Shown: piece after piece, positions 1-49,994 of the stretch | How the letters are laid out: the number at the start of each line of letters is the position of its first letter | Numbering within the stretch: the stretch's first letter is position 1 | Assembly (NCBI GenBank): GCA_964552725.1 | Contig: CAZKHU010000005.1 | Location: forward strand, 1-49,994 | Reading direction: 5' to 3' | Source of the DNA: an uncultured Syntrophus sp. | Lineage (GTDB): Bacteria; Desulfobacterota; Syntrophia; Syntrophales; UBA5619 | DNA: 49,994 nucleotides | Notes under the pieces: generated by a model | Told to the model about the DNA's origin: nothing | Databases searched by the model: none | What the model saw: only the letters and a program-made list of their open reading frames with translations | Made by a program: the position numbers and the translations under genes

Positions 1-158
1 GCTCAGAATCGTTGCGGGAATGACAAGAATGGGGAGTTTTGCAATTACCTCAATTCGACTAACAATAAACTACTACCGGAACAAACATTTCATGTTTCAT
101 ACGATGCATGGAAGAAGGCGACTACGGAAGCAATCAAACATTTTGGGGGAGTTTACAC

Positions 159-896
159 ATGAATGTCGTCTATGAACCGAAAGGACGGGCGCGGGAATAC
201 TCCGAGCTGGCCTGCAATCTTTATCGCGGCTGCACGCACGGCTGCCGGTACTGCTACGCGCCGTCGTGTATGCGAACGACGGGGGAGAAGTGGCATGCGA
301 CAGCGGCGCCGCGCCGTGATGTGCTGCAAAACCTCGAAAAAGACGCCATGAAACTGCGTGGCGATTCGCGGCGCATTCTCTTTTGCTTCCTGAGTGACCC
401 ATATCAGCCGCTTGAGCGCACGGAACGACTGACGCGGCAGGCGCTGGGAATTGTTGCAAAACACCGGCTGAACAGCCAGATATTGACCAAAGGATGTGCG
501 GATATCATCCTGGAAGACATGGGACTGATGAAGGATGCTCACACGCAACTGGGCGTTACGCTTTGTTTTGCCGATGATTCCATCCGCAAGGATTGGGAGC
601 CGTGCGCCTCAACCGTGGATGACCGGCTGACCGTTTTGAAAAATGCTCACAAAGAGGGCATTTTTACCTGGGTCAGCCTTGAGCCGGTGATCGATCCCGC
701 TCAAGCGCTTACGGTAATCCGCATGGCGCATCCGTATGTGAATTTCTGGAAGGTAGGCAAGCTAAACCACATGAAAGAACACGAAATAACAGTGAACTGG
801 GGTAAATTCCTTTACGATGCGGAAGAACTTTTTACGAAACTTGGCGCAAAATACTATATCAAAAATGACTTGAGAGCTTTTGCACTGAAGCAATGA
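159..896 (+). CDS. Radical SAM protein (SplB / DNA-photolyase-like, COG1533 type)
   Basis: ORF 108..896. The CX3CX2C cluster motif CTHGCRYC lies about 30 aa after the Met at 159 (MNVVYEPKGRAREY...). The 17 codons from 108 look like an ORF-caller extension. Confidence 0.6.
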   Translation: MNVVYEPKGRAREYSELACNLYRGCTHGCRYCYAPSCMRTTGEKWHATAAPRRDVLQNLEKDAMKLRGDSRRILFCFLSDPYQPLERTERLTRQALGIVAKHRLNSQILTKGCADIILEDMGLMKDAHTQLGVTLCFADDSIRKDWEPCASTVDDRLTVLKNAHKEGIFTWVSLEPVIDPAQALTVIRMAHPYVNFWKVGKLNHMKEHEITVNWGKFLYDAEELFTKLGAKYYIKNDLRAFALKQ

Positions 897-936
897 AGCA
901 GGTTTATCATCTATCTGGAGATTATGGCATAAAAGG

Positions 937-1845
937 ATGGCTCTTGTCTATTTGCGCCATAACGAGGGGATGACCAACAACGATTATCAGCGACTCAACC
1001 ATGTGGATTCGGTTACGGCCACGCGGGAACTACGCAACCTGACAGACTACGGCCTGGTTGATCTGCACGGCACGCGCCGCTGGGCCTATTACACGTTAAA
1101 CGTTCCCGTCGAGGCGCAGTTGTTGCAGGCGGTACTGGAAACGGATGAAGAAAAAATACTGGTCTATGTACGGGAACACGGTTCGATCAAGCGGGCAGAG
1201 TGTCAGGCATTACTGAATGTTACCGAGACGCAGGCGCGATACATCCTGAAAAAAATGAAAGATCGGTTGTTATTGAGACTCGAGGGTGAAGGCATTCCCC
1301 GCATCTTCGAGGCGATGGAACGCGACGGCCTCTACCCGCCGGGAATCAGGATGGAGGCGGAGGCCATCTTTACCGTCACGTTGCGAAACACCGTGGCTTA
1401 TTCGCAGGAAACGCGCCGCTGGTTGGCGCAATTCGAACCTCAGGGACTAAACGGCAACCAGAAGCGCATCCTGGTCTACGCAAAGAAGCATCAAAATGCG
1501 TTTACCAGCAGAGAATATCAGAAACTGGTGGGTGTGGACATCTACCAGGCCTCGCGGGATATCAAGGATCTGATCAGTAAAGGATTGGTGAAATTGCCCC
1601 GGAAAGGCGGCCGGATTTATGAACTTCTTCCTGTCGCTTCCGGAGCAACGGCAGAGAAACCGCCGGAGTATGTCGCGCTGGAGGCAGTGCTGAAGGAAAA
1701 CGGTTTTATAAAAAATGAAGACATCCGCAAGGTGTTAGGGGTGTCACGATTTAGTGCCCATCGTATTGCCAAACGGTTCATTACAGAGGGGTGGTTGAAA
1801 TCGGAGGGCAGTAAACGAGGAAGGCGTTATATTTCAGCAATTTGA
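937..1845 (+). CDS. Multi winged-helix DNA-binding protein; C-terminal part of an AlbA_2/HATPase_c_4 ('RecG-like') regulator, probably rearranged or truncated
   Basis: Repeated wHTH-like segments. An internal GEGIPRIFEAMERDGLYPP...FTVTLRN piece normally ends the HATPase_c_4 domain. No N-terminal AlbA_2 or ATPase part is present. Confidence 0.4.
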   Translation: MALVYLRHNEGMTNNDYQRLNHVDSVTATRELRNLTDYGLVDLHGTRRWAYYTLNVPVEAQLLQAVLETDEEKILVYVREHGSIKRAECQALLNVTETQARYILKKMKDRLLLRLEGEGIPRIFEAMERDGLYPPGIRMEAEAIFTVTLRNTVAYSQETRRWLAQFEPQGLNGNQKRILVYAKKHQNAFTSREYQKLVGVDIYQASRDIKDLISKGLVKLPRKGGRIYELLPVASGATAEKPPEYVALEAVLKENGFIKNEDIRKVLGVSRFSAHRIAKRFITEGWLKSEGSKRGRRYISAI

Positions 1846-1867
1846 AATATCAAGCATCCTCAGGTAA

Positions 1868-1916
1868 ATATCGAGCAGTCCCACGAAACGGCTGCTCGAT
1901 ATGAAGCTGCTCGATA
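1868..1916. repeat. 11-bp perfect hairpin with a duplicated right arm (alternative pairing possible)
   Basis: ATATCGAGCAG (1868-1878) pairs with CTGCTCGATAT (1892-1902). GCTGCTCGATA is repeated at 1906-1916. The element lies just after the stop at 1845, with no T-run. Confidence 0.4.
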
Positions 1917-2054
1917 AAGGCGAGGGAATTTATTCTTTGAAAAACGAGGCGTTACTTTCCTATCGGACACTCTCAGATCGTTATTGGACATCTTAAATCG
2001 CCGTATGTCCAATCAGACGATGACCTATTCGATGAATACATAGCAATAACGGGG

Positions 2055-2230
2055 TTGGATATGAAAGAAATTCAGTTGTTCATATCGGTAATGGATGTCA
2101 AGGAGCGCACCCAGACGACGCGCGCCTTTGGCATCGATCTGGACACCACCAATTCCAGCGTTGCGGAGGCTTCGTGGGAAGCGGGGGAAAAACCGGTCTG
2201 CCGAGTTCTGGAGATCGATCCATCGGGCGT
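2055..2230 (+). pseudogene. Hsp70/actin-fold ATPase N-terminal remnant
   Basis: AFGIDLDTTNSSVAEA resembles the Hsp70 phosphate-1 motif (GIDLGTTNS). The reading frame degenerates into low-complexity sequence and overlapping frames after about 60 codons. Confidence 0.3.
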
Positions 2231-2469
2231 ACTACCTGGCCAAGACATACAAAGTACAGGGTCTTCGTCTTCACAAACGTCATCAAGCAGTACATTAAAT
2301 CGGGGATTCAATTCATGGGACTCCCCGATGAGACGGTCAGCACCTTCGATCATTGGTGCCGCCTCAACTACGAGAAGGAAATATCGAAAAGCCTCCCTTG
2401 GGCAGGGAGAACCATCGATATTGAGAAGGCCGTGCCTCCGAGGAGGCCGGGTATGCCGGCGGGTTTTGA

Positions 2470-2799
2470 CTTCGGCAACAACCTTATCCGCTGGAGGCGT
2501 TGCGCGAGGCCGTCGTTAATGCCATCGTCCACCGGGATTATACGGATCCCGGCAACATCCAGATCCGCATCTTCGGCGATCGCCTGGAGATCTGGAGCCC
2601 GGGACTCCTTCCCAAGGAGCTGAACATCAAGAGCCTGCTCGTGGAAAACCGCTCCATCCCGCGCAACAGGGGACTAGCGAACATATTCCATGACAGCGGC
2701 TTCATTGAAGGCTGGGGAACGGGATTTCAACGAATGGTGGAGGGGTGTGCCATAAACGGCAATCCGAGGCCGGAGCTGAAAGAGATGACAAGCACCTGA
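2470..2799 (+). pseudogene. HATPase_c_4 domain fragment of a RecG-like (AlbA_2 family) regulator
   Basis: The frame opens at 2470 directly after a stop. It reads YPLEALREAVVNAIVHRDY...GWGTGFQRM, which is typical of this domain. There is no upstream domain and no plausible start. Confidence 0.5.
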
Positions 2800-2960
2800 T
2801 TATTCGATTTCGTCGATCAGGTGACAATGAAATTGCTTGCTATCGAGATTTGCTCTCTTCTTTTTTCACGAAAGTACGCATCAACCGGATGAACCGGATT
2901 ACTGCGTATCGAGTGGCCCCTCTTTTTTTACCCTGTATGAGCCCGTACACAGAGGTCACT

Positions 2961-4268
2961 TCACTTCACGATATTCGACAGAACGAGCACCGTCCAGTAG
3001 GGAAATAACATCAGCAGCAGGATTGATATCAGATAAGCGGGAATGTACCAGAAGGCCCCCCGAAACACGGTGGCCAGGGAAATTCCGGGGGCCATGCCGG
3101 CAACAATATAACAGCAGATGCCGATCGGGGGCATGATCGAACCCATTGTTGTGACGATGGTAATGACCTGGCCGAACCAGATCGGATCGTAACCGAGCTG
3201 CACCACCAGAGGGTAGAAGATGGGCAGCGACACCAGCAGAAACGCCAGCGCATCCATCACGCAACCGCCGATAACGTAGCATAAAAGAATCACGCACAGA
3301 AGCAGCCAGTTCGGCAAATCCAGTTCGCTTATCCAGCCGGCAACCTCGTAGGGAAGCCTGGTGACCGTCAAAAAGCGACTGAAGACCACGGCGCCTGCAA
3401 CGATCATGAAGACAAGGCAGGAAATGCGGAGGGTATCGACGATTGATTTGACAAACCCCTGCCAGGAGAGCTTCCTTCTGATGACGCAAATGGCAAGCCC
3501 GAGCGTGCAACTGGCAGCCGCGGCCTCCGTCGCCGTAACGACGCCGGTGAAAAGGGCATACATAATGATGGCAAAGAGTACCAGGATGTCGATGATGTCG
3601 GGCAGGGCCTGAAAACGTTCTTTCCAGGAACTCCTGGGGCCTTTGGGCCCCCAGTCGGGATGCCGCCAGCAGATAAAGAAAACCGTGGCTGCAATGGAGA
3701 TTGTCAAAATAGCGCTCGGAATGATGTTGCCAAAAAAAAGCTTCCCGATCGATTGCCCCGTATAAAGCCCGTAGACGACAAGAACAATGCTGGGGGGAAT
3801 AAGAACGCCAAGGGTGGCGCCGGCGGCGACGGACCCGGCGTTAAGTTGTGGATGGTATTTATATTTTTTCATCTCCGGGATAGCCACTTTGCTCATGGTC
3901 GCAGCCGTCGCGGTGTTGCTGCCGCTGATCGCCGAAAACGCAGCGCAGGCCATGATCGTCGTAATCGCCAGCCCGCCCCTGTAGTGGCCGAACCAGCGAT
4001 AGGTGGCATGATAGAGGCCGTTGTTGTAACCCCCATAGTGAACAAACTCGCCGACAAGGATGAACATGGGAATAACCGTAAGACCATAGTTGGAGAAGAT
4101 ACCCCACATGTCGGCCCCAACCATCCCGAACGCCGCCTTGAATGAAGTCACATAGGCAAACCCCAGAAAACCGACCAGCGCCATTGTGAAACCTGCCGGT
4201 ATCTTGAATAGAAAAAGCACGGCAAACATTATCGCAATGCCGTATACGCCGACAATCGGTCCTTCCAT
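2961..4268 (-). CDS. dctM: TRAP transporter large permease subunit
   Basis: 435 aa polytopic membrane protein of canonical DctM length, immediately downstream of DctQ-like and DctP-like genes. Confidence 0.9.
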   Translation of the reverse strand: MEGPIVGVYGIAIMFAVLFLFKIPAGFTMALVGFLGFAYVTSFKAAFGMVGADMWGIFSNYGLTVIPMFILVGEFVHYGGYNNGLYHATYRWFGHYRGGLAITTIMACAAFSAISGSNTATAATMSKVAIPEMKKYKYHPQLNAGSVAAGATLGVLIPPSIVLVVYGLYTGQSIGKLFFGNIIPSAILTISIAATVFFICWRHPDWGPKGPRSSWKERFQALPDIIDILVLFAIIMYALFTGVVTATEAAAASCTLGLAICVIRRKLSWQGFVKSIVDTLRISCLVFMIVAGAVVFSRFLTVTRLPYEVAGWISELDLPNWLLLCVILLCYVIGGCVMDALAFLLVSLPIFYPLVVQLGYDPIWFGQVITIVTTMGSIMPPIGICCYIVAGMAPGISLATVFRGAFWYIPAYLISILLLMLFPYWTVLVLSNIVK

Positions 4269-4270
4269 CC

Positions 4271-4753
4271 CTATTCCTCCCCGGGGACCAGTTTTTTGAG
4301 AAAATCAACCAAGGCGCTAAAGCACAGCAGGGCAAACCCCACCGATACGGCAAAAATAAAGGGGTGAAAAACAATCTTCAAGGTTTCCGATACCTCATGG
4401 GATTCATATATCTTCATGCCCCAGACATAGACCTGCCAGGAAACTATCCCGAAAAAAAGCATGATGACAACATCCGCCAGTGCTTCAATAAATGTCTGCA
4501 CCTTCTTCGGAAATTTCTCGCTCAGGATGTCGACCACGACATGGTCCCTGTTTTTTTGGGTATAGCCCAGGGCAAAGGCGATAACGACGGCGCCAAGAAA
4601 GGCAACAATCTCGTATGTCCCCCGGAAGGGCAAATGAAACATTCTCAGAACAACGTTTCCGGTAGCAAGCAGCATGAGGGCCAGCACGGCGATGCCGCCC
4701 ATGATCATGGAAATCTTGTTGAGAAAGTTGTTGACTGCCTCAAGATATTTCAT
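4271..4753 (-). CDS. dctQ: TRAP transporter small permease subunit
   Basis: About 160 aa four-TM protein starting MKYLEAVNNF. A strong RBS (GGAGGAGGGGAAG) lies directly upstream of the ATG at 4753. The ORF-track start at 4813 is an extension. Confidence 0.8.
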   Translation of the reverse strand: MKYLEAVNNFLNKISMIMGGIAVLALMLLATGNVVLRMFHLPFRGTYEIVAFLGAVVIAFALGYTQKNRDHVVVDILSEKFPKKVQTFIEALADVVIMLFFGIVSWQVYVWGMKIYESHEVSETLKIVFHPFIFAVSVGFALLCFSALVDFLKKLVPGEE

Positions 4754-4832
4754 CTTCCCCTCCTCCAGACGCAGGGACGCCTCTTTGTCAATGATAACAA
4801 AACCAGCGGGCAATCATCGACATCACTTCACG

Positions 4833-5864
4833 CTACTTGCCGGAAAACTGTTTTTCGTACTTTTCCCTGAGTTTGTAGAGATCCTGAATGACCTGAGCTC
4901 CGTTAAGTCCGGCTGCCGTCACTCTCTTTATGTAGCTGTCGATCATTGGCTTTACCAGTACCGGGATCTGGGTCTTTTCAGAGGCCGGGAGATTGATAAT
5001 CTGGTGGTTGTATTTCTCCTTCGACCATTTGAGCGCTTCCTTGACGTGATTATCAACATAAGTAGCCGTCCATTCCGCCTGTTCACGCCTAAGATCGTCA
5101 AAAACCTTCTTCACATCGGCGGGCAGCGAATTCCACTTCTCCTTGTTCATCACCACCGCGAAGGTTACGACGAAGAGATTCGTGTCCGTTGCATACGGGG
5201 TGTAGGCGGCAAAGTTGAAATCTTTGAGAATCTCCATCGAAGATACCACCCCTTTGACGACGCCTTTCTGCAAGGCCTCCGGGGTTTCCGACTGCGGCAT
5301 CGCGATGGGAATGCCGCCCAGTATCTTGACTGCTTCGGCGCCTGTACCCGATACCCGCAGCTCCATCCCTTTCAAATCTTTTAACGATTTTACAGGTTTG
5401 GATGTCATAAAATCGGCCGGCGGACAGGTAAAGAGGGTAAGAAGCTTTACTTTTTCGAATTCCTTGGGATATTTTTCGATCAGGTCGTAAAGGGCAAGGC
5501 TGGCGGCCCGGGCGCTGGTGAACCCGATCGGCAGGTCAACGGCTTCGGATACCAGAAAGCGGCCCGGCTGATAGCTCATGGCAAAGTTGCCGATGTCGGC
5601 CGTGCCTGTGATGACGCCGTCAAAGATGTTTTTTGCGGCCAGGAGCGTTCCGCCCGGAAAGGTCTGAACTTTCACGGCGCCTTTGGTCCTCAGCTCCACC
5701 TCCTTGGCCCATCTTTCCATCTGTACGCTGGGAAAAGTGGAAGCAGGCGGGAAATTGGCATAGGTAAGCTTTATTTCACTGCGCAAGTTTCCCGGAAGAA
5801 CGATCTGCGCTCCCAAAACAACGATAAAGGCTAAAAGAATCGGCAAACTTTTCCTGGTCTTCAT
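4833..5864 (-). CDS. dctP: TRAP transporter substrate-binding protein (DctP family)
   Basis: Signal peptide followed by a DctP-like N-terminus (KLTYANFPPAS...WAKEVELRTKGAVKVQTFPGGTLL). 343 aa. Confidence 0.9.
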   Translation of the reverse strand: MKTRKSLPILLAFIVVLGAQIVLPGNLRSEIKLTYANFPPASTFPSVQMERWAKEVELRTKGAVKVQTFPGGTLLAAKNIFDGVITGTADIGNFAMSYQPGRFLVSEAVDLPIGFTSARAASLALYDLIEKYPKEFEKVKLLTLFTCPPADFMTSKPVKSLKDLKGMELRVSGTGAEAVKILGGIPIAMPQSETPEALQKGVVKGVVSSMEILKDFNFAAYTPYATDTNLFVVTFAVVMNKEKWNSLPADVKKVFDDLRREQAEWTATYVDNHVKEALKWSKEKYNHQIINLPASEKTQIPVLVKPMIDSYIKRVTAAGLNGAQVIQDLYKLREKYEKQFSGK

Positions 5865-5965
5865 AGTAATCCTCCTTGCTGTTTATTGCGACCCGGTAAG
5901 GTCGTCCCAATTTTCCTGACGCTTCCCGACGTTGAAACATATATGGATAAAAATATTTTCGGCAC

Positions 5966-5994
5966 TTGACGATTGGATGGACTGCATGTATACG
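5966..5994 (+). promoter_or_regulatory. Possible sigma70-type promoter for the CoA-transferase operon
   Basis: TTGACG (5966-5971), a 17-nt spacer, then TATACG (5989-5994). It lies in the divergent dctP / CoA-transferase intergenic region. Confidence 0.3.
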
Positions 5995-6068
5995 GCTGCT
6001 TTAAATATGTCAACAAAAAATATTGCAATTCACTTTTCCAAAAACTTGAAATTCTGGCGGAGGATACT

Positions 6069-7256
6069 GTGGAAATTTTTAAGGGAATGACGATGCTGTC
6101 TTTGGAGCAGGCAACGGTGCTGCCCTATTTGAGCTACCGGCTGGCGATGGACGGAATACGGGTGATCAGGCTGGAACACCCGGTGTATGGAGACCCCAAC
6201 CGGATGGTCGGGGAGAACAGGCTCGGGGAAGAGCGGATGAATTCCTATTTCATGGCGATCAACGCGGGAAAGGAGGCAGTGACGCTGAACCTCGCCCTGC
6301 CGGAAGGACAGGAACTGCTGAAAGAGATGCTCGTGAAGCTGAATGTCGATATCTTCGCGACCAATCAGCTCCCCAAAAATTATGAAAAACTGGGAATAGA
6401 CTACAAGACCCTGCAGGCAATCAAACCTGACCTGATCTGGATAGGGCTCACCGGATTCGGACCCGAAAGCAACGAAGCCGCCTACGATCCGATCCTGCAG
6501 GCCCGGGGCGGTCTCATGGAACTAACCGGCAAGGCCGGCGAGGCCCCGCAAGTCATGGGAATACCGCTCCCCGATATGGGGACAAGCGAGCATGCCTATG
6601 GCCTCACCATGAAGGCCCTCTTCAAGCGCTCCCGTACCGGCAAGGGGGAGAGGATCGATGTCTCCATGCTTATGTCCACGACCTCCTGGCTTACCGTCCC
6701 GATTACTTTGACGAAATCTTTCGGCAACAAGATTACGCGCAGAGGAAATACCCACGAGTTTTTTGCCCCGGTCTCCGTTTATGAGACAAGGGATGGATAC
6801 GTCTACATCGCCCTCGGCAACGACCGCCAGTGGGTATCGTTCATTCAGCTTCCCGGCTTCGAGAAGCTGGCCAGACCGGCCTATGAGAAAAACAGGGGAC
6901 GCATCGGGGACGTGAAGGCCCTGAACGCGCTGATCAATGACTGCACAAAGACAAAAACGACGGACGAGATGATCGAGCTCTGTCAAAAGGCCACTATTCC
7001 AATCTCCCGGGTCAACACGATTGAGGAGGTCATTGAAGATGTCTATGTAAAAGAGGCGCTCCTTACGGCGACAGACCCGCTCACCGGCACGCAGATATAC
7101 ATGGCGCCCCCGCCCTTTACAACTCCCTTTCTCAGGGAGTCCGGCCGGCGGATGACCTTTCCTCCCCGGTTTGGCGAACATAACGCCCACATCTACGGTT
7201 CACTTGGATTTTCTCCTGCAAAGCTGCAGGAGCTGAAGGAAAAAGAAGTGATTTAA
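6069..7256 (+). CDS. Family III CoA-transferase (CaiB/BaiF/Frc type)
   Basis: N-terminus reads FKGMTMLSLEQATVLPYLSYRLAMDGIRVIRLEHP, matching the L.G.rVldl..aGP...LadlGAeVIkvE pattern. The catalytic-Asp region is AAYDPILQARGGLMELTG. The GTG at 6069 is preceded by GGAGGA. The ORF-track start at 5973 is probably too long. Confidence 0.85.
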   Translation: MEIFKGMTMLSLEQATVLPYLSYRLAMDGIRVIRLEHPVYGDPNRMVGENRLGEERMNSYFMAINAGKEAVTLNLALPEGQELLKEMLVKLNVDIFATNQLPKNYEKLGIDYKTLQAIKPDLIWIGLTGFGPESNEAAYDPILQARGGLMELTGKAGEAPQVMGIPLPDMGTSEHAYGLTMKALFKRSRTGKGERIDVSMLMSTTSWLTVPITLTKSFGNKITRRGNTHEFFAPVSVYETRDGYVYIALGNDRQWVSFIQLPGFEKLARPAYEKNRGRIGDVKALNALINDCTKTKTTDEMIELCQKATIPISRVNTIEEVIEDVYVKEALLTATDPLTGTQIYMAPPPFTTPFLRESGRRMTFPPRFGEHNAHIYGSLGFSPAKLQELKEKEVI

Positions 7257-7292
7257 CCATGCCGCATCTGGCGCTTAAATGAAGGAGGATAT

Positions 7293-8441
7293 ATGGATTT
7301 CGCCCTAACCGAGGAACAGGAATTTTTCAAAAAGATTATCACCGATACGGTCGAGCGCCTCATCGTCCCCAAGGCCCGGGAGATTGATGAAAAGGACGAG
7401 TTCCCGCGGGAGTTATGGCAGGAGTTCACCAGACTCGGCTATCTGGGACTGCGTTATCCAGAAGAGATAGGCGGCATGAATGCCGATCCGGTAACGGCGA
7501 TGATTTTCTATGAACAGCTTGCCCGGGGATCCGTGGGTTTTGCTCAAAGCGTCGTCATGAACGCCCTGATGGGCACCTATTTCATTTATCGCTTTGGGAC
7601 GGAAGAGATCAGGCAGCGTTGTCTCTATCCGGCCCTGCGGGGCGAAAAGATCGCCACAATGTGTTTTACCGAAGACCAGTCAGGATCGGATCTTGCAGCC
7701 ACCAGGACAAGAGCGGAAAAACAGGGGGACGAATGGGTTCTGAACGGCACGAAGATGTGGATCACCAACGGACCAATTGCCGATATGGCAACCGTGCTGG
7801 CTACAACGGACATGGCCAAAGGTGCAAAAAGCCTTAACTTTTTCCTGGTGGAAAAGGGAACCCCCGGCTTCGCGCCCGGCCAGGTGCTCGATAAATTAGG
7901 CTGCCGGGGAACGGTAACGGGGGAACTCGTTTTCGATAACGTCAGAGTTCCCGCCGAAAATCTGCTGGGGGCAGAAGTGAATAAAGGAGTCGAATATCTT
8001 TCGGAAATCCTCGACGAGGTTCGGGTCATGACCGGGGCGATGGCGCTCGGAATCGCCCAGGCGGCCTATGACGAAGGACTCGCCTATGCGAGAAAACGGA
8101 TTGCGTTTGGTAAAACTATCGGCAGCTACCAGCTCATCAGGGCCAAATTTGCCGATATGGCAACGGAAATGGAAGCAAGCCGGCTTATGGTCTACCATGC
8201 GGCCTGGAAGATAAAGGAGAAGCTTCCCTCCCGCAGGGAAGCGGCCATGGCAAAGATGTTCGCCACCGAGACTTGCCTGAAGGTAGTGGATGAGACAACG
8301 AGGATCTGGGGCGCCAATGCCTTCGCCCGCGAATACAACCCGCAGCGCTACTTCCGGGATGCCCGTTTCCTTCTCTACGGCGGGGGAACTCACGAAATTA
8401 TAAAGGATTTCCTCGGAAGGATGATCGTCGGAAAGTCATAA
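7293..8441 (+). CDS. Acyl-CoA dehydrogenase
   Basis: 382 aa with typical ACAD blocks (CFTEDQSGSDL, KMWITNG, FGKTIGSYQLI). RBS AAGGAGGA. Confidence 0.9.
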   Translation: MDFALTEEQEFFKKIITDTVERLIVPKAREIDEKDEFPRELWQEFTRLGYLGLRYPEEIGGMNADPVTAMIFYEQLARGSVGFAQSVVMNALMGTYFIYRFGTEEIRQRCLYPALRGEKIATMCFTEDQSGSDLAATRTRAEKQGDEWVLNGTKMWITNGPIADMATVLATTDMAKGAKSLNFFLVEKGTPGFAPGQVLDKLGCRGTVTGELVFDNVRVPAENLLGAEVNKGVEYLSEILDEVRVMTGAMALGIAQAAYDEGLAYARKRIAFGKTIGSYQLIRAKFADMATEMEASRLMVYHAAWKIKEKLPSRREAAMAKMFATETCLKVVDETTRIWGANAFAREYNPQRYFRDARFLLYGGGTHEIIKDFLGRMIVGKS

Positions 8442-8610
8442 TTCCGCGAAAGAATCAACAGATGGTTTATTGGCAAATGGTTTTTGCGCTCGCCAACGGG
8501 GCACAACCAATTGTTGCCACTTGCCGGTGAAAATGTTACTGCACCGCGGACGGAGTTCCGAGCGGGCCTGTCAGGATTAAAATTATTTTTATCAATCAGG
8601 GGAAAACGGT

Positions 8611-9396
8611 ATGTATATTGTTGTGCTGGTAAAACAGATTCCGGATCCGGAAGCTTTGGTGTCGGTCGGCGGAGACGGGGCAAGCCTCACCATAGAGCCG
8701 AAGTTTGCGATGAACATCTTCGATGAATTTGCGATCGAAGAAGCCCTGCGGATCAAAGCGCTGCATACCGGCGGAAAGGTCAAGGTTATTGCCCTCGGAA
8801 ACGGCAAGGCGATTGAGGTTTTGAGAACCGGCATTGCCATGGGAGCTGACGAAGCCCTGCTGCTTGACGACGAGGCCTTTTCAGACGGCGACGGCTATGC
8901 AAACGCTTTCGTTTTGAGCCGGGCAATCGCCCGGGAGCATTTTGACATCGTCCTCTGCGGCAAACAAGCCATCGATGACGACCGGGGAGAAGTCGGGCAG
9001 ATGGTAGCACAGTTTCTGGGACTGCCGCATATAGGCGGCATCGTGAAGCTTGCCGTTGCCGATGGACGGGCAGTCGCGGAGATTGCCGTCGAAGGGGGAA
9101 GAGAAACCATCGAGACGCCCCTGCCCGCATTATTCACAGCCGAAAAGGGGCTGAATGAACCAAGAGTCCCACTGATAACAGGCGTAATGAAGGCGATGAA
9201 GGCTCCGATCGCGAGGCTGACCGCTGCCGACCTGGGGCTTGCGCCTGATCAGACCGGTCGGCCGGGATCGAAGGTGAAGACGCTGCAATACTCGCTGCCG
9301 AAGAAAAAACCCGCCGTACAGATCATTCCCGGCGAGCCGCGCGAGGCCGCAATTGAAGCGGTAAGGATACTCATGGAAGTGGAGAAGCTTTTTTAG
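8611..9396 (+). CDS. etfB: Electron transfer flavoprotein beta subunit
   Basis: MYIVVLVKQIPDP..., CGKQAIDDD..GQ motif, 261 aa. Confidence 0.9.
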   Translation: MYIVVLVKQIPDPEALVSVGGDGASLTIEPKFAMNIFDEFAIEEALRIKALHTGGKVKVIALGNGKAIEVLRTGIAMGADEALLLDDEAFSDGDGYANAFVLSRAIAREHFDIVLCGKQAIDDDRGEVGQMVAQFLGLPHIGGIVKLAVADGRAVAEIAVEGGRETIETPLPALFTAEKGLNEPRVPLITGVMKAMKAPIARLTAADLGLAPDQTGRPGSKVKTLQYSLPKKKPAVQIIPGEPREAAIEAVRILMEVEKLF

Positions 9397-9417
9397 CAAA
9401 GGGACAGGGGGAAAATA

Positions 9418-10410
9418 ATGGACAAGATTCTTGTCTTTGTGGAGGCGAACGGTGAAGACCCGCGGAAGGTTTCCCTGGAGTTGCTGTCGGAGGGCTTGAA
9501 ACTGGCCGAAACCGGACAGTTCAGCGTGGAAGCGGCGTTTCTGGGAAAACTGCCCGAAGCGGTGCGGGAAAAGGTTCTCCATTACACGGAAAAATTGATC
9601 CACGTAACGGATCCGGCTCTGGAAGACTATACGGCAGAGGGCTATGCAATGGCGATGGCAGGCTGCGCGCGGGAAACGGGGGCGAAGCTCATCCTGGGCG
9701 GGGCTACGCAAAGGGGACGAGATTTTCTTCCCCGGGTCGCAGTGCTTCTCCAGACAGGCATCGCCTCGGATGTGACGATGGCCACCTGGGATAAAACACC
9801 CCTGACTTTCATACGGCCCATGTACGGCGGCAGAGTGCTTGCCGAACTGACTTTTTCCACCTGTCCGGCCATAGTTACGGTACGGCCCAACAGCTTCGGG
9901 ATGGGCGCGCCTCGCGCACAAAAGGGCGAGTTTGTAGAAATCAGTGTCGGCATCCCGCCTGAGCTGGTAAAGACTTCCGTCATAAAAACCGAAGAAACCG
10001 CCCGGGGGAAAGTCGATTTGACGGAGGCGGAACTGATTGTAGCCGGCGGACGGGGTTTGAAGGCCGCCGAGAATTTCCGCCTCCTCGAAGAACTGGCGCA
10101 GACTCTCGGCGCCACGGTGGGGGCAACAAGATCCGTCGTAGATGCCAAATGGCGGGATCAGGCAGATCAGATCGGCAAAAGCGGGAAAACCGTCTCCCCG
10201 AAGTTTTATCTGGGCGCCGGCATTTCCGGAGCAATTCATCACATCATGGGAATGGACACCTCCAGGGTCATCCTCGCCGTCAATAATGATCCGAATGCGA
10301 TTATTTTTAAATACGCCAATTACGGCATCGTGGGAGATCTATTTGAGGTATTGCCGGCGATGACTGAGGAACTGAAAAAAAGACTGGGGAAACAGACTGA
10401 TCCCCATTGA
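9418..10410 (+). CDS. etfA: Electron transfer flavoprotein alpha subunit
   Basis: FAD-binding C-terminal blocks are present (IVAGGRG, PKFYLGAGISGAIHHIMGM). 330 aa, with no N-terminal ferredoxin domain. Confidence 0.9.
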   Translation: MDKILVFVEANGEDPRKVSLELLSEGLKLAETGQFSVEAAFLGKLPEAVREKVLHYTEKLIHVTDPALEDYTAEGYAMAMAGCARETGAKLILGGATQRGRDFLPRVAVLLQTGIASDVTMATWDKTPLTFIRPMYGGRVLAELTFSTCPAIVTVRPNSFGMGAPRAQKGEFVEISVGIPPELVKTSVIKTEETARGKVDLTEAELIVAGGRGLKAAENFRLLEELAQTLGATVGATRSVVDAKWRDQADQIGKSGKTVSPKFYLGAGISGAIHHIMGMDTSRVILAVNNDPNAIIFKYANYGIVGDLFEVLPAMTEELKKRLGKQTDPH

Positions 10411-10422
10411 CAGGTAAACTCT

Positions 10423-11724
10423 GTGGATAATCTTATGGACAAGGTAGATGCGATCATCGTAGGCGGCGGACTGGCCGGGTTGACGGCGGCCTACCATCTT
10501 GCCGCCGCCGGCAGGCAGGTTATCCTGCTGGAACGGGGAGACGCCCCGGGCAGTAAAAACGTGACCGGCGGCCGTATCTACGTGAACCCCATTAGGGAAT
10601 ATCTGCCAGAAATCATCGAGGAAGCGCCCTTCGAAAGGCATGTTGTCAAAGAGACGATTACAGTTCTGTCTGACGATGGCTCCGTCCAGATGGAATATGC
10701 CAATGATTGTTGGCGCCGCGAGCCGTACATGAGCCACACCGTGCTGAGGGCGACTTTCGATGGCTGGCTGGCGGAAAAGGCAGGAGACAAAGGCGCCTTT
10801 ATCATTCCGAAAAAGAAGGTCGATGCGCTGTTATGGGAAGACGGGCGCGTGGCAGGCATCAAGTCGGGAGACGAAGAAATCGGCGCCCAAATCGTCATTG
10901 CCGCCGACGGCGCCCTCTCTTTCCTGTCGGAAAAAGCCGGATTGAGAAAAGCCCTGGCGCCGCGCAACTATGCCGTGGCCCTCAAGGAGATTTACCAGCT
11001 CAACGCTTCGACCATTGAAGATCGCTTCGGTCTGCTTCCCGGGGAAGGGGCAGCGAATCTCTTTGTCGGGGCCCTTACCAGGGGCATGTTCGGAGGCGGT
11101 TTTCTCTACACGAATCGTGATACGCTCTCTCTGGGGATAGTCGTTGGCATCGACGACCTCAGCAAACAGAAGAGCCCTGTTGCCGCCTCCCAGCTCATGG
11201 AGGAATTTTCGACCCGTCCGGAGGTGCAGAGATGGATCAGGGGGGGCGAGTTAAAAGAATATGCGGCCCATCTCATTTCTGAAGCGGGAGTGGGAGGCAT
11301 TCCCAAACTTTACACCGACGGCATGCTCGTCGCCGGCGATGCGGCCGGTTTCTCGCTCAATCTCGGACTGACCGTGCGGGGTATGGAGTTTGCCGTTGCG
11401 TCAGGGGCGATCGCGGCCAATGTTGCGGATGAAGCTCTCGCCAAGGGCGATCTGTCAGCCGCTTTCCTGGCCCGCTATGAACAGAAACTCCGGGCGAGCT
11501 TTGTCCTTCCCGACATGGAGACCTTTCGGCATACGAGAAGCGTACTCGAAAATAAAAGGCTCTCCACCGTCTATCCCCAATTCTTTTCCGAACTTCTCGC
11601 GGCGCTTTTCACGATCGGTCCGGGTAAAAAAGCGCCCTTGTACGCAACCGCCAAAGCGGTCGCCAGGAAGTACATCCTCAACTGGGAAGGATGCCGGGAT
11701 TTGTTAAGCATGAGGAAGATTTAG
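10423..11724 (+). CDS. fixC: FixC-like FAD-dependent ETF:quinone oxidoreductase
   Basis: Dinucleotide fold DAIIVGGGLAGLTAAYHLA. 433 aa, followed directly by a FixX-like ferredoxin. An alternative start is the ATG at 10435. Confidence 0.85.
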   Translation: MDNLMDKVDAIIVGGGLAGLTAAYHLAAAGRQVILLERGDAPGSKNVTGGRIYVNPIREYLPEIIEEAPFERHVVKETITVLSDDGSVQMEYANDCWRREPYMSHTVLRATFDGWLAEKAGDKGAFIIPKKKVDALLWEDGRVAGIKSGDEEIGAQIVIAADGALSFLSEKAGLRKALAPRNYAVALKEIYQLNASTIEDRFGLLPGEGAANLFVGALTRGMFGGGFLYTNRDTLSLGIVVGIDDLSKQKSPVAASQLMEEFSTRPEVQRWIRGGELKEYAAHLISEAGVGGIPKLYTDGMLVAGDAAGFSLNLGLTVRGMEFAVASGAIAANVADEALAKGDLSAAFLARYEQKLRASFVLPDMETFRHTRSVLENKRLSTVYPQFFSELLAALFTIGPGKKAPLYATAKAVARKYILNWEGCRDLLSMRKI

Positions 11725-11726
11725 CC

Positions 11727-11999
11727 ATGAAAGTGGAAGAAAAGATAGCCCTCAATGCGATGAAAAACGATCGCAAGAGCCACATACAGCTCGACCAGAA
11801 AATCTGTGCAGTCTGCCCGGAGCGAATGTGCATCGCCGTCTGCCCCGGACACCTTTATTCTTTGGAGGAAACGGGCGAAATGGCGGTCGAATACGCAGGC
11901 TGCCTGGAATGCGGAAGCTGCAAGATTGCTTGCATCCATAATTCGATTGACTGGGACTACCCTGCAGACGGATGCGGCGTTCAATACAGATATGGTTAA
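11727..11999 (+). CDS. fixX: FixX-like ferredoxin-like protein
   Basis: About 90 aa with Cys clusters CAVCPERMCIAVCP and CLECGSCKIAC. The ATG lies 2 nt after the fixC stop. Confidence 0.8.
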   Translation: MKVEEKIALNAMKNDRKSHIQLDQKICAVCPERMCIAVCPGHLYSLEETGEMAVEYAGCLECGSCKIACIHNSIDWDYPADGCGVQYRYG

Positions 12000-12012
12000 G
12001 GAGGCGACATTG

Positions 12013-12411
12013 ATGGCAAAGACTATCAGGATATTAATGGCAAAACCGGGTCTCGATGGGCATGACCGCGGGGCAAAAGTCGTGGCCCACGCGCTGATGG
12101 AGGCGGGAATGGAGGTCATCTATACGGGCCTTCATCAGACGGTGGAGCAGATCGTTGCGGTTGCCCTTCAGGAAGATGTGGATGTAATCGGGCTTTCCAT
12201 TATGAGCGGCGCCCACATCCCCATTACAGAGAAACTCGTGCGGAAGGCCGGCGAGGCCGGGATCGGCGACAAGACAATCGTCGTGGGGGGAGTGATCCCC
12301 GGCCGCGACATTCCGAGGCTCATGGAACTGGGGGTGCGGGGCGTATTCCCGGGGGGAACGCCGTTTGCGGAGATTGTCCGGGTGATAAAAGAAAATGTGA
12401 GACGCGATTAG
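12013..12411 (+). CDS. B12-binding small subunit of an acyl-CoA mutase
   Basis: MAKTIRILMAKPGLDGHDRGAKVV contains the DxHxxG base-off/His-on motif. RBS AAGGAGG. The ORF-track start at 11806 overlaps fixX and is spurious. Confidence 0.85.
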   Translation: MAKTIRILMAKPGLDGHDRGAKVVAHALMEAGMEVIYTGLHQTVEQIVAVALQEDVDVIGLSIMSGAHIPITEKLVRKAGEAGIGDKTIVVGGVIPGRDIPRLMELGVRGVFPGGTPFAEIVRVIKENVRRD

Positions 12412-12419
12412 GAGGCAAA

Positions 12420-14048
12420 ATGGGCGTAGCAAAATATACCAAGGATGCCAAAGGCCAGATCACTGATGTGACCCTGCAATCGGGCATCCATGTCAAGTCG
12501 TTCTATGGTCCCGAAGATCTAGAACGCATCGGGTTTTCGTACGAAAAGGACCTGGCTGACCCCGGCGCTTACCCCTTTACAAGGGCCATTCATCGCGAAG
12601 GCTATCGCAGCCGGGCCTGGACGACCCGGCAATACACCGGTTTCGGGACATCCCATGAAACGAATGAACGTTTCAAACTGATGATCGCCCACGGCCAGAC
12701 CGGCCTCAACGTGGCCTTCGACCTTCCCACCCAGATGGGATACGATTCCGACGACCCCAAGGCGGAGGGAGAAGTGGGACGCGTCGGGATGGCTGTCGAT
12801 TCCCTCCGGGATTTTGAGGCAGCCTTCCGGGACATCGATTTGGCCAAAATCGGCTCCGGTCTTACCATCAATGCCGTCGCCTCGATCATGCTGGCCATGT
12901 ACCAGGCCGTGGCCGAAAAATACGGCTATGATGCCCGGGTAATTTCCGCGACGCCTCAGAACGATATTTTAAAGGAAATGATCGGGCGGGGGGCATGGAT
13001 CTTCCCGGTGGAACCGGCGGTAAAGCTGATCGGCGATACCATCGAATATTCAATGACAACCATGCCGCGAACCAATCCGGTTTCCATCTGCGGGTACCAC
13101 ATCCGGGAATCCGGGGCCACTCCCGCCCAGGAGATCGCCTATGCCATCCTGATCGCCAATGCCTACATCGACAATGTCTTGCCGCGCGGCTATGATATCG
13201 ACGAATTCGTGGGCAGATTTTCCTTCAATTTCAACGTATTCGGCAATATCTGGGAACAGGTGGCCAAGTTTCGGGCCGCCCGGAAACTATGGGCGAAAAA
13301 CCTGAAAGAGAAATACGGGGTGAAGAAGGAATCGAACATGTTCATGCGGGGACTTTTCGGCGGCGGAGGTTATGGCCTCACTAAGGCGCAACCGGAAAAC
13401 AACATCATGCGCGGCGCCTACTACGCCCTCTCCGCAGCCCTGGCCGGGGCTCAGACCATTGCCCTTTGCAGCTACGACGAGGCCTATACGATCCCGACCC
13501 CCCACTCCGCCGTTATCTCCCTCAGAACCTTGCAGCTTCTAATGGACGAGGTAGGTTTGCGGGATACGGTTGACCCGCTGGCGGGGAGCTACTTTATAGA
13601 GACGCTGACGAAAGAGATGGAGGAGAAGATCGAAGAGGAGATGGAAGAGATCAGGAAGGTGGGCGGGATCATCCCGGCAGTGGCCACCGGGTACATCCAG
13701 AAGCTCGTCTCCCGGCAGGCCTACGCCTTCGAAAAGGGAATCCAGTCCGGGGAACTTCTCAAGGTGGGCGTCAATATCCATACCGAGGGAGAATCTAAGG
13801 ACGTCGAACTTCACGAATATACGGGGGAAACAGCGGAACGGCAGATTGAGGAATTAAAGCGGGTCCGCCGGGAAAGAAACCAGCGGGAGACTACCCGCAC
13901 CCTTCAGGATTTTGAGCAGGCAACCAGGGCAGGCAAGAACGTCATGCCCTATCTGGTCGAATGCTGCAAAGCCTACGCGACGGTCGGTGAAATGACCAAT
14001 GTGTTCAGGGAAGTGTTTGGAGAGTTCAAGGAACCTGGTTTATTCTGA
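12420..14048 (+). CDS. Acyl-CoA mutase large (substrate-binding TIM-barrel) subunit, methylmalonyl-CoA-mutase family
   Basis: Blocks TTRQYTGFGT, GLNVAFDLPTQMGYDSD, QNDILKE and CGYHIRESGAT align with MCM as I recall it. 542 aa. Confidence 0.9.
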   Translation: MGVAKYTKDAKGQITDVTLQSGIHVKSFYGPEDLERIGFSYEKDLADPGAYPFTRAIHREGYRSRAWTTRQYTGFGTSHETNERFKLMIAHGQTGLNVAFDLPTQMGYDSDDPKAEGEVGRVGMAVDSLRDFEAAFRDIDLAKIGSGLTINAVASIMLAMYQAVAEKYGYDARVISATPQNDILKEMIGRGAWIFPVEPAVKLIGDTIEYSMTTMPRTNPVSICGYHIRESGATPAQEIAYAILIANAYIDNVLPRGYDIDEFVGRFSFNFNVFGNIWEQVAKFRAARKLWAKNLKEKYGVKKESNMFMRGLFGGGGYGLTKAQPENNIMRGAYYALSAALAGAQTIALCSYDEAYTIPTPHSAVISLRTLQLLMDEVGLRDTVDPLAGSYFIETLTKEMEEKIEEEMEEIRKVGGIIPAVATGYIQKLVSRQAYAFEKGIQSGELLKVGVNIHTEGESKDVELHEYTGETAERQIEELKRVRRERNQRETTRTLQDFEQATRAGKNVMPYLVECCKAYATVGEMTNVFREVFGEFKEPGLF

Positions 14049-14078
14049 AAAGCAGTTTTTATGACGGGGGAGGAATAA

Positions 14079-16175
14079 ATGAAAGAGAAGCATTACCGGC
14101 TGGGCTGCGACATAGGCGGTACGTTTACCGACTTTGTCCTGCTGAACGATCAAACCGGAGAAATCAGAACCGGCAAGTGCCTGACCACCCCCGGCGATCC
14201 CTCGGATGCCGTTGAAGAGGGAATAAGGGAACTGGAAAAAACCGCGCCGGACTTTGTCGCCCGGCTGGATGAGCTGATTCATGGCACAACCCTCGTCATC
14301 AACTCCATCATCGAAAGAAAAGGCGCCCGAACCGGCTTAATCACAACCCGGGGATTCCGCGACATCCTGGAGATCGGCAGGGAAATGCGCTACGCCCCCT
14401 ATGACGTGTTTGCCGAATTTCCCCTGCCGCTGATTCCCCGCAGATACCGGCTTGAGGTCAACGAACGGATCCGCAGCGACGGCAGCATCCTGACAGCGCT
14501 GGATCAGGAAGAAGCGAGACAGACAGTCCGCACCCTCGTCAAAATGGGGGTGGAATCCATTGCCGTCTGTCTCATCAATTCCTTTGAAAATCCTGCCCAT
14601 GAACTGATGCTCGAAGAAATCATCGCCGCTGAAGCCCCCGGAATGTCGGTCTCGATTTCCTACCGGGTTCTGCCACAGATCAAGGAATACGAGCGAACCT
14701 CTACCACCGTTACCAATGCCTACGTCAAACCCCTTACCGGCCGCTATCTATCCAAACTGTCAGGCCGCCTGCAATCGATCGGCTTTCAGGGCAAGCTTTT
14801 CATCATGCTTTCGAGCGGCGGGGTGACCTCCGTCGATACGGCAGCGGAGTTTCCCGTCCGCATCATCGAGTCGGGACCGACTGCGGCCGTCATTGCGGGT
14901 CAATACTATGGCAAACACTTCAATGTCTCGGAGATGTTCTGTTTCGACATGGGAGGCACAACAGCCAAGTCCTGCCTCATCCAGAAAGGGGTTGCCGGCG
15001 TCGTGCCAACCTTCGAGGTTGGACGCGTCCAGAGATTCATGAAAGGCAGCGGCTTGACCATCCAGGTGCCCGTAGTCGATCTGATGGAGATCGGAGCGGG
15101 AGGCGGCAGCATTGCAAAGGTAAGCAAGATGGGCACGTTGCAGGTGGGGCCGGAAAGCTCCGGTGCCGCGCCCGGCCCGATCTGCTACGGAAGGGGCGGC
15201 ACTGATCCCTGCGTGACCGATGCCGATCTGCTTTTGGGCTATCTGGACGAGAAATATTTCCTGGGCGGCGGGATGAAACTGGATAAGGAAGCCGCCCGGC
15301 GCGGCGTGGAAGAAAAGATCGCCCGCCCTCTTGGAGTTTCCTTTATCAAGGCTGTCTGGGGGATCCATGATCTAATCAACGAAACCATGACCGGGGCGGC
15401 CAAGACCCATATTGCGGAAAAAGGCGGCAATCCGGCAATTGTAACAATATCAGCCTTTGGCGGGGCGGGGCCTGTGCACGCCTATGGCCTGGCGAAGAAA
15501 CTGGGCGCCCCCCGGATGCTGATTCCGCCGAATGCCGGGGTCGGTTCGGCAATGGGCTTTTTCACGGCCCCCCGGGCCTTTGATTTGCTCCGCAGTCACA
15601 AGGTTTCCCTTTCCGACGTCGCCTTCCCCGAGATAGAAGGAATCTTTCAGGGACTCGAGAAGGAGGCGGAAAAAATCCTCAGGAAGGAAGCTGCGGACGA
15701 TACTGTCTCCTATCAGCGCTCTCTCGACATGCGCTTTGTCGGACAGGGAGCGGAAATCAACGTCGTTTTGCCTGCCGGAGAATTTACCGGATTCCAGCGG
15801 CTGGATGTCCGGAGACTCTTCGACGACACATATGAGAAGCTCTACGGCCGCACCTACCCGGAATCAGAGGTGGAGTTCATCAATTTCAAGGTGCGGGCGA
15901 GTCTCCCGGAACGGCTCCTGCAGCTTCCCCGGCTCGCAATGAAGAAGGGGCAGTCGTTGAACGCTGCAATCAAGGGAAAACGTCCGGCATATTCGCCGCT
16001 GGCAAATGATTTTGTTTCCTATACGGTTTACGATCGTTACCGGCTCTTTCCGGGCGCTAAATTTCAGGGTCCGGCCATTATCGAAGAGAAGGAATCGACG
16101 CTGATTGTGGGCGAGGATGCCCACGTGGCAACGGATGAGTTTGGATTTCTGTGGATCGATCTTAAGGAGGTATGA
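14079..16175 (+). CDS. hyuA: Hydantoinase/oxoprolinase family protein, A (beta-like) subunit
   Basis: N-terminus YRLGCDIGGTFTDFVL with repeated actin-like ATPase folds. 698 aa. Confidence 0.85.
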   Translation: MKEKHYRLGCDIGGTFTDFVLLNDQTGEIRTGKCLTTPGDPSDAVEEGIRELEKTAPDFVARLDELIHGTTLVINSIIERKGARTGLITTRGFRDILEIGREMRYAPYDVFAEFPLPLIPRRYRLEVNERIRSDGSILTALDQEEARQTVRTLVKMGVESIAVCLINSFENPAHELMLEEIIAAEAPGMSVSISYRVLPQIKEYERTSTTVTNAYVKPLTGRYLSKLSGRLQSIGFQGKLFIMLSSGGVTSVDTAAEFPVRIIESGPTAAVIAGQYYGKHFNVSEMFCFDMGGTTAKSCLIQKGVAGVVPTFEVGRVQRFMKGSGLTIQVPVVDLMEIGAGGGSIAKVSKMGTLQVGPESSGAAPGPICYGRGGTDPCVTDADLLLGYLDEKYFLGGGMKLDKEAARRGVEEKIARPLGVSFIKAVWGIHDLINETMTGAAKTHIAEKGGNPAIVTISAFGGAGPVHAYGLAKKLGAPRMLIPPNAGVGSAMGFFTAPRAFDLLRSHKVSLSDVAFPEIEGIFQGLEKEAEKILRKEAADDTVSYQRSLDMRFVGQGAEINVVLPAGEFTGFQRLDVRRLFDDTYEKLYGRTYPESEVEFINFKVRASLPERLLQLPRLAMKKGQSLNAAIKGKRPAYSPLANDFVSYTVYDRYRLFPGAKFQGPAIIEEKESTLIVGEDAHVATDEFGFLWIDLKEV

Positions 16176-17896
16176 AAATGGGGCAGACTTTCGATCCCAT
16201 TACGCTGGAAATATTGTGGCGCAGACTGATTTCAATAGTGGATGAGGCCGACGGCAGCGTCGCCCGGACGGCATTTTCCAGCCTGCTGCGGGATGCCCAT
16301 GATTACACCTGCATGTTCACCGACCGCAAGGGCCGGGAGCTGGCCCAGGGCAGTTTTGCCACGCCCGGTCAATCGGGCGCCATGGCCCTGGGGGTAAAGA
16401 ATCTTGTCAACCGGTTTCCGGCAGACTCTTACCATCCCGGAGACGCCTTCATCACGAATGATCCCTGGGCGCTGGCGGGTCATCTGAACGACGTCTGCGT
16501 AATGAGTCCCATCTTCTATCAGGGGACATTGACCGCCTTTACCGCCTGCGTTTTTCATCATTCCGACATTGGCGGACGGGTATCCTCGGACAACCAGGAT
16601 GTCTTTGAAGAGGGACTTTTTATCCCGGTTGTAAAGCTCTACGACCAGGGAAAGCTGAACGAATCGGTCATGGAGATGATCCGCTGGAATGTAAGGACGC
16701 CTGATGAGGTGATCGGGGATATCCGGTCGCAGATTGCGGCAAATCACGTCTGCACGGACAAGATTTGCCAGATGCTCAAAGAAAGCGGCCTCTCCGGTCT
16801 GGATGATCTCGCGGACCAGATAATCAGCATCACGGAAAAAAGCATGCGCCGGGAGATCGAAAAAATCCCCGACGGCATCTACCGGGCCAAGGGCATTGTC
16901 GAGCAGATGAAGGCCATGGAGGACATCCTCATCGAGGCGAAGATCGAGGTCAAGGGAAGTGATATCAACGTCGATCTTGCCGGTTCGTCGGGGCAGGTAA
17001 ACTGGGGCGGCAACGTAGTTTACAATTTTACCTATGCCTATGTATTCATGGCCATCAAGAGCATGTTTGCCCCCGATATACCCAATAACGAAGGCTGCGC
17101 CAGACCAATTCGTCTCAGCGCTCCGGAGGGCAGCGTCGTCAATTGCAGATTTCCGGCGGCCGTGGCCGCCCGCCTCGTGGTCGGCCATTTCATAACGGAA
17201 GTCATTTACCGGGGGCTGGCCGGCGTCCTTCCCGGCAGCGTTATCGCCGGCTCAGGCGGCACGCCGGCTGCCATGAACGTCTTTTACGGAAAAAGACAGG
17301 ACGGAAGGCCCTGGCATTCCGTGATCATCCGGGGAGGAGGCATGGGAGCAGGCGCCGCCAACGACGGCAATTACGTCTACATTTTCCCCGCCAACGGCGC
17401 CAATACTCCCGTCGAGATATTCGAAAGCGATACGCCGCTGATTGTCGAGAAAAGAGAGTTGCTCGCCGATTCCGGCGGCCCAGGCAAGATGAAGGGCGGT
17501 CTCGGCAAGAGGGAACTTTTCCGGGTGCCCGACGACGCGTATGCCCCCCTGCCGCCGGTCAACCTGGGAATCCAGGCGGGCCGCTTTGTCTACGCGGCGG
17601 AAGGTCTTTTTGACGGCAAACCCGGGGCCAGGGCACAGTTCCTCGTCAACGGAGAATCCGGCAATGCCTATGGATTGACCCGTTTGATGCCGGGCGATGT
17701 TGTGACCATCGATGCTCCCGGAGGAGGCGGTTACGGCAGCCCGCTTGCCCGCGATCCCGAGATGGTGCTGAAAGACGTAATCGAAGGCTACGTCAGCATA
17801 GGAAGCGCCAACGCCGACTATGGCGTTGTGATCGATCCGAAGACGCTGGCGATTGACTGGACGGAAACCGAGCGGGCGCGGGGCCGGAAAAGGTGA
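16172..17896 (+). CDS. hyuB: Hydantoinase/oxoprolinase family protein, B (alpha-like) subunit
   Basis: DPITLEILWRRLISIVDEA is the typical HyuB start. ATGA overlap with hyuA. 574 aa. Confidence 0.85.
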   Translation: MKMGQTFDPITLEILWRRLISIVDEADGSVARTAFSSLLRDAHDYTCMFTDRKGRELAQGSFATPGQSGAMALGVKNLVNRFPADSYHPGDAFITNDPWALAGHLNDVCVMSPIFYQGTLTAFTACVFHHSDIGGRVSSDNQDVFEEGLFIPVVKLYDQGKLNESVMEMIRWNVRTPDEVIGDIRSQIAANHVCTDKICQMLKESGLSGLDDLADQIISITEKSMRREIEKIPDGIYRAKGIVEQMKAMEDILIEAKIEVKGSDINVDLAGSSGQVNWGGNVVYNFTYAYVFMAIKSMFAPDIPNNEGCARPIRLSAPEGSVVNCRFPAAVAARLVVGHFITEVIYRGLAGVLPGSVIAGSGGTPAAMNVFYGKRQDGRPWHSVIIRGGGMGAGAANDGNYVYIFPANGANTPVEIFESDTPLIVEKRELLADSGGPGKMKGGLGKRELFRVPDDAYAPLPPVNLGIQAGRFVYAAEGLFDGKPGARAQFLVNGESGNAYGLTRLMPGDVVTIDAPGGGGYGSPLARDPEMVLKDVIEGYVSIGSANADYGVVIDPKTLAIDWTETERARGRKR

Positions 17897-18906
17897 AGAC
17901 AAGAATCTGGCTGCCGCTGGCGTTCAGCCCGGTCTTCGCACTGCTCTATTTTTATCTCGAGGACGGGGTCAACTGGCTTGTCTATTCCCTGCTGGGGTTG
18001 GACCGGACCGCCCATTTGACCGAAGCGCTCCGGTTTTTCATCTTCGAGGTCCCCAAGGTGCTGATGCTCCTGACGGCCATCGTCTTTGTCGTGGGGATCA
18101 TCCGTTCCTATTTTTCACCCGAAAAGACGCGGAAGACGCTGGAGGGCAAGCCGCTCTTCCTGGGCAACATCATGGCGAGCACGCTCGGCATCGTAACGCC
18201 CTTTTGCTCCTGCTCGGCGATCCCGCTCTTCATCGGCTTCGTGGAAAGCGGCATTCCCCTGGGCGTCACCTTTTCCTTTCTGATCGCCGCGCCGATGATC
18301 AACGAGGTGGCCCTGGTGCTGCTCTTCGGCCTCTTCGGTTGGCAGACGGCGCTTCTGTACGTCTCGACGGGACTTTTGATCGCCATCTCCGCGGGCTGGG
18401 TGATCGGCCGTCTCAAGGTGGAACGATTCGTCGAGCCCTGGGTCTACGAGCTCAAGGCCGCGGAACTGGCCATTGAAGAGCGAAAAATGCCTTTTTCCGA
18501 ACGGATTCAGGCCGGCTACACGGCGGTGGTCGAGATCGTCTCGAAGGTCTGGATCTATATCGCAATCGGCATTGCGGTTGGGGCGGGCGTCCACGGCTAC
18601 GTGCCGGAGAATTTCATGGCCTCCCTGATGGGGAAATCCGCCTGGTGGTCCGTGCCCCTGGCCGTCGTGATCGGCGTGCCGCTCTATTCCAATGCGGCCG
18701 GGATCATCCCGATCATCCAGGCCCTCCTGGAGAAGGGGGCCTCGCTCGGCACGTCGCTGGCCTTTATGATGTCCGTCATCGGCCTCTCCCTGCCGGAAAT
18801 GATCATCCTGAAGAAGGTGATCAAGCTCCCCCTGATCCTGATCTTTGCCGGGGTGGTCGCCTGCGGGATTATGATCGTCGGGTACCTGTTCAACGTGGTC
18901 TATTGA
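17893..18906 (+). CDS. Permease of the DUF318/ArsP-like family
   Basis: Polytopic protein with an FCSCSAIPLF motif. Its GTG start overlaps the hyuB stop. Confidence 0.7.
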   Translation: MKTRIWLPLAFSPVFALLYFYLEDGVNWLVYSLLGLDRTAHLTEALRFFIFEVPKVLMLLTAIVFVVGIIRSYFSPEKTRKTLEGKPLFLGNIMASTLGIVTPFCSCSAIPLFIGFVESGIPLGVTFSFLIAAPMINEVALVLLFGLFGWQTALLYVSTGLLIAISAGWVIGRLKVERFVEPWVYELKAAELAIEERKMPFSERIQAGYTAVVEIVSKVWIYIAIGIAVGAGVHGYVPENFMASLMGKSAWWSVPLAVVIGVPLYSNAAGIIPIIQALLEKGASLGTSLAFMMSVIGLSLPEMIILKKVIKLPLILIFAGVVACGIMIVGYLFNVVY

Positions 18907-19083
18907 GCGGATCTACCTGGAGAGCGGACCGGATAATCGAGGGAATGCCTGCCATCCAGTACGGGCGTATTCGTCTTCCTTTGCTGAATCCACTTTTCGC
19001 TTCGTCCGTGCTGCTGCCGTAGCTCTCGTGCCCGGTCCACGGAGCGGCGTAATTATTTTTGACCGATTCAAAGCGACTTCTCC

Positions 19084-19358
19084 TTAAATCTTTTCCTCGC
19101 TACCTCGCCGATTTCCCTCTTGCTCTGCCTCAGCAATTTTATTTCGTACTCGGTCAGCATTCTCGGTTTTGAGAAGGTATCGAGCCTCTGATTGAGTAAG
19201 GCAGTCGAAGGTGTGAGCGAACTTTTCCTTCCACCAATCTTCAAGTTCTTTTCCATGTTTATCCCTCATTTCTTGCAATAGATTACGGTCAGGCGCGATC
19301 TTGGCAGAATACGGTTTTCCAGTCAGTGCGGTGGCTCCGATGACAACCCCACCCTTAG
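19084..19358 (-). pseudogene. 3' remnant of an unknown gene truncated by the IS insertion
   Basis: The minus-strand frame is open from inside the IS terminal repeat through ...GGVVIGATALTGKPYSAKIAPDRNLLQEMRDKHGKELEDWWKEKF... to the stop at 19084. No credible start codon lies outside the IS. Confidence 0.25.
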
Positions 19359-21453
19359 CCCAAGTTTGCCATTTTTTTTAAGATAAGATGATATATCAGC
19401 TATTTGCCGATTTCTATGGTCACTACTCATTTTACGGTTGCGTTTTTCGCGGCAGCGGAATCTCCTGGAGGTTCAGACGTTTGTAGATTTGCCGATGTTC
19501 CGGCTCGGCGTTGCTGCACAGACGTATGTGGCTATGCCGGACATGTTCCCGCTCTTTGACGTTGTACTCCACAGTCAGCCGCTGGCGGGTTGACAGGATG
19601 TCGCGGATAGTTTTCCACGAGCGGTGGTCATCACTCAGGCGCAGCCTGCATTCGATCGTGTGCAGTATGTGGTAAGCCAGCACCGATATGAACATGTGCG
19701 TATCGGCACGCCCTTCGTTTTGGTGGAAGTTGGGCCTGAGTCCCAGCGAGGATTTCAGCGAGCGAAAAGCGCTTTCGATCCGGGTGAGCATGACGTAGGT
19801 TTCCCATATCTGCTGATCGTTCAAATCGGTGCGGTCGGTTCTCAGGACATAGCAGCCCTCGAACTTGCGTTCGCTGTCGTAACAATCACGCTTTTTCCAA
19901 ACGATCGTTTTGGCCTTGGCCTTTTTCCCGGTGACTTCATCTGCCTGCACATAGACTTCATAGAGCTTCGATGCCCGTGGATACTTCTGACGCAGACGAC
20001 CAATCATTTCCAGTACCTTGGAATAAAGCTTGGTGTGGCCCTTCTTGTCAAGACCTTCCTGGTAATAGTTCAGCCGTTCCAGAAAAAGCTTTTCCTGGCG
20101 GCTCCGAATCCCCCGATCCTTTTCCACCCGTCCGGCGCTGCGGCACAAAAGCAGGGCTTCATTGCCCTCCTGATGGCGCTTGATCTCCAGTTCGCATTGC
20201 CCTGTCTGCCGGATAGTCTGCATTGCCGCTGTTTCATCGGCGGTAAAATCACCCTTGCCACGCTGCACAACGATGTAATGAAAGCCACTTTCTTTCAAAA
20301 ACATGACGTTCTCTGCAGTGGCAATCCCTGCGTCTATAATAACCGTCCGGTCTTTGGCCAGATTAGGTCGCAGCTCGACCAGTGATTCAATGATCTGCGA
20401 CAGGGTCTGGCACTCGGCCTGATTGCCGGGATAAAGGCGACTGTACTTGGGAAACCCATCCTCATCGACCACCAGGGCCAGGGTCAACAGTTTGCAGTCT
20501 GTGCGCTTTTCTTTGCTGTGCCCCCGTTGCGCCTTGGGGTTGACATCCTCCTGGCCTTCAAAATAGGTGTTGGTCAGATCAAACAGACAAAGGCGTTCCG
20601 GCAAGTCAAAAATATCTCGTTCCCGGACTGACAGGTGGCACTCCAAGGCGTCTTTACAATCAAAAAGCCGGTCGCCGGCTCTATATAGCGAATTGAGAGA
20701 AGGATGCAGCGCCGCCCCGGTCAGTTCATAAAGAGCCGAGCGCTCTTCCGCCCAACTGTACGTATGAACCTCGCTTCCCGGCGATATCAGGCGGCCAATC
20801 ACCAGAGCCTCCATCAGGGGAAGGACATGTTTGGAGATTCCTTTCGATAGCAGCAAGTCGTTGATTTTTAGTTCATTCCAGATGCAGTGACAAACATACT
20901 CCGCCCCCAGCGAACGTATCTGACTGGCCTGTATCGAGGCCACATCAACGTTCTGATAGAGAAACTCTGCAGTCGCGGGAGGGCAAGCGGTCATTGAACT
21001 ATCTTTTTCGGCGCCGCTCTTGTCACGGATTTTATCGGCGGTTTTGCGCGCCAGTTTTTCGATGTTCGGGTCTGTGCTGAACAGTTCCTGTTGACCGGTC
21101 AACATGCCGTCAATACAGTTGGCCAGCTCTTTATATTTTTCAGGGGCAACGTTCATGCTCCCCAGGTTCATAATAAGCCTTTGCCGGGGGCCGTTTTCCG
21201 TGCGTACGTTTTCGACAAGGTGCAGGTACTCGTAGCACTTTTTGGAATTGCGATTGGATTTGCGTACACGTTTGATATACATGCGGCGGTAACTATCAGA
21301 ACCGGGCGTATCTGTCAAGGGGGAAATTAACCTATGGGTCACTACATTTGAGAATTTAAAAACCGCCTATATAAATATCGAGTACTTAAAATGAAGAACA
21401 CCCCAAATCTTGCCTAAAATTGCCTAAATCAGAAAAATTTTGGCAAACTTGGG
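19359..21453 (-). mobile_element. IS1634-family insertion sequence (about 2.1 kb)
   Basis: 13-bp perfect terminal inverted repeats: CCCAAGTTTGCCA at 19359-19371 and TGGCAAACTTGGG at 21441-21453. They flank a single transposase gene. I see no clear target-site duplication. Confidence 0.75.
19432..21282 (-). CDS. IS1634-family DDE transposase
   Basis: Starts MYIKRVRKSNRNSKKCYEYLHLVENVRT, the canonical IS1634 N-terminus. C-terminal block is GCYVLRTD...YVMLTRIESAFRSLKS. The ORF-track start at 21342 adds 20 codons. Confidence 0.85.
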   Translation of the reverse strand: MYIKRVRKSNRNSKKCYEYLHLVENVRTENGPRQRLIMNLGSMNVAPEKYKELANCIDGMLTGQQELFSTDPNIEKLARKTADKIRDKSGAEKDSSMTACPPATAEFLYQNVDVASIQASQIRSLGAEYVCHCIWNELKINDLLLSKGISKHVLPLMEALVIGRLISPGSEVHTYSWAEERSALYELTGAALHPSLNSLYRAGDRLFDCKDALECHLSVRERDIFDLPERLCLFDLTNTYFEGQEDVNPKAQRGHSKEKRTDCKLLTLALVVDEDGFPKYSRLYPGNQAECQTLSQIIESLVELRPNLAKDRTVIIDAGIATAENVMFLKESGFHYIVVQRGKGDFTADETAAMQTIRQTGQCELEIKRHQEGNEALLLCRSAGRVEKDRGIRSRQEKLFLERLNYYQEGLDKKGHTKLYSKVLEMIGRLRQKYPRASKLYEVYVQADEVTGKKAKAKTIVWKKRDCYDSERKFEGCYVLRTDRTDLNDQQIWETYVMLTRIESAFRSLKSSLGLRPNFHQNEGRADTHMFISVLAYHILHTIECRLRLSDDHRSWKTIRDILSTRQRLTVEYNVKEREHVRHSHIRLCSNAEPEHRQIYKRLNLQEIPLPRKTQP

Positions 21454-21518
21454 TTATATGTCGGAGTAGAATAAATTACCTCACTTTTTTACAGTCTGCA
21501 TAATGACAGGCAAAGCAG

Positions 21519-22355
21519 TTACCGGTAATAATCGCCGTGCAGTGAATCCACGAGAAAAGGAAGGGAAAATACAGTCAGCAGCGATACGGCGATGCAGATA
21601 ATCAAAACGGCGATGCCTTTTTTCCCCTTCCAGCCGAAGAAGCGGCGCAGGTGCAGATATACCCCCAGCAAGAGCCAGGTTATGAGCGACCAGGTTTCAA
21701 TCGGATCCCATCCCCAGTATCTTTCCCAACTTTCGTGGGCCCAGAGTGCGCCTGTGGCAATGGTAATTGTCCAGCAGCAAAAAGCGAAGGCCGTGATTTT
21801 GTAGATATAGTCGTCCAGAAGCTCCGCGGCGGGAAGCGTGGCCATAAATCGCGCCTGACTCCTCCCGCCCTTCAGCAGGTAGGCAACGATCAGCGCCATG
21901 ACGATGCAAAATGCGCCCACGGCCAGCTTTGTAAAAAAGACGTGGGGGAGAACCCAGAGGCTGTTAAAGCTCGCCGGAAGCATCGTGACCGCCGTACCGG
22001 AACAAAGGGCGGCCAGCGTCGCGAAAAGGGCAAGCGGCGCCACGAAAAGGCCGGAGAAGCGAATCTCCGGATGGCGGCGCGAAAGGTACAGAAACTGGCC
22101 AAGCATCACCAGGGCGCTGGAGGAGAGGACTTCATATCTGGTCAGATACGGACCGTGGAAGACATACGACCATCTCACCAGCAGCGCAAGGGTCTGGGGA
22201 AGCAAGCCGGCCAGGATGAACGTCATCCCGCAGGCAAGAGACTTGTTTTTGCCAAAGATCGTTCCCCGAAAGAAACAAAGCGTCGCCGCCAGATACGCCG
22301 TCATGGCAAGCCAGTGGAGCATGATTTCGTATTTAGCAAGGAGGGCGTTTTCCAT
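21519..22355 (-). CDS. ccsA: System II cytochrome c biogenesis protein CcsA/ResC (haem handling)
   Basis: WWD-type motif WGWDPIETWSLITWLL. Polytopic, 278 aa, and follows the ResB gene. Confidence 0.9.
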   Translation of the reverse strand: MENALLAKYEIMLHWLAMTAYLAATLCFFRGTIFGKNKSLACGMTFILAGLLPQTLALLVRWSYVFHGPYLTRYEVLSSSALVMLGQFLYLSRRHPEIRFSGLFVAPLALFATLAALCSGTAVTMLPASFNSLWVLPHVFFTKLAVGAFCIVMALIVAYLLKGGRSQARFMATLPAAELLDDYIYKITAFAFCCWTITIATGALWAHESWERYWGWDPIETWSLITWLLLGVYLHLRRFFGWKGKKGIAVLIICIAVSLLTVFSLPFLVDSLHGDYYR

Positions 22356-22358
22356 GAA

Positions 22359-23771
22359 TTATCGTCCTGTTCCAGGGCTACCGCCGGGCAGGCCTTTTAC
22401 CATCCCCACGGCGTCTGCGAGCAGAATCTTGTTTCCAGCTTTGGTTTTAACCGCCACGGCAACGATAAAAATTCCGTTCTCCCCTTTCGTTGCGGAAACG
22501 AGAATCTCCTGCGGCGCAAAAAAGAAAATCATGAATACCCCCAACACATTGAGCAGAAGCCCCCCATAAATGAGGATGACAAACCTGTTTTCGGTCAGTC
22601 TCAGGCCGCTCCAGTTTCTTATCTCCTCAAATCTGAACCGCGACTCTCCGACCAGCGCCTCCTCGCCCGGCTTCAGGACGGCCCGGCCCGCCTCTTTTTC
22701 TCCTGTCATGAATCTTAACTGCAATGAGGGATCCAGCGGATAAGGCGAGCGTCCGCTCCGATCCGGGGTGAAGGCCATCTCCAGAATGTAGTCCGTCGTC
22801 GGGAAATCACTGCGTCCAGTCAGAGGCCTTCCCGCCGGCGCCATATCGAGGGAAAAATAGGTCGGCAGCCCCTCCGTGCCTTCGGTAGAAAGCGATATCT
22901 TCAAGGTATAACCGAAATGGGCGGATTGACTGACGGATACGCCCCCGATATCAATGGATTTCCCTCTGGTCAGCGACTTTTTGACGGACAATCCCCGCCG
23001 CTCGATTATGACGTCGCTTTTTAGTTCCTTCAACTCACCCGTGTCCCAGTATGAGTGAGAGAGTTTCTCTAATTGAATGCCGAAGCCCGGATCGAAGCGG
23101 CCGCTGAAAATGCCATTTTCGCAACTGAGAAAGTCCTCCTGTCGGCCGGAGAAGGAGTCGCCTTCGATGAGTTGCACGAATCCCCGTTTCTGAAAGGCAA
23201 CTGTCAGCAAGGCGGCGAGGATGAGCAGAAGCATGCCGCCATGGAAGATAACGCCTCCCCAGACATTGCGCCTGTTTTTGAAAAAAATGAGCCCTTCCGC
23301 GTTTTCTTGATGATGCGTCTCCTTTTGAAAACCCCGTTTCGCGAAACGCTTTCGCAGTGCTGCCGCATCAAACGCGTCGGTTGGGAAAACGACTTCCGGG
23401 GTCAGCGGAAAGAGGGGTGGCGCGGCGGCGCAGGCGCGCCATGCTTTTCTGAACTGTCCTTGGAGGGATAGGGTTATGGAAAACAACATTAAAAGGACGA
23501 GGAGTAGAAACCAGAATGAGGAAAATATCCGGTTCAACTGGAACCAGACCGCCAACTGGAAACTGACGGGATGCTCCATCCGCCAGGCCTCGAAAAAGGA
23601 GGACGGGGTGTTGGCGCTCTGGGGAATCAGGGCGCCGGCCAGGCAGGCAATAAGCAGCAGGCAAAGCAGCAGGATCACTGTTTTCGGGGCGGTGAGAATC
23701 TTTTTTATTTTCCCGGCAAAAGCGAGAAGCGCCGTATTTTCTCCTTTTCCCAAACAGCGCCGCACTGTCAA
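22359..23771 (-). CDS. resB: System II cytochrome c biogenesis protein ResB/CcsB
   Basis: N-terminal TM ending ...LAGALIPQ, a large periplasmic domain and C-terminal TMs. 4-nt overlap with the upstream cytochrome gene. Confidence 0.85.
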   Translation of the reverse strand: MTVRRCLGKGENTALLAFAGKIKKILTAPKTVILLLCLLLIACLAGALIPQSANTPSSFFEAWRMEHPVSFQLAVWFQLNRIFSSFWFLLLVLLMLFSITLSLQGQFRKAWRACAAAPPLFPLTPEVVFPTDAFDAAALRKRFAKRGFQKETHHQENAEGLIFFKNRRNVWGGVIFHGGMLLLILAALLTVAFQKRGFVQLIEGDSFSGRQEDFLSCENGIFSGRFDPGFGIQLEKLSHSYWDTGELKELKSDVIIERRGLSVKKSLTRGKSIDIGGVSVSQSAHFGYTLKISLSTEGTEGLPTYFSLDMAPAGRPLTGRSDFPTTDYILEMAFTPDRSGRSPYPLDPSLQLRFMTGEKEAGRAVLKPGEEALVGESRFRFEEIRNWSGLRLTENRFVILIYGGLLLNVLGVFMIFFFAPQEILVSATKGENGIFIVAVAVKTKAGNKILLADAVGMVKGLPGGSPGTGR

Positions 23772-25738
23772 TCAGCCCCAGTCACAGAAGTATTATGCCG
23801 CTGAGAACCAGGAATATAGCAATTTCCCTCGGTGTAGCCGGTCGGCGTGGTGGCTTTCTTGAATCCCCGAAGTTTGCTTTGACTGCCGTAAGGGGCCCCC
23901 CAGGGAGGTACAGGACTGTTATAGGCGATCAACCGCGACACGCGGGAGCCATGCGGCGTTTCGATATGGCATGCTACACAGGAGAGGCCCACTTGATATT
24001 TATTTCTATGTGGGTCTTGACTATGAACGTTGTTTTTCCAGCCGCCGCTATTTAAGGGATGACAGTTAAGACAGAACAGCCCGGTCAAAATGCCGCCGAG
24101 CGTATAATAAGACCCGCCCACGTCTTTCGGCCAGTATTTATTCAGACCTTTCAGCATGAAGGCGGAATTCGAGCCGTGCGGCCCCCGGGGGTCGCTGGAG
24201 TTCTCACTATCCGCCCCGTGACAATCGGAGCAGTACATGGTCTGCGCGCCGACACTGGCATTCCAGGGAGGCAGGAGCTGGGCTGCCGTCAGGGAACGAG
24301 TGCCATAGCTTCCCGTCTGGCTGCTCAGGTCCACCTCTACCGGGTGAGCGGACTTGTTGCCGGGGCTGAACTCCCACGCCTGGTCGGTGATGATGTAGGG
24401 GCTCGAAAGCCCCACCCAGGAGGCCAGCGGGGTAACGGTGTTCTGGATGGCGTACCCAGAGTGGCACTTGTAACAGATCTGATACTCCTTAGTGGCGGCA
24501 TTGAGGGTGATGTATGTTCTTGCCGCCCACAGGGGAGCTGTCGTCGGCTCCACGCCAGTCGCGCCGGTCAGGGGGCCGGAATTGGCAACCAGATTGGAGG
24601 CGCTGGTGACGGTCGCGGGATACCACAAGCCGGTCTCCACCCGTTTAGGCATATTTTTCGCCTGATGGGGGCTGTGGCAGTCATAGCATTCGGCGTGCCG
24701 GTTGGCCGCTCCGAGATCGTCAGGATACAGCACATCGAGGTTCCGGTGTTTTCCGATAGCGGCAACCGGATGAACTTTTGCCAGATGAAAAACCGTATAG
24801 ATGTTCTTCGCCGCCCCCAAAGTGCCGCCGTGACAGGAACTGGACGTGCCGTTATAGCAGGTATTTTCCTCAAGTTTTCTCGAAAGATACGGCGTCCCGG
24901 CGCCTGAATGCGATTTGTGGCAGGCGGCGCAGGCCGCCTCGGCGACTTTTGCCCCCGGAATGGGCGGCGGCTCGTCGCTGGGGAGGATCTCCCTCTCCGA
25001 CGTCTGGTGAATGCTGCCGCTCCAGCCTGTCTTGTCGTGACAGGCGGTGCAGAGAGCGCCGTTTGTATTGGAAACGACGAGAAATTTGCCGTTTGCATCA
25101 TTATGGGGATCATGGCAGGAGGTGCATTCCACATAGCCCTTGATTGTACCGGTAGCCGTCCCGTACAGCTTCACCCCTGTGTAGGGCTTGGGATTGATGG
25201 AGGGGGCAGTCGCCTTGAGTTCCATGCCGCGAACGCCTGAACCGAAAACAATAGTCATCCCGCTATCGTATTTTACCGAAACCGGGTGATCGTCCCGCAA
25301 ATCAGTCCCCAGATATCCCGCCGCCGTGCCGGGCATTTTTCCGAAGGCGTCAACGCCGCTCATGGCAAGGGGCGACGTCTGCGCAACGGCCCGCACGGTA
25401 TAGACAGAGCCGATCGCCACCGTGCCGTCATGGCAGGAAAGGCAGAGGCGGGAGCGCTGTCCCACGTCGGAAGGCGTGGCATAACCGGCGCGCGTCAGGT
25501 AGTCGCTGGTGTACATGGTGTATGCCGCAGTTGTCACCGTATGGTTCCAGAGGGGCACCCCCGGATTGGCGTTATGGGGAATGTGGCAGAAGATGCACCG
25601 CTCCGTTTCCGCCGTGGCCTTGATTGTTCCCGGTCCGCTTACGGAAAGATTGTGTTTAGAACTGGCAAGATTCGCCCCCGCCGGTGCGCTGCCGGCAAAG
25701 AGCGCTGCCGCAACTATTATTAATACCCTGTACTTCAT
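23768..25738 (-). CDS. Secreted multihaem c-type cytochrome (10 CXXCH plus one CX7CH candidate)
   Basis: Signal peptide. CXXCH sites at residues 48, 99, 205, 230, 270, 351, 422, 503, 556 and 587. The N-terminal ~230 aa are paralogous to the small tetrahaem proteins at 33958-36393. Confidence 0.9.
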   Translation of the reverse strand: MKYRVLIIVAAALFAGSAPAGANLASSKHNLSVSGPGTIKATAETERCIFCHIPHNANPGVPLWNHTVTTAAYTMYTSDYLTRAGYATPSDVGQRSRLCLSCHDGTVAIGSVYTVRAVAQTSPLAMSGVDAFGKMPGTAAGYLGTDLRDDHPVSVKYDSGMTIVFGSGVRGMELKATAPSINPKPYTGVKLYGTATGTIKGYVECTSCHDPHNDANGKFLVVSNTNGALCTACHDKTGWSGSIHQTSEREILPSDEPPPIPGAKVAEAACAACHKSHSGAGTPYLSRKLEENTCYNGTSSSCHGGTLGAAKNIYTVFHLAKVHPVAAIGKHRNLDVLYPDDLGAANRHAECYDCHSPHQAKNMPKRVETGLWYPATVTSASNLVANSGPLTGATGVEPTTAPLWAARTYITLNAATKEYQICYKCHSGYAIQNTVTPLASWVGLSSPYIITDQAWEFSPGNKSAHPVEVDLSSQTGSYGTRSLTAAQLLPPWNASVGAQTMYCSDCHGADSENSSDPRGPHGSNSAFMLKGLNKYWPKDVGGSYYTLGGILTGLFCLNCHPLNSGGWKNNVHSQDPHRNKYQVGLSCVACHIETPHGSRVSRLIAYNSPVPPWGAPYGSQSKLRGFKKATTPTGYTEGNCYIPGSQRHNTSVTGAD

Positions 25739-26727
25739 TAATACTCCCTGAGATATTGAAATATCTGTATCCTGCCGTTATAGGAATCGGAGACAAATAT
25801 CCGGTCTTTTTCGTCAATAAAAATGGCAGAGGGAACGTAAAACTCGCCGCTTCTTGTCCCCCTCTGACCGAAGACCAGCAGCAACCGCCCTTTTTCATCA
25901 AAAATCTGTACAGCATCAAAGAGGCCATCGACGATGTAAATGTGGCCATCCCCATCCAGCGCCACCGCTTTCGGATTGGCAAAATCCCCGGTGGAATCAC
26001 CATGCCTGCCGAATTTAAAGAGGAATTTTCCCGTCTCCGAAAAAACCTGCAACCTCGCATTCAGCGTGTCGCAGACATAAACCCGGCCATCTTTACCGAT
26101 GGCAATGCCCGTGGGATAATTAAATTCGCCGTCGTTTGTCCCCCTCTTCCCCAATGACAGCAGTTTTTCTCCCGTCGGGCTGAATTTGAAAATCTGGTGT
26201 GCGCGCGTGTCGGAAATCCATACAGAATTATCCAGCGGCGATACAGCGACGGCTGTCGGCCGCAGAAAGGGAAAGCCGGCGGCAAATTCCCCGGTCAAGC
26301 CTCCCTGCCCGTTAAAAACAAGCACCTTTTTCATAACCGAATCAGTCACCAGCAGACGGCCATCAAGCGTGAAAGCGGCCCCGACCGGCGAGGTCAGCCT
26401 TGCCTTCCGGGGAACAATTATTTTATAGTTATTGTCTATTAAATCAAACAGGTGAAACCCGGCAAGGATTACGTCGGTAACGCATATCCGGTCTTTCCGG
26501 ACAGCGATGGCAAAGGGACGTCTGATCCCCTCCGGCTCGTCGCCGGCAATGAATTCCCATATTTTCTTGAAGAAGGACTTTTTAATCTTCAGATCGGAGG
26601 GCCCTCTTACCTCCTGGACAAATCTGATCCTCGATATCTCCGGCGGCGGCGGCCAGGTAAGCTCATCAGCCCATGCCGCATAAGGCAAAAGGAACAGGAT
26701 GACGATAGTGGAAGCAATTCTTCTCAT
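25738..26727 (-). CDS. NHL-repeat six-bladed beta-propeller protein (paralog 1)
   Basis: Signal peptide MRRIASTIVILFLLPYAAWA and WPPPPEISRIRF. Repeated (Y/F)VxDxxNxRxQ(V/I)F blades, ending IQIFQYL. TAATG overlap with the downstream cytochrome. Confidence 0.8.
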   Translation of the reverse strand: MRRIASTIVILFLLPYAAWADELTWPPPPEISRIRFVQEVRGPSDLKIKKSFFKKIWEFIAGDEPEGIRRPFAIAVRKDRICVTDVILAGFHLFDLIDNNYKIIVPRKARLTSPVGAAFTLDGRLLVTDSVMKKVLVFNGQGGLTGEFAAGFPFLRPTAVAVSPLDNSVWISDTRAHQIFKFSPTGEKLLSLGKRGTNDGEFNYPTGIAIGKDGRVYVCDTLNARLQVFSETGKFLFKFGRHGDSTGDFANPKAVALDGDGHIYIVDGLFDAVQIFDEKGRLLLVFGQRGTRSGEFYVPSAIFIDEKDRIFVSDSYNGRIQIFQYLREY

Positions 26728-26799
26728 ATTAAAATGCACCTCAAAGCCCGCGCTATCCACATCTTTGAAAAACGAGCCAATTGCAAAACTCCCAATTCT

Positions 26800-26844
26800 G
26801 TCATTCCCGCCCCCGCCTACGCGGGGGTAAACTCTGGGCGGGAA
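26800..26844. repeat. REP-like nested hairpin element (GTCATTCCCGC type)
   Basis: TTCCCGC (26804-26810) pairs with GCGGGAA (26838-26844). An inner stem CCCCCGC/GCGGGGG spans 26810-26827. Confidence 0.45.
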
Positions 26845-26893
26845 AACGAAGTTTAATGTTCATAATCCAGTTTGTAACTGCCTAAGATCATGG

Positions 26894-26939
26894 ATGCCCG
26901 ACAAGAACATTATGGACATTAAGCTGCGCTTTCGGGCAT
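26894..26939. repeat. REP-like hairpin (ATGCCCGA ... TCGGGCAT)
   Basis: 8-bp inverted arms at 26894-26901 and 26932-26939, in the same intergenic region. Confidence 0.4.
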
Positions 26940-26962
26940 GACAAAACGATTTGCAATTACCT

Positions 26963-27613
26963 CTAACGACAGTTATCAAGTTTATACTCCGCCATTTTTG
27001 CCTTCACGGCATTGTGAAGCTCAAAGAGTTCGGTCGTTGCCATGTTTTTCTTCTCCTCCGGCATGTCGCCATCTCCCAGCAATGCAATCAACGCCTTAAT
27101 CCGCGTCAACTTTTCTTTCAGCAGGGAGACATCTGTGGAATACTTGTCTATCAGATACATATACTGCCGGTGCAGGCGGGAAAAGAGCTTTGCGTCCGCA
27201 ATAATAGCCGCCGCCTTTCTGAAATCCAGCGCAGCCAGCCGATCGGCGATGCGCTCATAAGACATGAACTCTTTGGCAATCCTTCTCATCATTATGTCCG
27301 CTGCAATAATGATGATTATGAAGAATATAACAGAAAACTCCACAAAAAAAAGAAGAAGCTTGAACGTTGCCATCTCTGTCATACTCTTAAAGTTGGAATG
27401 AATGTAGTACATGCTTTCTTCGAAGAAACCGCGAAGCATTATGAAATAAGCAACCCCGGAAACAATTATCAAAAGGGAAATTATGACAAGAAAAAACAGA
27501 ATGAATCTTTTCTGAAAATCCTTCTCCACATAGAAATTCTTTCTTCGCCCGTCTATTTTCTCGCCGGTCAGAAAGCTGCCCATTCTTTGAAAAATCGTCT
27601 CTGCAATCGACAT
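26963..27613 (-). CDS. Two-TM membrane protein with a HAMP-like/coiled-coil cytoplasmic tail and no output domain
   Basis: Two hydrophobic spans followed by DIMMRRIAKEFMSYERIADRLAALDF and heptad-like sequence. RBS AAGGAGGAAA. Confidence 0.5.
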   Translation of the reverse strand: MSIAETIFQRMGSFLTGEKIDGRRKNFYVEKDFQKRFILFFLVIISLLIIVSGVAYFIMLRGFFEESMYYIHSNFKSMTEMATFKLLLFFVEFSVIFFIIIIIAADIMMRRIAKEFMSYERIADRLAALDFRKAAAIIADAKLFSRLHRQYMYLIDKYSTDVSLLKEKLTRIKALIALLGDGDMPEEKKNMATTELFELHNAVKAKMAEYKLDNCR

Positions 27614-27708
27614 CGTCCGGTTTCCTCCTTGCCGGTTATTGCGAGGCCAAAGCCCGCGGCAATCCCGTTAGATCGCCGCGCCCCTTAAGGACTCGCGATA
27701 ACGCCGTT

Positions 27709-28500
27709 CTACTTTGTATGACATTCAAAGCACAAGGCGCTCCCCCTGTTGCTCCGGACAAGCATGGCCGGCAGAGTGGAGTAGAGATTATGACAGGAGC
27801 CGCAGCCGAGCTTCCCGTCAAACAATCTGATCCGCCTGTTGAGCAGTTCCTTCCTTCTATATCCGCCTTTTCTTGCTGCCTGTTGATAATCTCCGCCTAT
27901 GGGATGGCTGCCGGCATTCCCGGCGCCGTGTTGCCAGATGCCGCCGCCGATATTAACCACGCGCGCCCCGGCAAGTCCGCCATCATGGCAACCGAGGCAT
28001 TCCTGAGATTCACGGTCCAGAGGCTGACTGGGGTTTACCGTCTCGTACTGTGGCTGATGGAGCAAAGAAGAGACAACCTCATGCCCGTATTTATTTTTTT
28101 TGAAAAGCGTTTCCCGATGACAGCTCATGCAGAAGGCCTTCCCCGTTTTTTCTGCCACCAGCAAATATTTTCTGCTCCCGTGAATTTCATGGCAGGTCGC
28201 GCAGGTCATTTTTCCCGCCCAGTCCAGCCTGAATTCCGGCGGCAGCGGGAAGGACGGTTTCACCCCGTACGGATGAGACATGATGGTTCCAATCTGCGCA
28301 TGACATCCCCTGCAAAGCTTGTCCACATCGCTGACGAGCAGTATCTTTCCACCCTTCAAGGGCGTGTTGAGATGGCACTGGCCGCACTTGCCCTCGAAGA
28401 GGTGTTCTTTCTCCATGTTTCCTGCAAAAGCAAGCAATGCCGAAAACGCCCCGCTAAATAATAAAGCGATCAAGAACGGCCTGCATCTTTTCTGCGTCAT
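27709..28500 (-). CDS. Secreted heptahaem c-type cytochrome
   Basis: Signal peptide plus seven CXXCH sites (CGQCH, CRGCH, CATCH, CMSCH, CLGCH, CGSCH, CFECH). Confidence 0.85.
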   Translation of the reverse strand: MTQKRCRPFLIALLFSGAFSALLAFAGNMEKEHLFEGKCGQCHLNTPLKGGKILLVSDVDKLCRGCHAQIGTIMSHPYGVKPSFPLPPEFRLDWAGKMTCATCHEIHGSRKYLLVAEKTGKAFCMSCHRETLFKKNKYGHEVVSSLLHQPQYETVNPSQPLDRESQECLGCHDGGLAGARVVNIGGGIWQHGAGNAGSHPIGGDYQQAARKGGYRRKELLNRRIRLFDGKLGCGSCHNLYSTLPAMLVRSNRGSALCFECHTK

Positions 28501-29023
28501 CCTTAATCCTCAGTATTGCCGCTGAATTACCCTTCTCAGATGGAAGCCCCTCTTTTTGCAAGGCATTCGTTCTGGCCGAAAACTTGCCGTAATAATACTT
28601 TAATTCCTTAAAACTGGCATGCCATTTTTTGAGCATCTCATTGAATTTTACAGATAGAATCTGTCCCTGGTCGGCGCCGCGCAAGCTCATTTCGTGAATA
28701 TTGAGGTCCCCGCTTTTTAGCCGTTCTATATTGCCCTCCAATTTAAAAATCGCCCCTCCTACCTTGTGGGACAGAAAAAGGGTAAGGAACAGAGTGAAAA
28801 GAACGGCCAGTATAATCTCAAAAAGCACCACAAAAATAATTATCGGGACAAGTTTCACCTCGGTCTTTTGCACTGCGTAAACAAGGGATGCATAAAAGGT
28901 TGCATTCCCCTTCGGCAAGATGAGCAAAAAGAACAAGACGCTTAATATTGATATTGCCGCCATCCCTATGCAAAATCGGGCGATAAAGCCCCATTTGAAA
29001 CGACTGTCGATATATTCGTTCAT
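28454..29023 (-). CDS. Two-TM HAMP-domain membrane protein with no output domain
   Basis: TM2 is followed by SHKVGGAIFKLEGNIERLKSGDL (HAMP-like). 189 aa. It overlaps the heptahaem gene start by 47 nt. Confidence 0.5.
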   Translation of the reverse strand: MNEYIDSRFKWGFIARFCIGMAAISILSVLFFLLILPKGNATFYASLVYAVQKTEVKLVPIIIFVVLFEIILAVLFTLFLTLFLSHKVGGAIFKLEGNIERLKSGDLNIHEMSLRGADQGQILSVKFNEMLKKWHASFKELKYYYGKFSARTNALQKEGLPSEKGNSAAILRIKDDAEKMQAVLDRFII

Positions 29024-29076
29024 CTTCTCTTCTCCCTTCGCACCCCCTGCGCCCGTTTATGAGGAGGCAATTCTTG

Positions 29077-31202
29077 TTAAAAAGGCCTCGAAACTGTCAA
29101 ATATATGGACTGCCGGCTGTAGGGACTGTTCGCGCCTGTCTCGTTGCGCCAATTGTGCTTGAGCTTGATCATTATCCGCCTTATGGAGAAATGCAATGCA
29201 TTTTCCATGCTATAAACCGTGCGCGCGGTGGAAGTTCCGGTTATTTGGCCTGCTGCATCGCCGGAATCCGTGACGGAATTATCCCATTCCCCGCGCAAGG
29301 TCATAGTAATAAAAAGGGCTCTCAGCGGCGCCGACCTGAAAATAAGCTGGCTGTAGAAGTAGCTTCTGTCGGTCTGGGAGCCGCCCCCTCCGCCCGACTC
29401 GCTGATCTGGCTGCTCAGCACACCGCCGCCGCTTATCGTGGCCATGTTAACCTCGGAAACGTAAGCAAGCCAGGCGTAGTTCATGTCGAGCTCGGTCGTG
29501 CGGGACAAATTGGAGTAGGGCTGAAACGTCGTATTCGCCCCCGCTTCCGTTGCCGCAACGATCGCGTCGTTTTTGCTGTCGTCCTGGCTGTAACGCAGTA
29601 AAGACTGAAGCTGAACCCGCGCCGAAGGGGAAACAGACCAGGCGCCGTTCGCTTGCCAGTTGGTCGTTCCGCCTCCTCCCGACGATGCGGACCTTATCGC
29701 CTGCGTCTGGAGGGTAACATTGGACTTCCACCAGTCATAGTCCCGGGAGGCGGAGGCGCCAAGCCCGGCGTTTCCGACTGCCTTGCTTGCGGCTACCGAT
29801 TGATTGCTGTTGTTCAACCCCATGTTTTCAAAGAAATTGAGATTCCAGAGCCCGACTTTCCTGTTGTAATTCATTCCGGCCGAGATATTTTCCGACGCGT
29901 TCGTCGCACCGCTTCCCGAATCCGTATATCCTGCCCCCATACTGGCGTTGACGCTAAGCTCGGGATTAAGCTGGCAGTTCGTGGAATTGGAGAAAAAAAG
30001 ATTCGTTCCCGCTCCCGCCTCCGAGCTGAAATAATAGACATTCAGGCTGCTGTTATTGCTGAATGCCTGCGACGGGCGATAACTGAAAGAGCTCGTCGAA
30101 TTGAGGTTAATGATGCTGCTTTCCTCCTGCAACCCCGTTTTAGGCGCTCTTTGGCCAATGATCCAGTTTATGCCGTTACTGATGATGGTGACCTCCACCC
30201 ACTGCGTCTGCAGGATGAGCGAACCGGCGCCGCCGATCGTCTCCGCTCCCGCCGGTTTGACGGTAACTCTGTTGGCCGTCGCATCGATCTTGACAATTGT
30301 GAAGGTGCGGCCGGCATCGCCCAGGGCGCTGGGGAGCGACGCCGTAAGATTCGCCAGAACGGCGTCAAACCTGACAATCTCATCAGCCCTGGTCAGCGTG
30401 TAATCGCTGTTTTTTGTTACCGTGGGGGAGGTAATGTCCTGAAATCTTCCCATTCTGCTCAACGAGTTAAACCGGAAATCCTGGCGAAAGGTCTTGCTTT
30501 CGGAAAATGTCTTTTCCAGATTCACCTGGGCGGCGTGCTCCCGGGTATTGTTGGTCTGCTCGATCTTGTCGGCCGTATCGGTAAAGGAATATGCGTAATT
30601 ACTTGAAAAACCGGAGAAGTCCTTATTGGCGCTGATTTGCAGACGTCGCACGCTTCTGTCGAGCCGCTGGTCTCCGTTCGAACCTTCCATACTGTTCTCG
30701 TCATAGTTGATGGCAACCGGAAAGGGCCGATAATTAAGGTTAAGCAACGCCCCATAATTTGTGTTCGTCTGCGATACCAGCGCGGAACCGGCGCTCGCCG
30801 TAAGAGGAACAAAACTGCTGAGGGACTCGCGGTTGGCGTAAAAAGAGGTATTGATGCGCCTCCCGGGAAAGAGCTCCGCCCTCGCATTGTACCCCAGATT
30901 GTCTATGCTCGAGGAGGCGCCGTTGGTCTCCGTATTGCCTTTGCCTATGGAAACGCCCAACTGGTAGTTCAGCAATCGGGGACTGAGGACAAAACTCTGG
31001 ACGTCAATCTTGTAGCGGTGTTCAAAGGAGCTGTAGGCGCTATGCTGGTCCTGACTGTCTTCCGTTTCATTCTTCGTTTCCACTTCAACCGCGCCGGCAA
31101 CATAATATTTCCCATAACGGGCCGCGGCGGCTGGAATCGTCCCCCCGAGAAGAAAAAAAAAACAATCAGCGCTGCGGCATGCCTAATCCCCGTAAACCTC
31201 AA
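29077..31202 (-). CDS. Large beta-barrel outer-membrane protein (porin-like), frameshifted in a T10 tract as assembled
   Basis: The main frame 29077..31083 is N/S/T/G/Y-rich with alternating strands and ends ...YLTVSRPF. A TTG at 31202 (RBS AAGGAG) encodes the signal-peptide-like MRFTGIRHAAALIVFFF. It runs into the homopolymer at 31153-31162, where the frame is lost by 1 nt. Confidence 0.6.
31153..31162 (-). repeat. Homopolymer (A10 on plus strand, T10 on the coding strand) inside the signal-peptide region of the barrel gene
   Basis: Counted directly: ...gagaag aaaaaaaaaa caatcag... Confidence 0.9.
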
Positions 31203-32199
31203 TTTTGGCGTTCTCCTTGAGAGACATTAGCAGATCGGCAAGCCTTTTTTCCACGGCTTTTTGCTCCAGTTCCTTTTTCAGTTTTTCCTTCACCTCTTCA
31301 AATTTCAACTGTTGCGGCGGGAACTTCTCCCCCGCCTTCAGGATATGATGACCGTAAAGGGAGGTCACGACGCCGCTCAGCTCCCCCGTCTTCAAGGCGA
31401 AGGCCGGTTTTTCGACATCGGGCTCCAGCCTGCCCCGGTGCACCACCCCCAGGTCGCCCCCCTTCACCCGGCTCGGGTCGTCGGAATTGTCCCAGGCGAG
31501 CCGCTGAAAGTCCTCTCCCTTTTTAAGCCGCACAAGCAGGGCCTCCGCCTTCTTTTTCAGTTTCTCCTTCTCCTCCCGCGGCGCCTCCGGCGGCACCCTG
31601 ATCAGGATATGAGAAAGACGCATCGCCTCCGGCTTCTGGAACTTCTCCCGGTTTTTCTGATAATAAGCGAGCAGCTCCGTATCTTTTAGCTCCGCCTTTT
31701 TATAGACCTCCTCCTTCAGGAAAAGCTCGGCCAGCATGATATGGTCGAGCTTTTTTCTCACATCCTTCTCGGTAAGGCCGTACTTTTTGAGAGCCTCCCG
31801 AAAGGCCTTTTTTGAGGGGTATTTCTTGACGATCTCGGCGAATCTTCTGTCGAGATCGTCTTTGGCCACCTTGTAACCCTTCTTGAGGCCTGCCCGGTAG
31901 AAAAGCTCCTCCTGGATCAAATTTTCGAGGGCCTTTTTCTCCAGCTCCTTTATCTTTTCCGGCGTCACATTGCGATGATAGGAAGCCTGGGGCAGAAGGG
32001 TCGCCACGGTCTCGTCGAGCTCGCTCTGAGTTACTACCATACCGTTTACTTTTGCCACAGTCTTAAGACGGGGATTTTGCTCCGCCGCAAAGAGCAGGGC
32101 AACGTTAAAAAAAACAAAAACGGCTACATACACCGTCATTGCGGGGTACCTGCGTAATATGCCAACCGGATCCTCGTCTATCAATACTTTTTTCTTCAC
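31183..32199 (-). CDS. Periplasmic PpiC-type peptidyl-prolyl isomerase / SurA-PrsA-like chaperone
   Basis: N-terminal TM/signal and a SurA-like helical N-domain. Parvulin block reads HILI....A....GEDF..LA...S.D...GGDLG....G.L. Confidence 0.85.
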   Translation of the reverse strand: MKKKVLIDEDPVGILRRYPAMTVYVAVFVFFNVALLFAAEQNPRLKTVAKVNGMVVTQSELDETVATLLPQASYHRNVTPEKIKELEKKALENLIQEELFYRAGLKKGYKVAKDDLDRRFAEIVKKYPSKKAFREALKKYGLTEKDVRKKLDHIMLAELFLKEEVYKKAELKDTELLAYYQKNREKFQKPEAMRLSHILIRVPPEAPREEKEKLKKKAEALLVRLKKGEDFQRLAWDNSDDPSRVKGGDLGVVHRGRLEPDVEKPAFALKTGELSGVVTSLYGHHILKAGEKFPPQQLKFEEVKEKLKKELEQKAVEKRLADLLMSLKENAKIEVYGD

Positions 32200-32232
32200 A
32201 GCATTTACCTTCGTTATTAAACTTGGCCGGTA

Positions 32233-33303
32233 TTATTTCAACAGATATTTTTTGTATTCTTCGGGATTTTCCTTCTTCCATCTCTCGCTGAGGTACTGAA
32301 ACACCTGCACCCGGTGGTTAAAGGAATCCCCTATATAGATCCTGTCTTTTTCATCCACATAGACGCCGGCCGGAAGCCAGAAATACCCGGGATCATGACC
32401 GGGGCCCCCGGTGAAAAGGAGAAGCTGTCCTTTTTCGTCAAATATCTGAAGGTTGTCAAATGCGGCGTCAGCCACATAGACGTGCCCCTCACTGTCAATG
32501 CCGATGCCTTTAGGCCGCGTAAATGTTCCGGGTGCATCACCGAGCTGTCCGAATCTCTTTATAAACTTGCCGTCTTTGTCAAAGACCTGAACCCTGAAGT
32601 TCTGAGTATCCACTATATAGACATTGCCGGTCTTTCTCTCGATGGCCGCATTGGAGGGATAATTAAACTCGCCGTCACCCGCTCCTCTCTGGCCAAAGGT
32701 GAAGAGCGGGTCTCCTTTGGTGGAATAGACATGCACCATATGTCCGTAGCTGTCCACGATATACAGCCTGCTGATATCGTTATTGATTGCAATGCCACCC
32801 GGGTTCTTGAACTCATCCTTTTTTCCGAGGGCGATTTTCAGATCACCTTTCGCGTCATAACCAAACACCCGTTTCTGCTTGGCATCGGCCACAAAAACTG
32901 TGCCGTCTTTAGAAACTGCAACACCTGCCGGCAGAGAAAGCTTTCCCGGTCCTTCCTGTCCTAAAAAGGTGACTTTTTGCTCCTTAGGGTTGAAGACAAA
33001 CAAACTGGCGCTATCCGTATCGGTGACATAAATATTATCGCCAAAGGCGGCAACACCGTAGGGTTTCCTGAGTTCCGTGCTGAAGGGTGTCTCCCCGAGA
33101 AGTGCTTCCAAAACCCCTGGCTTTTTAAAGTCGCCTTCTCCCTTATAGCTGTTAACATAGACCAGGCGCGGTTCTTCGGGAGGAAGGGGCCACAGCAGTT
33201 GAGCTTCCTTCTTGGGTGTGGGAGCGGCGCAGCCAAGCATCAAAGCAGCGATGATAGTCAAACTAAATATGCGCAAAAACTTAGTATTGTTGTGTACCAT
33301 CAT
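32233..33303 (-). CDS. NHL-repeat six-bladed beta-propeller lipoprotein (paralog 2)
   Basis: Lipobox LMLGCAAP and WPLPPEEPRLVY. Repeated YVxDxxNxRVQVF blades, ending VQVFQYL. Confidence 0.85.
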   Translation of the reverse strand: MMVHNNTKFLRIFSLTIIAALMLGCAAPTPKKEAQLLWPLPPEEPRLVYVNSYKGEGDFKKPGVLEALLGETPFSTELRKPYGVAAFGDNIYVTDTDSASLFVFNPKEQKVTFLGQEGPGKLSLPAGVAVSKDGTVFVADAKQKRVFGYDAKGDLKIALGKKDEFKNPGGIAINNDISRLYIVDSYGHMVHVYSTKGDPLFTFGQRGAGDGEFNYPSNAAIERKTGNVYIVDTQNFRVQVFDKDGKFIKRFGQLGDAPGTFTRPKGIGIDSEGHVYVADAAFDNLQIFDEKGQLLLFTGGPGHDPGYFWLPAGVYVDEKDRIYIGDSFNHRVQVFQYLSERWKKENPEEYKKYLLK

Positions 33304-33372
33304 GGTCCAAACCTATTCACGGTTAAGTAAACTTATCTTAATGATGTTTTGACGCCGCTATGAAAATCCCTC

Positions 33373-33432
33373 GTCATTCCTCAGGAGTTACGAATCCGGA
33401 AACCCTGAATTCCGGGTTGCTCGCGAAATAAC
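33373..33432. repeat. Degenerate REP-like element (GTCATTCC... type)
   Basis: GTCATTCCTCAGGAGTTACGAATCCGGAAACCCTGAATTCCGGGTTGCTCGCGAAATAAC resembles the GTCATTCCCGC/GGAATCC family seen at 26800. Confidence 0.3.
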
Positions 33433-33504
33433 AAAAACAGCGCTGTGTAAAATTAGGATTTTCTGCGGCACCCGTTACCATAAATCTGTAAAAGTATAAT
33501 TCCA

Positions 33505-33867
33505 TTACGTTTTCAAGATGGCATTAATCCAAGACCAGTTGGCCAGTTGCCGGATTGCTAACTTATTTGCCGCCATCTCTGCCAAGCCGAATTCGGCTTG
33601 AGTTGTGGCAACATCCAAGGCATCAAAGACGCGATTGGCGAAGTAGTCGCGTCTGAGTATGTTCCATAGTTGCTCCGCCGGATTCAGCTCCGGTGAATAG
33701 GGCGGCAGTCGAATAAAGGACATGTTCTTTGGAATCTTAAGCTCCTTGCTTCTGTGGGATGATGCTCCGTCCAGCACCATGACGATGAACTGGCCCGGGT
33801 GTGCTTTGCTGACTTGATCCAAGAAACGGGACATGTTTTCCGTACTGATTTGAGTCTGTCTCGCCAT
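33505..33867 (-). pseudogene. IS630-family DDE transposase, C-terminal remnant
   Basis: VLDGASSHRSKEL...LPPYSPELNPAEQLWNILR is the third catalytic block (DDE_3). Only about 120 of an expected ~340 aa are present. Confidence 0.7.
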
Positions 33868-33912
33868 GGCTCACCTCCATGTCGAGTATATATCACAGTG
33901 TCAACTTGAAAT

Positions 33913-33939
33913 AGTGGAGGAGACTTCTCTCCCCCCACT
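33913..33939 (-). terminator. Possible intrinsic terminator after the last small cytochrome gene
   Basis: Minus strand reads AGTGGGGGGAGA-GAAG-TCTCCTCCACT followed by ATTTCAAG. The stem is GC-rich, about 11 bp with one bulge. The U-run is short. Confidence 0.35.
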
Positions 33940-33957
33940 ATTTTTAAAGCAAATATT

Positions 33958-34701
33958 TCACTTCACATGGCAGGCTAAACATAGGGCGCTGCCGGTATTG
34001 CTTACTCTTAAGAACAGGGCGCCTGCCGTTCCACCACCGTCTACGCTGTCTCCCGAGGCAGCATGGGGATCGTGACAGCTCGAGCACTCAACTTTGGATG
34101 CCTCTGACACACCTTTTATTTCGGTTGCAGATAGTACCTTGGCCGTGGCAGAGGCTGTCCCATTCGGGGCCCTTAGACTTGCTTTAGCCGTGGTGTATAC
34201 AATGGATACAGGATGGTCATTGCCAAGCGCCTCTCCGATTCTGGTTACCCCATCAGGCATAAGAAGCGCGGTATCAAGACTGGTAACAGGGTTAGCCCAT
34301 GCCACCTTTGTACCGGCGGCGAGATATCCACCCGAACCAGCTTGATTAACAACAGAGTTGATGGCACTGACTCCGTCGTGGCAGGAGAGACATGCCTTTG
34401 TTACGGTATTCGGTGTGCTGTCGGGCGCAGTGCCTGCCAATGTATTCCCGTACATGGTATAGTTGCCTGTTGCTGCTGCCTTGTTCCATAGCGGGCCTGC
34501 TGCTGTATTGGCCATATGAGGAGTATGGCAGTACACGCAAATTTCATTGTTTTGACCACCACTATTGTCAATGCCATTGGAAGCGAGCGACAAATTATGT
34601 TTTGTTGTGATGATCCCCGCCTTGGCGATCTGGGCCACCATCAGGATCGAAACCATTGCGATCATGACCAAGAGCATTGTTTTTGTAATTGACTTTTTCA
34701 T
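33958..34701 (-). CDS. Small secreted tetrahaem c-type cytochrome (paralog A)
   Basis: Signal peptide plus CVYCH, CLSCH, CSSCH and CLACH. Shared scaffold is KHNLS..CxxCHTPH..PLWN..YTMY..CLSCHDG..NDHPVS..ECxxCHDPH..SALCxACHVK-stop. Strong RBS AGGAG. Confidence 0.85.
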   Translation of the reverse strand: MKKSITKTMLLVMIAMVSILMVAQIAKAGIITTKHNLSLASNGIDNSGGQNNEICVYCHTPHMANTAAGPLWNKAAATGNYTMYGNTLAGTAPDSTPNTVTKACLSCHDGVSAINSVVNQAGSGGYLAAGTKVAWANPVTSLDTALLMPDGVTRIGEALGNDHPVSIVYTTAKASLRAPNGTASATAKVLSATEIKGVSEASKVECSSCHDPHAASGDSVDGGGTAGALFLRVSNTGSALCLACHVK

Positions 34702-34839
34702 TTTTTCTCCTTTCAGTTAGTTTCTATGAAATCATTTCTTTTTTCAACTTTTCTTCTGTCCGAAAAATCCCCCTGCCTCATCTCCCTTTGCATTCTTTCC
34801 TTAAGACTAAACTATCAAGCCGCTTTGTATTAATGATGG

Positions 34840-34855
34840 AGCACATACCATGCCA
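34840..34855 (-). promoter_or_regulatory. Sigma54 (-24/-12) promoter candidate
   Basis: Minus strand TGGCATGGTATGTGCT against consensus TGGCACG-N4-TTGCW. The GG and GC are correctly spaced. It lies about 140 nt upstream of the ATG at 34701. Confidence 0.6.
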
Positions 34856-34876
34856 GCAGTTACTATTGCCGATTCC

Positions 34877-35551
34877 CTATTTGATGTGGCATCTCAGGCA
34901 AAGGGCGCTGCCGCCGTTGGTTGCCCGCAGGAACGGCGCGTTTGTATTGTCGTGCACATTGTGGCAACTCGCGCATTCCACCTGGTTCTTCAAAGTCCCA
35001 TAGAGGGGCAGGCCGTTTACCGCGCCGCTTGCCGGCACAACAAAGGCCGGGTCTTTTGAGGCATCGTAGGTTACCGATATGGGGTGGTCGTTGCTCAGGT
35101 CGGAGCCCAGCATGGCCGAGGGACTTGTCGCTGCCGTCATCGTGTTTCCGGCGGCATTCCACGTCCAGCCGCTGGGAGCGCCGCTGCCGGAGCCGGGTTT
35201 GTTGAGCAGGGAATCGAAGGCCACTGTGCCGTCATGGCAGGACAGACAGGCCGCCGACACCCCCTGGGGATTGGCCGCTACGGTCATATCAATGGTGGCG
35301 CTGACGCTGCTGCTGTACATGGTGTAGGTTGCCGCGGAAGCCGATCTGTTCCACAGCGGCGCTGAGGAAGAAGAAAAATGCGGCGTATGGCAAAACACGC
35401 AAACCTGGTCAGTGCCGGTTGTTTTATAGGGAGAGCCGCCCGTGGCGGAGGAAAGGTCGTGTTTGGAACCCACCACCGAGGCTGCCCGGAGCGCCGGGAC
35501 ATTAAAGAATATGATCATTATGCCTGTTAAAAGAAAAACTTTGCATTTCAT
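34877..35551 (-). CDS. Small secreted tetrahaem c-type cytochrome (paralog B)
   Basis: Starts MKCKVFLLTGIMIIFFNVPALRA. Haem sites CVFCH, CLSCH, CASCH and CLRCH. The ORF-track extension to 35710 only translates a REP element. Confidence 0.85.
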   Translation of the reverse strand: MKCKVFLLTGIMIIFFNVPALRAASVVGSKHDLSSATGGSPYKTTGTDQVCVFCHTPHFSSSSAPLWNRSASAATYTMYSSSVSATIDMTVAANPQGVSAACLSCHDGTVAFDSLLNKPGSGSGAPSGWTWNAAGNTMTAATSPSAMLGSDLSNDHPISVTYDASKDPAFVVPASGAVNGLPLYGTLKNQVECASCHNVHDNTNAPFLRATNGGSALCLRCHIK

Positions 35552-35580
35552 CTTTGCGTTTACCAGATTCGTAGTCTCTC

Positions 35581-35603
35581 CTGGGTGATATGCCCCACCC
35601 ACA
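35581..35603. repeat. Single copy of the 22-bp motif TGGGTGATATGCCCCACCCACA
   Basis: Identical to 36599-36620. It lies 30-52 nt upstream of the paralog B start codon. Confidence 0.7.
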
Positions 35604-35623
35604 TGCGTCATTTCACCCAATTT

Positions 35624-35685
35624 GTCATTGCGAGGGCGAATCCCGTGGCAGTCCCATGAGATTGCTTCGCTTCGCTCGCAATGAC
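35624..35685. repeat. REP-like element (GTCATTGCGAG ... CTCGCAATGAC)
   Basis: 11-bp perfect inverted arms at 35624-35634 and 35675-35685. It translates to the recurrent RFARND peptide seen in spurious ORFs. Confidence 0.6.
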
Positions 35686-35694
35686 AGGACAAAG

Positions 35695-36393
35695 TCACTT
35701 GTTGTGACATTTATAGCAAAGAGCGCTCCCCGTATTCGCTATCCTCAAAAAAGGCACCCTGGCCGGATCGTGGACATTATGGCAGGTGGCACATTCCACC
35801 TTGCCGGAGAAAAGCGGCACGTCGGACCAGCCCTTTTGAAAATCCGGAGGGACCAGAAACCCCGCATCCTGGGCCGCCGTCGGATAAATCATCGAAATGG
35901 GGTGGTCATTCGTGAGATTGGGACCGACCGCCGGTATTGAGTACATTGATCCGCCATGAGAGTCGTGACACGCGGCGCAGCTTATGGAATAAGTCCCCGT
36001 CAAACCTGAACCCGGCGCATTGATAACTGCGTGGGTATAAGTCGCAGTCGCAGCCTCGGGGGCGCTGACGCTGTCGTGGCAACCCAGGCAGGCCAGCGAA
36101 AGCCCGCTGGGCCGGGAGGGGATTGTTGTGTCTATGGTCGGACTGGTGTACATGGTAAAGGCGTCAAAGTTGAAATCGGCGCTTTTTTTATTCCACAGGG
36201 GAGCGGCAATTGTGGCGCTTGCAAAATGGGGGGTATGGCAGTGGACGCAAACCTCTCCTCCGGCCACGCTGATATCGTGCTTCGATCCTACCACCGAGGC
36301 GGCCCGGACAGCCGGCGCATTAAACGCCATGACTGTTATCATTGTGAAAAGAAAAACTTTCTGCCTGATTTGTTTGCCCATCAACTCCGCCAT
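35695..36393 (-). CDS. Small secreted pentahaem c-type cytochrome (paralog C)
   Basis: Signal peptide ...AFNAPAVRA. Haem sites CVHCH, CLGCH, CAACH, CATCH and CYKCH. Same scaffold as A and B with one inserted haem site. An alternative start is Met5 at 36381. Confidence 0.85.
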   Translation of the reverse strand: MAELMGKQIRQKVFLFTMITVMAFNAPAVRAASVVGSKHDISVAGGEVCVHCHTPHFASATIAAPLWNKKSADFNFDAFTMYTSPTIDTTIPSRPSGLSLACLGCHDSVSAPEAATATYTHAVINAPGSGLTGTYSISCAACHDSHGGSMYSIPAVGPNLTNDHPISMIYPTAAQDAGFLVPPDFQKGWSDVPLFSGKVECATCHNVHDPARVPFLRIANTGSALCYKCHNK

Positions 36394-36457
36394 CTCTCCA
36401 GTGCGCTCTCCCGCATCCGCTGCGTAATTTCAGAGGCCTGTTTATTGTAATCTCGAA

Positions 36458-36473
36458 AGCAAAAGGCGCGCCG
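36458..36473 (-). promoter_or_regulatory. Sigma54 (-24/-12) promoter candidate
   Basis: Minus strand CGGCGCGCCTTTTGCT. GG and GC are separated by 10 nt and the TTGCT -12 box is present. It lies about 65-77 nt upstream of the paralog C start. Confidence 0.55.
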
Positions 36474-36598
36474 GGAATTAGAAGTCAGCAAAAAAACGCT
36501 CCGGACGGATCATTGATATTACGACAAGGGGAAATTCCTCCCTCATGACTGGTTCAAAAAGGGACTTTCCCCCCCCGGCAACCAACATAATCCCATTG

Positions 36599-36637
36599 TG
36601 GGTGATATGCCCCACCCACAATGGGGCATATCACCCA
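36599..36637. promoter_or_regulatory. Perfect 16-bp-arm palindrome, candidate enhancer (UAS) or operator
   Basis: TGGGTGATATGCCCCA (36599-36614), 7 nt, then TGGGGCATATCACCCA (36622-36637). Its centre is about 150 bp upstream of the sigma54 promoter at 36458-36473. A competing 7-bp stem TGTGGGT/ACCCACA spans 36597-36620. Confidence 0.45.
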
Positions 36638-36685
36638 GATTTGTCAGTTTTGACGCTTCTAAGAAAGGAGTCTATCGATATGCAA

Positions 36686-37708
36686 TCAGCGGGCGGCTTT
36701 ACTCTTCAGATATTGAAAGACGTTTATCCGTTTATTATATTGATCGGCGACGTAGATTTTATCATCCGCGTCGATATACATCCCCGCGGGGAGCCAGAAC
36801 TGCCCCGGCTTGTTGCCCATCTCTCCGAAAAACATCAGCAGTTGCCCCTGCTCGTCAAAGATTTGCACGTTGTTGAAGGCGGAATCGACGACATAGATAT
36901 GGCCGTCGCTATCGACCGCGATCCCCTTGGGACGGGAAAACATCCCCGGCGCGTCGCCTACTTTACCGAATTTGCTAATAAATTTACCGTCGGCGTCGAA
37001 TACCTGCACGCGGAAATTCATCGAGTCGCTGACATAGACCTTGCCGTTTTTACTGACAAAGACATTGGTCGGGTAGTTGAACTGGGCATCCCCGTCGCCG
37101 CGGCTCCCCACCACCGCCACCTGTTTTCCCTCCTTCGAATAGATGAACAACTGGTGTTTGTTGGTGTCCACGATATACACCCTGTCCAGGGCGTCGTTCA
37201 CGGCGATCCCGGTCGGCTGCAGGAAGGCGCCCTTTTCACCGATGACCCGCGCGTACTTTCCGTCTTTGTCAAAGACAACCACCCTATCCTGCTTGGTGTC
37301 GGAGACATACATGTTTCCCGCCGCATCGGCCGCAATCCCGATCGGCTTGGCGAGAAACCCCTTCCCCTCCAGCCCCGCATGAAAGTACTTCTTGTTTTTT
37401 ATGTCAAAAACAACTGCCCGGCCAATGCCCGTATCGGTCACGATTACCCGATCCCTGCCGGCAAAAACACCGTAGGGCTTGCCCAGTCCCATCCCGACGT
37501 CCGATTCTCCGAGGAGCGTGGTCAGCAGTTTCTGGCTGCCTGTTTGCTCCTGCACATCATTGGAGCTTTCATAGGTTCTTAAATACCTGATCCGCGGCTC
37601 ATCCGGGGGAAGCGGCCAGACCAGCTCCACCTCTTTTTTAACCTCCGCCCCCGCGCAGGCAAAAAGAAGGAATGCCAATCCTATCCAGTATAAACGCTTT
37701 CTTCTCAT
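36686..37708 (-). CDS. NHL-repeat six-bladed beta-propeller lipoprotein (paralog 3)
   Basis: MRRKRLYWIGLAFLLFACAGA lipobox and WPLPPDEPRIRY. NHL blades, ending INVFQYL. Confidence 0.85.
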   Translation of the reverse strand: MRRKRLYWIGLAFLLFACAGAEVKKEVELVWPLPPDEPRIRYLRTYESSNDVQEQTGSQKLLTTLLGESDVGMGLGKPYGVFAGRDRVIVTDTGIGRAVVFDIKNKKYFHAGLEGKGFLAKPIGIAADAAGNMYVSDTKQDRVVVFDKDGKYARVIGEKGAFLQPTGIAVNDALDRVYIVDTNKHQLFIYSKEGKQVAVVGSRGDGDAQFNYPTNVFVSKNGKVYVSDSMNFRVQVFDADGKFISKFGKVGDAPGMFSRPKGIAVDSDGHIYVVDSAFNNVQIFDEQGQLLMFFGEMGNKPGQFWLPAGMYIDADDKIYVADQYNKRINVFQYLKSKAAR

Positions 37709-37733
37709 CGAACACCTCGCTATGTCCACACCC

Positions 37734-39122
37734 TCAAATGCCGAATTTCTGCATCCGGTACCTCAGCGTATCCCTTGTTACCTTAAGCAGCCTGGCTGCC
37801 TGTGCCTGATTGCCGTTTGTCATATTGAGCGCTTGCAGAATACATTCCTTTTCCACCCTGGCCAACGCAATTCCCTCTTCCGGGACGGTGACCGCCAAAG
37901 CCGTTACCGTTGCGTTGCCGCTTTGCGCCATTGCATCACTCGCGACAGGTCTTTTTATCTCCAAAGGAAGATGATCCGGCAAAATGGTGTCCGCGTCCAC
38001 GTCGGCAAGGATCATGACCCGCTCAATCACATTTCTCAATTCCCGGACGTTGCCAGGCCAGTGGTATTGCAGGAGCAGTTCCTCCGCCCCTTTTGAAAGG
38101 TAGCGGATATCTCTTTTGAATTCCCTGTTCAGTTGGCCGATGATGTTCATCGCGATGGTCACGATATCCTGTTTTCTTTCGCGGAGCGGCGGGATATAAA
38201 TGGGCAGCACCTTCAAACGGTAAAAGAGATCCTCGCGGAAATTGCCCGCTTCCACCTCCCGTTCGAGTTTGCGATTGGTGGCGGCGATAATGCGGACATC
38301 CAGGCTGATATCCTTGCTGCCGCCGATATGTTTGAAGGTCTTTTCTTCCAGCACCCGCAGCAGTTTCACCTGCGTGGAAGGTTTGACATCGCCGATCTCG
38401 TCCATATACACCGTGCCGCCCTCGGCTGCCTCAAAGAGTCCTTTCTTGGCGCTCTTGGCGTCCGTGAAGGCGCCCTTCTCAAAACCGAACAGCTCGCTTT
38501 CAATCAGGGTCTCCGGCAGCGCCGTGCAGCTTATTTCCAGAAAGGGTCTTGTCGCCCGGCCGCTCTCATAATGGATAATTTTTGCCAGCAGGTCTTTGCC
38601 GACGCCGCTCTCTCCCTGGATCAGCACCGTGGAACAATCCGTCGCGGCGACCTTTTTTGCCAGCGACAAAACCTCCATCATATTGGCGGAACAGGTGGTA
38701 AAGCGCTCAAAGGAATAGTGGCCGCTGCCCGCTATTCTCAGTTCGCGCACCTCTTTTTTAAGACGGGCCGTTTCGAGCGCCCGGTTCGCTATGATCCTCA
38801 CCGATTCAAATTCAAAGGGCTTTTCTATATAATCGTAGGCGCCTGCCTTGATGGCGGAAACGGCGTTTTCCACGCCGCCAAAGGCGGTAATGATGATAAT
38901 GATAACATCCCTGTTGAGCTGTTTGAGCTCTTTGAGAACGTCCAGACCGTTTTTGTCGGGAAGTTTGACATCGAGAAAGACAATCTCGGGATTATTCTCC
39001 TTAAAACAATTGATGCCCTCCCGGGCAGTGCCGGCGGTAAAGACATCAAACCCTTCCTTTTCGAACTCCTTCTTCAAGGACCAGCACATCAAATTTTCAT
39101 CATCCACGACCAGCAATTTCAT
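37734..39122 (-). CDS. Sigma54-dependent response regulator (NtrC-type enhancer-binding protein)
   Basis: REC domain (MKLLVVDDE...FLDVKLPD). AAA+ domain with GESGVGK and ESELFGFEKGAFTDA (a GAFTGA variant). Fis-type HTH at the C-terminus. The ORF-track start at 39191 is an extension. Confidence 0.9.
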   Translation of the reverse strand: MKLLVVDDENLMCWSLKKEFEKEGFDVFTAGTAREGINCFKENNPEIVFLDVKLPDKNGLDVLKELKQLNRDVIIIIITAFGGVENAVSAIKAGAYDYIEKPFEFESVRIIANRALETARLKKEVRELRIAGSGHYSFERFTTCSANMMEVLSLAKKVAATDCSTVLIQGESGVGKDLLAKIIHYESGRATRPFLEISCTALPETLIESELFGFEKGAFTDAKSAKKGLFEAAEGGTVYMDEIGDVKPSTQVKLLRVLEEKTFKHIGGSKDISLDVRIIAATNRKLEREVEAGNFREDLFYRLKVLPIYIPPLRERKQDIVTIAMNIIGQLNREFKRDIRYLSKGAEELLLQYHWPGNVRELRNVIERVMILADVDADTILPDHLPLEIKRPVASDAMAQSGNATVTALAVTVPEEGIALARVEKECILQALNMTNGNQAQAARLLKVTRDTLRYRMQKFGI

Positions 39123-39129
39123 CTGCAGC

Positions 39130-40626
39130 TCACCTTTTTTCGTCAACGGCGGGGAGATAAACCTCGAAGGTCGTACCCTCCCCCACTTCACTTTCCACCT
39201 CTATAAAACCGCCATGCTCCTCAACAATCTGGGCGCTTATCGAAAGCCCCAGTCCGGTGCCGCTTTTCTTGGTTGTAAAAAACGGATCAAAAATCCCGAC
39301 CAGATTCTCCTCGGCAATCCCGCTCCCCGTGTCTTTGATCATGATCTCAACGTATTCTCCGGGACCTTCAACACGCTCTTTGTATGTCATGGCCACGGCG
39401 ATATCGAGAACGCCCTTTTCCTGCATGGCCTCGATGGCGTTGAGACAAATGTTCAAAAACACCTGTCTCAACGCCTTGCCGTCGGCATATACTTTTTTAA
39501 TCCCTTCACCGACGGAAACATTGACTTCGATAGATTTTTGATTGGCAAACTGACTGATTAACAACAGCGTTTCCTGTAGAACTTCGTCAATGGCCGTCAA
39601 CTTTTTCTCGGCGCTCACAGGCTTCGCAAATTCAAGTATTTTTTTTACCGTGCCGTCCAGACGCTTTATCTGATTCACGACTTCCCTAATTACCATCTTG
39701 TGTTCATTTTTTTCTTCAAGGTCGCCTTCGATCACCTGCAGAGCGGCGCTGATGCAGGCGAGGGGATTTTTAATCTCATGAGTGATGCCGGAGGCAATCT
39801 CGCCGATCATGGCCATCTGGGAGGCTCTTTTCATCTGCGCCCGGTGACACGCTTCCACTTCCTTCTGGGATTCGCTTATTCTCCAGGTCATGGAATTAAA
39901 CTTTTCCGCCAGCCTTCCTATGATATCATTGTGTTTTACGGTAACTCGCTTTTTAAAATTTCCATCTTCGACATACTGTATCATTTCCATGATCTCGTCC
40001 AGCGGTTCATGGATCAACTTGATTACGATAAAGGAAAAAACGAGGGAAAAAAGGACAATCGAAAGCAGGGCGAACCATACGTTATCAATAAGAATAGGCC
40101 GAACAAGCGAAGAGACCGCAACCATCGGGATTTTCACCCCAATGACGCCGAGCACGCCCCTGTCGGCAGAATGACACTTCCGACAGGAGGGCATGTTTGT
40201 AATGGGCAAAAATCTCATAAAATACTTCGTTCTGTTTTCTACAATGAAAAAAATCTCCCCGTTGCCATGCTTCGCGTATCCTTCATAATCCGCTTCCCCC
40301 AACCTCCGGCCCACGTCAAATCTTTGGGAAGACGCTATTATTACACCATTCTCCGGCCTGAATATCTGCAACATCCCGATTTTTTTATGTAAGGCGGCAT
40401 TTTCCACAAAATCTTGCACTTCAGCGCATTTGTTCTGGAGCATCAACATGCTTACGCCACTCAGGATGCAGTTGGAGATGTTCATTACCTTCTCTTGCTG
40501 GTACGCACTATTCTCTTTTCTTACCGACTTATACTGATTTACCGTCCCCAGGCCGATGATGATCACGAAGGCCGCAATGGTTATGCCGATTAGCTTCTGG
40601 TTTAAACTGACGTTTAACATTCTCAT
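39130..40626 (-). CDS. Sensor histidine kinase with a periplasmic CXXCH-containing sensor domain and HAMP
   Basis: TM1, a ~130 aa periplasmic domain ending NMPSCRKCHSADRGVLGV, TM2 and HAMP. H-box SGITHEIKNPL and HATPase GTGLGLSIS. Confidence 0.85.
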   Translation of the reverse strand: MRMLNVSLNQKLIGITIAAFVIIIGLGTVNQYKSVRKENSAYQQEKVMNISNCILSGVSMLMLQNKCAEVQDFVENAALHKKIGMLQIFRPENGVIIASSQRFDVGRRLGEADYEGYAKHGNGEIFFIVENRTKYFMRFLPITNMPSCRKCHSADRGVLGVIGVKIPMVAVSSLVRPILIDNVWFALLSIVLFSLVFSFIVIKLIHEPLDEIMEMIQYVEDGNFKKRVTVKHNDIIGRLAEKFNSMTWRISESQKEVEACHRAQMKRASQMAMIGEIASGITHEIKNPLACISAALQVIEGDLEEKNEHKMVIREVVNQIKRLDGTVKKILEFAKPVSAEKKLTAIDEVLQETLLLISQFANQKSIEVNVSVGEGIKKVYADGKALRQVFLNICLNAIEAMQEKGVLDIAVAMTYKERVEGPGEYVEIMIKDTGSGIAEENLVGIFDPFFTTKKSGTGLGLSISAQIVEEHGGFIEVESEVGEGTTFEVYLPAVDEKR

Positions 40627-41645
40627 TTTTTATGACAAGCCTGACAAATTCCCATTTTTCCTCCCGGGGCTTCAAAGGCAAAGAGTTCCCTGTTGTTGGC
40701 GGCATGAGGCGAGTGACAGGAGGCGCAGGAAAAGGCCCTGTCCGGCTGCATCGGGTTTTTCCCCCCCGATAGGGGATGGGTGTTGCCAAACACATAACTG
40801 GCAATGACATGCTTCCCGGTAGCCTTCTCTTCGTGACAACCTATGCACAGGGCATTGGTTTTTTTCCGCAGGAAAAATTTCTCGGCGGAGGAATGAGGAT
40901 CATGGCATATCGCACAGTCGCCGGTTGCGGTGGGACCGTGGGTATATTTCTTGTCCTGCCACGGCTTCATCGCCTCTTCGTGGCAGGTGAAACATAGTTT
41001 TTTCAATGGCTTGGCAGTACCGTATTTGTTCGCGCCCGAAGCGGCATGGCAACTGACACAGTCGCCTACCGCCGCCGGCCCATGCTTGAACTTTTCCGCA
41101 ACGATCTGGGGATGGCAGCCAAGACAGGGGGAATCGGCAGGAAGCGTCATTTTTTTTACCGGCAGCATCAGCCCTTTGTGGCAATCGACACACAGTGCCT
41201 CCCCAAAAGTCGTATGGAAGGAAACGGCCCGATAAGCGGGAGGAGCAACACTTTTATCGCGGGAAGACTTCGCCGCGTAAAACAACTTCAAACTTTCCCT
41301 TACAACCTCTTTCCCCTGTCGGCAACCATTGACGGTCACGATGTTTTCACCTTCATCGAGGGTCAGGATAGCGCAAATGCTTATCATGCCGTCGGGCCGC
41401 CTATTTCGTTCCCTGTCGGCAACCGGCAAAACGCTGGGGGTTTTTTTGTTGACGCCGGCGGAAACAGTGTCAATCTTCCGGGGATCGACAGCGACGACTA
41501 ATGTTGCACTGCCGCCGGACAAAGAGGTCATATTGCCGGGCAGCACAATCCGCATGCCGCCTTCGTCAGCCGCCAGGGCAAACGCCTGCCAGCCGAACAA
41601 AACAGATGCCGCCAGCAGCCAGATCCTTTGCCATTTTTTTCTCAT
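40623..41645 (-). CDS. Secreted octahaem c-type cytochrome with a ~130 aa non-haem N-terminal domain
   Basis: Signal peptide plus 8 CXXCH sites (CVDCH, CLGCH, CVSCH, CFTCH, CAICH, CIGCH, CASCH, CQACH). ATGA overlap with the kinase gene. Confidence 0.85.
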   Translation of the reverse strand: MRKKWQRIWLLAASVLFGWQAFALAADEGGMRIVLPGNMTSLSGGSATLVVAVDPRKIDTVSAGVNKKTPSVLPVADRERNRRPDGMISICAILTLDEGENIVTVNGCRQGKEVVRESLKLFYAAKSSRDKSVAPPAYRAVSFHTTFGEALCVDCHKGLMLPVKKMTLPADSPCLGCHPQIVAEKFKHGPAAVGDCVSCHAASGANKYGTAKPLKKLCFTCHEEAMKPWQDKKYTHGPTATGDCAICHDPHSSAEKFFLRKKTNALCIGCHEEKATGKHVIASYVFGNTHPLSGGKNPMQPDRAFSCASCHSPHAANNRELFAFEAPGGKMGICQACHKK

Positions 41646-42856
41646 TTGCCGCCGGTCTTTAAGATTTCCTCCAAGGCCTGCTTATAGTAACCGTTGGCCC
41701 TGGCATATTCGCCCTTCTCCGCAAAAAATTTGCCGATCTTGTTCATGATCTCCGGCGACTTGTTGCTCAGGGAAGCGGCATGGGCAAAAGAGGCTTCCGC
41801 CTCCTCCCGCAAACCCTTACCATAGGAAATAAAGCCGGAATAGACATAGGCGTCCGGGGTTTCTTCCCTGGTCAGGCTTTCAGCAAACATCTTCATGGCT
41901 TTGTCTGCATCCTTGTCATGATAATACAGCTTTCCCCTGCTCATCTTCACGGCCGGATCATCCAATATGGCTGCATCGATCTTTGCCGGCAATGCCCTTG
42001 CCTCATCGATCCGCTTCAAACTCAAATACAATTCCATCAGCCGGACGATAGGTTTGACATATTTGGGATCGGCTTTCAAGGCTTTTTCGTAAAGATCGAC
42101 AGCCCTGTCATAATCCTTTTTCTTTTCAAACTTGCGCCCCATCTGATAGGACAACATTGCCAGCTTGACGGGCCGGTAAACCTCCTGCTCCACCAATCGT
42201 TTATCACCCAGAAAGTATCCGACCTCTTCAAAAAAAAGTTGGGAACCGACAAGGGGAAAGCCGGACATCTCCCGGCTGATCACCAGGTTGTTATCAAGCA
42301 AGATCAAGGTGGGCAGGGCAATAACTCCCAGTTTGTCAAACAGCGTCAAACCGAAATCTACAAACATGGGGAAGGTAAGTCCTTCGGAAGCCGCCTTTAT
42401 TTTCTTGAGATCCTCCTCGGTGATATTCTGTTCCTCCACGTTAACAGCCACTATTTCCAGACCCTGCTGCTTCCACTTGGCGTAATTCGTCTCCAGCAGT
42501 CTTAGGGCCCTCTGGGAATTTTTCGTCGAGGTCTGCCAGAAAATCAACAACGTCCCCTTTTTACCCGCAAGCTCCGTCAAAGAGAAACTCTTACCCGCCG
42601 CATTGCTGACGGAAAAAGGGGGAATTGCCTCTCCCGTTTGCAAATCCCGCAGCGCGGAGACGCATTCAGGGGAAAAGACGATAAAAGAAAATACAGCCAA
42701 GAATAAGGCTCTTGCAAAAGTCTTCAAGAGAGATTGCTTCGTTGTTCCTCCTCGCAATGACAATCGTTCCGAGTAGTTGGTCATTGCGAGCGAAGCGCGG
42801 CAGTCCCGGTTTTGTGACTTTTGCAATTGCCTCAAGAGTAACAACAATTTTTTCAT
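41642..42856 (-). CDS. Thioredoxin-fold (TlpA/ResA-like, active-site Cys absent) plus TPR protein
   Basis: Redoxin-like block GKKGTLLIFWQTSTKNS..., followed by several TPR-like repeats. The ATG at 42856 overlaps the upstream stop (ATGA), but codons 15-43 translate a REP element. An alternative TTG start at 42727 gives MKTFARALFLAVFSFIVFSPECVSA. Confidence 0.6.
   Translation of the reverse strand: MKKLLLLLRQLQKSQNRDCRASLAMTNYSERLSLRGGTTKQSLLKTFARALFLAVFSFIVFSPECVSALRDLQTGEAIPPFSVSNAAGKSFSLTELAGKKGTLLIFWQTSTKNSQRALRLLETNYAKWKQQGLEIVAVNVEEQNITEEDLKKIKAASEGLTFPMFVDFGLTLFDKLGVIALPTLILLDNNLVISREMSGFPLVGSQLFFEEVGYFLGDKRLVEQEVYRPVKLAMLSYQMGRKFEKKKDYDRAVDLYEKALKADPKYVKPIVRLMELYLSLKRIDEARALPAKIDAAILDDPAVKMSRGKLYYHDKDADKAMKMFAESLTREETPDAYVYSGFISYGKGLREEAEASFAHAASLSNKSPEIMNKIGKFFAEKGEYARANGYYKQALEEILKTGGK
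42729..42807. repeat. REP-like element of the same family as 35624-35685
   Basis: GAGATTGCTTCG...CTCGCAATGAC (42729-42761) and GTCATTGCGAGCGAAGCGCGGCAGTCCC (42780-42807) match the two halves of the 35.6 kb copy. Confidence 0.6.
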
Positions 42857-43335
42857 CTCTTTGAAAAATACCTTTCCAACCCCTGTTCAAAAGCGCCCGA
42901 AGCGCCCCGCACATCGCCCGCCGCTTCCAATATCAGCCCCTTTTCATAATGGAGCCGCACCGGATGAGGACTTGTCCTCAAGGAGTCATTTAACAATTGT
43001 ACCGCCTTTTCCGTCTCTTTTCCGGCCGCCAGCGTCTTGGCCATCCCTATCTTGCCTTCAATGCCGCCGGGGTTGATTTCCATCGCTCGCCGGAAATGGA
43101 TTTCCGCCTGGCCCAAATCGCCACGCAGGAGGCTTGCCTCGCCATGGGCAAGCGAGGCAAGAAATTTGTTGCCTGCCTCGCTGAACCTGCCCGCCTCTTT
43201 TTCAACCTCCGCCACATTTTTGGCCTTGATAAGCAGTCTCACGGAAAGGGGCAGGGTATCCTCCGCCGACGCAAAACCGTATCCGGAGGCGATCATACAG
43301 AAAAAAATCAACAGCAGCGCTACTTTTATTTTCAT
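42853..43335 (-). CDS. Secreted TPR-repeat protein
   Basis: Signal peptide MKIKVALLLIFFCMIASGYGFASA followed by TPR-like helical repeats. 160 aa. Confidence 0.6.
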   Translation of the reverse strand: MKIKVALLLIFFCMIASGYGFASAEDTLPLSVRLLIKAKNVAEVEKEAGRFSEAGNKFLASLAHGEASLLRGDLGQAEIHFRRAMEINPGGIEGKIGMAKTLAAGKETEKAVQLLNDSLRTSPHPVRLHYEKGLILEAAGDVRGASGAFEQGLERYFSKR

Positions 43336-44666
43336 CGGTACTTCACCGCCTTCACGCGGTTATAGGGGTATTCGGCATGGCATCCCGGCTGACAGGTGCC
43401 GCCGTCCGGCATCTTTTTAAAGTTGATCGGGATCTTCCATCCGCCAAACGGGACCGCGTCGCGGACATGGTGAGGGTTGTTGTTGGCATGCGCTTCATGG
43501 CAGGCGCGGCAGGTTCTTCCCTTATCCGCCTTGTTGACATGGACGAAATGCAGATTTCTGTCGCCATTGCGAAAGCCGGTGAGGGTCGTCGTCTTGCTGT
43601 CCTGCACCAATGTCTGCTGATGGCATGTAAAGCAGAGCTCATAATTCGCCACGTTGAAAGGGGCATAAAACAGCGGCGGGAAATTGCTTCTCAGGATTCT
43701 GAAATAATCGGAGCCGTGGGTGTCATGGCAGGAGGAGCAGTCCTTTTCCAAGATGGGCCCGTGCTTGAATTTTCCCTCTTCGGCAATCTGTTTGATGTTG
43801 GCCACGGCCTTCTTTCCGCTCCCGTATGTTTTATCGTGACACTTAAAACAGGCGTTCATCGGTTCATCGCCGAGCAGCCTGGGGAAGTTGGTGGCGTGCG
43901 CATTGTGACACGCCAGACAGCCTTTTTGCAAACCGAGGGCCTTATGGGGAACCTTGCGCTTGGCAATCGACTCCTTCATTCCCTTGTGGCAATCAAAACA
44001 AAGCGCCGAAGCTGCGTCGTTTTTCAACTGGGGGCTATGATCCGAGGAATGCACCGTATGGCAAGCCACGCAATTCTCTTTAACCGGCTTGTGGACAACC
44101 TTCTTTTTCCCGAAATCATCCTTCTTGTCCACATGGCAGGAATAGCAGACATCGCCCATCTGCGCCTGCAGAAGGCGTGGAAAATCAGACTGATGAACAC
44201 TGTGGCAGGCAGTGCAGTCGCCGACGGCCACCGGCCCGTGGAGAAATTTTCCGGCAACGAGCTTCCGGGAATGACAGGTAAAACAAAGATCGACTCCCGC
44301 GCTCCGGAGCATGAACTTGTTCGGCGCCTGGTGAGGGCTGTGGCACAAGGTGCAATTGCCGTCTTTCACCGGTTTGTGCACGGCCTTCTTTGTGTCAACC
44401 GGATCGTGGCAACTGTAACAGAGCGCTCCGACATTCTTGATGGGGAGGAACTTGTGTTTCCCCGTTTCCTTGTGACATACCAGGCAGTCGTTGACGGCCA
44501 CGGGGCCATGAACAAACTTGTCCTTCCCCATCTTTGCGTGGCAACTCGCTGTAACACAGGATGTCTTCGCGGGGGCCTGCGCCCAGGCGCTGCCATTGGC
44601 AAAAAGAAAAAAAATCAGCCAACCAATCAAACTTGACAAAATACCTATCCGGCGGGTCATTCTCAT
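43332..44666 (-). CDS. Periplasmic multihaem c-type cytochrome (13 CXXCH plus CX4CH and CX3CH), c3/c7-repeat type
   Basis: Signal peptide ...GSAWA. Repeating units read (K)F.HGPVAV.DC..CH / C..CH... . It is the first gene after the sigma54 promoter at 44746. Confidence 0.9.
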   Translation of the reverse strand: MRMTRRIGILSSLIGWLIFFLFANGSAWAQAPAKTSCVTASCHAKMGKDKFVHGPVAVNDCLVCHKETGKHKFLPIKNVGALCYSCHDPVDTKKAVHKPVKDGNCTLCHSPHQAPNKFMLRSAGVDLCFTCHSRKLVAGKFLHGPVAVGDCTACHSVHQSDFPRLLQAQMGDVCYSCHVDKKDDFGKKKVVHKPVKENCVACHTVHSSDHSPQLKNDAASALCFDCHKGMKESIAKRKVPHKALGLQKGCLACHNAHATNFPRLLGDEPMNACFKCHDKTYGSGKKAVANIKQIAEEGKFKHGPILEKDCSSCHDTHGSDYFRILRSNFPPLFYAPFNVANYELCFTCHQQTLVQDSKTTTLTGFRNGDRNLHFVHVNKADKGRTCRACHEAHANNNPHHVRDAVPFGGWKIPINFKKMPDGGTCQPGCHAEYPYNRVKAVKYR

Positions 44667-44745
44667 GATACATTCCTTTCTTCCACGGTCAATTTTCAGT
44701 CCAGGACAACACCATGCTCAGCTTAATTTTTTCAGCTTTTCTACA

Positions 44746-44761
44746 TGCAAATATTCTGCCA
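44746..44761 (-). promoter_or_regulatory. Sigma54 (-24/-12) promoter candidate for the cytochrome operon
   Basis: Minus strand TGGCAGAATATTTGCA, with 12 of 12 core positions except two flanking ones. It lies about 80 nt upstream of the ATG at 44666. Confidence 0.6.
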
Positions 44762-44831
44762 TATATGGTGTACAGGAAAGATGAATATGGGACAATTGTA
44801 CAGAGGGGAAGAACCGCTGAAATAGTTAGTC

Positions 44832-44847
44832 TGGAACAGATATTGCA
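44832..44847 (+). promoter_or_regulatory. Sigma54 (-24/-12) promoter candidate for the hybrid kinase
   Basis: TGGAACAGATATTGCA lies 48 nt upstream of the GTG at 44895. It is divergent from the 44746 promoter. Confidence 0.5.
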
Positions 44848-44894
44848 CGGAGCACACACTTGCCCACTGACGTCAAAAATGAAGGGAAGGTAAA

Positions 44895-47300
44895 GTGAAA
44901 TATTTTCAATCTATCAGAACACAACTATTATTGGCTATTGCCATCGCCCTTTTTGTATTTCTCATGATGGCCATGGGGGGACTGTACATATTCGTAAAAG
45001 AGGAGCTGACCAGAGAGTCAATAGAGAAAGTAACGGAGATTGGCAACGTGCTTAAGGCCGCGCTGAAAAAACAGATGGTTGCACACGATGCAGAACTGCT
45101 GAATACCTTGGTTGCTGAAATTATGGCTTATAAAAAAATTTCAGGTATATCAATCATCAATGCCGATGGAGTTGTTAAATTTTCTTCAGATCCTGCATTC
45201 ATTGGGGAAAAAATATTTAAGGACAGCGAAGGATGCCATCATGATGCAGCGGGGAGAAACAGCCTGACACGGCAAACAAGAAATTCCCACGGCGCCTCTA
45301 TTTTGAGAAATGTAACTCACATATACAATGAAGCGCCGTGTTTTCAATGCCATCCTGCCCGCCAAAAGAATCTCGGACTCCTGCTTGTCGACTATTCAAC
45401 AGCCGGGACAGATGCACTTATTTCCTCAACGCTTTCAAGATTATTTCTAACCACACTGATCGCTTTTATCATCATTTCTTTAGTAATATTCTATATTGCC
45501 AATCGGCTGATCTACAAACCGATTACTCTGCTTATGGACGGCGCCCGGGAACTTAAAAATGGCAATTTCGGGAAGCAAATCCATTATGGAGAAAATACCG
45601 AATTCAAGATTCTGGCCGACTCCTTTAATGACATGTCTGAGAAGTTGCGAATCGGCAGGGATCACCTGGAGGATTGCATAGCGGAGCGCACCAGCGAACT
45701 TGAAATTTCCAATGAGCGGCTTGTCCGAGAGATCGTCGAGCGCAGTAAGGCGCTGGAGGCGCTGCATGAGAGCGAGGAGAACAACCGCCTGTTGCTTCAG
45801 GCCGCCGGTGACGGCATATTGGGGGTGAATTCAACAGGAAAGGTGACCTTTGTCAACCCTGCCGCCCTGCGCATGCTTGGGTTTGCAGAAGAAGAAATGT
45901 TAGGCCAGAGGCTGCACCCACTCATCCACCATTCCCACGAAGACGGCTCCAGCTACCCGATGGAGGAGTGCCCCATGTGCGCCTCCTATACTTATGCCAC
46001 AGCAAGCACTATGATTTCTTCGTTTCTCTGGCGCAAGGACGGCCATGCTTTCCCCGTGGAGTGCTCCAGCATGCCGATCATCACCAGGGACGGCAAGATC
46101 ACGGGTGCAGTGGTAATCTTTAAGGACCTCACCGAGCGCAAGCAGGCGGAGGCAGAGAAGCGACTTCTGGAAGAGCGTCTGCAACATGCGGACAAGATGG
46201 AGGCCATCGGGACGCTGGCGGGGGGCATTGCCCATGACTTCAACAATCTGCTCATGGGGATTCAGGGTTATGCCTCCCTGTCGTTGATGAACATCGATTC
46301 ATCACATCCCAATTATGAGAAGCTCAAACAGATTGAAGAGCAGGTGCAGCGCGGAGCGGATTTAACCAAACAGTTGCTCGGTTTTGCCCGGGGGGGAAGA
46401 TATGAGATAAGGCCGACCGATATGAACGAAATCCTTGAAAAGAGCTCCTCGATGTTCGGCAGAACCAAAAAGGAAGTCTCCATCTGTCGGAAATACGACA
46501 AGAATCTCTGGCCGGTGGAGGTTGATCGGGGACAGATGGAGCAGGTGTTCCTGAATCTGTATGTGAATGCCTGGCAGGCCATGCCGGGGGGCGGGGAAAT
46601 ATATATTGAGACGAGGAATGTTTTGTCTGATTATGCACCACTGGTTTCCTGCGCGGTCAGCCCGGGGAAGTATGTGAAAATAGCTGTCACCGATACCGGT
46701 ACCGGGATGGACGAGAAGACCAGGGAGCGTATTTTCGATCCCTTTTTCACGACGAAGGCCATGGGAAGAGGAACGGGACTGGGACTGGCGATGGTCTATG
46801 GAATCATCAAGGGTCACAAGGGCGTGATCACCGTTGACAGCGAGCCTGGCCGAGGGACGACATTCAATATCTATCTGCCTGCTTCTGAGCAGGAGGTGGT
46901 AACGGCAAAGACGACAACTGGAACAGTCGCCAGGGGCACGGAGACGATCCTGCTGGTGGATGATGAAAAAATGATTCTGGGAGTGAACAAGGAGCTGCTT
47001 GAATGCATGGGATACCGGGTCTATACGGCCGGCAGCGGCCAGGAGGCGATCGCCGTTTACATGGAGAAGCAAAAGGAAATCAACCTGGTCATTCTGGACA
47101 TGATTATGCCTGGTATCTCGGGTAGCGGCACCTTCGATCGCCTGCGGGAGCTCAATCCCGCTCTCAAGGTTCTTCTGGCCAGCGGTTACAGCATCAGCGG
47201 AGAAGCCCGAACAATCATGGACCGCGGCTGCAGCGGGTTTCTCCAGAAGCCCTTCCGTCTGGAAATCCTTTCCCGGACGGTCAGAGAAATGCTGGACTGA
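44895..47300 (+). CDS. Hybrid sensor histidine kinase (periplasmic CXXCH domain, HAMP, PAS, HisKA, HATPase, REC)
   Basis: Periplasmic domain ends [22 protein letters not shown], followed by TM2 and HAMP. PAS domain ([18 protein letters not shown]...). H-box IAHDFNNLL and HATPase [10 protein letters not shown]-terminal receiver (ILLVDDE...LDMIMPG). Confidence 0.9.
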
Positions 47301-47346
47301 GGAAAGTGGCGAGGGTAAGGGTCGAGTGGCTGTCCCCAATTAATCT

Positions 47347-47544
47347 ATGACCAGGTTGATCAAACAGGAAATCTTGGAGATAAGGAGCAAAAAGATGAAG
47401 GTTGCGCTGATGATCGACGAAGCTTCTCTTTTGCGTCTTGAGGTCTTTGCGGAACTTCACACCCTGACCCAGTTCGAACAGGATTCCAAGCCGTTTCTGC
47501 CAATCATCCTTTCCGGTCAGGTCAATCTCGTTGACAACCTTTAA
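47347..47544 (+). pseudogene. ExeA/GspA-like AAA+ ATPase fragment (mobile-element associated)
   Basis: ALMIDEASLLRLEVFAELHTLTQFEQDSKPFLPIILSGQ matches the Walker B / sensor region pattern of ExeA-type ATPases. Only about 65 aa are present. Confidence 0.4.
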
Positions 47545-47982
47545 CGGATCTTCCATAATCTCCACTCCCCGCAATGACCCCAATTCATCGATGCCTTCGG
47601 CGACTGTGACGTCCAAGTCCTGCCAGCAGCGGTAAAGCTCCCGCTCCAGGAGGTAAGCAAGCATAATTACAAAAACGTGCCCCCGTGTACTGCCTTCTGT
47701 ATGGACAAAGGTGGGACGAATCTCCAGATGACCCTGCTTGAACGTCCGGAATGCCCATTCCACCTGTGCCAGATCCTTATACCGGGCGTAAATCGCCTCT
47801 GCCGACATCACTGCTGCCGGCAGGTCGGTCTTGAGCACGTAACAACCGTCAAGTTGTGAAGCCTCCTGGCATGCCTCGCCGTTAAACTGGAGCGTCAATC
47901 GTCTTTCGTCAACGCCGATTTCGATCCATTCTTGCAATTTAAGCTTTTGGGCATATGTTGCCAGCGGCGACCTGAAAATGCA
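47532..47982 (-). pseudogene. IS1634-like transposase C-terminal remnant
   Basis: GCYVLKTD...YKDLAQVEWAFRTFK...RGHVFVIMLAYLL parallels the C-terminus of the intact transposase at 19432-21282. There is no start and no N-terminal two thirds. Boundaries are approximate. Confidence 0.55.
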
Positions 47983-48155
47983 TTAAAGCTGGCGGTGTGA
48001 ACATGATATGTGATGCAACAGAGTCTTCTTCCCTGGAAATTAATTTATAAATATTCTTCTTCCATTTTCTTCGTTTTGTTCCCGCCTCTTTCTTTATCAT
48101 AATTCACAAAGCCTCTATTTTCTTCTACCATTGACCCCAAGGAGATTCAAGGTCA

Positions 48156-48707
48156 ATGGAGCCAATAAAAGAGAAAATCTGCCGTAACTGCCATGATTTA
48201 TTCCCGCCGAATCCTCGCAATGCCACGCGCCAGGAATACTGCTGTAAACCAGAATGCCGGATAGCCAGTAAAGCTGACAGTCAAAAACGTTGGAACGAAA
48301 AGCCAGAGAACCGAAACTATTTTTGCGGACCTACAAACGTTCAACGCGTACAAGAGTGGCGAAAGGAGAACCCGGGCTACTGGCGTAGAAAATCCCGGAA
48401 AACGGTCATTGCGTTACAAGATACCTTAAATACGCAACCTACTGAAAATATGGATACAGCCGATCTGCCTTCCGATGCGTTACAAGATATCTTAAACACA
48501 CAACATATTGTATTATTAGGGTTAATAGCCAACTTTACGGGATCTGCGTTACAAGATGACATCGCTATAACCGTCCGCCGTTTGCTACAATTGGGACAAG
48601 ATGTAGTTAATAATTCTACCCAAAGCAAAGGAGGACAACATGGTATCGAAACAACCCATCTTTCCCGAAGGGGTCCGCCAGGTCCCCAAGCAGTTCAGTT
48701 GGCTTGA
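48156..48707 (+). CDS. Hypothetical protein with an N-terminal Cys4 zinc-ribbon-like motif and internal ALQD repeats
   Basis: CRNC...CCKPEC motif. Three ALQD(T/I/D) repeats are encoded by GCGTTACAAGAT direct repeats. It lies upstream of IS21 istA. Confidence 0.4.
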   Translation: MEPIKEKICRNCHDLFPPNPRNATRQEYCCKPECRIASKADSQKRWNEKPENRNYFCGPTNVQRVQEWRKENPGYWRRKSRKTVIALQDTLNTQPTENMDTADLPSDALQDILNTQHIVLLGLIANFTGSALQDDIAITVRRLLQLGQDVVNNSTQSKGGQHGIETTHLSRRGPPGPQAVQLA

Positions 48708-49038
48708 TCACCGCCTGATCCGCGACCATCATATTGAACAGTGCAGCCACCCGGCAGCGGCGCTTTATCTGTTTTTGGTCACCGTTGGCGATGCACGGGG
48801 ACTGAGCTATTACGCCGATGATTCGATCATGAGGCATCTTTCAATGGATCACATCACCCTGGAGAAAGCCAGGCAAAACCTGATTCGCATCGGCCTGATT
48901 GCCTGGCAAAAGCCGTTGTATCAAGTGTTGTCACTGGACATCGCTGAAAAAGAAGCCGCATCACGATCCGTTATGGACAAACCCCTCTCCATAGGCGACA
49001 TTCTCAACCGGGCCATGGGAGGGACGTCACATGATTGA
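48640..49038 (+). CDS. Hypothetical winged-helix-like protein
   Basis: 132 aa. Its stop overlaps the istA start (ATGATTGA). I recognise no family. Confidence 0.35.
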   Translation: MVSKQPIFPEGVRQVPKQFSWLDHRLIRDHHIEQCSHPAAALYLFLVTVGDARGLSYYADDSIMRHLSMDHITLEKARQNLIRIGLIAWQKPLYQVLSLDIAEKEAASRSVMDKPLSIGDILNRAMGGTSHD

Positions 49039-49994
49039 TTATGAGACCTTCATGCGAATCAAAACCTGCCATGAACAAAAGGGACTTACCTGCCCGCAGA
49101 TTTCCAGAGAGCTTGGCATTGATGAACGCACCGTACGTAAACTGCTCAATCAAAAACAATTTTGCCCACGGAAATCATCCCGGCAAAGCAGCAAGCTTGA
49201 TCCGTTTAAAGGCCAGATCATTTGCCTCTTGGAGACCCATTCCTATTCGGCAACCCAGATCTTCCAGCGCCTCCGGGAAGAAAACTTTGACGGCAGCTAC
49301 ACCATCGTAAAAGAATATGTGCGAAAGATAAGACCCCGAAGGGTGGAGCCGTTTCTCAAGTTATCCTTTGCACCGGGTGAATGCGCTCAGATAGATTGGG
49401 GATCATACGGCTCAGTCAATGTCGGAGCAACCAGCCGTAAACTCAGCTTCTTTGTCATGGTGCTTTGCCACAGCCGCATGATGTATGTCGAGTTTACCGT
49501 CTCTCAGACCATGGAGCATTTTCTGACCTGCCATCAGAATGCTTTTAACCGACTGGGCGTCCCCAAAAAAATCATGGTAGACAACCTCAAATCCGCAGTT
49601 CTTAACCGGGTTCTGGGCCAGAATCCGGTTCTCAATCCCAAATATCTGGACTTCGCCAATCACTACGGTTTTTCCATAGCGCCATGCGCCGTCAGAAAAG
49701 GCAACGAAAAAGGCCGTGTGGAAAATGGCGTTGGTTATGTCAAAAAAAACTTTCTGACAGGTTTTGATATATCCGACTTCAAGATCGTAAACCCTGCCGC
49801 CATCCATTGGCTCGATAACATAGCCAACATCCGTATTCATGGGGAAACCGGCAGAAAACCCGTTGATATGTTTAGTGAAGAACGCGGCTGTTTAATCAAG
49901 CTTCCCGCGTTCCCCTATGATGTCGCAACCATATCCCAGGTGAGCACGGACTTACTATTTGATGGCGAAAAGGCATCTTATCGGACACTAAACG
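49031..49994 (+). CDS. istA: IS21-family transposase IstA (partial, runs off the window end)
   Basis: My own translation from the ATG at 49031 gives MIDYETFMRIKTCHEQKGLTCPQISRELGIDERTVRKLL...CAQIDWGSYG...MVLCHSRMMYVEF...MVDNLKSAV...NEKGRVENGVGYVKKNF. The frame is open to 49994. It is absent from the ORF track because it has no stop. Confidence 0.85.
   Translation, partial: MIDYETFMRIKTCHEQKGLTCPQISRELGIDERTVRKLLNQKQFCPRKSSRQSSKLDPFKGQIICLLETHSYSATQIFQRLREENFDGSYTIVKEYVRKIRPRRVEPFLKLSFAPGECAQIDWGSYGSVNVGATSRKLSFFVMVLCHSRMMYVEFTVSQTMEHFLTCHQNAFNRLGVPKKIMVDNLKSAVLNRVLGQNPVLNPKYLDFANHYGFSIAPCAVRKGNEKGRVENGVGYVKKNFLTGFDISDFKIVNPAAIHWLDNIANIRIHGETGRKPVDMFSEERGCLIKLPAFPYDVATISQVSTDLLFDGEKASYRTLN

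Follow-up and report, generated by a model that had tools for sequence, protein, structure and literature searches.

Does the run of cytochrome, propeller and barrel genes on the minus strand of this Syntrophales (Smithellaceae-like) genome encode a route for electrons out of the cell, and does it belong to a known kind of cluster? Within the window (the whole stretch of DNA analysed, 49,994 nt), ORF listing and translation gave 21 consecutive ORFs, all on the minus strand, from 44666 down to 21519. The block is a real and complete copy of the already described omcE/uet/occ kind of cluster, not a new system, and we consider it likely that it is an OmcE/Uet-type extracellular electron-transfer cluster with a conduit and probably conductive filaments.

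Composition of the block

Twenty genes and one 120-aa DDE_3 transposase fragment make up the block (Table 1), in agreement with the initial annotation, which had described 20 minus-strand genes and an IS remnant. It had also counted at least 51 canonical CXXCH sites in seven proteins, and recounting in the translations gave 51, with the same figures per cytochrome (13, 8, 5, 4, 4, 7 and 10). Pfam searches recovered further parts proposed there, namely the three NHL propellers (E 1e-28 to 1e-33), the SurA/PpiC-type isomerase (SurA_N and PpiC rotamase in g13), two TPR proteins (one with a fused AhpC/TSA thioredoxin fold), the sigma54 two-component system (a HisKA/HATPase kinase with HAMP and a sigma54 response regulator) and the ResB/CcsA pair, and the propeller motifs WP(L/P)PP and (I/V)FQYL were visible in the translations. 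The reported 1-4 nt gene overlaps were real except those of g2/g3 and g8/g9, which were artefactual because the ORFs read through REP-like palindromes. Such palindromes were found between genes of the block. Beside the cluster lies a full IS element, its DDE_Tnp_1 transposase directly after ccsA.

Table 1 Coordinates of genes and other features in and next to the block
Feature	Position	Strand	Basis or context
g1, 13-CXXCH cytochrome, periplasmic or trans-outer-membrane	43332..44666	-	Paired_CXXCH_1 E 5e-67
g2, small secreted TPR protein, N-terminal signal peptide	42853..43335	-	TPR_2, TPR_14, TPR_19
g3, thioredoxin-fold (AhpC/TSA) and TPR protein	41642..42856	-	AhpC-TSA E 1e-15, TPR
g4, 8-CXXCH cytochrome	40623..41645	-	CXXCH count, Pfam
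g5, sensor histidine kinase, HAMP, HisKA, HATPase	39130..40626	-	Pfam
g6, sigma54-dependent response regulator, REC, AAA+, Fis HTH	37734..39122	-	Sigma54_activat E 2e-65, Response_reg, HTH_8
g7, NHL six-bladed beta-propeller, probable lipoprotein (LFAC lipobox)	36686..37729	-	NHL E 7e-33, DUF5128
g8, OmcE-like cytochrome, 5 CXXCH (5-haem variant)	35695..36393	-	phmmer, alignment A1
g9, OmcE-like tetrahaem cytochrome	34877..35551	-	alignment A1; 42% identity to g8
g10, OmcE-like tetrahaem cytochrome	33958..34701	-	phmmer, alignment A1
g11, C-terminal remnant of DDE_3 (IS630-type) transposase	33505..33867	-	DDE_3 E 9e-17
g12, NHL beta-propeller lipoprotein (LGC lipobox)	32233..33303	-	NHL E 1e-33; 48% identity to g7
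g13, periplasmic SurA-N and PpiC peptidyl-prolyl isomerase	31183..32199	-	Rotamase_3 E 3e-25, SurA_N_3 E 6e-14
g14, large outer-membrane beta-barrel (modelled)	29077..31202	-	AF2 model, Foldseek, family HMM
g15, two-TM inner-membrane protein, function not assigned	28454..29023	-	HAMP-like by eye only
g16, 7-CXXCH periplasmic cytochrome	27709..28500	-	CXXCH count
g17, two-TM membrane protein, function not assigned	26963..27613	-	position
g18, NHL beta-propeller, signal peptide, no lipobox	25738..26760	-	NHL E 1e-28
g19, UetJ-like "undecahaem"	23768..25738	-	phmmer, Foldseek, motif analysis
g20, ResB/CcsB, System II cytochrome c synthase subunit	22359..23771	-	ResB E 1.4e-34
g21, CcsA, System II cytochrome c synthase subunit	21519..22355	-	Cytochrom_C_asm E 6e-30
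T10 run (A10 on plus strand) next to 1-nt deletion	31153..31162	-	cuts barrel ORF from signal peptide
14-bp-stem hairpin, terminator or mRNA-stabilising element	36592..36625	-	between g7 and g8
Candidate sigma54 -24/-12 promoter CGGCGCGCCTTTTGC	36459..36473	-	upstream of g8
Candidate sigma54 -24/-12 promoter TGGCAGAATATTTGC	44747..44761	-	~80 nt upstream of g1
Divergent hybrid histidine kinase, HAMP, PAS, HisKA, HATPase, REC	44895..47300	+	Pfam

Four further proteins accompany these parts. A g2 homologue comes after the 13-haem cytochrome in L028, and g3 homologues occur in L028, L056, L049, L042 and L083. By eye, the g3 translation has no CXXC active site, with FWQTSTKNS at the expected place; the REP-like element at 42751-42790 probably lies upstream of the true g3 start. 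Both g15 and g17 had been called HAMP-only membrane proteins, a label that stays unproven as Pfam gave neither a HAMP match, isolated segments included. Weak NCBIfam matches to a kinase TM2/HAMP region (E 0.006) were obtained for g15, which is conserved behind the barrel in L082, L084 and L085; g17 had no significant family in Pfam or NCBIfam, and L082 has a 222-aa gene at the equivalent position.

Cytochromes, barrel and their partner genes

As judged by phmmer and alignment, g8, g9 and g10 are homologues of OmcE, the tetrahaem subunit of a Geobacter nanowire (PDB 7TFS). In phmmer searches, g8 matched 7tfs, an OmcE filament structure, at E 3e-18 and 9yuq, the OmcE bundle of D. soudanensis, at E 3.5e-15; for g10 the values were E 7e-21 and 9e-20, respectively. 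Four CXXCH motifs and four distal histidines were invariant across OmcE homologues in alignment A1, including g8, g9, g10 and the N-terminus of g19; these are the features named as conserved in OmcE homologues in a 2025 preprint (bioRxiv 10.1101/2025.10.22.684050). All ligands are kept in g8-g10, including the histidine needed to reach the neighbouring subunit, and the extra CXXCH of g8 is positioned in a variable loop. The true start of g9 is MKCKVF at 35551, with a REP element upstream. All of g10, g11 and g12 are absent in the close relative L084, and L083 likewise has neither the g11 remnant, which spans only positions 57-141 of the 146 in the DDE_3 profile, nor the NHL gene g12; an OmcE-like/NHL gene pair is inserted in the cluster, with the IS remnant between the two.

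An OmcE-like tetrahaem module also forms residues 1-236 of g19 (residues 7-236 against 7tfs, E 2e-27; residues 1-236 against 9yuq, E 6e-22; phmmer), and OmcE was the sole significant Foldseek match of the g19 model. Ten haem motifs had been assigned to this protein; ten CXXCH were indeed recounted, but motif analysis added an eleventh site of expanded CX7CH spacing (CYNGTSSSCH, codons 24830-24859), so that the C-terminal extension of about 420 aa, which had no sequence match in the PDB, holds six CXXCH and one CX7CH. More than 2165 homologues of g19 were found. The stop of g18 and the start of g19 overlap by 1 nt, and in 52 of 67 cases a co-directional NHL gene directly precedes the g19-like gene. 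The position of g20 is the same in the P0016 contig and in Geobacter-type loci, and ResB occupies the equivalent place in the uet cluster (bioRxiv 10.1101/2022.05.06.490989); g21 has the WGWD motif.

Among the larger cytochromes, g1 is MtrA/DmsE-like in sequence (6r2q_A, E 3.5e-18, phmmer) and scored 200-220 bits against the post-CcsA cytochrome of L002-L004, L012 and L013; its homologue in Geobacter omcE clusters is a cytochrome with 9-10 haems. The 8-haem ORFs of the same loci scored 142-167 bits with g4, which has an N-terminal non-haem domain of about 140 aa and, in those Geobacter clusters, an 8-haem homologue. For g16, conserved in L082-L085 and placed where UetD/E/G sit in the uet cluster, the match to MtrA was weak (E 4.6e-4).

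The g14 product models as an outer-membrane barrel of about 26-28 strands: its AF2 model is all-beta (pLDDT 73.7), and residues 213-319 of the 668-aa ORF form an inserted beta domain that is conserved. Foldseek returned MtrB (6r2q_B) as best match at E 1.8e-7, though with a low TM-score of 0.27, followed by SprA, LptD and TonB-dependent transporters. The HMM of the g14 family also matched the UetC-like barrel in L009 (E 1.6e-14), and hhalign linked the family to Geobacter-type omcE-cluster barrels (97.8% probability, E 7e-13). The initial annotation had described a barrel of about 700 aa ending in VSRPF; that end is visible, but the ORF as it stands (29077-31083) has 668 aa and no signal peptide: a 1-nt deletion at the T10 run separates it from that part, which is encoded in another frame from a TTG at 31202. 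The deletion recurs in a second assembly, the window and L083 both having G-T10, whereas the sequence in L084 and L085 is G-C-T10, with an unbroken 708-aa barrel protein. The barrel gene is immediately preceded by a homologue of g13, whose position is like that of UetB/OscH, in relatives and also in L009, L016, L069, L057, L075 and L076.

The NHL paralogues g7, g12 and g18 are 37-48% identical, two being probable lipoproteins and one probably soluble. On the regulatory side, the periplasmic sensor of g5 has one CXXCH (CRKCH at about residue 148, just ahead of TM2) and is a putative haem-c redox sensor; single-CXXCH kinases also adjoin sigma54 regulators in L018 and L043. The start of g6 is likely at 39122 (MKLLVVDD). 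The divergent hybrid kinase, which has a g5-type periplasmic sensor with a single CXXCH (CFQCH at about residue 149), probably belongs to the regulation of the cluster. In the candidate promoter before g8, GG and TTGC are kept at unchanged spacing in the diverged L083, where flanking DNA is poorly conserved, and the hairpin between g7 and g8 is identical in L084. The candidate before g1 has one mismatch to TGGCAC-N5-TTGC, and its support is positional only, because sigma54-like sites were not enriched across the whole window (42 found against 52 expected).

Proposed electron route and its alternatives

The initial annotation had read the block as a trans-envelope conduit with secreted, possibly polymerising cytochromes and assembly factors, a reading supported by the OmcE homologues, the MtrB-like barrel model, the MtrA-like g1, the literature and synteny. 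In the route we propose, the starting parts are those seen in the block, cytochromes and accessory proteins with predicted signal peptides (out of frame for the barrel). The System II synthase ResB/CcsA would supply haem to the apo-cytochromes, and the g13 chaperone and NHL propellers would aid folding and positioning of the barrel and the OmcE-type subunits, a role suggested by strict gene pairing and by published work on OscH and OscD. In the outer membrane, g14 would carry a multihaem rod of the MtrA type (g1, or perhaps g16 or g4) across the membrane and may double as an exit and anchor pore for filament subunits. Outside the cell, g8, g9 and g10 would polymerise like OmcE through inter-subunit His-haem ligation, as their homology and the conservation of all eight histidine ligands suggest, and g19, an OmcE-like module with seven more haem sites, might join conduit to filament or provide a terminal redox surface. 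A haem-c sensor kinase, g5, together with a sigma54 activator, g6, would govern expression by way of -24/-12 promoters before cytochrome genes, a link consistent with the domains found and with one conserved promoter.

The same parts could instead form a porin-cytochrome conduit with no filaments, g14 sheathing MtrA-like g1 or g16, g19 taking the part of MtrC, UndA or OccP as a monomeric reductase at the surface, and the small OmcE-like proteins being monomeric surface or shuttle cytochromes. We hold this to be rather unlikely. The match of g1 to MtrA, the best barrel fold match to MtrB and the presence, in many loci, of a small g1-like cytochrome with five haems immediately before the barrel speak for it, as do the uet and occ papers, where homologous clusters are interpreted mainly as conduits of the porin-cytochrome type that include an extracellular undecahaem; yet both structurally examined family members, the OmcE proteins of G. 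sulfurreducens and D. soudanensis, are filaments, the ligands of g8-g10 are all invariant down to the inter-subunit histidine, and the conduit-only and filament models are compatible with each other.

Since a deletion cuts the barrel and IS elements lie in and beside the cluster, the copy in the window may be impaired. That it is a decaying or phase-switched copy, non-functional here through loss of the barrel signal peptide, IS invasion and redundant paralogues, strikes us as quite improbable. The other 20 ORFs are all intact, and the barrel ORF past the shift runs unbroken for 668 codons, is 92-96% identical to those of relatives and keeps the C-terminal ...RPF, which argues for continued selection. 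For a decaying or switched copy speak the 1-nt deletion common to the window and L083, the DDE_3 remnant within the cluster, the DDE_Tnp_1 transposase right behind ccsA and the REP-like palindromes in intergenic positions. The deletion may nevertheless be a homopolymer-adjacent assembly error, and slippage at the U10 tract, a classical transcriptional or ribosomal slippage site, could restore the barrel frame. For the conduit with probable filaments that we favour, the likely use in a syntroph would be electron disposal, with minerals, humics or a partner cell as the sink; the physiological weight of OmcE-type filaments is debated.

Comparison with described clusters

Synteny of the cassette, which the initial annotation had suggested searching for, was present among relatives and across phyla. 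The gene order is shared with relatives whose barrels show 50-96% identity, and our survey covered 80 OmcE-like loci from many phyla. An NHL propeller occurs in 77 of these and adjoins the OmcE-like gene in 63 of 81 cases; a barrel occurs in 61 (53 by the g14 family HMM and eight Geobacter-type by profile comparison), a g19-like cytochrome in 59, Ccs genes in 20 and sigma54 regulators in 12.

NHL, PPIase and porin-like genes had been named as neighbours of omcS/omcE in Geobacter, and the literature on omcE, osc and uet clusters agrees: equivalent part lists have been published for the omcE cluster (bioRxiv 10.1101/2025.10.22.684050), the uet cluster (bioRxiv 10.1101/2022.05.06.490989) and, as summarised in PMC13194489, the osc cluster (Shen et al. 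2025). The omcE cluster is defined by two multihaem cytochromes, two propeller lipoproteins, OmcE, a large barrel and adjoining resB/ccsB, and the block contains these genes, with counterparts of g1, g4, the NHL proteins, OmcE and the barrel in the Geobacter cluster. The order of the block had been thought not assignable to a named system, but it agrees with uetA-J plus ccsAB, following the uet cluster of Tenderiales through tetrahaem cytochrome, (NHL), PPIase, barrel, small cytochrome, NHL, undecahaem and ResB/CcsA.

Gene content and borders of the cytochrome block

ORF listing returned 21 consecutive genes (g1 to g21 in transcription order), confirming the co-directional minus-strand block proposed in the initial annotation, and motif counting reproduced its 51 CXXCH sites, distributed as 13, 8, 5, 4, 4, 7 and 10 over g1, g4, g8, g9, g10, g16 and g19. 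Pfam searches likewise bore out the three NHL proteins (g7, g12 and g18, all six-bladed propellers), the PPIase (g13, a SurA-N/PpiC isomerase), the two TPR proteins (g2, and g3 with a thioredoxin fold in addition), the sigma54 two-component system (g5, a HAMP/HisKA/HATPase kinase, and g6, a sigma54 response regulator), the IS remnant (g11, a DDE_3 transposase fragment) and the ResB/CcsA pair (g20 and g21). The description of g15 and g17 as HAMP-only membrane proteins found no support: neither gave a HAMP or other family match in Pfam, isolated segments at E 10 included, nor a specific family in NCBIfam. Comparison of these two proteins also ruled them out as paralogues.

Coordinates of features in and around the block
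Feature	Position	Strand	Remark
Acyl-CoA-type neighbour genes	5973-18906	+	Lower-coordinate flank of the block
IS4-type (DDE_Tnp_1) transposase	19432-21342		Pfam; block border, between the block and the genes at 5973-18906
Cytochrome block, g1-g21	21519-44666	-	
Expanded haem motif of g19	24830-24859		Residues 294-303
Inserted beta domain of g14	about 30127-30447		Residues 213-319
T10 run and adjoining 1-nt deletion	31153-31162	-	Splits barrel ORF from signal peptide
TTG start of g14 signal peptide	31202		
g12	32233-33303		NHL propeller
IS630-type DDE_3 remnant	33505-33867		Between g10 and g12
g10	33958-34701		OmcE-like cytochrome
REP-like palindromes	35623-35686		g8/g9
Strong hairpin	36592-36625		Between g7 and g8
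g5	39130-40626	-	Kinase
REP-like single arm	40798		
g3	41642-42856		Thioredoxin fold and TPR
REP-like palindromes	42751-42790		g2/g3
Hybrid kinase	44895-47300	+	Divergent; other block border
REP-like single arm	48214		

Beyond the IS4-type transposase, the flanking genes encode a CoA-transferase III, an acyl-CoA dehydrogenase, ETF beta and alpha, a FixC-like flavoprotein, a methylmalonyl-CoA-mutase-like protein, hydantoinase A/B and a permease, a set that fits syntrophic acyl-CoA oxidation. REP-like palindromes with CTCGCAATGACA arms occur six times in the window against 0.3 expected, and their translation accounts for the spurious N-terminal ORF extensions "CHCERSEAIS" and "SLRGGTTKQS". The many start/stop overlaps reported initially therefore need correction at g2/g3 and g8/g9, where the ORFs read through these palindromes. 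Relative to the closely related locus L084, the window has an additional OmcE-like gene (g10) and an additional NHL gene (g12). Because the whole g10-IS-g12 segment is not present in L084, and the relative L083 has neither the IS630-type remnant nor a g12-type NHL gene, these comparisons suggest that the segment is a recent insertion or duplication.

Among the larger cytochromes, g1 matched MtrA (6r2q chain A) at E 3.5e-18 and scored 152 bits with the DmsE-family model, under the 192-bit cut-off, and g16 gave a weak match to MtrA (E 4.6e-4). The 30-bit cut-off of Mtrc-MtrF_II-IV_dom was passed, over short stretches, only by the MtrA-like g1 (44.9 bits) and by g4 (36.0 bits); this Pfam model stayed under its cut-off on g8, g10, g16 and g19 and was absent on g9. 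No specific NCBIfam family was found for the block cytochromes, the matches being just generic paired-CXXCH models or sub-cut-off DmsE or GSU2203. The NHL paralogues are 37-48% identical to one another, and a best-hit split into lineages "next to OmcE" and "next to UetJ" was uninformative, g7 being best nearly everywhere. The thioredoxin fold of g3 is of the AhpC/TSA type with its CXXC active site replaced by FWQTSTKNS, and a g3-type gene is kept beside g1-like/g4-like cytochromes in the retrieved loci L028, L056, L049 and L083.

OmcE-like cytochromes and the probable undecahaem protein g19

Judged by sequence, g8, g9 and g10 are OmcE homologues. The OmcE filament protein (7tfs) was matched by g10 at E 7e-21 and by g8 at E 3e-18, and the D. 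soudanensis OmcE bundle protein (9yuq) at 9e-20 and 3.5e-15, respectively. When the two solved OmcE proteins were aligned with g8, g9, g10 and the N-terminus of g19, the three small cytochromes were 34-44% identical to OmcE, the upper value being that of g9 with G. sulfurreducens OmcE, and identities between the small-cytochrome paralogues of the block were 33-42%. All four CXXCH motifs were invariant (C44/C47/H48, C96/C99/H100, C194/C197/H198 and C219/C222/H223), as were the further histidine columns H24, H51, H142 and H201. These ligand positions are those conserved among OmcE homologues (bioRxiv 10.1101/2025.10.22.684050), and the OmcE filament owes part of its cohesion to a histidine acting as ligand to a haem in the adjacent subunit (PMC12307469).

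The fifth CXXCH of g8 lies in a variable loop of this alignment and resembles the described 5-haem OmcE-like proteins, in which the additional haem was suggested to be solvent-exposed (bioRxiv 10.1101/2025.10.22.684050). The same study chose likely nanowire formers by their genomic company, a large outer-membrane barrel and a beta-propeller lipoprotein, and both are found here as the barrel g14 and the NHL proteins g7 and g12, which carry lipoboxes, unlike g18. In the related locus L082 (GCA_900218215.1, 1072-5345), five tandem OmcE-like genes for proteins of 213-254 aa lie upstream of the PPIase and barrel genes. Close lineages thus differ in how many copies of the putative filament subunit they carry, from 2 to 5.

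The protein g19 consists of an OmcE-like N-terminal module followed by about 420 residues, and no PDB sequence match was found for this C-terminal part. The AF2 model of g19 (pLDDT 66) had OmcE as sole structural match, via the N-terminal part. Ten CXXCH motifs and one expanded motif, CX7CH (CYNGTSSSCH), bring the tally to 11, so that g19 is probably an undecahaem cytochrome with one expanded site. Of 26 aligned homologues belonging to other phyla, 24 have CXXCH at the column of this site, and among 51 closer homologues the Cys-Cys spacing is most commonly 12 residues (27 proteins), with 7 residues in 10, 4 in 6, and 11, 13 or 14 in 8. That the adjacent ResB/CcsA pair is needed for the CX7CH site is speculation on our part. 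The family alignment contains 24 invariant histidines for the 11 haems, and bis-His ligation needs 22.

A tentative and, in our judgement, rather unlikely reading is that g19 and its UetJ-type relatives are the missing specialised end subunit of OmcE-type filaments, with the seven-haem extension serving either as a base or primer to the barrel conduit or as a solvent-exposed tip. Since the N-terminal module is a complete OmcE unit, head-to-tail docking onto OmcE subunits is possible. Further hints are the occurrence of g19-like proteins in 59 of 80 loci, the NHL gene of their own that precedes them in 52 of 67 cases, and the 24 invariant histidines. A candidate tip or stopper is not encoded in the Geobacter/Desulfuromonas operons (bioRxiv 10.1101/2025.10.22.684050). 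If g19 were such an end subunit, the ancestral and most widespread "nanowire" machine would comprise barrel, NHL, OmcE and UetJ proteins, Geobacter would have a derived, reduced version, and a Smithellaceae syntroph would employ the machine for direct interspecies electron transfer.

The barrel, conserved synteny and regulation

The initial annotation had proposed an outer-membrane barrel of about 700 aa; the barrel was supported by an AlphaFold2 model of g14 (19 sequences; mean pLDDT 73.7), which was all-beta with about 26-28 long antiparallel strands, and the length was not, as the ORF encodes 668 aa with the signal peptide out of frame. The top Foldseek match in the PDB was MtrB (E 1.8e-7), followed by SprA, LptD and TonB-dependent transporters. 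As the TM-score to MtrB was low (0.27) and other large barrels scored alike, only the assignment of the modelled protein as a large outer-membrane barrel is secure. Neither the barrel nor its inserted domain had a family match in Pfam, isolated segments at E 10 included, and none was found for the barrel in NCBIfam. A word-based search returned only about 20 full-length homologues, the closest of which (92-96% identical) are labelled Syntrophales or Smithellaceae. The best-conserved stretch of g14 is the inserted, separate small beta domain of about 100 aa. A segment with 42-43% identity to this domain also occurs in unrelated proteins (P0021-P0023), and one of these has a pectate-lyase-like beta-helix as well.

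The signal peptide of g14 (MRFTGIRHAAALIVFFF...) begins in another frame than the 668-aa ORF. At the junction, the window and L083, which are independent assemblies, carry G-T10, and the relatives L084 and L085 carry G-C-T10 and encode an intact 708-aa protein. Three origins are conceivable for the G-T10 sequence: a true frameshift, a site of slippage or a mistake in assembly. Because the shift is common to two independent assemblies, it may be a real allele, and slippage on the U10 tract could be a candidate means of frame rescue for g14.

In relatives, the same gene order is kept where barrels are 50-96% identical. The contig of P0016 reads two OmcE-like genes, PPIase, barrel, NHL, a 668-aa cytochrome, ResB and CcsA; L082 reads five OmcE-like genes, PPIase, barrel, g15-like, a 262-aa cytochrome, g17-like, NHL and a 735-aa cytochrome; and L083 and L084 read kinase, sigma54 regulator, NHL, two or three OmcE-like genes, PPIase, barrel, (g15) and a g16-like cytochrome.

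A scan with the OmcE alignment, using one genome per species, confirmed at least 460 loci, 80 of which were examined by blastp and HMM searches of the block proteins against six-frame ORFs. These 80 came from Desulfuromonadia, Gammaproteobacteria, Planctomycetota, Bacteroidota, Ignavibacteriota, Acidobacteriota, Nitrospirota, Chlorobiota and others. An NHL propeller was present in 77 of the 80 (and in all 52 loci of at least 15 kb) and a g14-family barrel in 53 (61 with Geobacter-type barrels counted), and 59 encoded a g19-like cytochrome that spans about 570-700 aa and has 11 haem motifs. Switching off the HMMER filters gave four more loci with a significant g14-family barrel, including the UetC-like barrel of L009 (E 1.6e-14). 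Ccs genes were found in 20 of the 80 loci, sigma54 regulators in 12 and the PPIase in 7. The commonest layout was OmcE-like, NHL, small MtrA-like 5-haem cytochrome or PPIase, barrel, NHL and 11-haem cytochrome, with a co-directional NHL gene directly before the g19-like gene in 52 of 67 cases and an NHL neighbour of the OmcE-like gene in 63 of 81. One locus, L060 (JBHHWA010000004.1), is labelled Thermoplasmata archaeon and has kinases, sigma54 regulator, NHL, OmcE-like, outer-membrane barrel, NHL and 11-haem cytochrome genes; this contig with a full bacterial-type module is probably mis-binned.

An Mcp40H-20-like periplasmic sensor domain is shared by g5 and the divergent hybrid kinase, with one CXXCH in each, at about residue 148 and just ahead of TM2. 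This single motif suggests haem-based redox sensing, and both kinases are probably c-haem redox sensors. Single-CXXCH kinases also adjoin sigma54 regulators in the OmcE-like loci L018 and L043. The sigma54 activator g6, together with g5, probably controls the block. Upstream of g8, at a distance of 66 nt, is a -24/-12-type site whose GG and TTGC recur with unchanged spacing in the diverged L083, although the DNA around them is poorly conserved. Similar sites occur upstream of g1, g4 and g10, but over the whole window the sigma54 consensus shows no enrichment (42 found versus 52 expected). We treat these as candidate sigma54 promoters, backed only by their position and by one conserved site, that upstream of g8. 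The strong hairpin between g7 and g8 indicates that the block probably forms several transcription units.

Proposed mechanism and relation to named systems

The homologies of the parts, the conserved haem ligands, the barrel fold and the synteny support the original reading of the block as a trans-envelope conduit with secreted cytochromes. We infer that the System II synthase would load haem onto the apo-cytochromes, and that the SurA-like PPIase g13 and the NHL propellers would aid folding or assembly. The barrel g14 might hold an MtrA-like cytochrome across the outer membrane, provide the exit and anchor of OmcE subunits, or do both. The cytochromes g8, g9 and g10 would then polymerise, and g19 could form a bridge between conduit and filament or a terminal redox surface.

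With this analysis, a Syntrophales (Smithellaceae-like) genome is seen to carry a complete extracellular cytochrome system of the OmcE/Uet type, next to genes for acyl-CoA dehydrogenase and ETF of the sort typically involved in syntrophic oxidation. The block is thereby a specific candidate locus through which such syntrophs might dispose of electrons via cytochromes or carry out direct interspecies electron transfer. Because the module proteins are now labelled "cytochrome c3 family" or "hypothetical", the comparison is useful for annotation, and it helps in designing experiments on how cytochrome filaments start, are anchored and terminate. Its value lies in locating the system in a syntroph, in tying omcE-, uet- and occ-type clusters together and in singling out a candidate for the end subunit of the filament, the UetJ-type protein.

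The initial annotation could not assign the gene order to a named system; that verdict is superseded, since the order of g10 and g13-g21 is that of uet, trihaems and cupredoxin aside. In "Candidatus Tenderia electrophaga" and other Tenderiales, uet (uetABCDEFGHIJ plus ccsAB and nrfG) runs from the tetrahaem UetA, PPIase UetB, 28-strand barrel UetC, trihaems UetD/E and cupredoxin UetF to the trihaem UetG, NHL proteins UetH/I, undecahaem UetJ, CcsA, CcsB and a TPR protein (bioRxiv 10.1101/2022.05.06.490989). Against this published list, the window order of g10, (IS, g12) and g13-g21 gives the same core, with UetA corresponding to g10, UetB to g13, UetC to g14, the small periplasmic cytochromes to g16, UetH/I to g18, UetJ to g19 and CcsA/CcsB to g21/g20, and with a TPR protein nearby. 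The motif count of g19 is that of the undecahaem UetJ type, for which an extracellular location is predicted, and the uet-like locus L009 has g10-, g13-, g14-, NHL- and g19-like genes. In contrast to uet, the block has no ORFs for trihaem c7 (UetD/E/G) or cupredoxin (UetF) proteins, their position being taken by the 7-haem g16 between the membrane proteins g15 and g17, and it has three tandem OmcE-like genes, one additional NHL gene and additional upstream modules (g1-g4, the kinase and the sigma54 regulator). Electron uptake is assumed for Tenderiales; a syntroph would export electrons.

The omcE cluster of Geobacter/Desulfuromonas, the GSU0618 region (Wang et al. 2022, as represented in citing papers), contains two multihaem cytochromes, two beta-propeller lipoproteins, OmcE and a large barrel beside resB/ccsB, the barrel having been proposed as a secretion pore or anchor (bioRxiv 10.1101/2025.10.22.684050). 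The window has the same content: an OmcE homologue, propeller lipoproteins, a large barrel, two multihaem cytochromes and resB/ccsB. Our comparison covered Geobacter and Desulfuromonadales relatives other than G. sulfurreducens itself (L002-L004, L012 and L013), where the order is ResB, CcsA, a 9-10-haem cytochrome that is g1-like (about 200 bits), an 8-haem cytochrome that is g4-like (about 150 bits), NHL, OmcE and barrel. Their barrels aligned with the g14 family at an hhalign probability of 97.8% (E 7e-13) over the N-terminal 180 columns only. Neither a g19-like undecahaem nor a PPIase was found in these loci, and in many of them, unlike the window, glycosylation genes come next.

Other clusters were alike by description or in single parts. 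The osc cluster of G. sulfurreducens, according to the account of Shen et al. 2025 in PMC13194489, combines OmcS with the prolyl-isomerase chaperone OscH, channel-like OscEFG and the beta-propeller OscD; as described, it follows the same logic of filament cytochrome, prolyl isomerase, channel-like outer-membrane parts and propeller. Its subunit OmcS is, however, a hexahaem protein without overall sequence similarity to OmcE, and no OmcS homologue was found in the block, where g10 gave only a local match to 6ef8 (E 3.7e-4). The occ cluster of "Ca. Dechloromonas occultata", expressed in Mn(III) reduction, encodes the extracellular undecahaem OccP, at 922 aa larger than g19, with 6-NHL-repeat proteins, and NHL propellers of Desulfovibrio ferrophilus IS5 are co-expressed with outer-membrane cytochromes under electron-donor limitation; by description, both are cytochrome-rich clusters with NHL proteins, like the window. 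Like MtrCAB of Shewanella (PDB 6R2Q), the window encodes an MtrA-like multihaem rod (g1, E 3.5e-18) and a large barrel; structurally, the top match of the latter was MtrB. But g14 has no sequence similarity to MtrB, a TM-score of just 0.27 and the additional beta domain of about 100 aa, and Mtr has no OmcE, NHL or PPIase parts. No MtrC/OmcA-type surface decahaem was found in the block, PDB matches to MtrC never being better than E 0.009. PCC3/PCC4 (He et al. 2017) were set aside as counterparts: NHL proteins are not mentioned for them, and their 21-63-haem cytochromes and five-helix inner-membrane protein are absent here.

Since the window joins Geobacter-type parts (g1, g4, NHL, OmcE, barrel and ResB/CcsA) to Uet-type parts (PPIase, second NHL and undecahaem), its cluster is not a new system and belongs to the already known OmcE/Uet kind, known in outline. 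These comparisons suggest that omcE, uet and occ-like clusters are versions of one widespread module, whose constant core would be an OmcE-like cytochrome, an NHL propeller and a barrel, usually with a UetJ-like cytochrome that starts in an OmcE module.

Follow-up and report, generated by a model that had tools for sequence, protein, structure and literature searches.

A gene predicted to encode a large outer membrane barrel, located in a cluster for cytochrome nanowires in an uncultured Syntrophales bacterium, is written in two reading frames that meet inside a run of ten T's, and related lineages carry the same split in genes that evolve under the same constraint as their unsplit homologues. 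On balance, we favor the explanation that the run is a conserved slippery tract in a functional two-frame gene and that RNA polymerase slippage, ribosome slippage or both would carry expression across it.

A barrel gene in two frames

The barrel gene and the gene directly upstream of it lie on the minus strand of the window, by which we mean the whole 49,994-nt stretch of DNA that was analyzed. The two frames join in a T10 tract at positions 31153-31162 (U10 in the mRNA and A10 in the template, which is the plus strand). This tract is the longest homopolymer of the window and the only A/T run of nine or more in it. Before the tract, frame A (31163-31202) encodes the n-region and the first part of the h-region of a signal peptide. 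From a TTG start codon at 31202-31200 it reads MRFTGIRHAAALIVFFFFSGG..., and its amino acids match those of the signal peptides of homologues whose genes are in frame. After the tract, frame B (29077-31152) encodes the rest of the signal peptide (LLGGTIPAAAA), which is probably cleaved before RYGKY at about position 31119, and a mature barrel of about 680 amino acids that ends with ...SRPF (stop codon at 29077-29079). This main frame is open for 668 codons and reads ...FFFLLGGTIPAAAARYGKYYVAGAVEVETK through the tract. It has no ATG, GTG or TTG between a TAG at 31185-31183 and a GTG at 31083, and a protein that starts with the GTG begins METKNETEDSQ... The frames can be joined by one additional T (T11) or by two fewer T's (T8), and the T11 open reading frame has 708 codons for amino acids. 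The product of standard decoding is a 77-codon frame A open reading frame (30969-31202) that continues past the tract as MRFTGIRHAAALIVFFFFSGGRFQPP... Its post-tract part is not conserved, and in the other lineages with the split, frame A stops 4-25 codons past the tract.

A first-pass annotation of the sequence had already described this arrangement, that is, a barrel gene split from its signal peptide at the T10 tract, a main frame that has no start with a signal peptide and begins only at GTG 31083, and a TTG with an AAGGAG box in another frame. It had also predicted that the joined frames form a signal peptide and that T11 or T8 restores a single gene. All of this was confirmed, and the in-frame relatives add to it, because they use the same TTG; four of them (P0001, X2, X3 and X5) encode MRFTGIRHAAALIAFFFLIGGTIPAAAARYGKY from this codon, and the joined frames of the window match such signal peptides.

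The start region is well conserved. The Shine-Dalgarno sequence, AAGGAG, can be read at 31213-31218, exactly 10 nt upstream of the TTG (31200-31202) and within the codons for ...LKENAK... of the upstream gene. That gene (31183-32199) encodes a SurA-like peptidyl-prolyl isomerase (PPIase; Pfam Rotamase_3, 2.9e-25, and SurA_N_3, 5.8e-14), ends with the TAG at 31185-31183 and occupies the same position in all of the related loci. The barrel TTG sits within the last codons of the PPIase gene, an overlap that suggests translational coupling, and the main frame of the barrel is the frame of the PPIase gene. Two of the in-frame homologues, P0001 and P0003, are annotated as starting with MRFT... The arrangement of AAGGAG (or AGGGAG/CGGGAG), 10 nt and TTG is kept in the 15 homologous loci where our script found the motif. 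In 12 of the 12 in-frame lineages, the TTG opens a frame that continues into the mature protein without a stop codon, even where up to about 70 codons lie between the two. Accordingly, all 12 scorable in-frame lineages have a distance of 0 mod 3 between the TTG and the mature N-terminus, whereas every shifted lineage has one of 2 mod 3. Because the start motif is conserved and the distances fall into these two classes, the split is more than chance.

As for the protein itself, an AF2 model (mean pLDDT of 75.4) shows residues 5-19 as a signal helix, which is followed by about 26-28 long strands. A small beta domain of about 95 amino acids is inserted at residues 261-350. The top fold match of the model in the PDB is MtrB (6r2q_B, E of 4.6e-9, TM of 0.46-0.49), and no sequence similarity to MtrB is detectable. 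No Pfam family was found for the barrel or for its inserted domain, which is widespread. The modeled protein has the properties of a porin, namely a large barrel, a Sec signal peptide and a C-terminal aromatic beta-signal, here the terminal ...SRPF. Its gene neighbors include three OmcE homologues (7tfs; E of 5e-43, 7e-21 and 3e-18), NHL beta-propellers, multihaem cytochromes and resB/ccsA. The neighborhood is that of an OmcE nanowire cluster, in which OmcE-like subunits, beta-propellers and multihaem cytochromes adjoin resB/ccsB, and the gene layout matches the one described for such clusters (bioRxiv 10.1101/2025.10.22.684050). As judged by the model and the neighbors, the gene encodes an MtrB-like barrel and belongs to a cytochrome-nanowire cluster of the OmcE type in a Syntrophales MAG. 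The host genome is 53% GC. An IS630-type transposase remnant is located within the same cluster (33505-33867).

The split among relatives and the selection on it

A census by profile search recovered only a family of about 20 members, all from Syntrophales-type MAGs and metagenomes, plus weak matches in Campylobacterales. A repeat of the profile search gave the same 22 proteins, and the census is near complete for that protein database. When genome contigs were searched, a single protein found no relative and a profile found only two.

Of 18 lineages, 12 have the tract at this codon position (10 with T10 and two with T9), and its length does not vary within any lineage that was sampled more than once. 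Five lineages have the same -1 split. Four of them have T10, namely the window, L001 (92% amino acid identity), L004 (70%) and L002/L012 (66%); the fifth, L010/L011 (42%), is shifted with T9. The lineages other than the window come from NCBI MAGs, JGI assemblies and Logan contigs of groundwater, landfill and hot-spring samples. Every shifted lineage needs one additional nucleotide and none needs one fewer, and in these lineages, too, what is encoded before the tract agrees with the signal peptides of in-frame homologues. On the tree, lineages with shifted and with in-frame alleles are intermixed, which implies at least three to four transitions between the two states. The nearest in-frame relatives have gcT10c where the shifted ones have gT10c; that is, the flanking C differs and the tract stays at 10.

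Tract lengths were read from consensus contigs, which were Logan contigs in the case of sequencing runs. The T10 of the window is reproduced with 0-1 mismatches in Logan contigs of X1 (depth 9) and of X6 (depth 9, from a different study). The tract is identical in every lineage that was sampled more than once (2-5 samples each): window/X1/X6, L001/X12, L012/X21/X23, L010/L011/X25/X26, L020/L021 and L017/X2/X3/X5/X10. No T11, cT9 or cT11 allele was seen in the consensus contigs of any lineage. Thus, at this level, no sample of a shifted lineage has the T11 'on' allele, and no lineage with an in-frame T9 or T10 tract has a cT9 or cT11 'off' allele. In-frame and shifted strains both occur in runs of one study (X3 vs. 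X12 in P3) and apparently within the single run X15. These co-occurring alleles belong to different strains, about 5-9% apart, and are not length variants of one genome. The window and L001 are both shifted across a dS of about 0.15.

The shifted genes are also well preserved. None of the five shifted lineages has a second lesion, and 644-648 codons downstream of the tract are intact. The dN/dS values of shifted pairs are 0.246 (window and L001) and 0.213 (L002 and L004), and those of in-frame pairs are 0.225 and 0.212. Lineage-specific ratios of nonsynonymous to synonymous changes (14:26 in L001, 24:54 in L004 and 43:79 in L002) likewise indicate constraint. The terminal branch of the window has a ratio of 11:6 vs. 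14:20 for its in-frame sister; these counts are small, with only 17 substitutions on the window branch, and they are compatible with some relaxation in this strain. Across the five lineages, relaxed selection and further lesions, by which a pseudogene would be recognized, were not found. Since purifying selection on the shifted genes is the same as on the in-frame genes, the shifted genes must presumably be expressed and are unlikely to be dead. The first-pass annotation had concluded that the porin is off as assembled, and, given this selection, that statement is probably wrong. It had also reasoned that intact relatives without the homopolymer would indicate a fixed pseudogene; this argument fails, as the intact relatives carry the T10 tract.

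The tract seems to be preserved even where no frame depends on its slippage. In the in-frame relatives, the Phe codons of the FFF motif are TTT in 18 of 18 cases and the preceding Ala codon is GCT in five of six, and the genome-wide usage of these codons is 57% and 11%, respectively. The dS values among the in-frame lineages with a TTT-only FFF motif range from 0.55 to saturated. Because TTT and GCT are kept against codon usage despite this divergence, the T run appears to be selected at the nucleotide level in the in-frame relatives. Runs of nine or more are otherwise absent from the related loci examined.

How the two frames may be joined

We propose the following route from the split gene to the barrel. 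The TTG and the first 17 codons of the signal peptide would be read in one frame and the remainder in the -1 frame, with T10 joining the two. Most likely, RNA polymerase would slip on the all-rU:dA hybrid and add one U, so that the mRNA has U11. A -1 shift of the ribosome on U_UUU_UUU or U_UUU_UUC may contribute, and its protein would be identical to the U11 product. Whenever the tract is misread by one nucleotide, a full-length precursor of 708 amino acids (...IVFFFLLGG...) would be made; standard decoding would yield only the short, non-conserved peptide. Consequently, the tract would lower and set the yield of the barrel relative to its operon partners and would not switch it off. From the DNA sequence we infer that slippage occurs and at which level, transcription or translation, it does so, and also that the yield of the barrel is biologically tuned rather than merely tolerated.

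Several properties of the site fit transcriptional slippage. An A/T run of at least nine is located at the frame junction (T10 or T9 in the shifted lineages), and the two-frame layout is conserved under purifying selection in five lineages with 42-100% identity. Nine to 10 T's is also the length of the RNA:DNA hybrid, and we count this in favor of slippage by the polymerase. Bacterial slippage on runs of nine A's or T's has been described in mxiE, spa13, Thermus dnaX, Buchnera and Blochmannia (PMC5009743), and the RNA polymerase of E. coli has a preference for poly(T), with -1 reporters rescued at 5-10% on tracts as short as T7/T8 (PMC6260861). As to the ribosome, the zero frame GUU UUU UUU UUC holds both of the heptamers named above, and a -1 shift on them leads to ...VFFFLLGG..., which is the T11 product. 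When folds were compared with shuffles, neither the 5' nor the 3' flank of the tract showed a stimulatory structure (z of +0.3 to +2.1, with one of -1.0), and no terminator-like hairpin or attenuator was found 5' of the tract after the PPIase gene. The flanks of the tract are not conserved among the shifted lineages. The lack of a stimulatory structure or hairpin weakens the case for efficient -1 ribosomal frameshifting and for hairpin-stimulated slippage; long runs slip without the need of a stimulator. A search for RNA runs with the locus found only one run, of unknown kind, with an in-frame strain.

A more ambitious proposal, which we put forward tentatively, is that T10 is a selected recoding device that fixes the amount of the nanowire anchor or secretion barrel made per operon transcript. 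It would act by RNA polymerase slippage and might respond to UTP supply or growth rate. The gcT10 and gT10 forms could then drift without loss of function, as a sizeable fraction of the transcripts would be re-framed either way.

Several other explanations of the split were considered. The first-pass annotation had suggested a phase-variable switch. The tract would then alternate between T10 (off) and T11 (on) by slipped-strand mispairing when the DNA is replicated, and subpopulations would differ in the display of the barrel and the nanowire, for instance where phages or another pressure act on the surface. In favor of this idea, a homopolymer in the signal-peptide part of an outer membrane protein gene is the classic phase-variable layout (e.g., opa and oipA), and T10 is such a simple repeat in the 5' coding region of a surface-protein gene. 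The interspersed states on the tree and the strains of both states within one study (X3 vs. X12 in P3), and apparently within one run (X15), agree with it, a selected mutable site would be expected to be kept against codon usage, and purifying selection fits a gene that is only intermittently on. However, phase variation should make the repeat length polymorphic, and the length is constant in every lineage sampled 2-5 times. In addition, neither the T11 on-allele nor a cT9 or cT11 off-allele was seen in consensus contigs, the co-occurring alleles come from the distinct strains described above, the window shares its shifted state with L001, and the nearest on/off pairs differ, at the consensus level, by a flanking C with T10 retained. 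Fast phase variation of the DNA is therefore not supported at the consensus level, and we consider it unlikely. A null allele in this strain seems more doubtful still. It would have arisen by a recent one-base deletion in a gene that is dispensable or starting to decay, and its recurrence elsewhere would reflect a high deletion rate of a T11-like tract. Homopolymers favor contraction, the window branch has its 11:6 ratio vs. 14:20 for the in-frame sister, and the transposase remnant is a sign of other damage to the cluster, but that ratio rests on 17 substitutions. Against this stand the downstream codons, which are intact in every one of the five shifted lineages, the constraint on the long lineage-specific branches of L001, L004 and L002, which is like that on in-frame branches, and a signal-peptide frame upstream of the tract that is open and similar to those of in-frame homologues.

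The two remaining explanations are very improbable. The first-pass annotation had raised an assembly error, by which a true T11 or gcT10 tract would have lost one base in consensus calling. Homopolymers are indeed the commonest site of indel errors, but Logan contigs of two studies (X1 and X6) independently give T10, four other lineages from different projects and assemblers have the same split, and every relative with cT10 has been called with an intact frame, which speaks against a systematic undercalling of runs of 10-11 T's. As for expression without slippage, read-through of the PPIase TAG would produce a fusion protein, and initiation at GTG 31083 would produce a protein that lacks the signal peptide. 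In each of the five shifted lineages, the upstream gene and the mature barrel share one frame, and four of the five have a GTG at the equivalent of position 31083. The shared frame, however, is an automatic consequence of losing one nucleotide. The stop codon is TAG in four lineages and TAA in one and has no known read-through context, the GTG is replaced by CTG in L010 and in close in-frame relatives, and the main frame has no start codon upstream of the tract. Moreover, a barrel with a C-terminal ...RPF beta-signal needs a signal peptide to reach the outer membrane (Sec/BAM targeting). It is hardly credible that either route makes the barrel. A near-cognate start in the main frame was rejected together with TAG read-through and GTG 31083 initiation.

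Known slippage systems and the meaning of the split

The explanation that we prefer, a slippery tract that joins two frames, has its closest parallel in mxiE and spa13 of Shigella flexneri. There, as here, a run of 9-10 T's or A's lies early in the gene where two frames meet, and the DNA lacks one nucleotide, so that the product depends, or here would depend, on an insertion. In the Shigella genes, RNA polymerase adds a nucleotide in part of the transcripts (25-30% for spa13) and thereby sets the yield of a component of an envelope-spanning (type III secretion) machine (PMC5009743). The Shigella sites are fixed in one species and have been proven by RNA analysis, whereas the site described here is known from DNA, is located inside a signal peptide and belongs to related lineages that alternate between in-frame and shifted genomic versions.

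Poly(A) frameshifts in Buchnera and Blochmannia are rescued by polymerase infidelity (PMC5009743). Like the barrel gene, these genes have a one-base indel in a long homopolymer. They also resemble it in their selection, as Tamas et al. (2008) and Wernegreen et al. (2010) reportedly found purifying selection across lineages, with slippage restoring the frame in part of the mRNA. The endosymbionts, however, have AT-rich, reduced genomes with many tracts and weak repair, whereas the organism studied here is free-living with 53% GC, its 50-kb window contains no other A/T run of nine or more, and even the in-frame relatives retain the run against their codon usage. The dnaX gene of Thermus thermophilus, in which A9 leads to a mixed mRNA population and two protein products (PMC5009743), provides another comparison. 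It is also a chromosomal, non-mobile gene of a free-living bacterium with a run at the frame junction. Zero-frame decoding of dnaX yields the long product, slippage yields the short one and both products are functional, whereas here only the slipped product looks functional.

Neisseria opa and Helicobacter pylori oipA are phase-variable outer membrane protein genes with repeats in the signal-peptide region. They resemble the barrel gene in the position of the slippery repeat and in having in-frame and out-of-frame alleles among relatives. Their repeats, however, vary in length between and within strains, and here the length is constant (T10, with T9 in one lineage). The barrel also resembles MtrB-type porins and the barrels of OmcE clusters in its large size (about 26-28 strands), its top fold match and its OmcE-type gene neighbors, and it differs from them in the inserted domain of about 95 amino acids, in a cluster that also encodes a SurA-like PPIase and in a host that is a Syntrophales/Smithellaceae-type MAG and not a member of the Desulfuromonadia.

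To our knowledge, ordinary chromosomal genes of free-living bacteria rarely contain conserved recoding sites, and most of the cases of transcriptional slippage that we know of are in mobile elements, virulence plasmids and degenerate endosymbiont genomes. The two-frame gene recurs across lineages down to 42% identity, and it encodes a barrel thought to anchor or export OmcE-type nanowires. There is also a practical consequence. Gene callers annotate the shifted barrels as proteins of 668-675 amino acids without a signal peptide (P0002, P0005 and P0007; P0019 has 689 amino acids), and, as the signal peptide is dropped, surveys of extracellular electron transfer (EET) in Syntrophales MAGs will miss the porin or call it broken.

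If slippage takes place as proposed, free-living anaerobes would have a programmed transcriptional-slippage site on the chromosome, in the barrel gene of their machinery for extracellular electron transfer. The site would be a natural system in which the expression of an outer membrane component is set at the transcript level, and its alleles would illustrate how frameshifts can serve in nature as viable, functional evolutionary intermediates.

The split barrel gene

On the minus strand, the window reads ...AAGGAGaacgccaaaaTTGAGGTTTACGGGGATTAGGCATGCCGCAGCGCTGATTG-T10-CTTCTCGGGGGGACG..., where the ten-T run (31153-31162) is the longest homopolymer and the sole A/T run of at least 9 in the window. 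The long frame, which ends at 29077, is open back to a TAG at 31185-31183, and between that stop and the GTG at 31083, the start of a 668-aa ORF, it contains no ATG, GTG or TTG. In another frame, a TTG at 31202, 10 nt after a Shine-Dalgarno-type AAGGAG box (31218-31213, minus), opens 77 codons beginning MRFTGIRHAAALIVFFFFSGG...; this TTG sits within the final codons of the preceding gene (31183-32199, minus), which encodes a SurA-like PPIase (Pfam Rotamase and SurA_N). Inserting one T produces a 708-aa ORF with the N-terminus MRFTGIRHAAALIVFFFLLGGTIPAAAARYGKY.... The first-pass annotation was right in every detail of this arrangement: the frames, the tract, the TTG with its AAGGAG, and the 708 aa at T11.

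One of the two causes it offered for the split, an assembly error, fared less well. The Logan contigs of two public runs from different studies, X1 (depth 9, 100% identical to the window) and X6 (depth 9, one mismatch), have T10 without an indel, and the recurrence in relatives described below also speaks against a sequencing or assembly artefact, which we regard as highly improbable. The strains in runs X2, X3, X5 and X10 (~91-95% identical) have contigs with one extra base at the tract, reconstructed as ATT GCT TTT TTT TTT CTG ATC, that is, 'gc' plus T10. Starting at the equivalent TTG, their ORF is intact; it encodes MRFTGIRHAAALIAFFFLIGGTIPAAAARYGKY and corresponds to protein P0001. These strains have CTG at the position of GTG 31083, and so the GTG is not a conserved start; there is very little chance that read-through or alternative initiation yields the barrel.

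The restored protein matches no Pfam family. AlphaFold2, given 20 homologues, predicts (mean pLDDT 75.4) an N-terminal helix (residues 5-19) followed by ~26-28 long strands in antiparallel arrangement, with a small beta domain inserted at residues 261-350; the C-terminus is ...SRPF. Among PDB folds, the Shewanella Mtr-complex protein MtrB matches best (6r2q_B, E 4.6e-9), followed by TonB-dependent receptors and ushers. The inserted domain (~95 aa, window ~30040-30310; GRTFTIVKIDATANRVTVKP...SNGINW) is highly conserved, has no Pfam model and is very widespread in unrelated proteins, alone and as repeats; of 4,630 representatives with matches at E<1e-10, the majority align to this stretch only.

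The surrounding cluster

The whole region 21519-41645 (minus) is an OmcE-type cytochrome-nanowire, or extracellular-electron-transfer, cluster. It encodes ccsA, resB, multihaem (656-aa), 263-aa and 340-aa cytochromes, three NHL beta-propellers, a 216-aa membrane protein, a 189-aa protein, the barrel, the SurA-like PPIase, and a sigma-54 response regulator plus histidine kinase. It also has three OmcE paralogues (33958-34701, 34877-35710 and 35695-36393, all minus). The matches to the nanowire subunit OmcE (7tfs) have E values of 7e-21, 5e-43 and 3e-18. This layout is the one given for OmcE clusters, which have multihaem cytochromes, beta-propeller lipoproteins, OmcE and a large beta-barrel, adjoining resB/ccsB (bioRxiv 10.1101/2025.10.22.684050). 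The related loci have their cluster gene order in common with the window, and the close barrel homologues come, by source name, from Syntrophales and Smithellaceae MAGs.

Some other features of the cluster were also observed. A 120-aa remnant of an IS630-type DDE_3 transposase (33505-33867, minus; Pfam 8.8e-17) has an NHL propeller gene on one side and the OmcE paralogues on the other; since the related loci list no transposase gene there, it is an insertion scar within this strain's cluster. A conserved protein of 189-193 aa, without a Pfam family, is always encoded next after the barrel (window 28454-29023, minus), and in the window and most related loci its gene shares ~47 nt with the start of the cytochrome gene that comes next (27709-28500, minus); it is likely an uncharacterised component of the complex. 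A GC-rich short inverted-repeat element (...GTCATTGCGAGCGAAGCGAAGCAATC...CCTCGCAATGAC...) recurs intergenically in the window (35620-35690, with a shorter piece at 42780-42797) and in related loci (L001 3150-3300 and 2092-2118; L017 1916-1955; L022 2211-2257; others). In the window, the 277-aa OmcE ORF includes it as a spurious N-terminal extension, and the real start of that ORF is probably the methionine of MKCKVFLL...; some relatives have the element between the barrel TTG start and the signal peptide, with the frame kept.

Frame and constraint among relatives

Three database homologues have annotated sequences truncated at the N-terminus: P0002 (668 aa, 92% identity), P0007 (668 aa, 66%) and P0005 (675 aa, 70%). 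Their DNA (L001, L002/L003/L012 and L004) has exactly the window's arrangement, with an AAGGAG-like box, TTG, LRFT...IVFFF in one frame and T10, then ...LLGG/LAGG...AAA(R/Q)(Y/F)GKY in the -1 frame, and each is restorable by T11. A fifth shifted lineage, L010/L011 (P0019, hot-spring metagenomes; 42-43% identity), is split at T9 (...MGIKIAIGFLVFF | LLCDIDKVAFAFQFGKY), where T10 would restore the frame. Among the 18 distinct lineages scored (in-frame clusters P0014 and P0016, judged from protein only, are additional), the 12 in-frame lineages scorable by script all have a distance of 0 mod 3 from start to mature N-terminus, the five shifted lineages all have 2 mod 3, and 1 mod 3 never occurs. 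The shifted tracts are gT10c (window, L001, L004), aT10c (L002) and gT9g (L010); those in frame are cT10c (L017, also X2, X3 and X5; L020, L013, L023, L024), gT10g (L006), cT9c (L019), T8 (L005, L026), T7 (L022) and none or T5 (L025, L008, L009). Because a profile search gave the same 22 proteins, the family census is nearly complete for the searched database.

To judge from their substitutions, the shifted genes are not dead. Each retains 644-648 intact codons 3' of the tract, and dN/dS is 0.246 (window-L001) and 0.213 (L002-L004) for shifted pairs and 0.225 (L017-L019) and 0.212 (L019-L020) for in-frame pairs. With substitutions polarised by outgroups, the nonsynonymous:synonymous counts are 14:26 for L001, 24:54 for L004 and 43:79 for L002, all constrained. 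The window's short terminal branch, at 11:6 versus 14:20 in its in-frame sister, is the sole hint of relaxation, and a small number. It is what would favor a true recent null allele in this strain, which the intact codons and in-frame-like dN/dS make improbable.

The codons indicate that the T run itself is under selection. Six in-frame lineages have A-F-F-F at the tract, with TTT in 18/18 Phe codons and GCT in 5/6 Ala codons, while TTT makes up 57% of Phe and GCT 11% of Ala codons in the window's genes. The dS among these lineages is 0.55 to saturation, and the naive probability of the pattern, taking four lineages as independent, is ~0.57^12 x 0.107^4, or roughly 1e-7. The F-F-L lineages build T10 or T8 via GTT and TTG codons. 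Outside the homologous tract, the related loci have no A/T run of at least 9 other than an A9 in L026. A more distant Campylobacterales locus, L014, has T9. Run length is capped at 10, about the RNA:DNA hybrid length.

Joining the two frames

The first-pass annotation had proposed a phase-variable switch. The layout is indeed that of phase-variable OMP genes, but their length polymorphism is absent here at the level of consensus contigs, on which tract constancy was judged. Every lineage sampled more than once has an identical tract (window, X1 and X6; L001 and X12; L012, X21 and X23; L010, L011, X25 and X26/X27; L020 and L021; L005 and L007; L017, X2, X3, X5 and X10), and these contigs show neither T11 'on' alleles nor 'off' alleles of the cT9 or cT11 kind. 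In the nearest in-frame/shifted pairs (window/L001 versus L017, and L004 versus L020), both members have T10 and the difference is the C that precedes it. A neighbour-joining tree scatters the shifted lineages among those in frame, which implies several frame transitions on evolutionary time scales. We rate DNA phase variation as a minority possibility, one we would bet against. Strains with in-frame gcT10 and shifted gT10 occur in runs of one study (X3 and X12, P3) and apparently together in one landfill metagenome (X15); the co-occurring genomes are distinct strains whose DNA differs by ~5-9%, rather than one genome with variant tract lengths.

Two routes would lead to one and the same product, ...IVFFFLLGG...: RNA polymerase would add one U on the U10/A10 hybrid, or the ribosome would shift -1 on either of two zero-frame heptamers, U_UUU_UUU and U_UUU_UUC. 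No significant RNA structure flanks the tract and no terminator-like hairpin lies 5' of it, which argues against efficient stimulated -1 frameshifting; long-run slippage needs neither. Bacterial RNA polymerase slips on 9-A/T runs in Thermus dnaX, Shigella mxiE, spa13 (25-30%), spa33 and mxiA, and in Buchnera and Blochmannia (PMC5009743). The E. coli polymerase favours poly(T), with T7/T8 rescuing -1 reporters at 5-10%, rising with length (PMC6260861), and bypass of indels in homonucleotide runs, yielding functional protein, is common (PMC3812077). In its working, the proposed site comes nearest to Shigella mxiE/spa13 and to the poly(A) rescues of endosymbionts; our literature search found no published description of this frame-split barrel site. 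Given this literature and the lack of a frameshift-stimulating structure, we favour, by somewhat better than even chances, transcriptional slippage, possibly with a ribosomal contribution, as what would join the frames, and the T10 site has the sequence and evolutionary characteristics of a transcriptional-slippage site.

Follow-up and report, generated by a model that had tools for sequence, protein, structure and literature searches.

Three small multihaem cytochromes are encoded in tandem in the genome of an uncultured Syntrophus species. The question that they raise is whether they act as electron carriers of the cell envelope or as subunits of an extracellular filament. The window, which means the whole stretch of DNA analysed here, comprises 49,994 nucleotides of contig CAZKHU010000005.1. 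On the present evidence it is rather probable that the three genes, called A, B and C in the following, encode subunits of the OmcE family of extracellular nanowires, most likely forming alternative homopolymers, and a route of export and a mode of regulation can be proposed for them.

The three cytochromes and their relation to OmcE

The first-pass annotation had described three tandem secreted cytochromes with four, four and five haems, and this description holds. The open reading frames lie at the coordinates given in Table 1 and contain four (A), four (B) and five (C) CXXCH motifs. Signal peptide cleavage is predicted between AKA and G in A, between LRA and AS in B and between VRA and AS in C. 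After this cleavage, mature A and B have 8 His and 8 Cys residues each, exactly the number of His counted before, and mature C has 12 His and 10 Cys. The remark that the proteins are rich in Ser, Thr, Ala and Gly and poor in charged residues can now be put in figures: the former account for 45% of the residues in mature A, 45% in B and 38% in C, the latter for 10-12%. Likewise, the ordered scaffold noticed earlier proved invariant in a three-way alignment, with KH(D/N)(L/I)S, C..CHTPH, PLWN, CL(S/G)CHD, NDHP, VEC..CH..H, FLR and SALC..CH.K, the last directly followed by the stop codon. Concerning the gene borders, C has 228 amino acids in a public gene call versus 232 here. The longest reading frame of B (start 35710, 277 aa) is an unlikely version of this gene, because it overlaps C and crosses a palindromic repeat. 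The pairwise identity among the paralogues amounts to 35-47% (B shares 35% with A and 47% with C). A recent tandem duplication as their origin was rejected, since each paralogue resembles proteins from other phyla more than its neighbours in the array.

Two OmcE filament structures have been solved, 7TFS from Geobacter sulfurreducens and 9YUQ, an OmcE bundle from Desulfuromonas soudanensis. A phmmer search against the PDB matched A, B and C to 7TFS with E-values of 7e-21, 2.1e-43 and 3.2e-18 and to 9YUQ with 9.4e-20, 4.8e-29 and 3.5e-15, and all alignments extend over the full length, from the signal peptide through the final residue. This resemblance is not due to chance. B is 44-46% identical to OmcE of G. 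sulfurreducens, a higher value than the 41% between the two proven filament formers, the OmcE proteins of G. sulfurreducens and D. soudanensis (bioRxiv 10.1101/2025.10.22.684050).

The ligands of the haems were compared in an alignment of 106 relatives. The four CXXCH motifs of A, B and C occupy columns 120, 213, 481 and 561, which are common to 104-106 of these proteins, and the distal His residues of KH, TPH, NDH and CxxCHxxH are found in A, B, C and 105-106 of them, so that all eight ligand His are kept in 104-106 of the 106. The same eight His are named as conserved in the preprint bioRxiv 10.1101/2025.10.22.684050. Their conservation suggests bis-His ligation of all four haems in A, B and C. 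In OmcE, haem 2 is ligated by a His that the neighbouring subunit contributes (PMC12203936).

Among the three cytochromes, C was modelled. Its AF2 model (pLDDT 75.8, pTM 0.74) had a single match in a Foldseek search against the PDB, namely 7TFS (E 1.4e-7, TM 0.56/0.62), which points to the "Pac-Man" shaped, mostly coiled fold of OmcE. No c3 or c7 structure was matched by A, B or C in the phmmer search of the PDB or by the model of C in Foldseek. A closed c3-like fold had been named beforehand as the outcome that would count against filaments; the model of C resembles the OmcE nanowire and no c3-type cytochrome. From Pfam, A, B and C received only the generic families Paired_CXXCH_1, Cytochrome_C7 and Cytochrom_c3_2, the last two as short marginal stretches, and neither by sequence nor, for C, by fold do the three proteins belong to the class III cytochromes c3/c7, small periplasmic proteins with a compact fold and a characteristic spacing of the haem motifs. 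An OmcE-specific model was found neither in Pfam nor in NCBIfam, which returned generic multihaem families only. The tetrahaem proteins resembling OmcE are numerous: over 3,200 clusters reach E <= 1e-20, and over 555 species have such proteins. A search for literature on OmcE in Syntrophales found none, and wider pairing with the names of related taxa gave no mention of OmcE.

The additional CXXCH of C that had been noticed is real, yet it makes C a member of a recognised five-haem subgroup and no oddity. This motif (CAACH) lies in alignment column 304, as it does in 13 of 16 five-haem homologues, and the subgroup also conserves a further His (H121) about 20 residues upstream of it. Together with the OmcE-like length, which C also has in common with these proteins, the position of the motif assigns C by sequence to the five-haem, possibly "leaky", OmcE-like group. 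In the preprint bioRxiv 10.1101/2025.10.22.684050 such proteins are flagged as a possible new "leaky" nanowire family, and the fifth haem is solvent-exposed in the AF3 models presented there. In our AF2 model of C, confidence in the insert is low (pLDDT below 50 at residues 129-131 and 141-147).

The gene cluster, its transcription and its variation

Table 1. Features of the cytochrome array and the adjacent genes (positions in the window)
Feature	Position	Strand	Remarks
ResB and CcsA, system II cytochrome c maturation	21519..23771	-	Pfam ResB, Cytochrom_C_asm
Ten-haem cytochrome	23768..25738	-	First 236 residues a complete OmcE-like module; six more haem motifs after it
Third NHL beta-propeller protein	25738..26760	-	Pfam NHL, E 1.2e-28
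Seven-haem cytochrome	27709..28500	-	7 CXXCH; Pfam Paired_CXXCH; syntenic in L003, L024
Large outer-membrane beta-barrel gene	29077..31202	-	668-aa ORF 29077-31083; C terminus ...SRPF
SurA-like peptidyl-prolyl isomerase (periplasmic chaperone)	31183..32199	-	Pfam Rotamase, SurA_N
Second NHL beta-propeller lipoprotein, lipobox LGC	32233..33303	-	Pfam NHL, E 1.3e-33; within replacement cassette
DDE_3 (IS630-type) transposase fragment	33505..33867	-	Between A and next NHL gene; Pfam DDE_3, E 8.8e-17
Paralogue A, four-haem, OmcE-like	33958..34701	-	247 aa
Sigma-54-like -24/-12 element	34840..34855	-	TGGCAT-N5-GTGCT; B-A spacer
Paralogue B, four-haem; of the three nearest to OmcE	34877..35551	-	224 aa from ATG at 35551
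C-B spacer, REP-like palindrome and conserved hairpin	35552..35694	-	GGGTGAAATGACGCATGTGGGTGGGGCATATCACCC; RNA fold -53.5 kcal/mol, z = -3.8
Paralogue C, five-haem, OmcE-like; first gene of array	35695..36393	-	232 aa
Sigma-54-like -24/-12 element	36458..36473	-	CGGCGC-N5-TTGCT; 65-80 nt upstream of C
NHL six-bladed beta-propeller lipoprotein, lipobox LFAC	36686..37729	-	Upstream of array; Pfam NHL, E 6.7e-33
Sigma-54-dependent response regulator and sensor histidine kinase	37734..40626	-	Pfam Sigma54_activat E 2.4e-65, HisKA, HATPase_c

In the published OmcE cluster, OmcE and a large beta-barrel are encoded together with two beta-propeller lipoproteins and two multihaem cytochromes, beside resB/ccsB (bioRxiv 10.1101/2025.10.22.684050). 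Nanowire-competent homologues were chosen by Petersen et al. by a nearby large outer-membrane beta-barrel, a beta-propeller lipoprotein and two multihaem cytochromes. The surroundings of A, B and C match this cluster type, with the caveat that a one-base offset separates the signal-peptide region of the barrel gene from its main frame. We compared the neighbourhoods of 80 loci with OmcE-like genes. NHL genes accompany them in 74 loci and a SurA-like isomerase gene in 30; in the present cluster, two of the three NHL propeller genes have a lipobox. The OmcE-like module of the ten-haem cytochrome is 34% identical to B (E 2e-37) and has all eight conserved His, and the fusion of such a module to six or seven further haems is an architecture found in 27 of the 80 loci. 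The Nitrospirota loci L003 and L024 show the same gene order, and parts of it are found across many phyla. The same contig also encodes ETF, acyl-CoA dehydrogenase and methylmalonyl-CoA mutase.

The frame of the barrel gene is one of the new observations of this study. Its signal peptide starts at a TTG (31200-31202) in a frame other than that of the 668-aa ORF, with a T10 run (31153-31162) at the junction of the two frames. This run is one base short, which is why the ORF lacks an in-frame start and signal peptide, as is also the case in two relatives. In the about 96% identical genome L083 the gene is in frame, with GC+T10 versus G+T10 here, and intact homologues of 707-749 aa carry a signal peptide. 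Programmed frameshifting was considered and downgraded, since the conserved run is in frame in L083; phase variation or a homopolymer error of the assembly is at least as likely. If the offset is real, export may be switched off. The AF2 model of the 668-aa protein, with about 28 long strands, had MtrB as its best match in Foldseek (6R2Q_B, E 9.8e-7, TM-score 0.34). No match to an MtrB family was obtained from Pfam or NCBIfam, and for a small, highly conserved beta domain inserted in the barrel no relative was found in the PDB or Pfam. Most barrels of the other loci were missed by tblastn and phmmer with the 668-aa protein, and a family HMM recovered homologues adjoining OmcE genes in 14 of these loci.

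Each paralogue had originally been credited with a promoter of its own. For C and A this is suggested by the sigma-54-like elements upstream of them; for B no such site was found. In L082, a similar site lies ahead of the array's first gene, and the element of the B-A spacer is conserved in position in L081 as TGGCAC-N5-GTGCT. However, the sigma-54 pattern matches 20 times over the whole window versus 24 expected, and because this count is not above chance both sites are suggestive only. The C-B spacer contains no promoter-like or terminator-like site; its motif GGGTGAAATGACGCATGTGGGTGGGGCATATCACCC is found again at 36600-36636 as well as in L081 and L082. Scans for sigma-70 promoters and terminators between 33300 and 37000 remained at background level, without a promoter-like site on the minus strand, and Rfam gave no match over the window. 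The two-component genes lie directly upstream of the cluster and are syntenic in L003, L008, L017, L027, L043, L081 and L083.

Variation of the array between genomes that are about 96% identical is a further new observation: the number and the identity of the paralogues differ. B is 97.7% identical to its counterpart in the sister genome L081, and homology with this genome ends about 113 nt into gene A. A is a chimera of the native signal peptide and a foreign mature domain. Its best database relative is only 61% identical, and the types nearest to it come from Campylobacterota and Nitrospirota. The transposase fragment next to A covers only the C-terminal part of the DDE_3 profile. L081 and L083 lack the second NHL gene at the corresponding place; its best match among the loci is in L045, a Sulfurimonas locus. 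The mature part of A, the IS fragment and this NHL gene together make up one replacement cassette of 2.5 kb.

A far-reaching interpretation of this variation, which we regard as quite improbable, is a strain-variable "surface-skin" nanowire locus. Mature domains would be swapped as cassettes between lineages, the one seen here being the mature part of A and the NHL gene with an IS remnant, and an invariant haem-ligand core of signal peptide, KH arm and four CXXCH motifs would be kept. Such swaps would diversify surface loops, which in D. soudanensis mediate specific antiparallel bundling between the filaments of different cells. C would offer exposed haem taps, the ten-haem protein would be a base adaptor inside the MtrB-like barrel, and the apparatus as a whole would be turned on and off by slippage of the poly-T run in the barrel signal peptide. 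If this were true, the swaps in a syntroph would adjust the range of partner cells open to wiring.

A proposed filament and the alternatives

The role of A, B and C as filament subunits is inferred from homology. The initial suggestion of candidate filament subunits gains support, because full-length matches to OmcE, conserved His residues, the fold of C and the type of the cluster all speak for it. We propose that each product is exported by Sec via its cleavable signal peptide, that c-type haems are loaded in the periplasm by the adjacent system II (ResB/CcsA), and that the subunits pass to the cell surface via the co-encoded MtrB-like beta-barrel, assisted by the NHL beta-propeller lipoproteins and the SurA-like chaperone. 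Outside the cell they would polymerise head to tail like OmcE, one conserved His per subunit completing the bis-His ligation of haem 2 of the neighbour, and a continuous, protein-insulated haem chain would result. B would be the OmcE-like subunit proper and A a second four-haem type, while C would combine the four-haem core with a fifth bis-His haem on an inserted loop, presumably solvent-exposed by analogy with the published predictions. The ten-haem protein with its N-terminal OmcE-like module is a plausible base or adaptor joining the filament to the barrel. The neighbouring sigma-54 two-component system might control expression via the sites upstream of C and A, and B is probably co-transcribed with C. 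It is to be noted that the physiological role of cytochrome filaments is disputed even for Geobacter (PMC11077965).

The same proteins could in principle work without polymerising, as tetrahaem or pentahaem electron carriers at the outer surface or in the periplasm, a possibility that we consider rather unlikely. Their partner would be a porin-cytochrome conduit composed of the MtrB-like barrel and the seven-haem and ten-haem cytochromes, and they might serve as terminal reductases or shuttles comparable to MtrC/OmcA or small c3/c7 cytochromes. The generic Pfam assignments would suit such a role, as would the best structural match of the barrel, MtrB being the sheath of a trans-outer-membrane cytochrome conduit. 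Moreover, members of this very large family occur in a wide range of taxa, and filaments have been observed for only two of them; among such widespread OmcE-like tetrahaem proteins, some may form none. However, the relation to OmcE goes beyond the haem motifs, the model of C matched the OmcE filament to the exclusion of c3 and c7 structures, and of the four distal His for the four haems, all of them invariant, one in OmcE serves haem 2 of the neighbour, so that even a His of no use to the haems of a monomer is kept. Distinctly unlikely is the assembly of A, B and C into one mixed filament with major and minor subunits. For example, B could be the bulk subunit with interspersed C as solvent-exposed haem "taps", and A or the ten-haem protein could be the tip, base or terminator, as in chaperone-usher pili. 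The same eight ligand His and the same terminal motifs in all three proteins could make the contacts between subunits chemically compatible; the structured, promoter-less C-B spacer suggests co-transcription, the module with further haems is conserved in 27 loci, and how OmcE polymerisation ends is a question posed by the preprint authors themselves (bioRxiv 10.1101/2025.10.22.684050). Against this stand the homopolymeric nature of both solved OmcE filaments and the low identity of paralogues that are each nearer to proteins of other phyla, and a set of subunits varying between nearly identical genomes does not fit easily with an architecture in which several subunits are obligatory. Alternative homopolymers of A, B and C are favoured.

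To our knowledge, Geobacter and Desulfuromonas are so far the only genera with observed OmcE-type filaments. A complete OmcE cluster with several paralogues from Syntrophales, in a host lineage known from metagenome-assembled genomes only, would extend cytochrome-nanowire biology to organisms of interspecies electron transfer. The filament reading, supported by homology, is not new in kind, and the advance is incremental, because the OmcE family, its cluster and the five-haem variant have already been described. What is newly seen, besides the observations on the barrel frame and the array variation, is the tandem arrangement of four-haem and five-haem OmcE-type paralogues. The locus offers a natural test case with "insulated" four-haem and putatively "leaky" five-haem subunits behind one export system; since both kinds are encoded side by side, separate versus mixed filaments are directly testable. 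That paralogues are exchanged so fast between nearly identical genomes may be a sign of selection acting on the surfaces of the filaments.

Comparison with known systems

Of the filament cytochromes to which the array had been likened at first, OmcE is a sequence relative, and OmcS and the archaeal filaments are not. OmcS, the hexahaem nanowire (6EF8), resembles OmcE in how its haems are stacked and in the ligation by His between subunits (PMC12203936). It differs from A, B and C by six haems and a length of about 400 aa; in the phmmer search of the PDB only A gave short local matches around CXXCH (E 3.7e-4). The archaeal filaments (PcECN/AvECN; 8E5F, 8E5G) were absent from the phmmer results of A, B and C at E <= 10. 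With MtrB of MtrCAB (6R2Q chain B), the barrel of the cluster shares the character of a large outer-membrane barrel of at least 26 strands; however, sequence identity is about 8%, and the barrel here has the extra inserted beta domain.

Compared with the five-CxxCH proteins of the preprint bioRxiv 10.1101/2025.10.22.684050, C differs in directly adjoining canonical four-haem paralogues in a complete OmcE-type cluster. This setting is not described there, and the words paralog, tandem and heteropolymer are absent from the text.

OmcE of G. sulfurreducens (GSU0618) is similar over its full length, with B as the paralogue compared above and C predicted to have the same fold. It likewise has a signal peptide followed by KHDLS, the four CXXCH and four distal His at the same positions and a C-terminal LC..CH.K. 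In contrast, it is encoded by a single gene, whereas three tandem paralogues, one with a fifth haem, are found here. A glycosylation gene block adjoins the cluster in Geobacter (bioRxiv 10.1101/2025.10.22.684050) but not here, and the present host belongs to a Syntrophales lineage with syntroph-type metabolism, not to the Geobacter-type metal reducers.

DSOUD_2954 of D. soudanensis WTL, which forms antiparallel nanowire bundles (9YUQ), is also homologous over the full length (E 4.8e-29 to 3.5e-15), and its loops for bundling are not conserved in the OmcE family (bioRxiv 10.1101/2025.10.22.684050). Its cluster is of the same "minimal" type without glycosylation genes and comprises beta-propeller lipoproteins, a large beta-barrel and two multihaem cytochromes. 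In comparison, the array described here is multi-paralogue and strain-variable.

The three cytochromes and their haem ligands

The three tandem OmcE-like cytochrome genes, A, B and C, are open reading frames on the minus strand exactly where the first-pass annotation had placed them (see table). A longer reading frame of B (277 aa) was set aside, since it overlaps with C and reads through a palindromic repeat. The proposed set of four, four and five haem motifs agrees with the CXXCH counts of A, B and C, respectively, and the ordered motif scaffold described by this annotation proved invariant in a three-way alignment, where pairwise identity is 35% for B and A and 47% for B and C. After predicted signal peptide cleavage, A and B contain exactly 8 His and 8 Cys each, and C contains 12 His and 10 Cys. 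The composition is rich in Ser, Thr, Ala and Gly (together 38-45% of the mature proteins) and poor in charged residues (10-12%), as had also been noted.

Features of the window, with coordinates
Feature	Position	Strand	Remarks
A	33958-34701	-	247 aa
B	34877-35551	-	224 aa, counted from the ATG giving MKCKVFLL...
C	35695-36393	-	232 aa; public gene call begins four codons later
Ten-haem cytochrome	23768-25738	-	first 236 residues are a complete OmcE-like module, followed by six more haem motifs
DDE_Tnp_1 transposase gene	19432-21342	-	636 aa, apparently full-length; abuts ccsA at the island edge
Syntroph-type gene set	108-18906		first 19 kb, beside the cytochrome island
TTG codon	31200-31202	-	encodes MRFTGIRHAAALIVFFFF; other frame than the main frame of the barrel gene
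T10 run	31153-31162		frame junction in the barrel signal peptide
Inserted beta domain of the barrel	~30140-30440		residues ~215-315 of the 668-aa protein, TFTIVKIDATANRVTVKPAG...NGINWIIG
Replacement cassette relative to L081 and L083	32120-34588		mature domain of A, DDE_3 transposase fragment, extra NHL lipoprotein gene, PPIase 5' end
Conserved ~36-nt element GGGTGAAATGACGCATGTGGGTGGGGCATATCACCC	35583-35620 and 36600-36636		also in spacers of L081 and L082
REP-like palindromic repeat GTCATTGCGAGCGAAGCGAAGCAATC...CTCGCAATGAC	35625-35685 and 42780-42805		copies also in L081
Divergent sigma-54-like -24/-12 sites	44746-44761	-	one mismatch
	44832-44847	+	one mismatch

The comparison with all PDB chains by phmmer revealed two full-length matches for each of the three proteins. 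These are the OmcE nanowire of Geobacter sulfurreducens (7TFS; E-values of 7e-21 for A, 2.1e-43 for B and 3.2e-18 for C) and the OmcE homologue DSOUD_2954 of Desulfuromonas soudanensis (9YUQ; 9.4e-20, 4.8e-29 and 3.5e-15), whose structure consists of antiparallel filament bundles. B shares 44-46% identity with OmcE of G. sulfurreducens; identity between the two proteins proven to form filaments is 41% (bioRxiv 10.1101/2025.10.22.684050). In contrast, OmcS gave only local matches around the haem motifs, and the archaeal filament cytochromes were not matched by any of the three proteins in this search. Pfam and NCBIfam searches returned generic multihaem models only. On the basis of 118 homologues, C was modelled with AlphaFold2 (pLDDT 75.8, pTM 0.74), and the model had 7TFS as its single PDB match in Foldseek (E-value 1.4e-7, TM 0.56/0.62). 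No c3-like fold was matched in the PDB by this model, so that the fold named beforehand as speaking against a filament role was not found.

To look at the haem ligands, relatives were collected with one genome per species (more than 555), the best 80 loci were analysed and 106 OmcE-like proteins drawn from these were aligned. The four CXXCH columns and four non-motif His (in KH, TPH, NDH and CxxCHxxH) are kept in 104-106 of the 106 proteins, and all of them are present in A, B and C. The earlier count of eight His for four bis-His haems was thus correct, and it is a property of the whole family. In OmcE and OmcS filaments, subunits are joined by a His of one subunit that ligates a haem of the next; in OmcE this is haem 2 (PMC12203936). 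The fifth CXXCH of C shares its alignment column with 13 other five-haem homologues, and H121 (in THAVINAPGSG), located about 20 residues upstream of it, aligns with a His conserved in this subgroup, for example in KHDLVNAPGPG of locus L057. Together, these residues would provide ten ligand His for five haems in C. Five-CxxCH OmcE-like proteins were already reported in the preprint cited above.

Cluster context and the beta-barrel gene

The array is located within a 23-kb island on the minus strand. In the order of transcription, the island comprises a 13-haem cytochrome, TPR and thioredoxin-TPR proteins and an 8-haem cytochrome; a histidine kinase with a sigma-54-dependent response regulator; an NHL propeller lipoprotein; C, B and A; a DDE_3 transposase fragment and a second NHL lipoprotein; a SurA-like peptidyl-prolyl isomerase (PPIase) and a 668-aa protein; two small membrane proteins, a 7-haem cytochrome and a third NHL protein; and finally a 10-haem cytochrome followed by ResB and CcsA. 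This is the cluster type by which the preprint defines nanowire-competent OmcE homologues, namely two multihaem cytochromes, two beta-propeller lipoproteins, OmcE and a large beta-barrel beside resB/ccsB. Since no glycosylation genes are found near the cluster, it belongs to the type termed "minimal" there. The OmcE-like gene has NHL genes in its neighbourhood in 74 of the best 80 loci, and a PPIase in 30; nearly the whole gene order is reproduced in the Nitrospirota loci L003 and L024.

The N-terminal module of the ten-haem cytochrome is 34% identical to B (E-value 2e-37) and contains all eight ligand His. Its module-plus-extension architecture recurs across phyla in 27 of the best 80 loci, and the protein is a natural candidate for a base or adaptor subunit of a filament. 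The gene set beside the island fits a syntroph. It encodes a TRAP transporter (DctPQM), an ArsP-type permease, a family III CoA transferase, acyl-CoA dehydrogenase, ETF alpha and beta, an ETF-QO-like flavoprotein, the B12-binding and catalytic subunits of methylmalonyl-CoA mutase, and hydantoinase A/B-type enzymes.

The 668-aa protein was modelled with about 28 long beta strands and ends with ...SRPF; MtrB was the best PDB match of the model, followed by other large outer-membrane barrels. Using a family HMM, barrel homologues were detected immediately after the OmcE gene in 14 of the best 80 loci. Most columns that are invariant in the barrel family fall within the inserted beta domain, which the shorter Nitrospirota homologues lack. 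Neither PDB nor Pfam contains a relative of this domain, and weak matches to it were seen in three unrelated proteins.

The main frame of the barrel gene is open from the PPIase stop codon and has no start codon. The start and the first half of the signal peptide lie in one frame and the remainder in another, with the T10 run as junction. The same T10 and the same frame problem occur in two contigs of related genomes, L081 (~13405-13505) and L082 (~3790-3905), and intact homologues, 707-749 aa long, have their signal peptide in a single frame. In a third such contig, L083 (5953-6000; ~96% identical genome), the barrel is intact with GC followed by T10, whereas the window has G followed by T10; the gene thus lacks one base. 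Possible explanations are phase variation, transcriptional or ribosomal (programmed) slippage and a homopolymer assembly error.

Promoter-like sites and spacer elements

Sigma-54-like -24/-12 elements were detected ahead of C, at a distance of 65-80 nt, and between B and A; the B-A element is conserved in L081. A further one with one mismatch precedes the upstream cytochrome operon. Over the whole window the pattern is not enriched (20 matches, 24 expected), so these sites are suggestive only. The C-B spacer contains a REP-like palindrome and a conserved hairpin (-53.5 kcal/mol, z -3.8), and neither a promoter-like nor a terminator-like site was found there; C and B are probably co-transcribed. 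Hence, the proposal that the paralogues have their own promoters is supported only in part, by the suggestive sites ahead of C and A; no such site was seen ahead of B. The divergent sites lie between the 13-haem cytochrome operon and a gene for a hybrid PAS histidine kinase/response regulator.

In three genomes, the GGGTGAAATGACGCATGTGGGTGGGGCATATCACCC element folds into a hairpin shortly before B-type and C-type genes; it has no Rfam match. Ahead of C it belongs to a perfect palindrome of 14 bp, which makes alternative pairings possible. Translation of the REP-like repeat gives the CHCERSEAIS and RFARNDR peptides of spurious ORFs.

Turnover of the array and comparison with known OmcE systems

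The array, with the order C-B-A in the window, varies from strain to strain. The flanks of L081 (GCA_054640795.1) and L083 (GCA_023229765.1) show ~96% DNA identity to the window. L081 shares C (85%) and B (98%) with the window, and its third gene is a different one with 43% identity to A; L083 has this other gene and C (94%), and B is absent. In L082, two five-haem genes and one four-haem gene are present. Further evidence for gene turnover comes from L081 (~9830-9930), where the C orthologue is preceded by what is left of the 3' end of a further C-type gene, which encodes ...CHDVHDPSDIPFLRIANTGSALCYKCHNK*. Relatives of C with 85% (P0002) and 71% identity (P0007) were found in MAGs named Syntrophales and Smithellaceae.

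A recent duplication as origin of the array was rejected, because all three paralogues resemble proteins from other phyla more than they resemble one another. Identity is 55% between A and a Sulfurimonas protein, 55% between B and proteins of Nitrospirota and Acidiferrobacterales, and 50% between C and five-haem proteins found in an Acidobacteria MAG and in an unclassified bacterium (BMS3Bbin08). Accordingly, A, B and C are old lineages that were brought together. DNA homology between the window and L081 stops about 113 nt into A, just past the signal peptide, and restarts within the PPIase gene at ~32120. A 2.5-kb replacement is therefore made up of the mature region of A, the IS fragment and the second NHL gene, and A is a chimeric gene with its native signal peptide kept and its mature domain replaced. 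The G+C content of this cassette (0.49-0.52) is below that of B (0.59) and also below that of C. In a search of 5.8 billion proteins, the best relative of A reached no more than 61% identity; the Sulfurimonas locus L045 shows the donor order OmcE-NHL-PPIase.

Homology, ligand conservation, the fold modelled for C and the cluster context all back the first-pass reading of A, B and C as candidate filament subunits. They belong to a known family and a described cluster type, in which the five-haem variant has already been flagged. New are the tandem array of four-haem and five-haem genes in a Syntrophales lineage, the cassette-like turnover of this array with the chimeric gene A, and the out-of-frame barrel.
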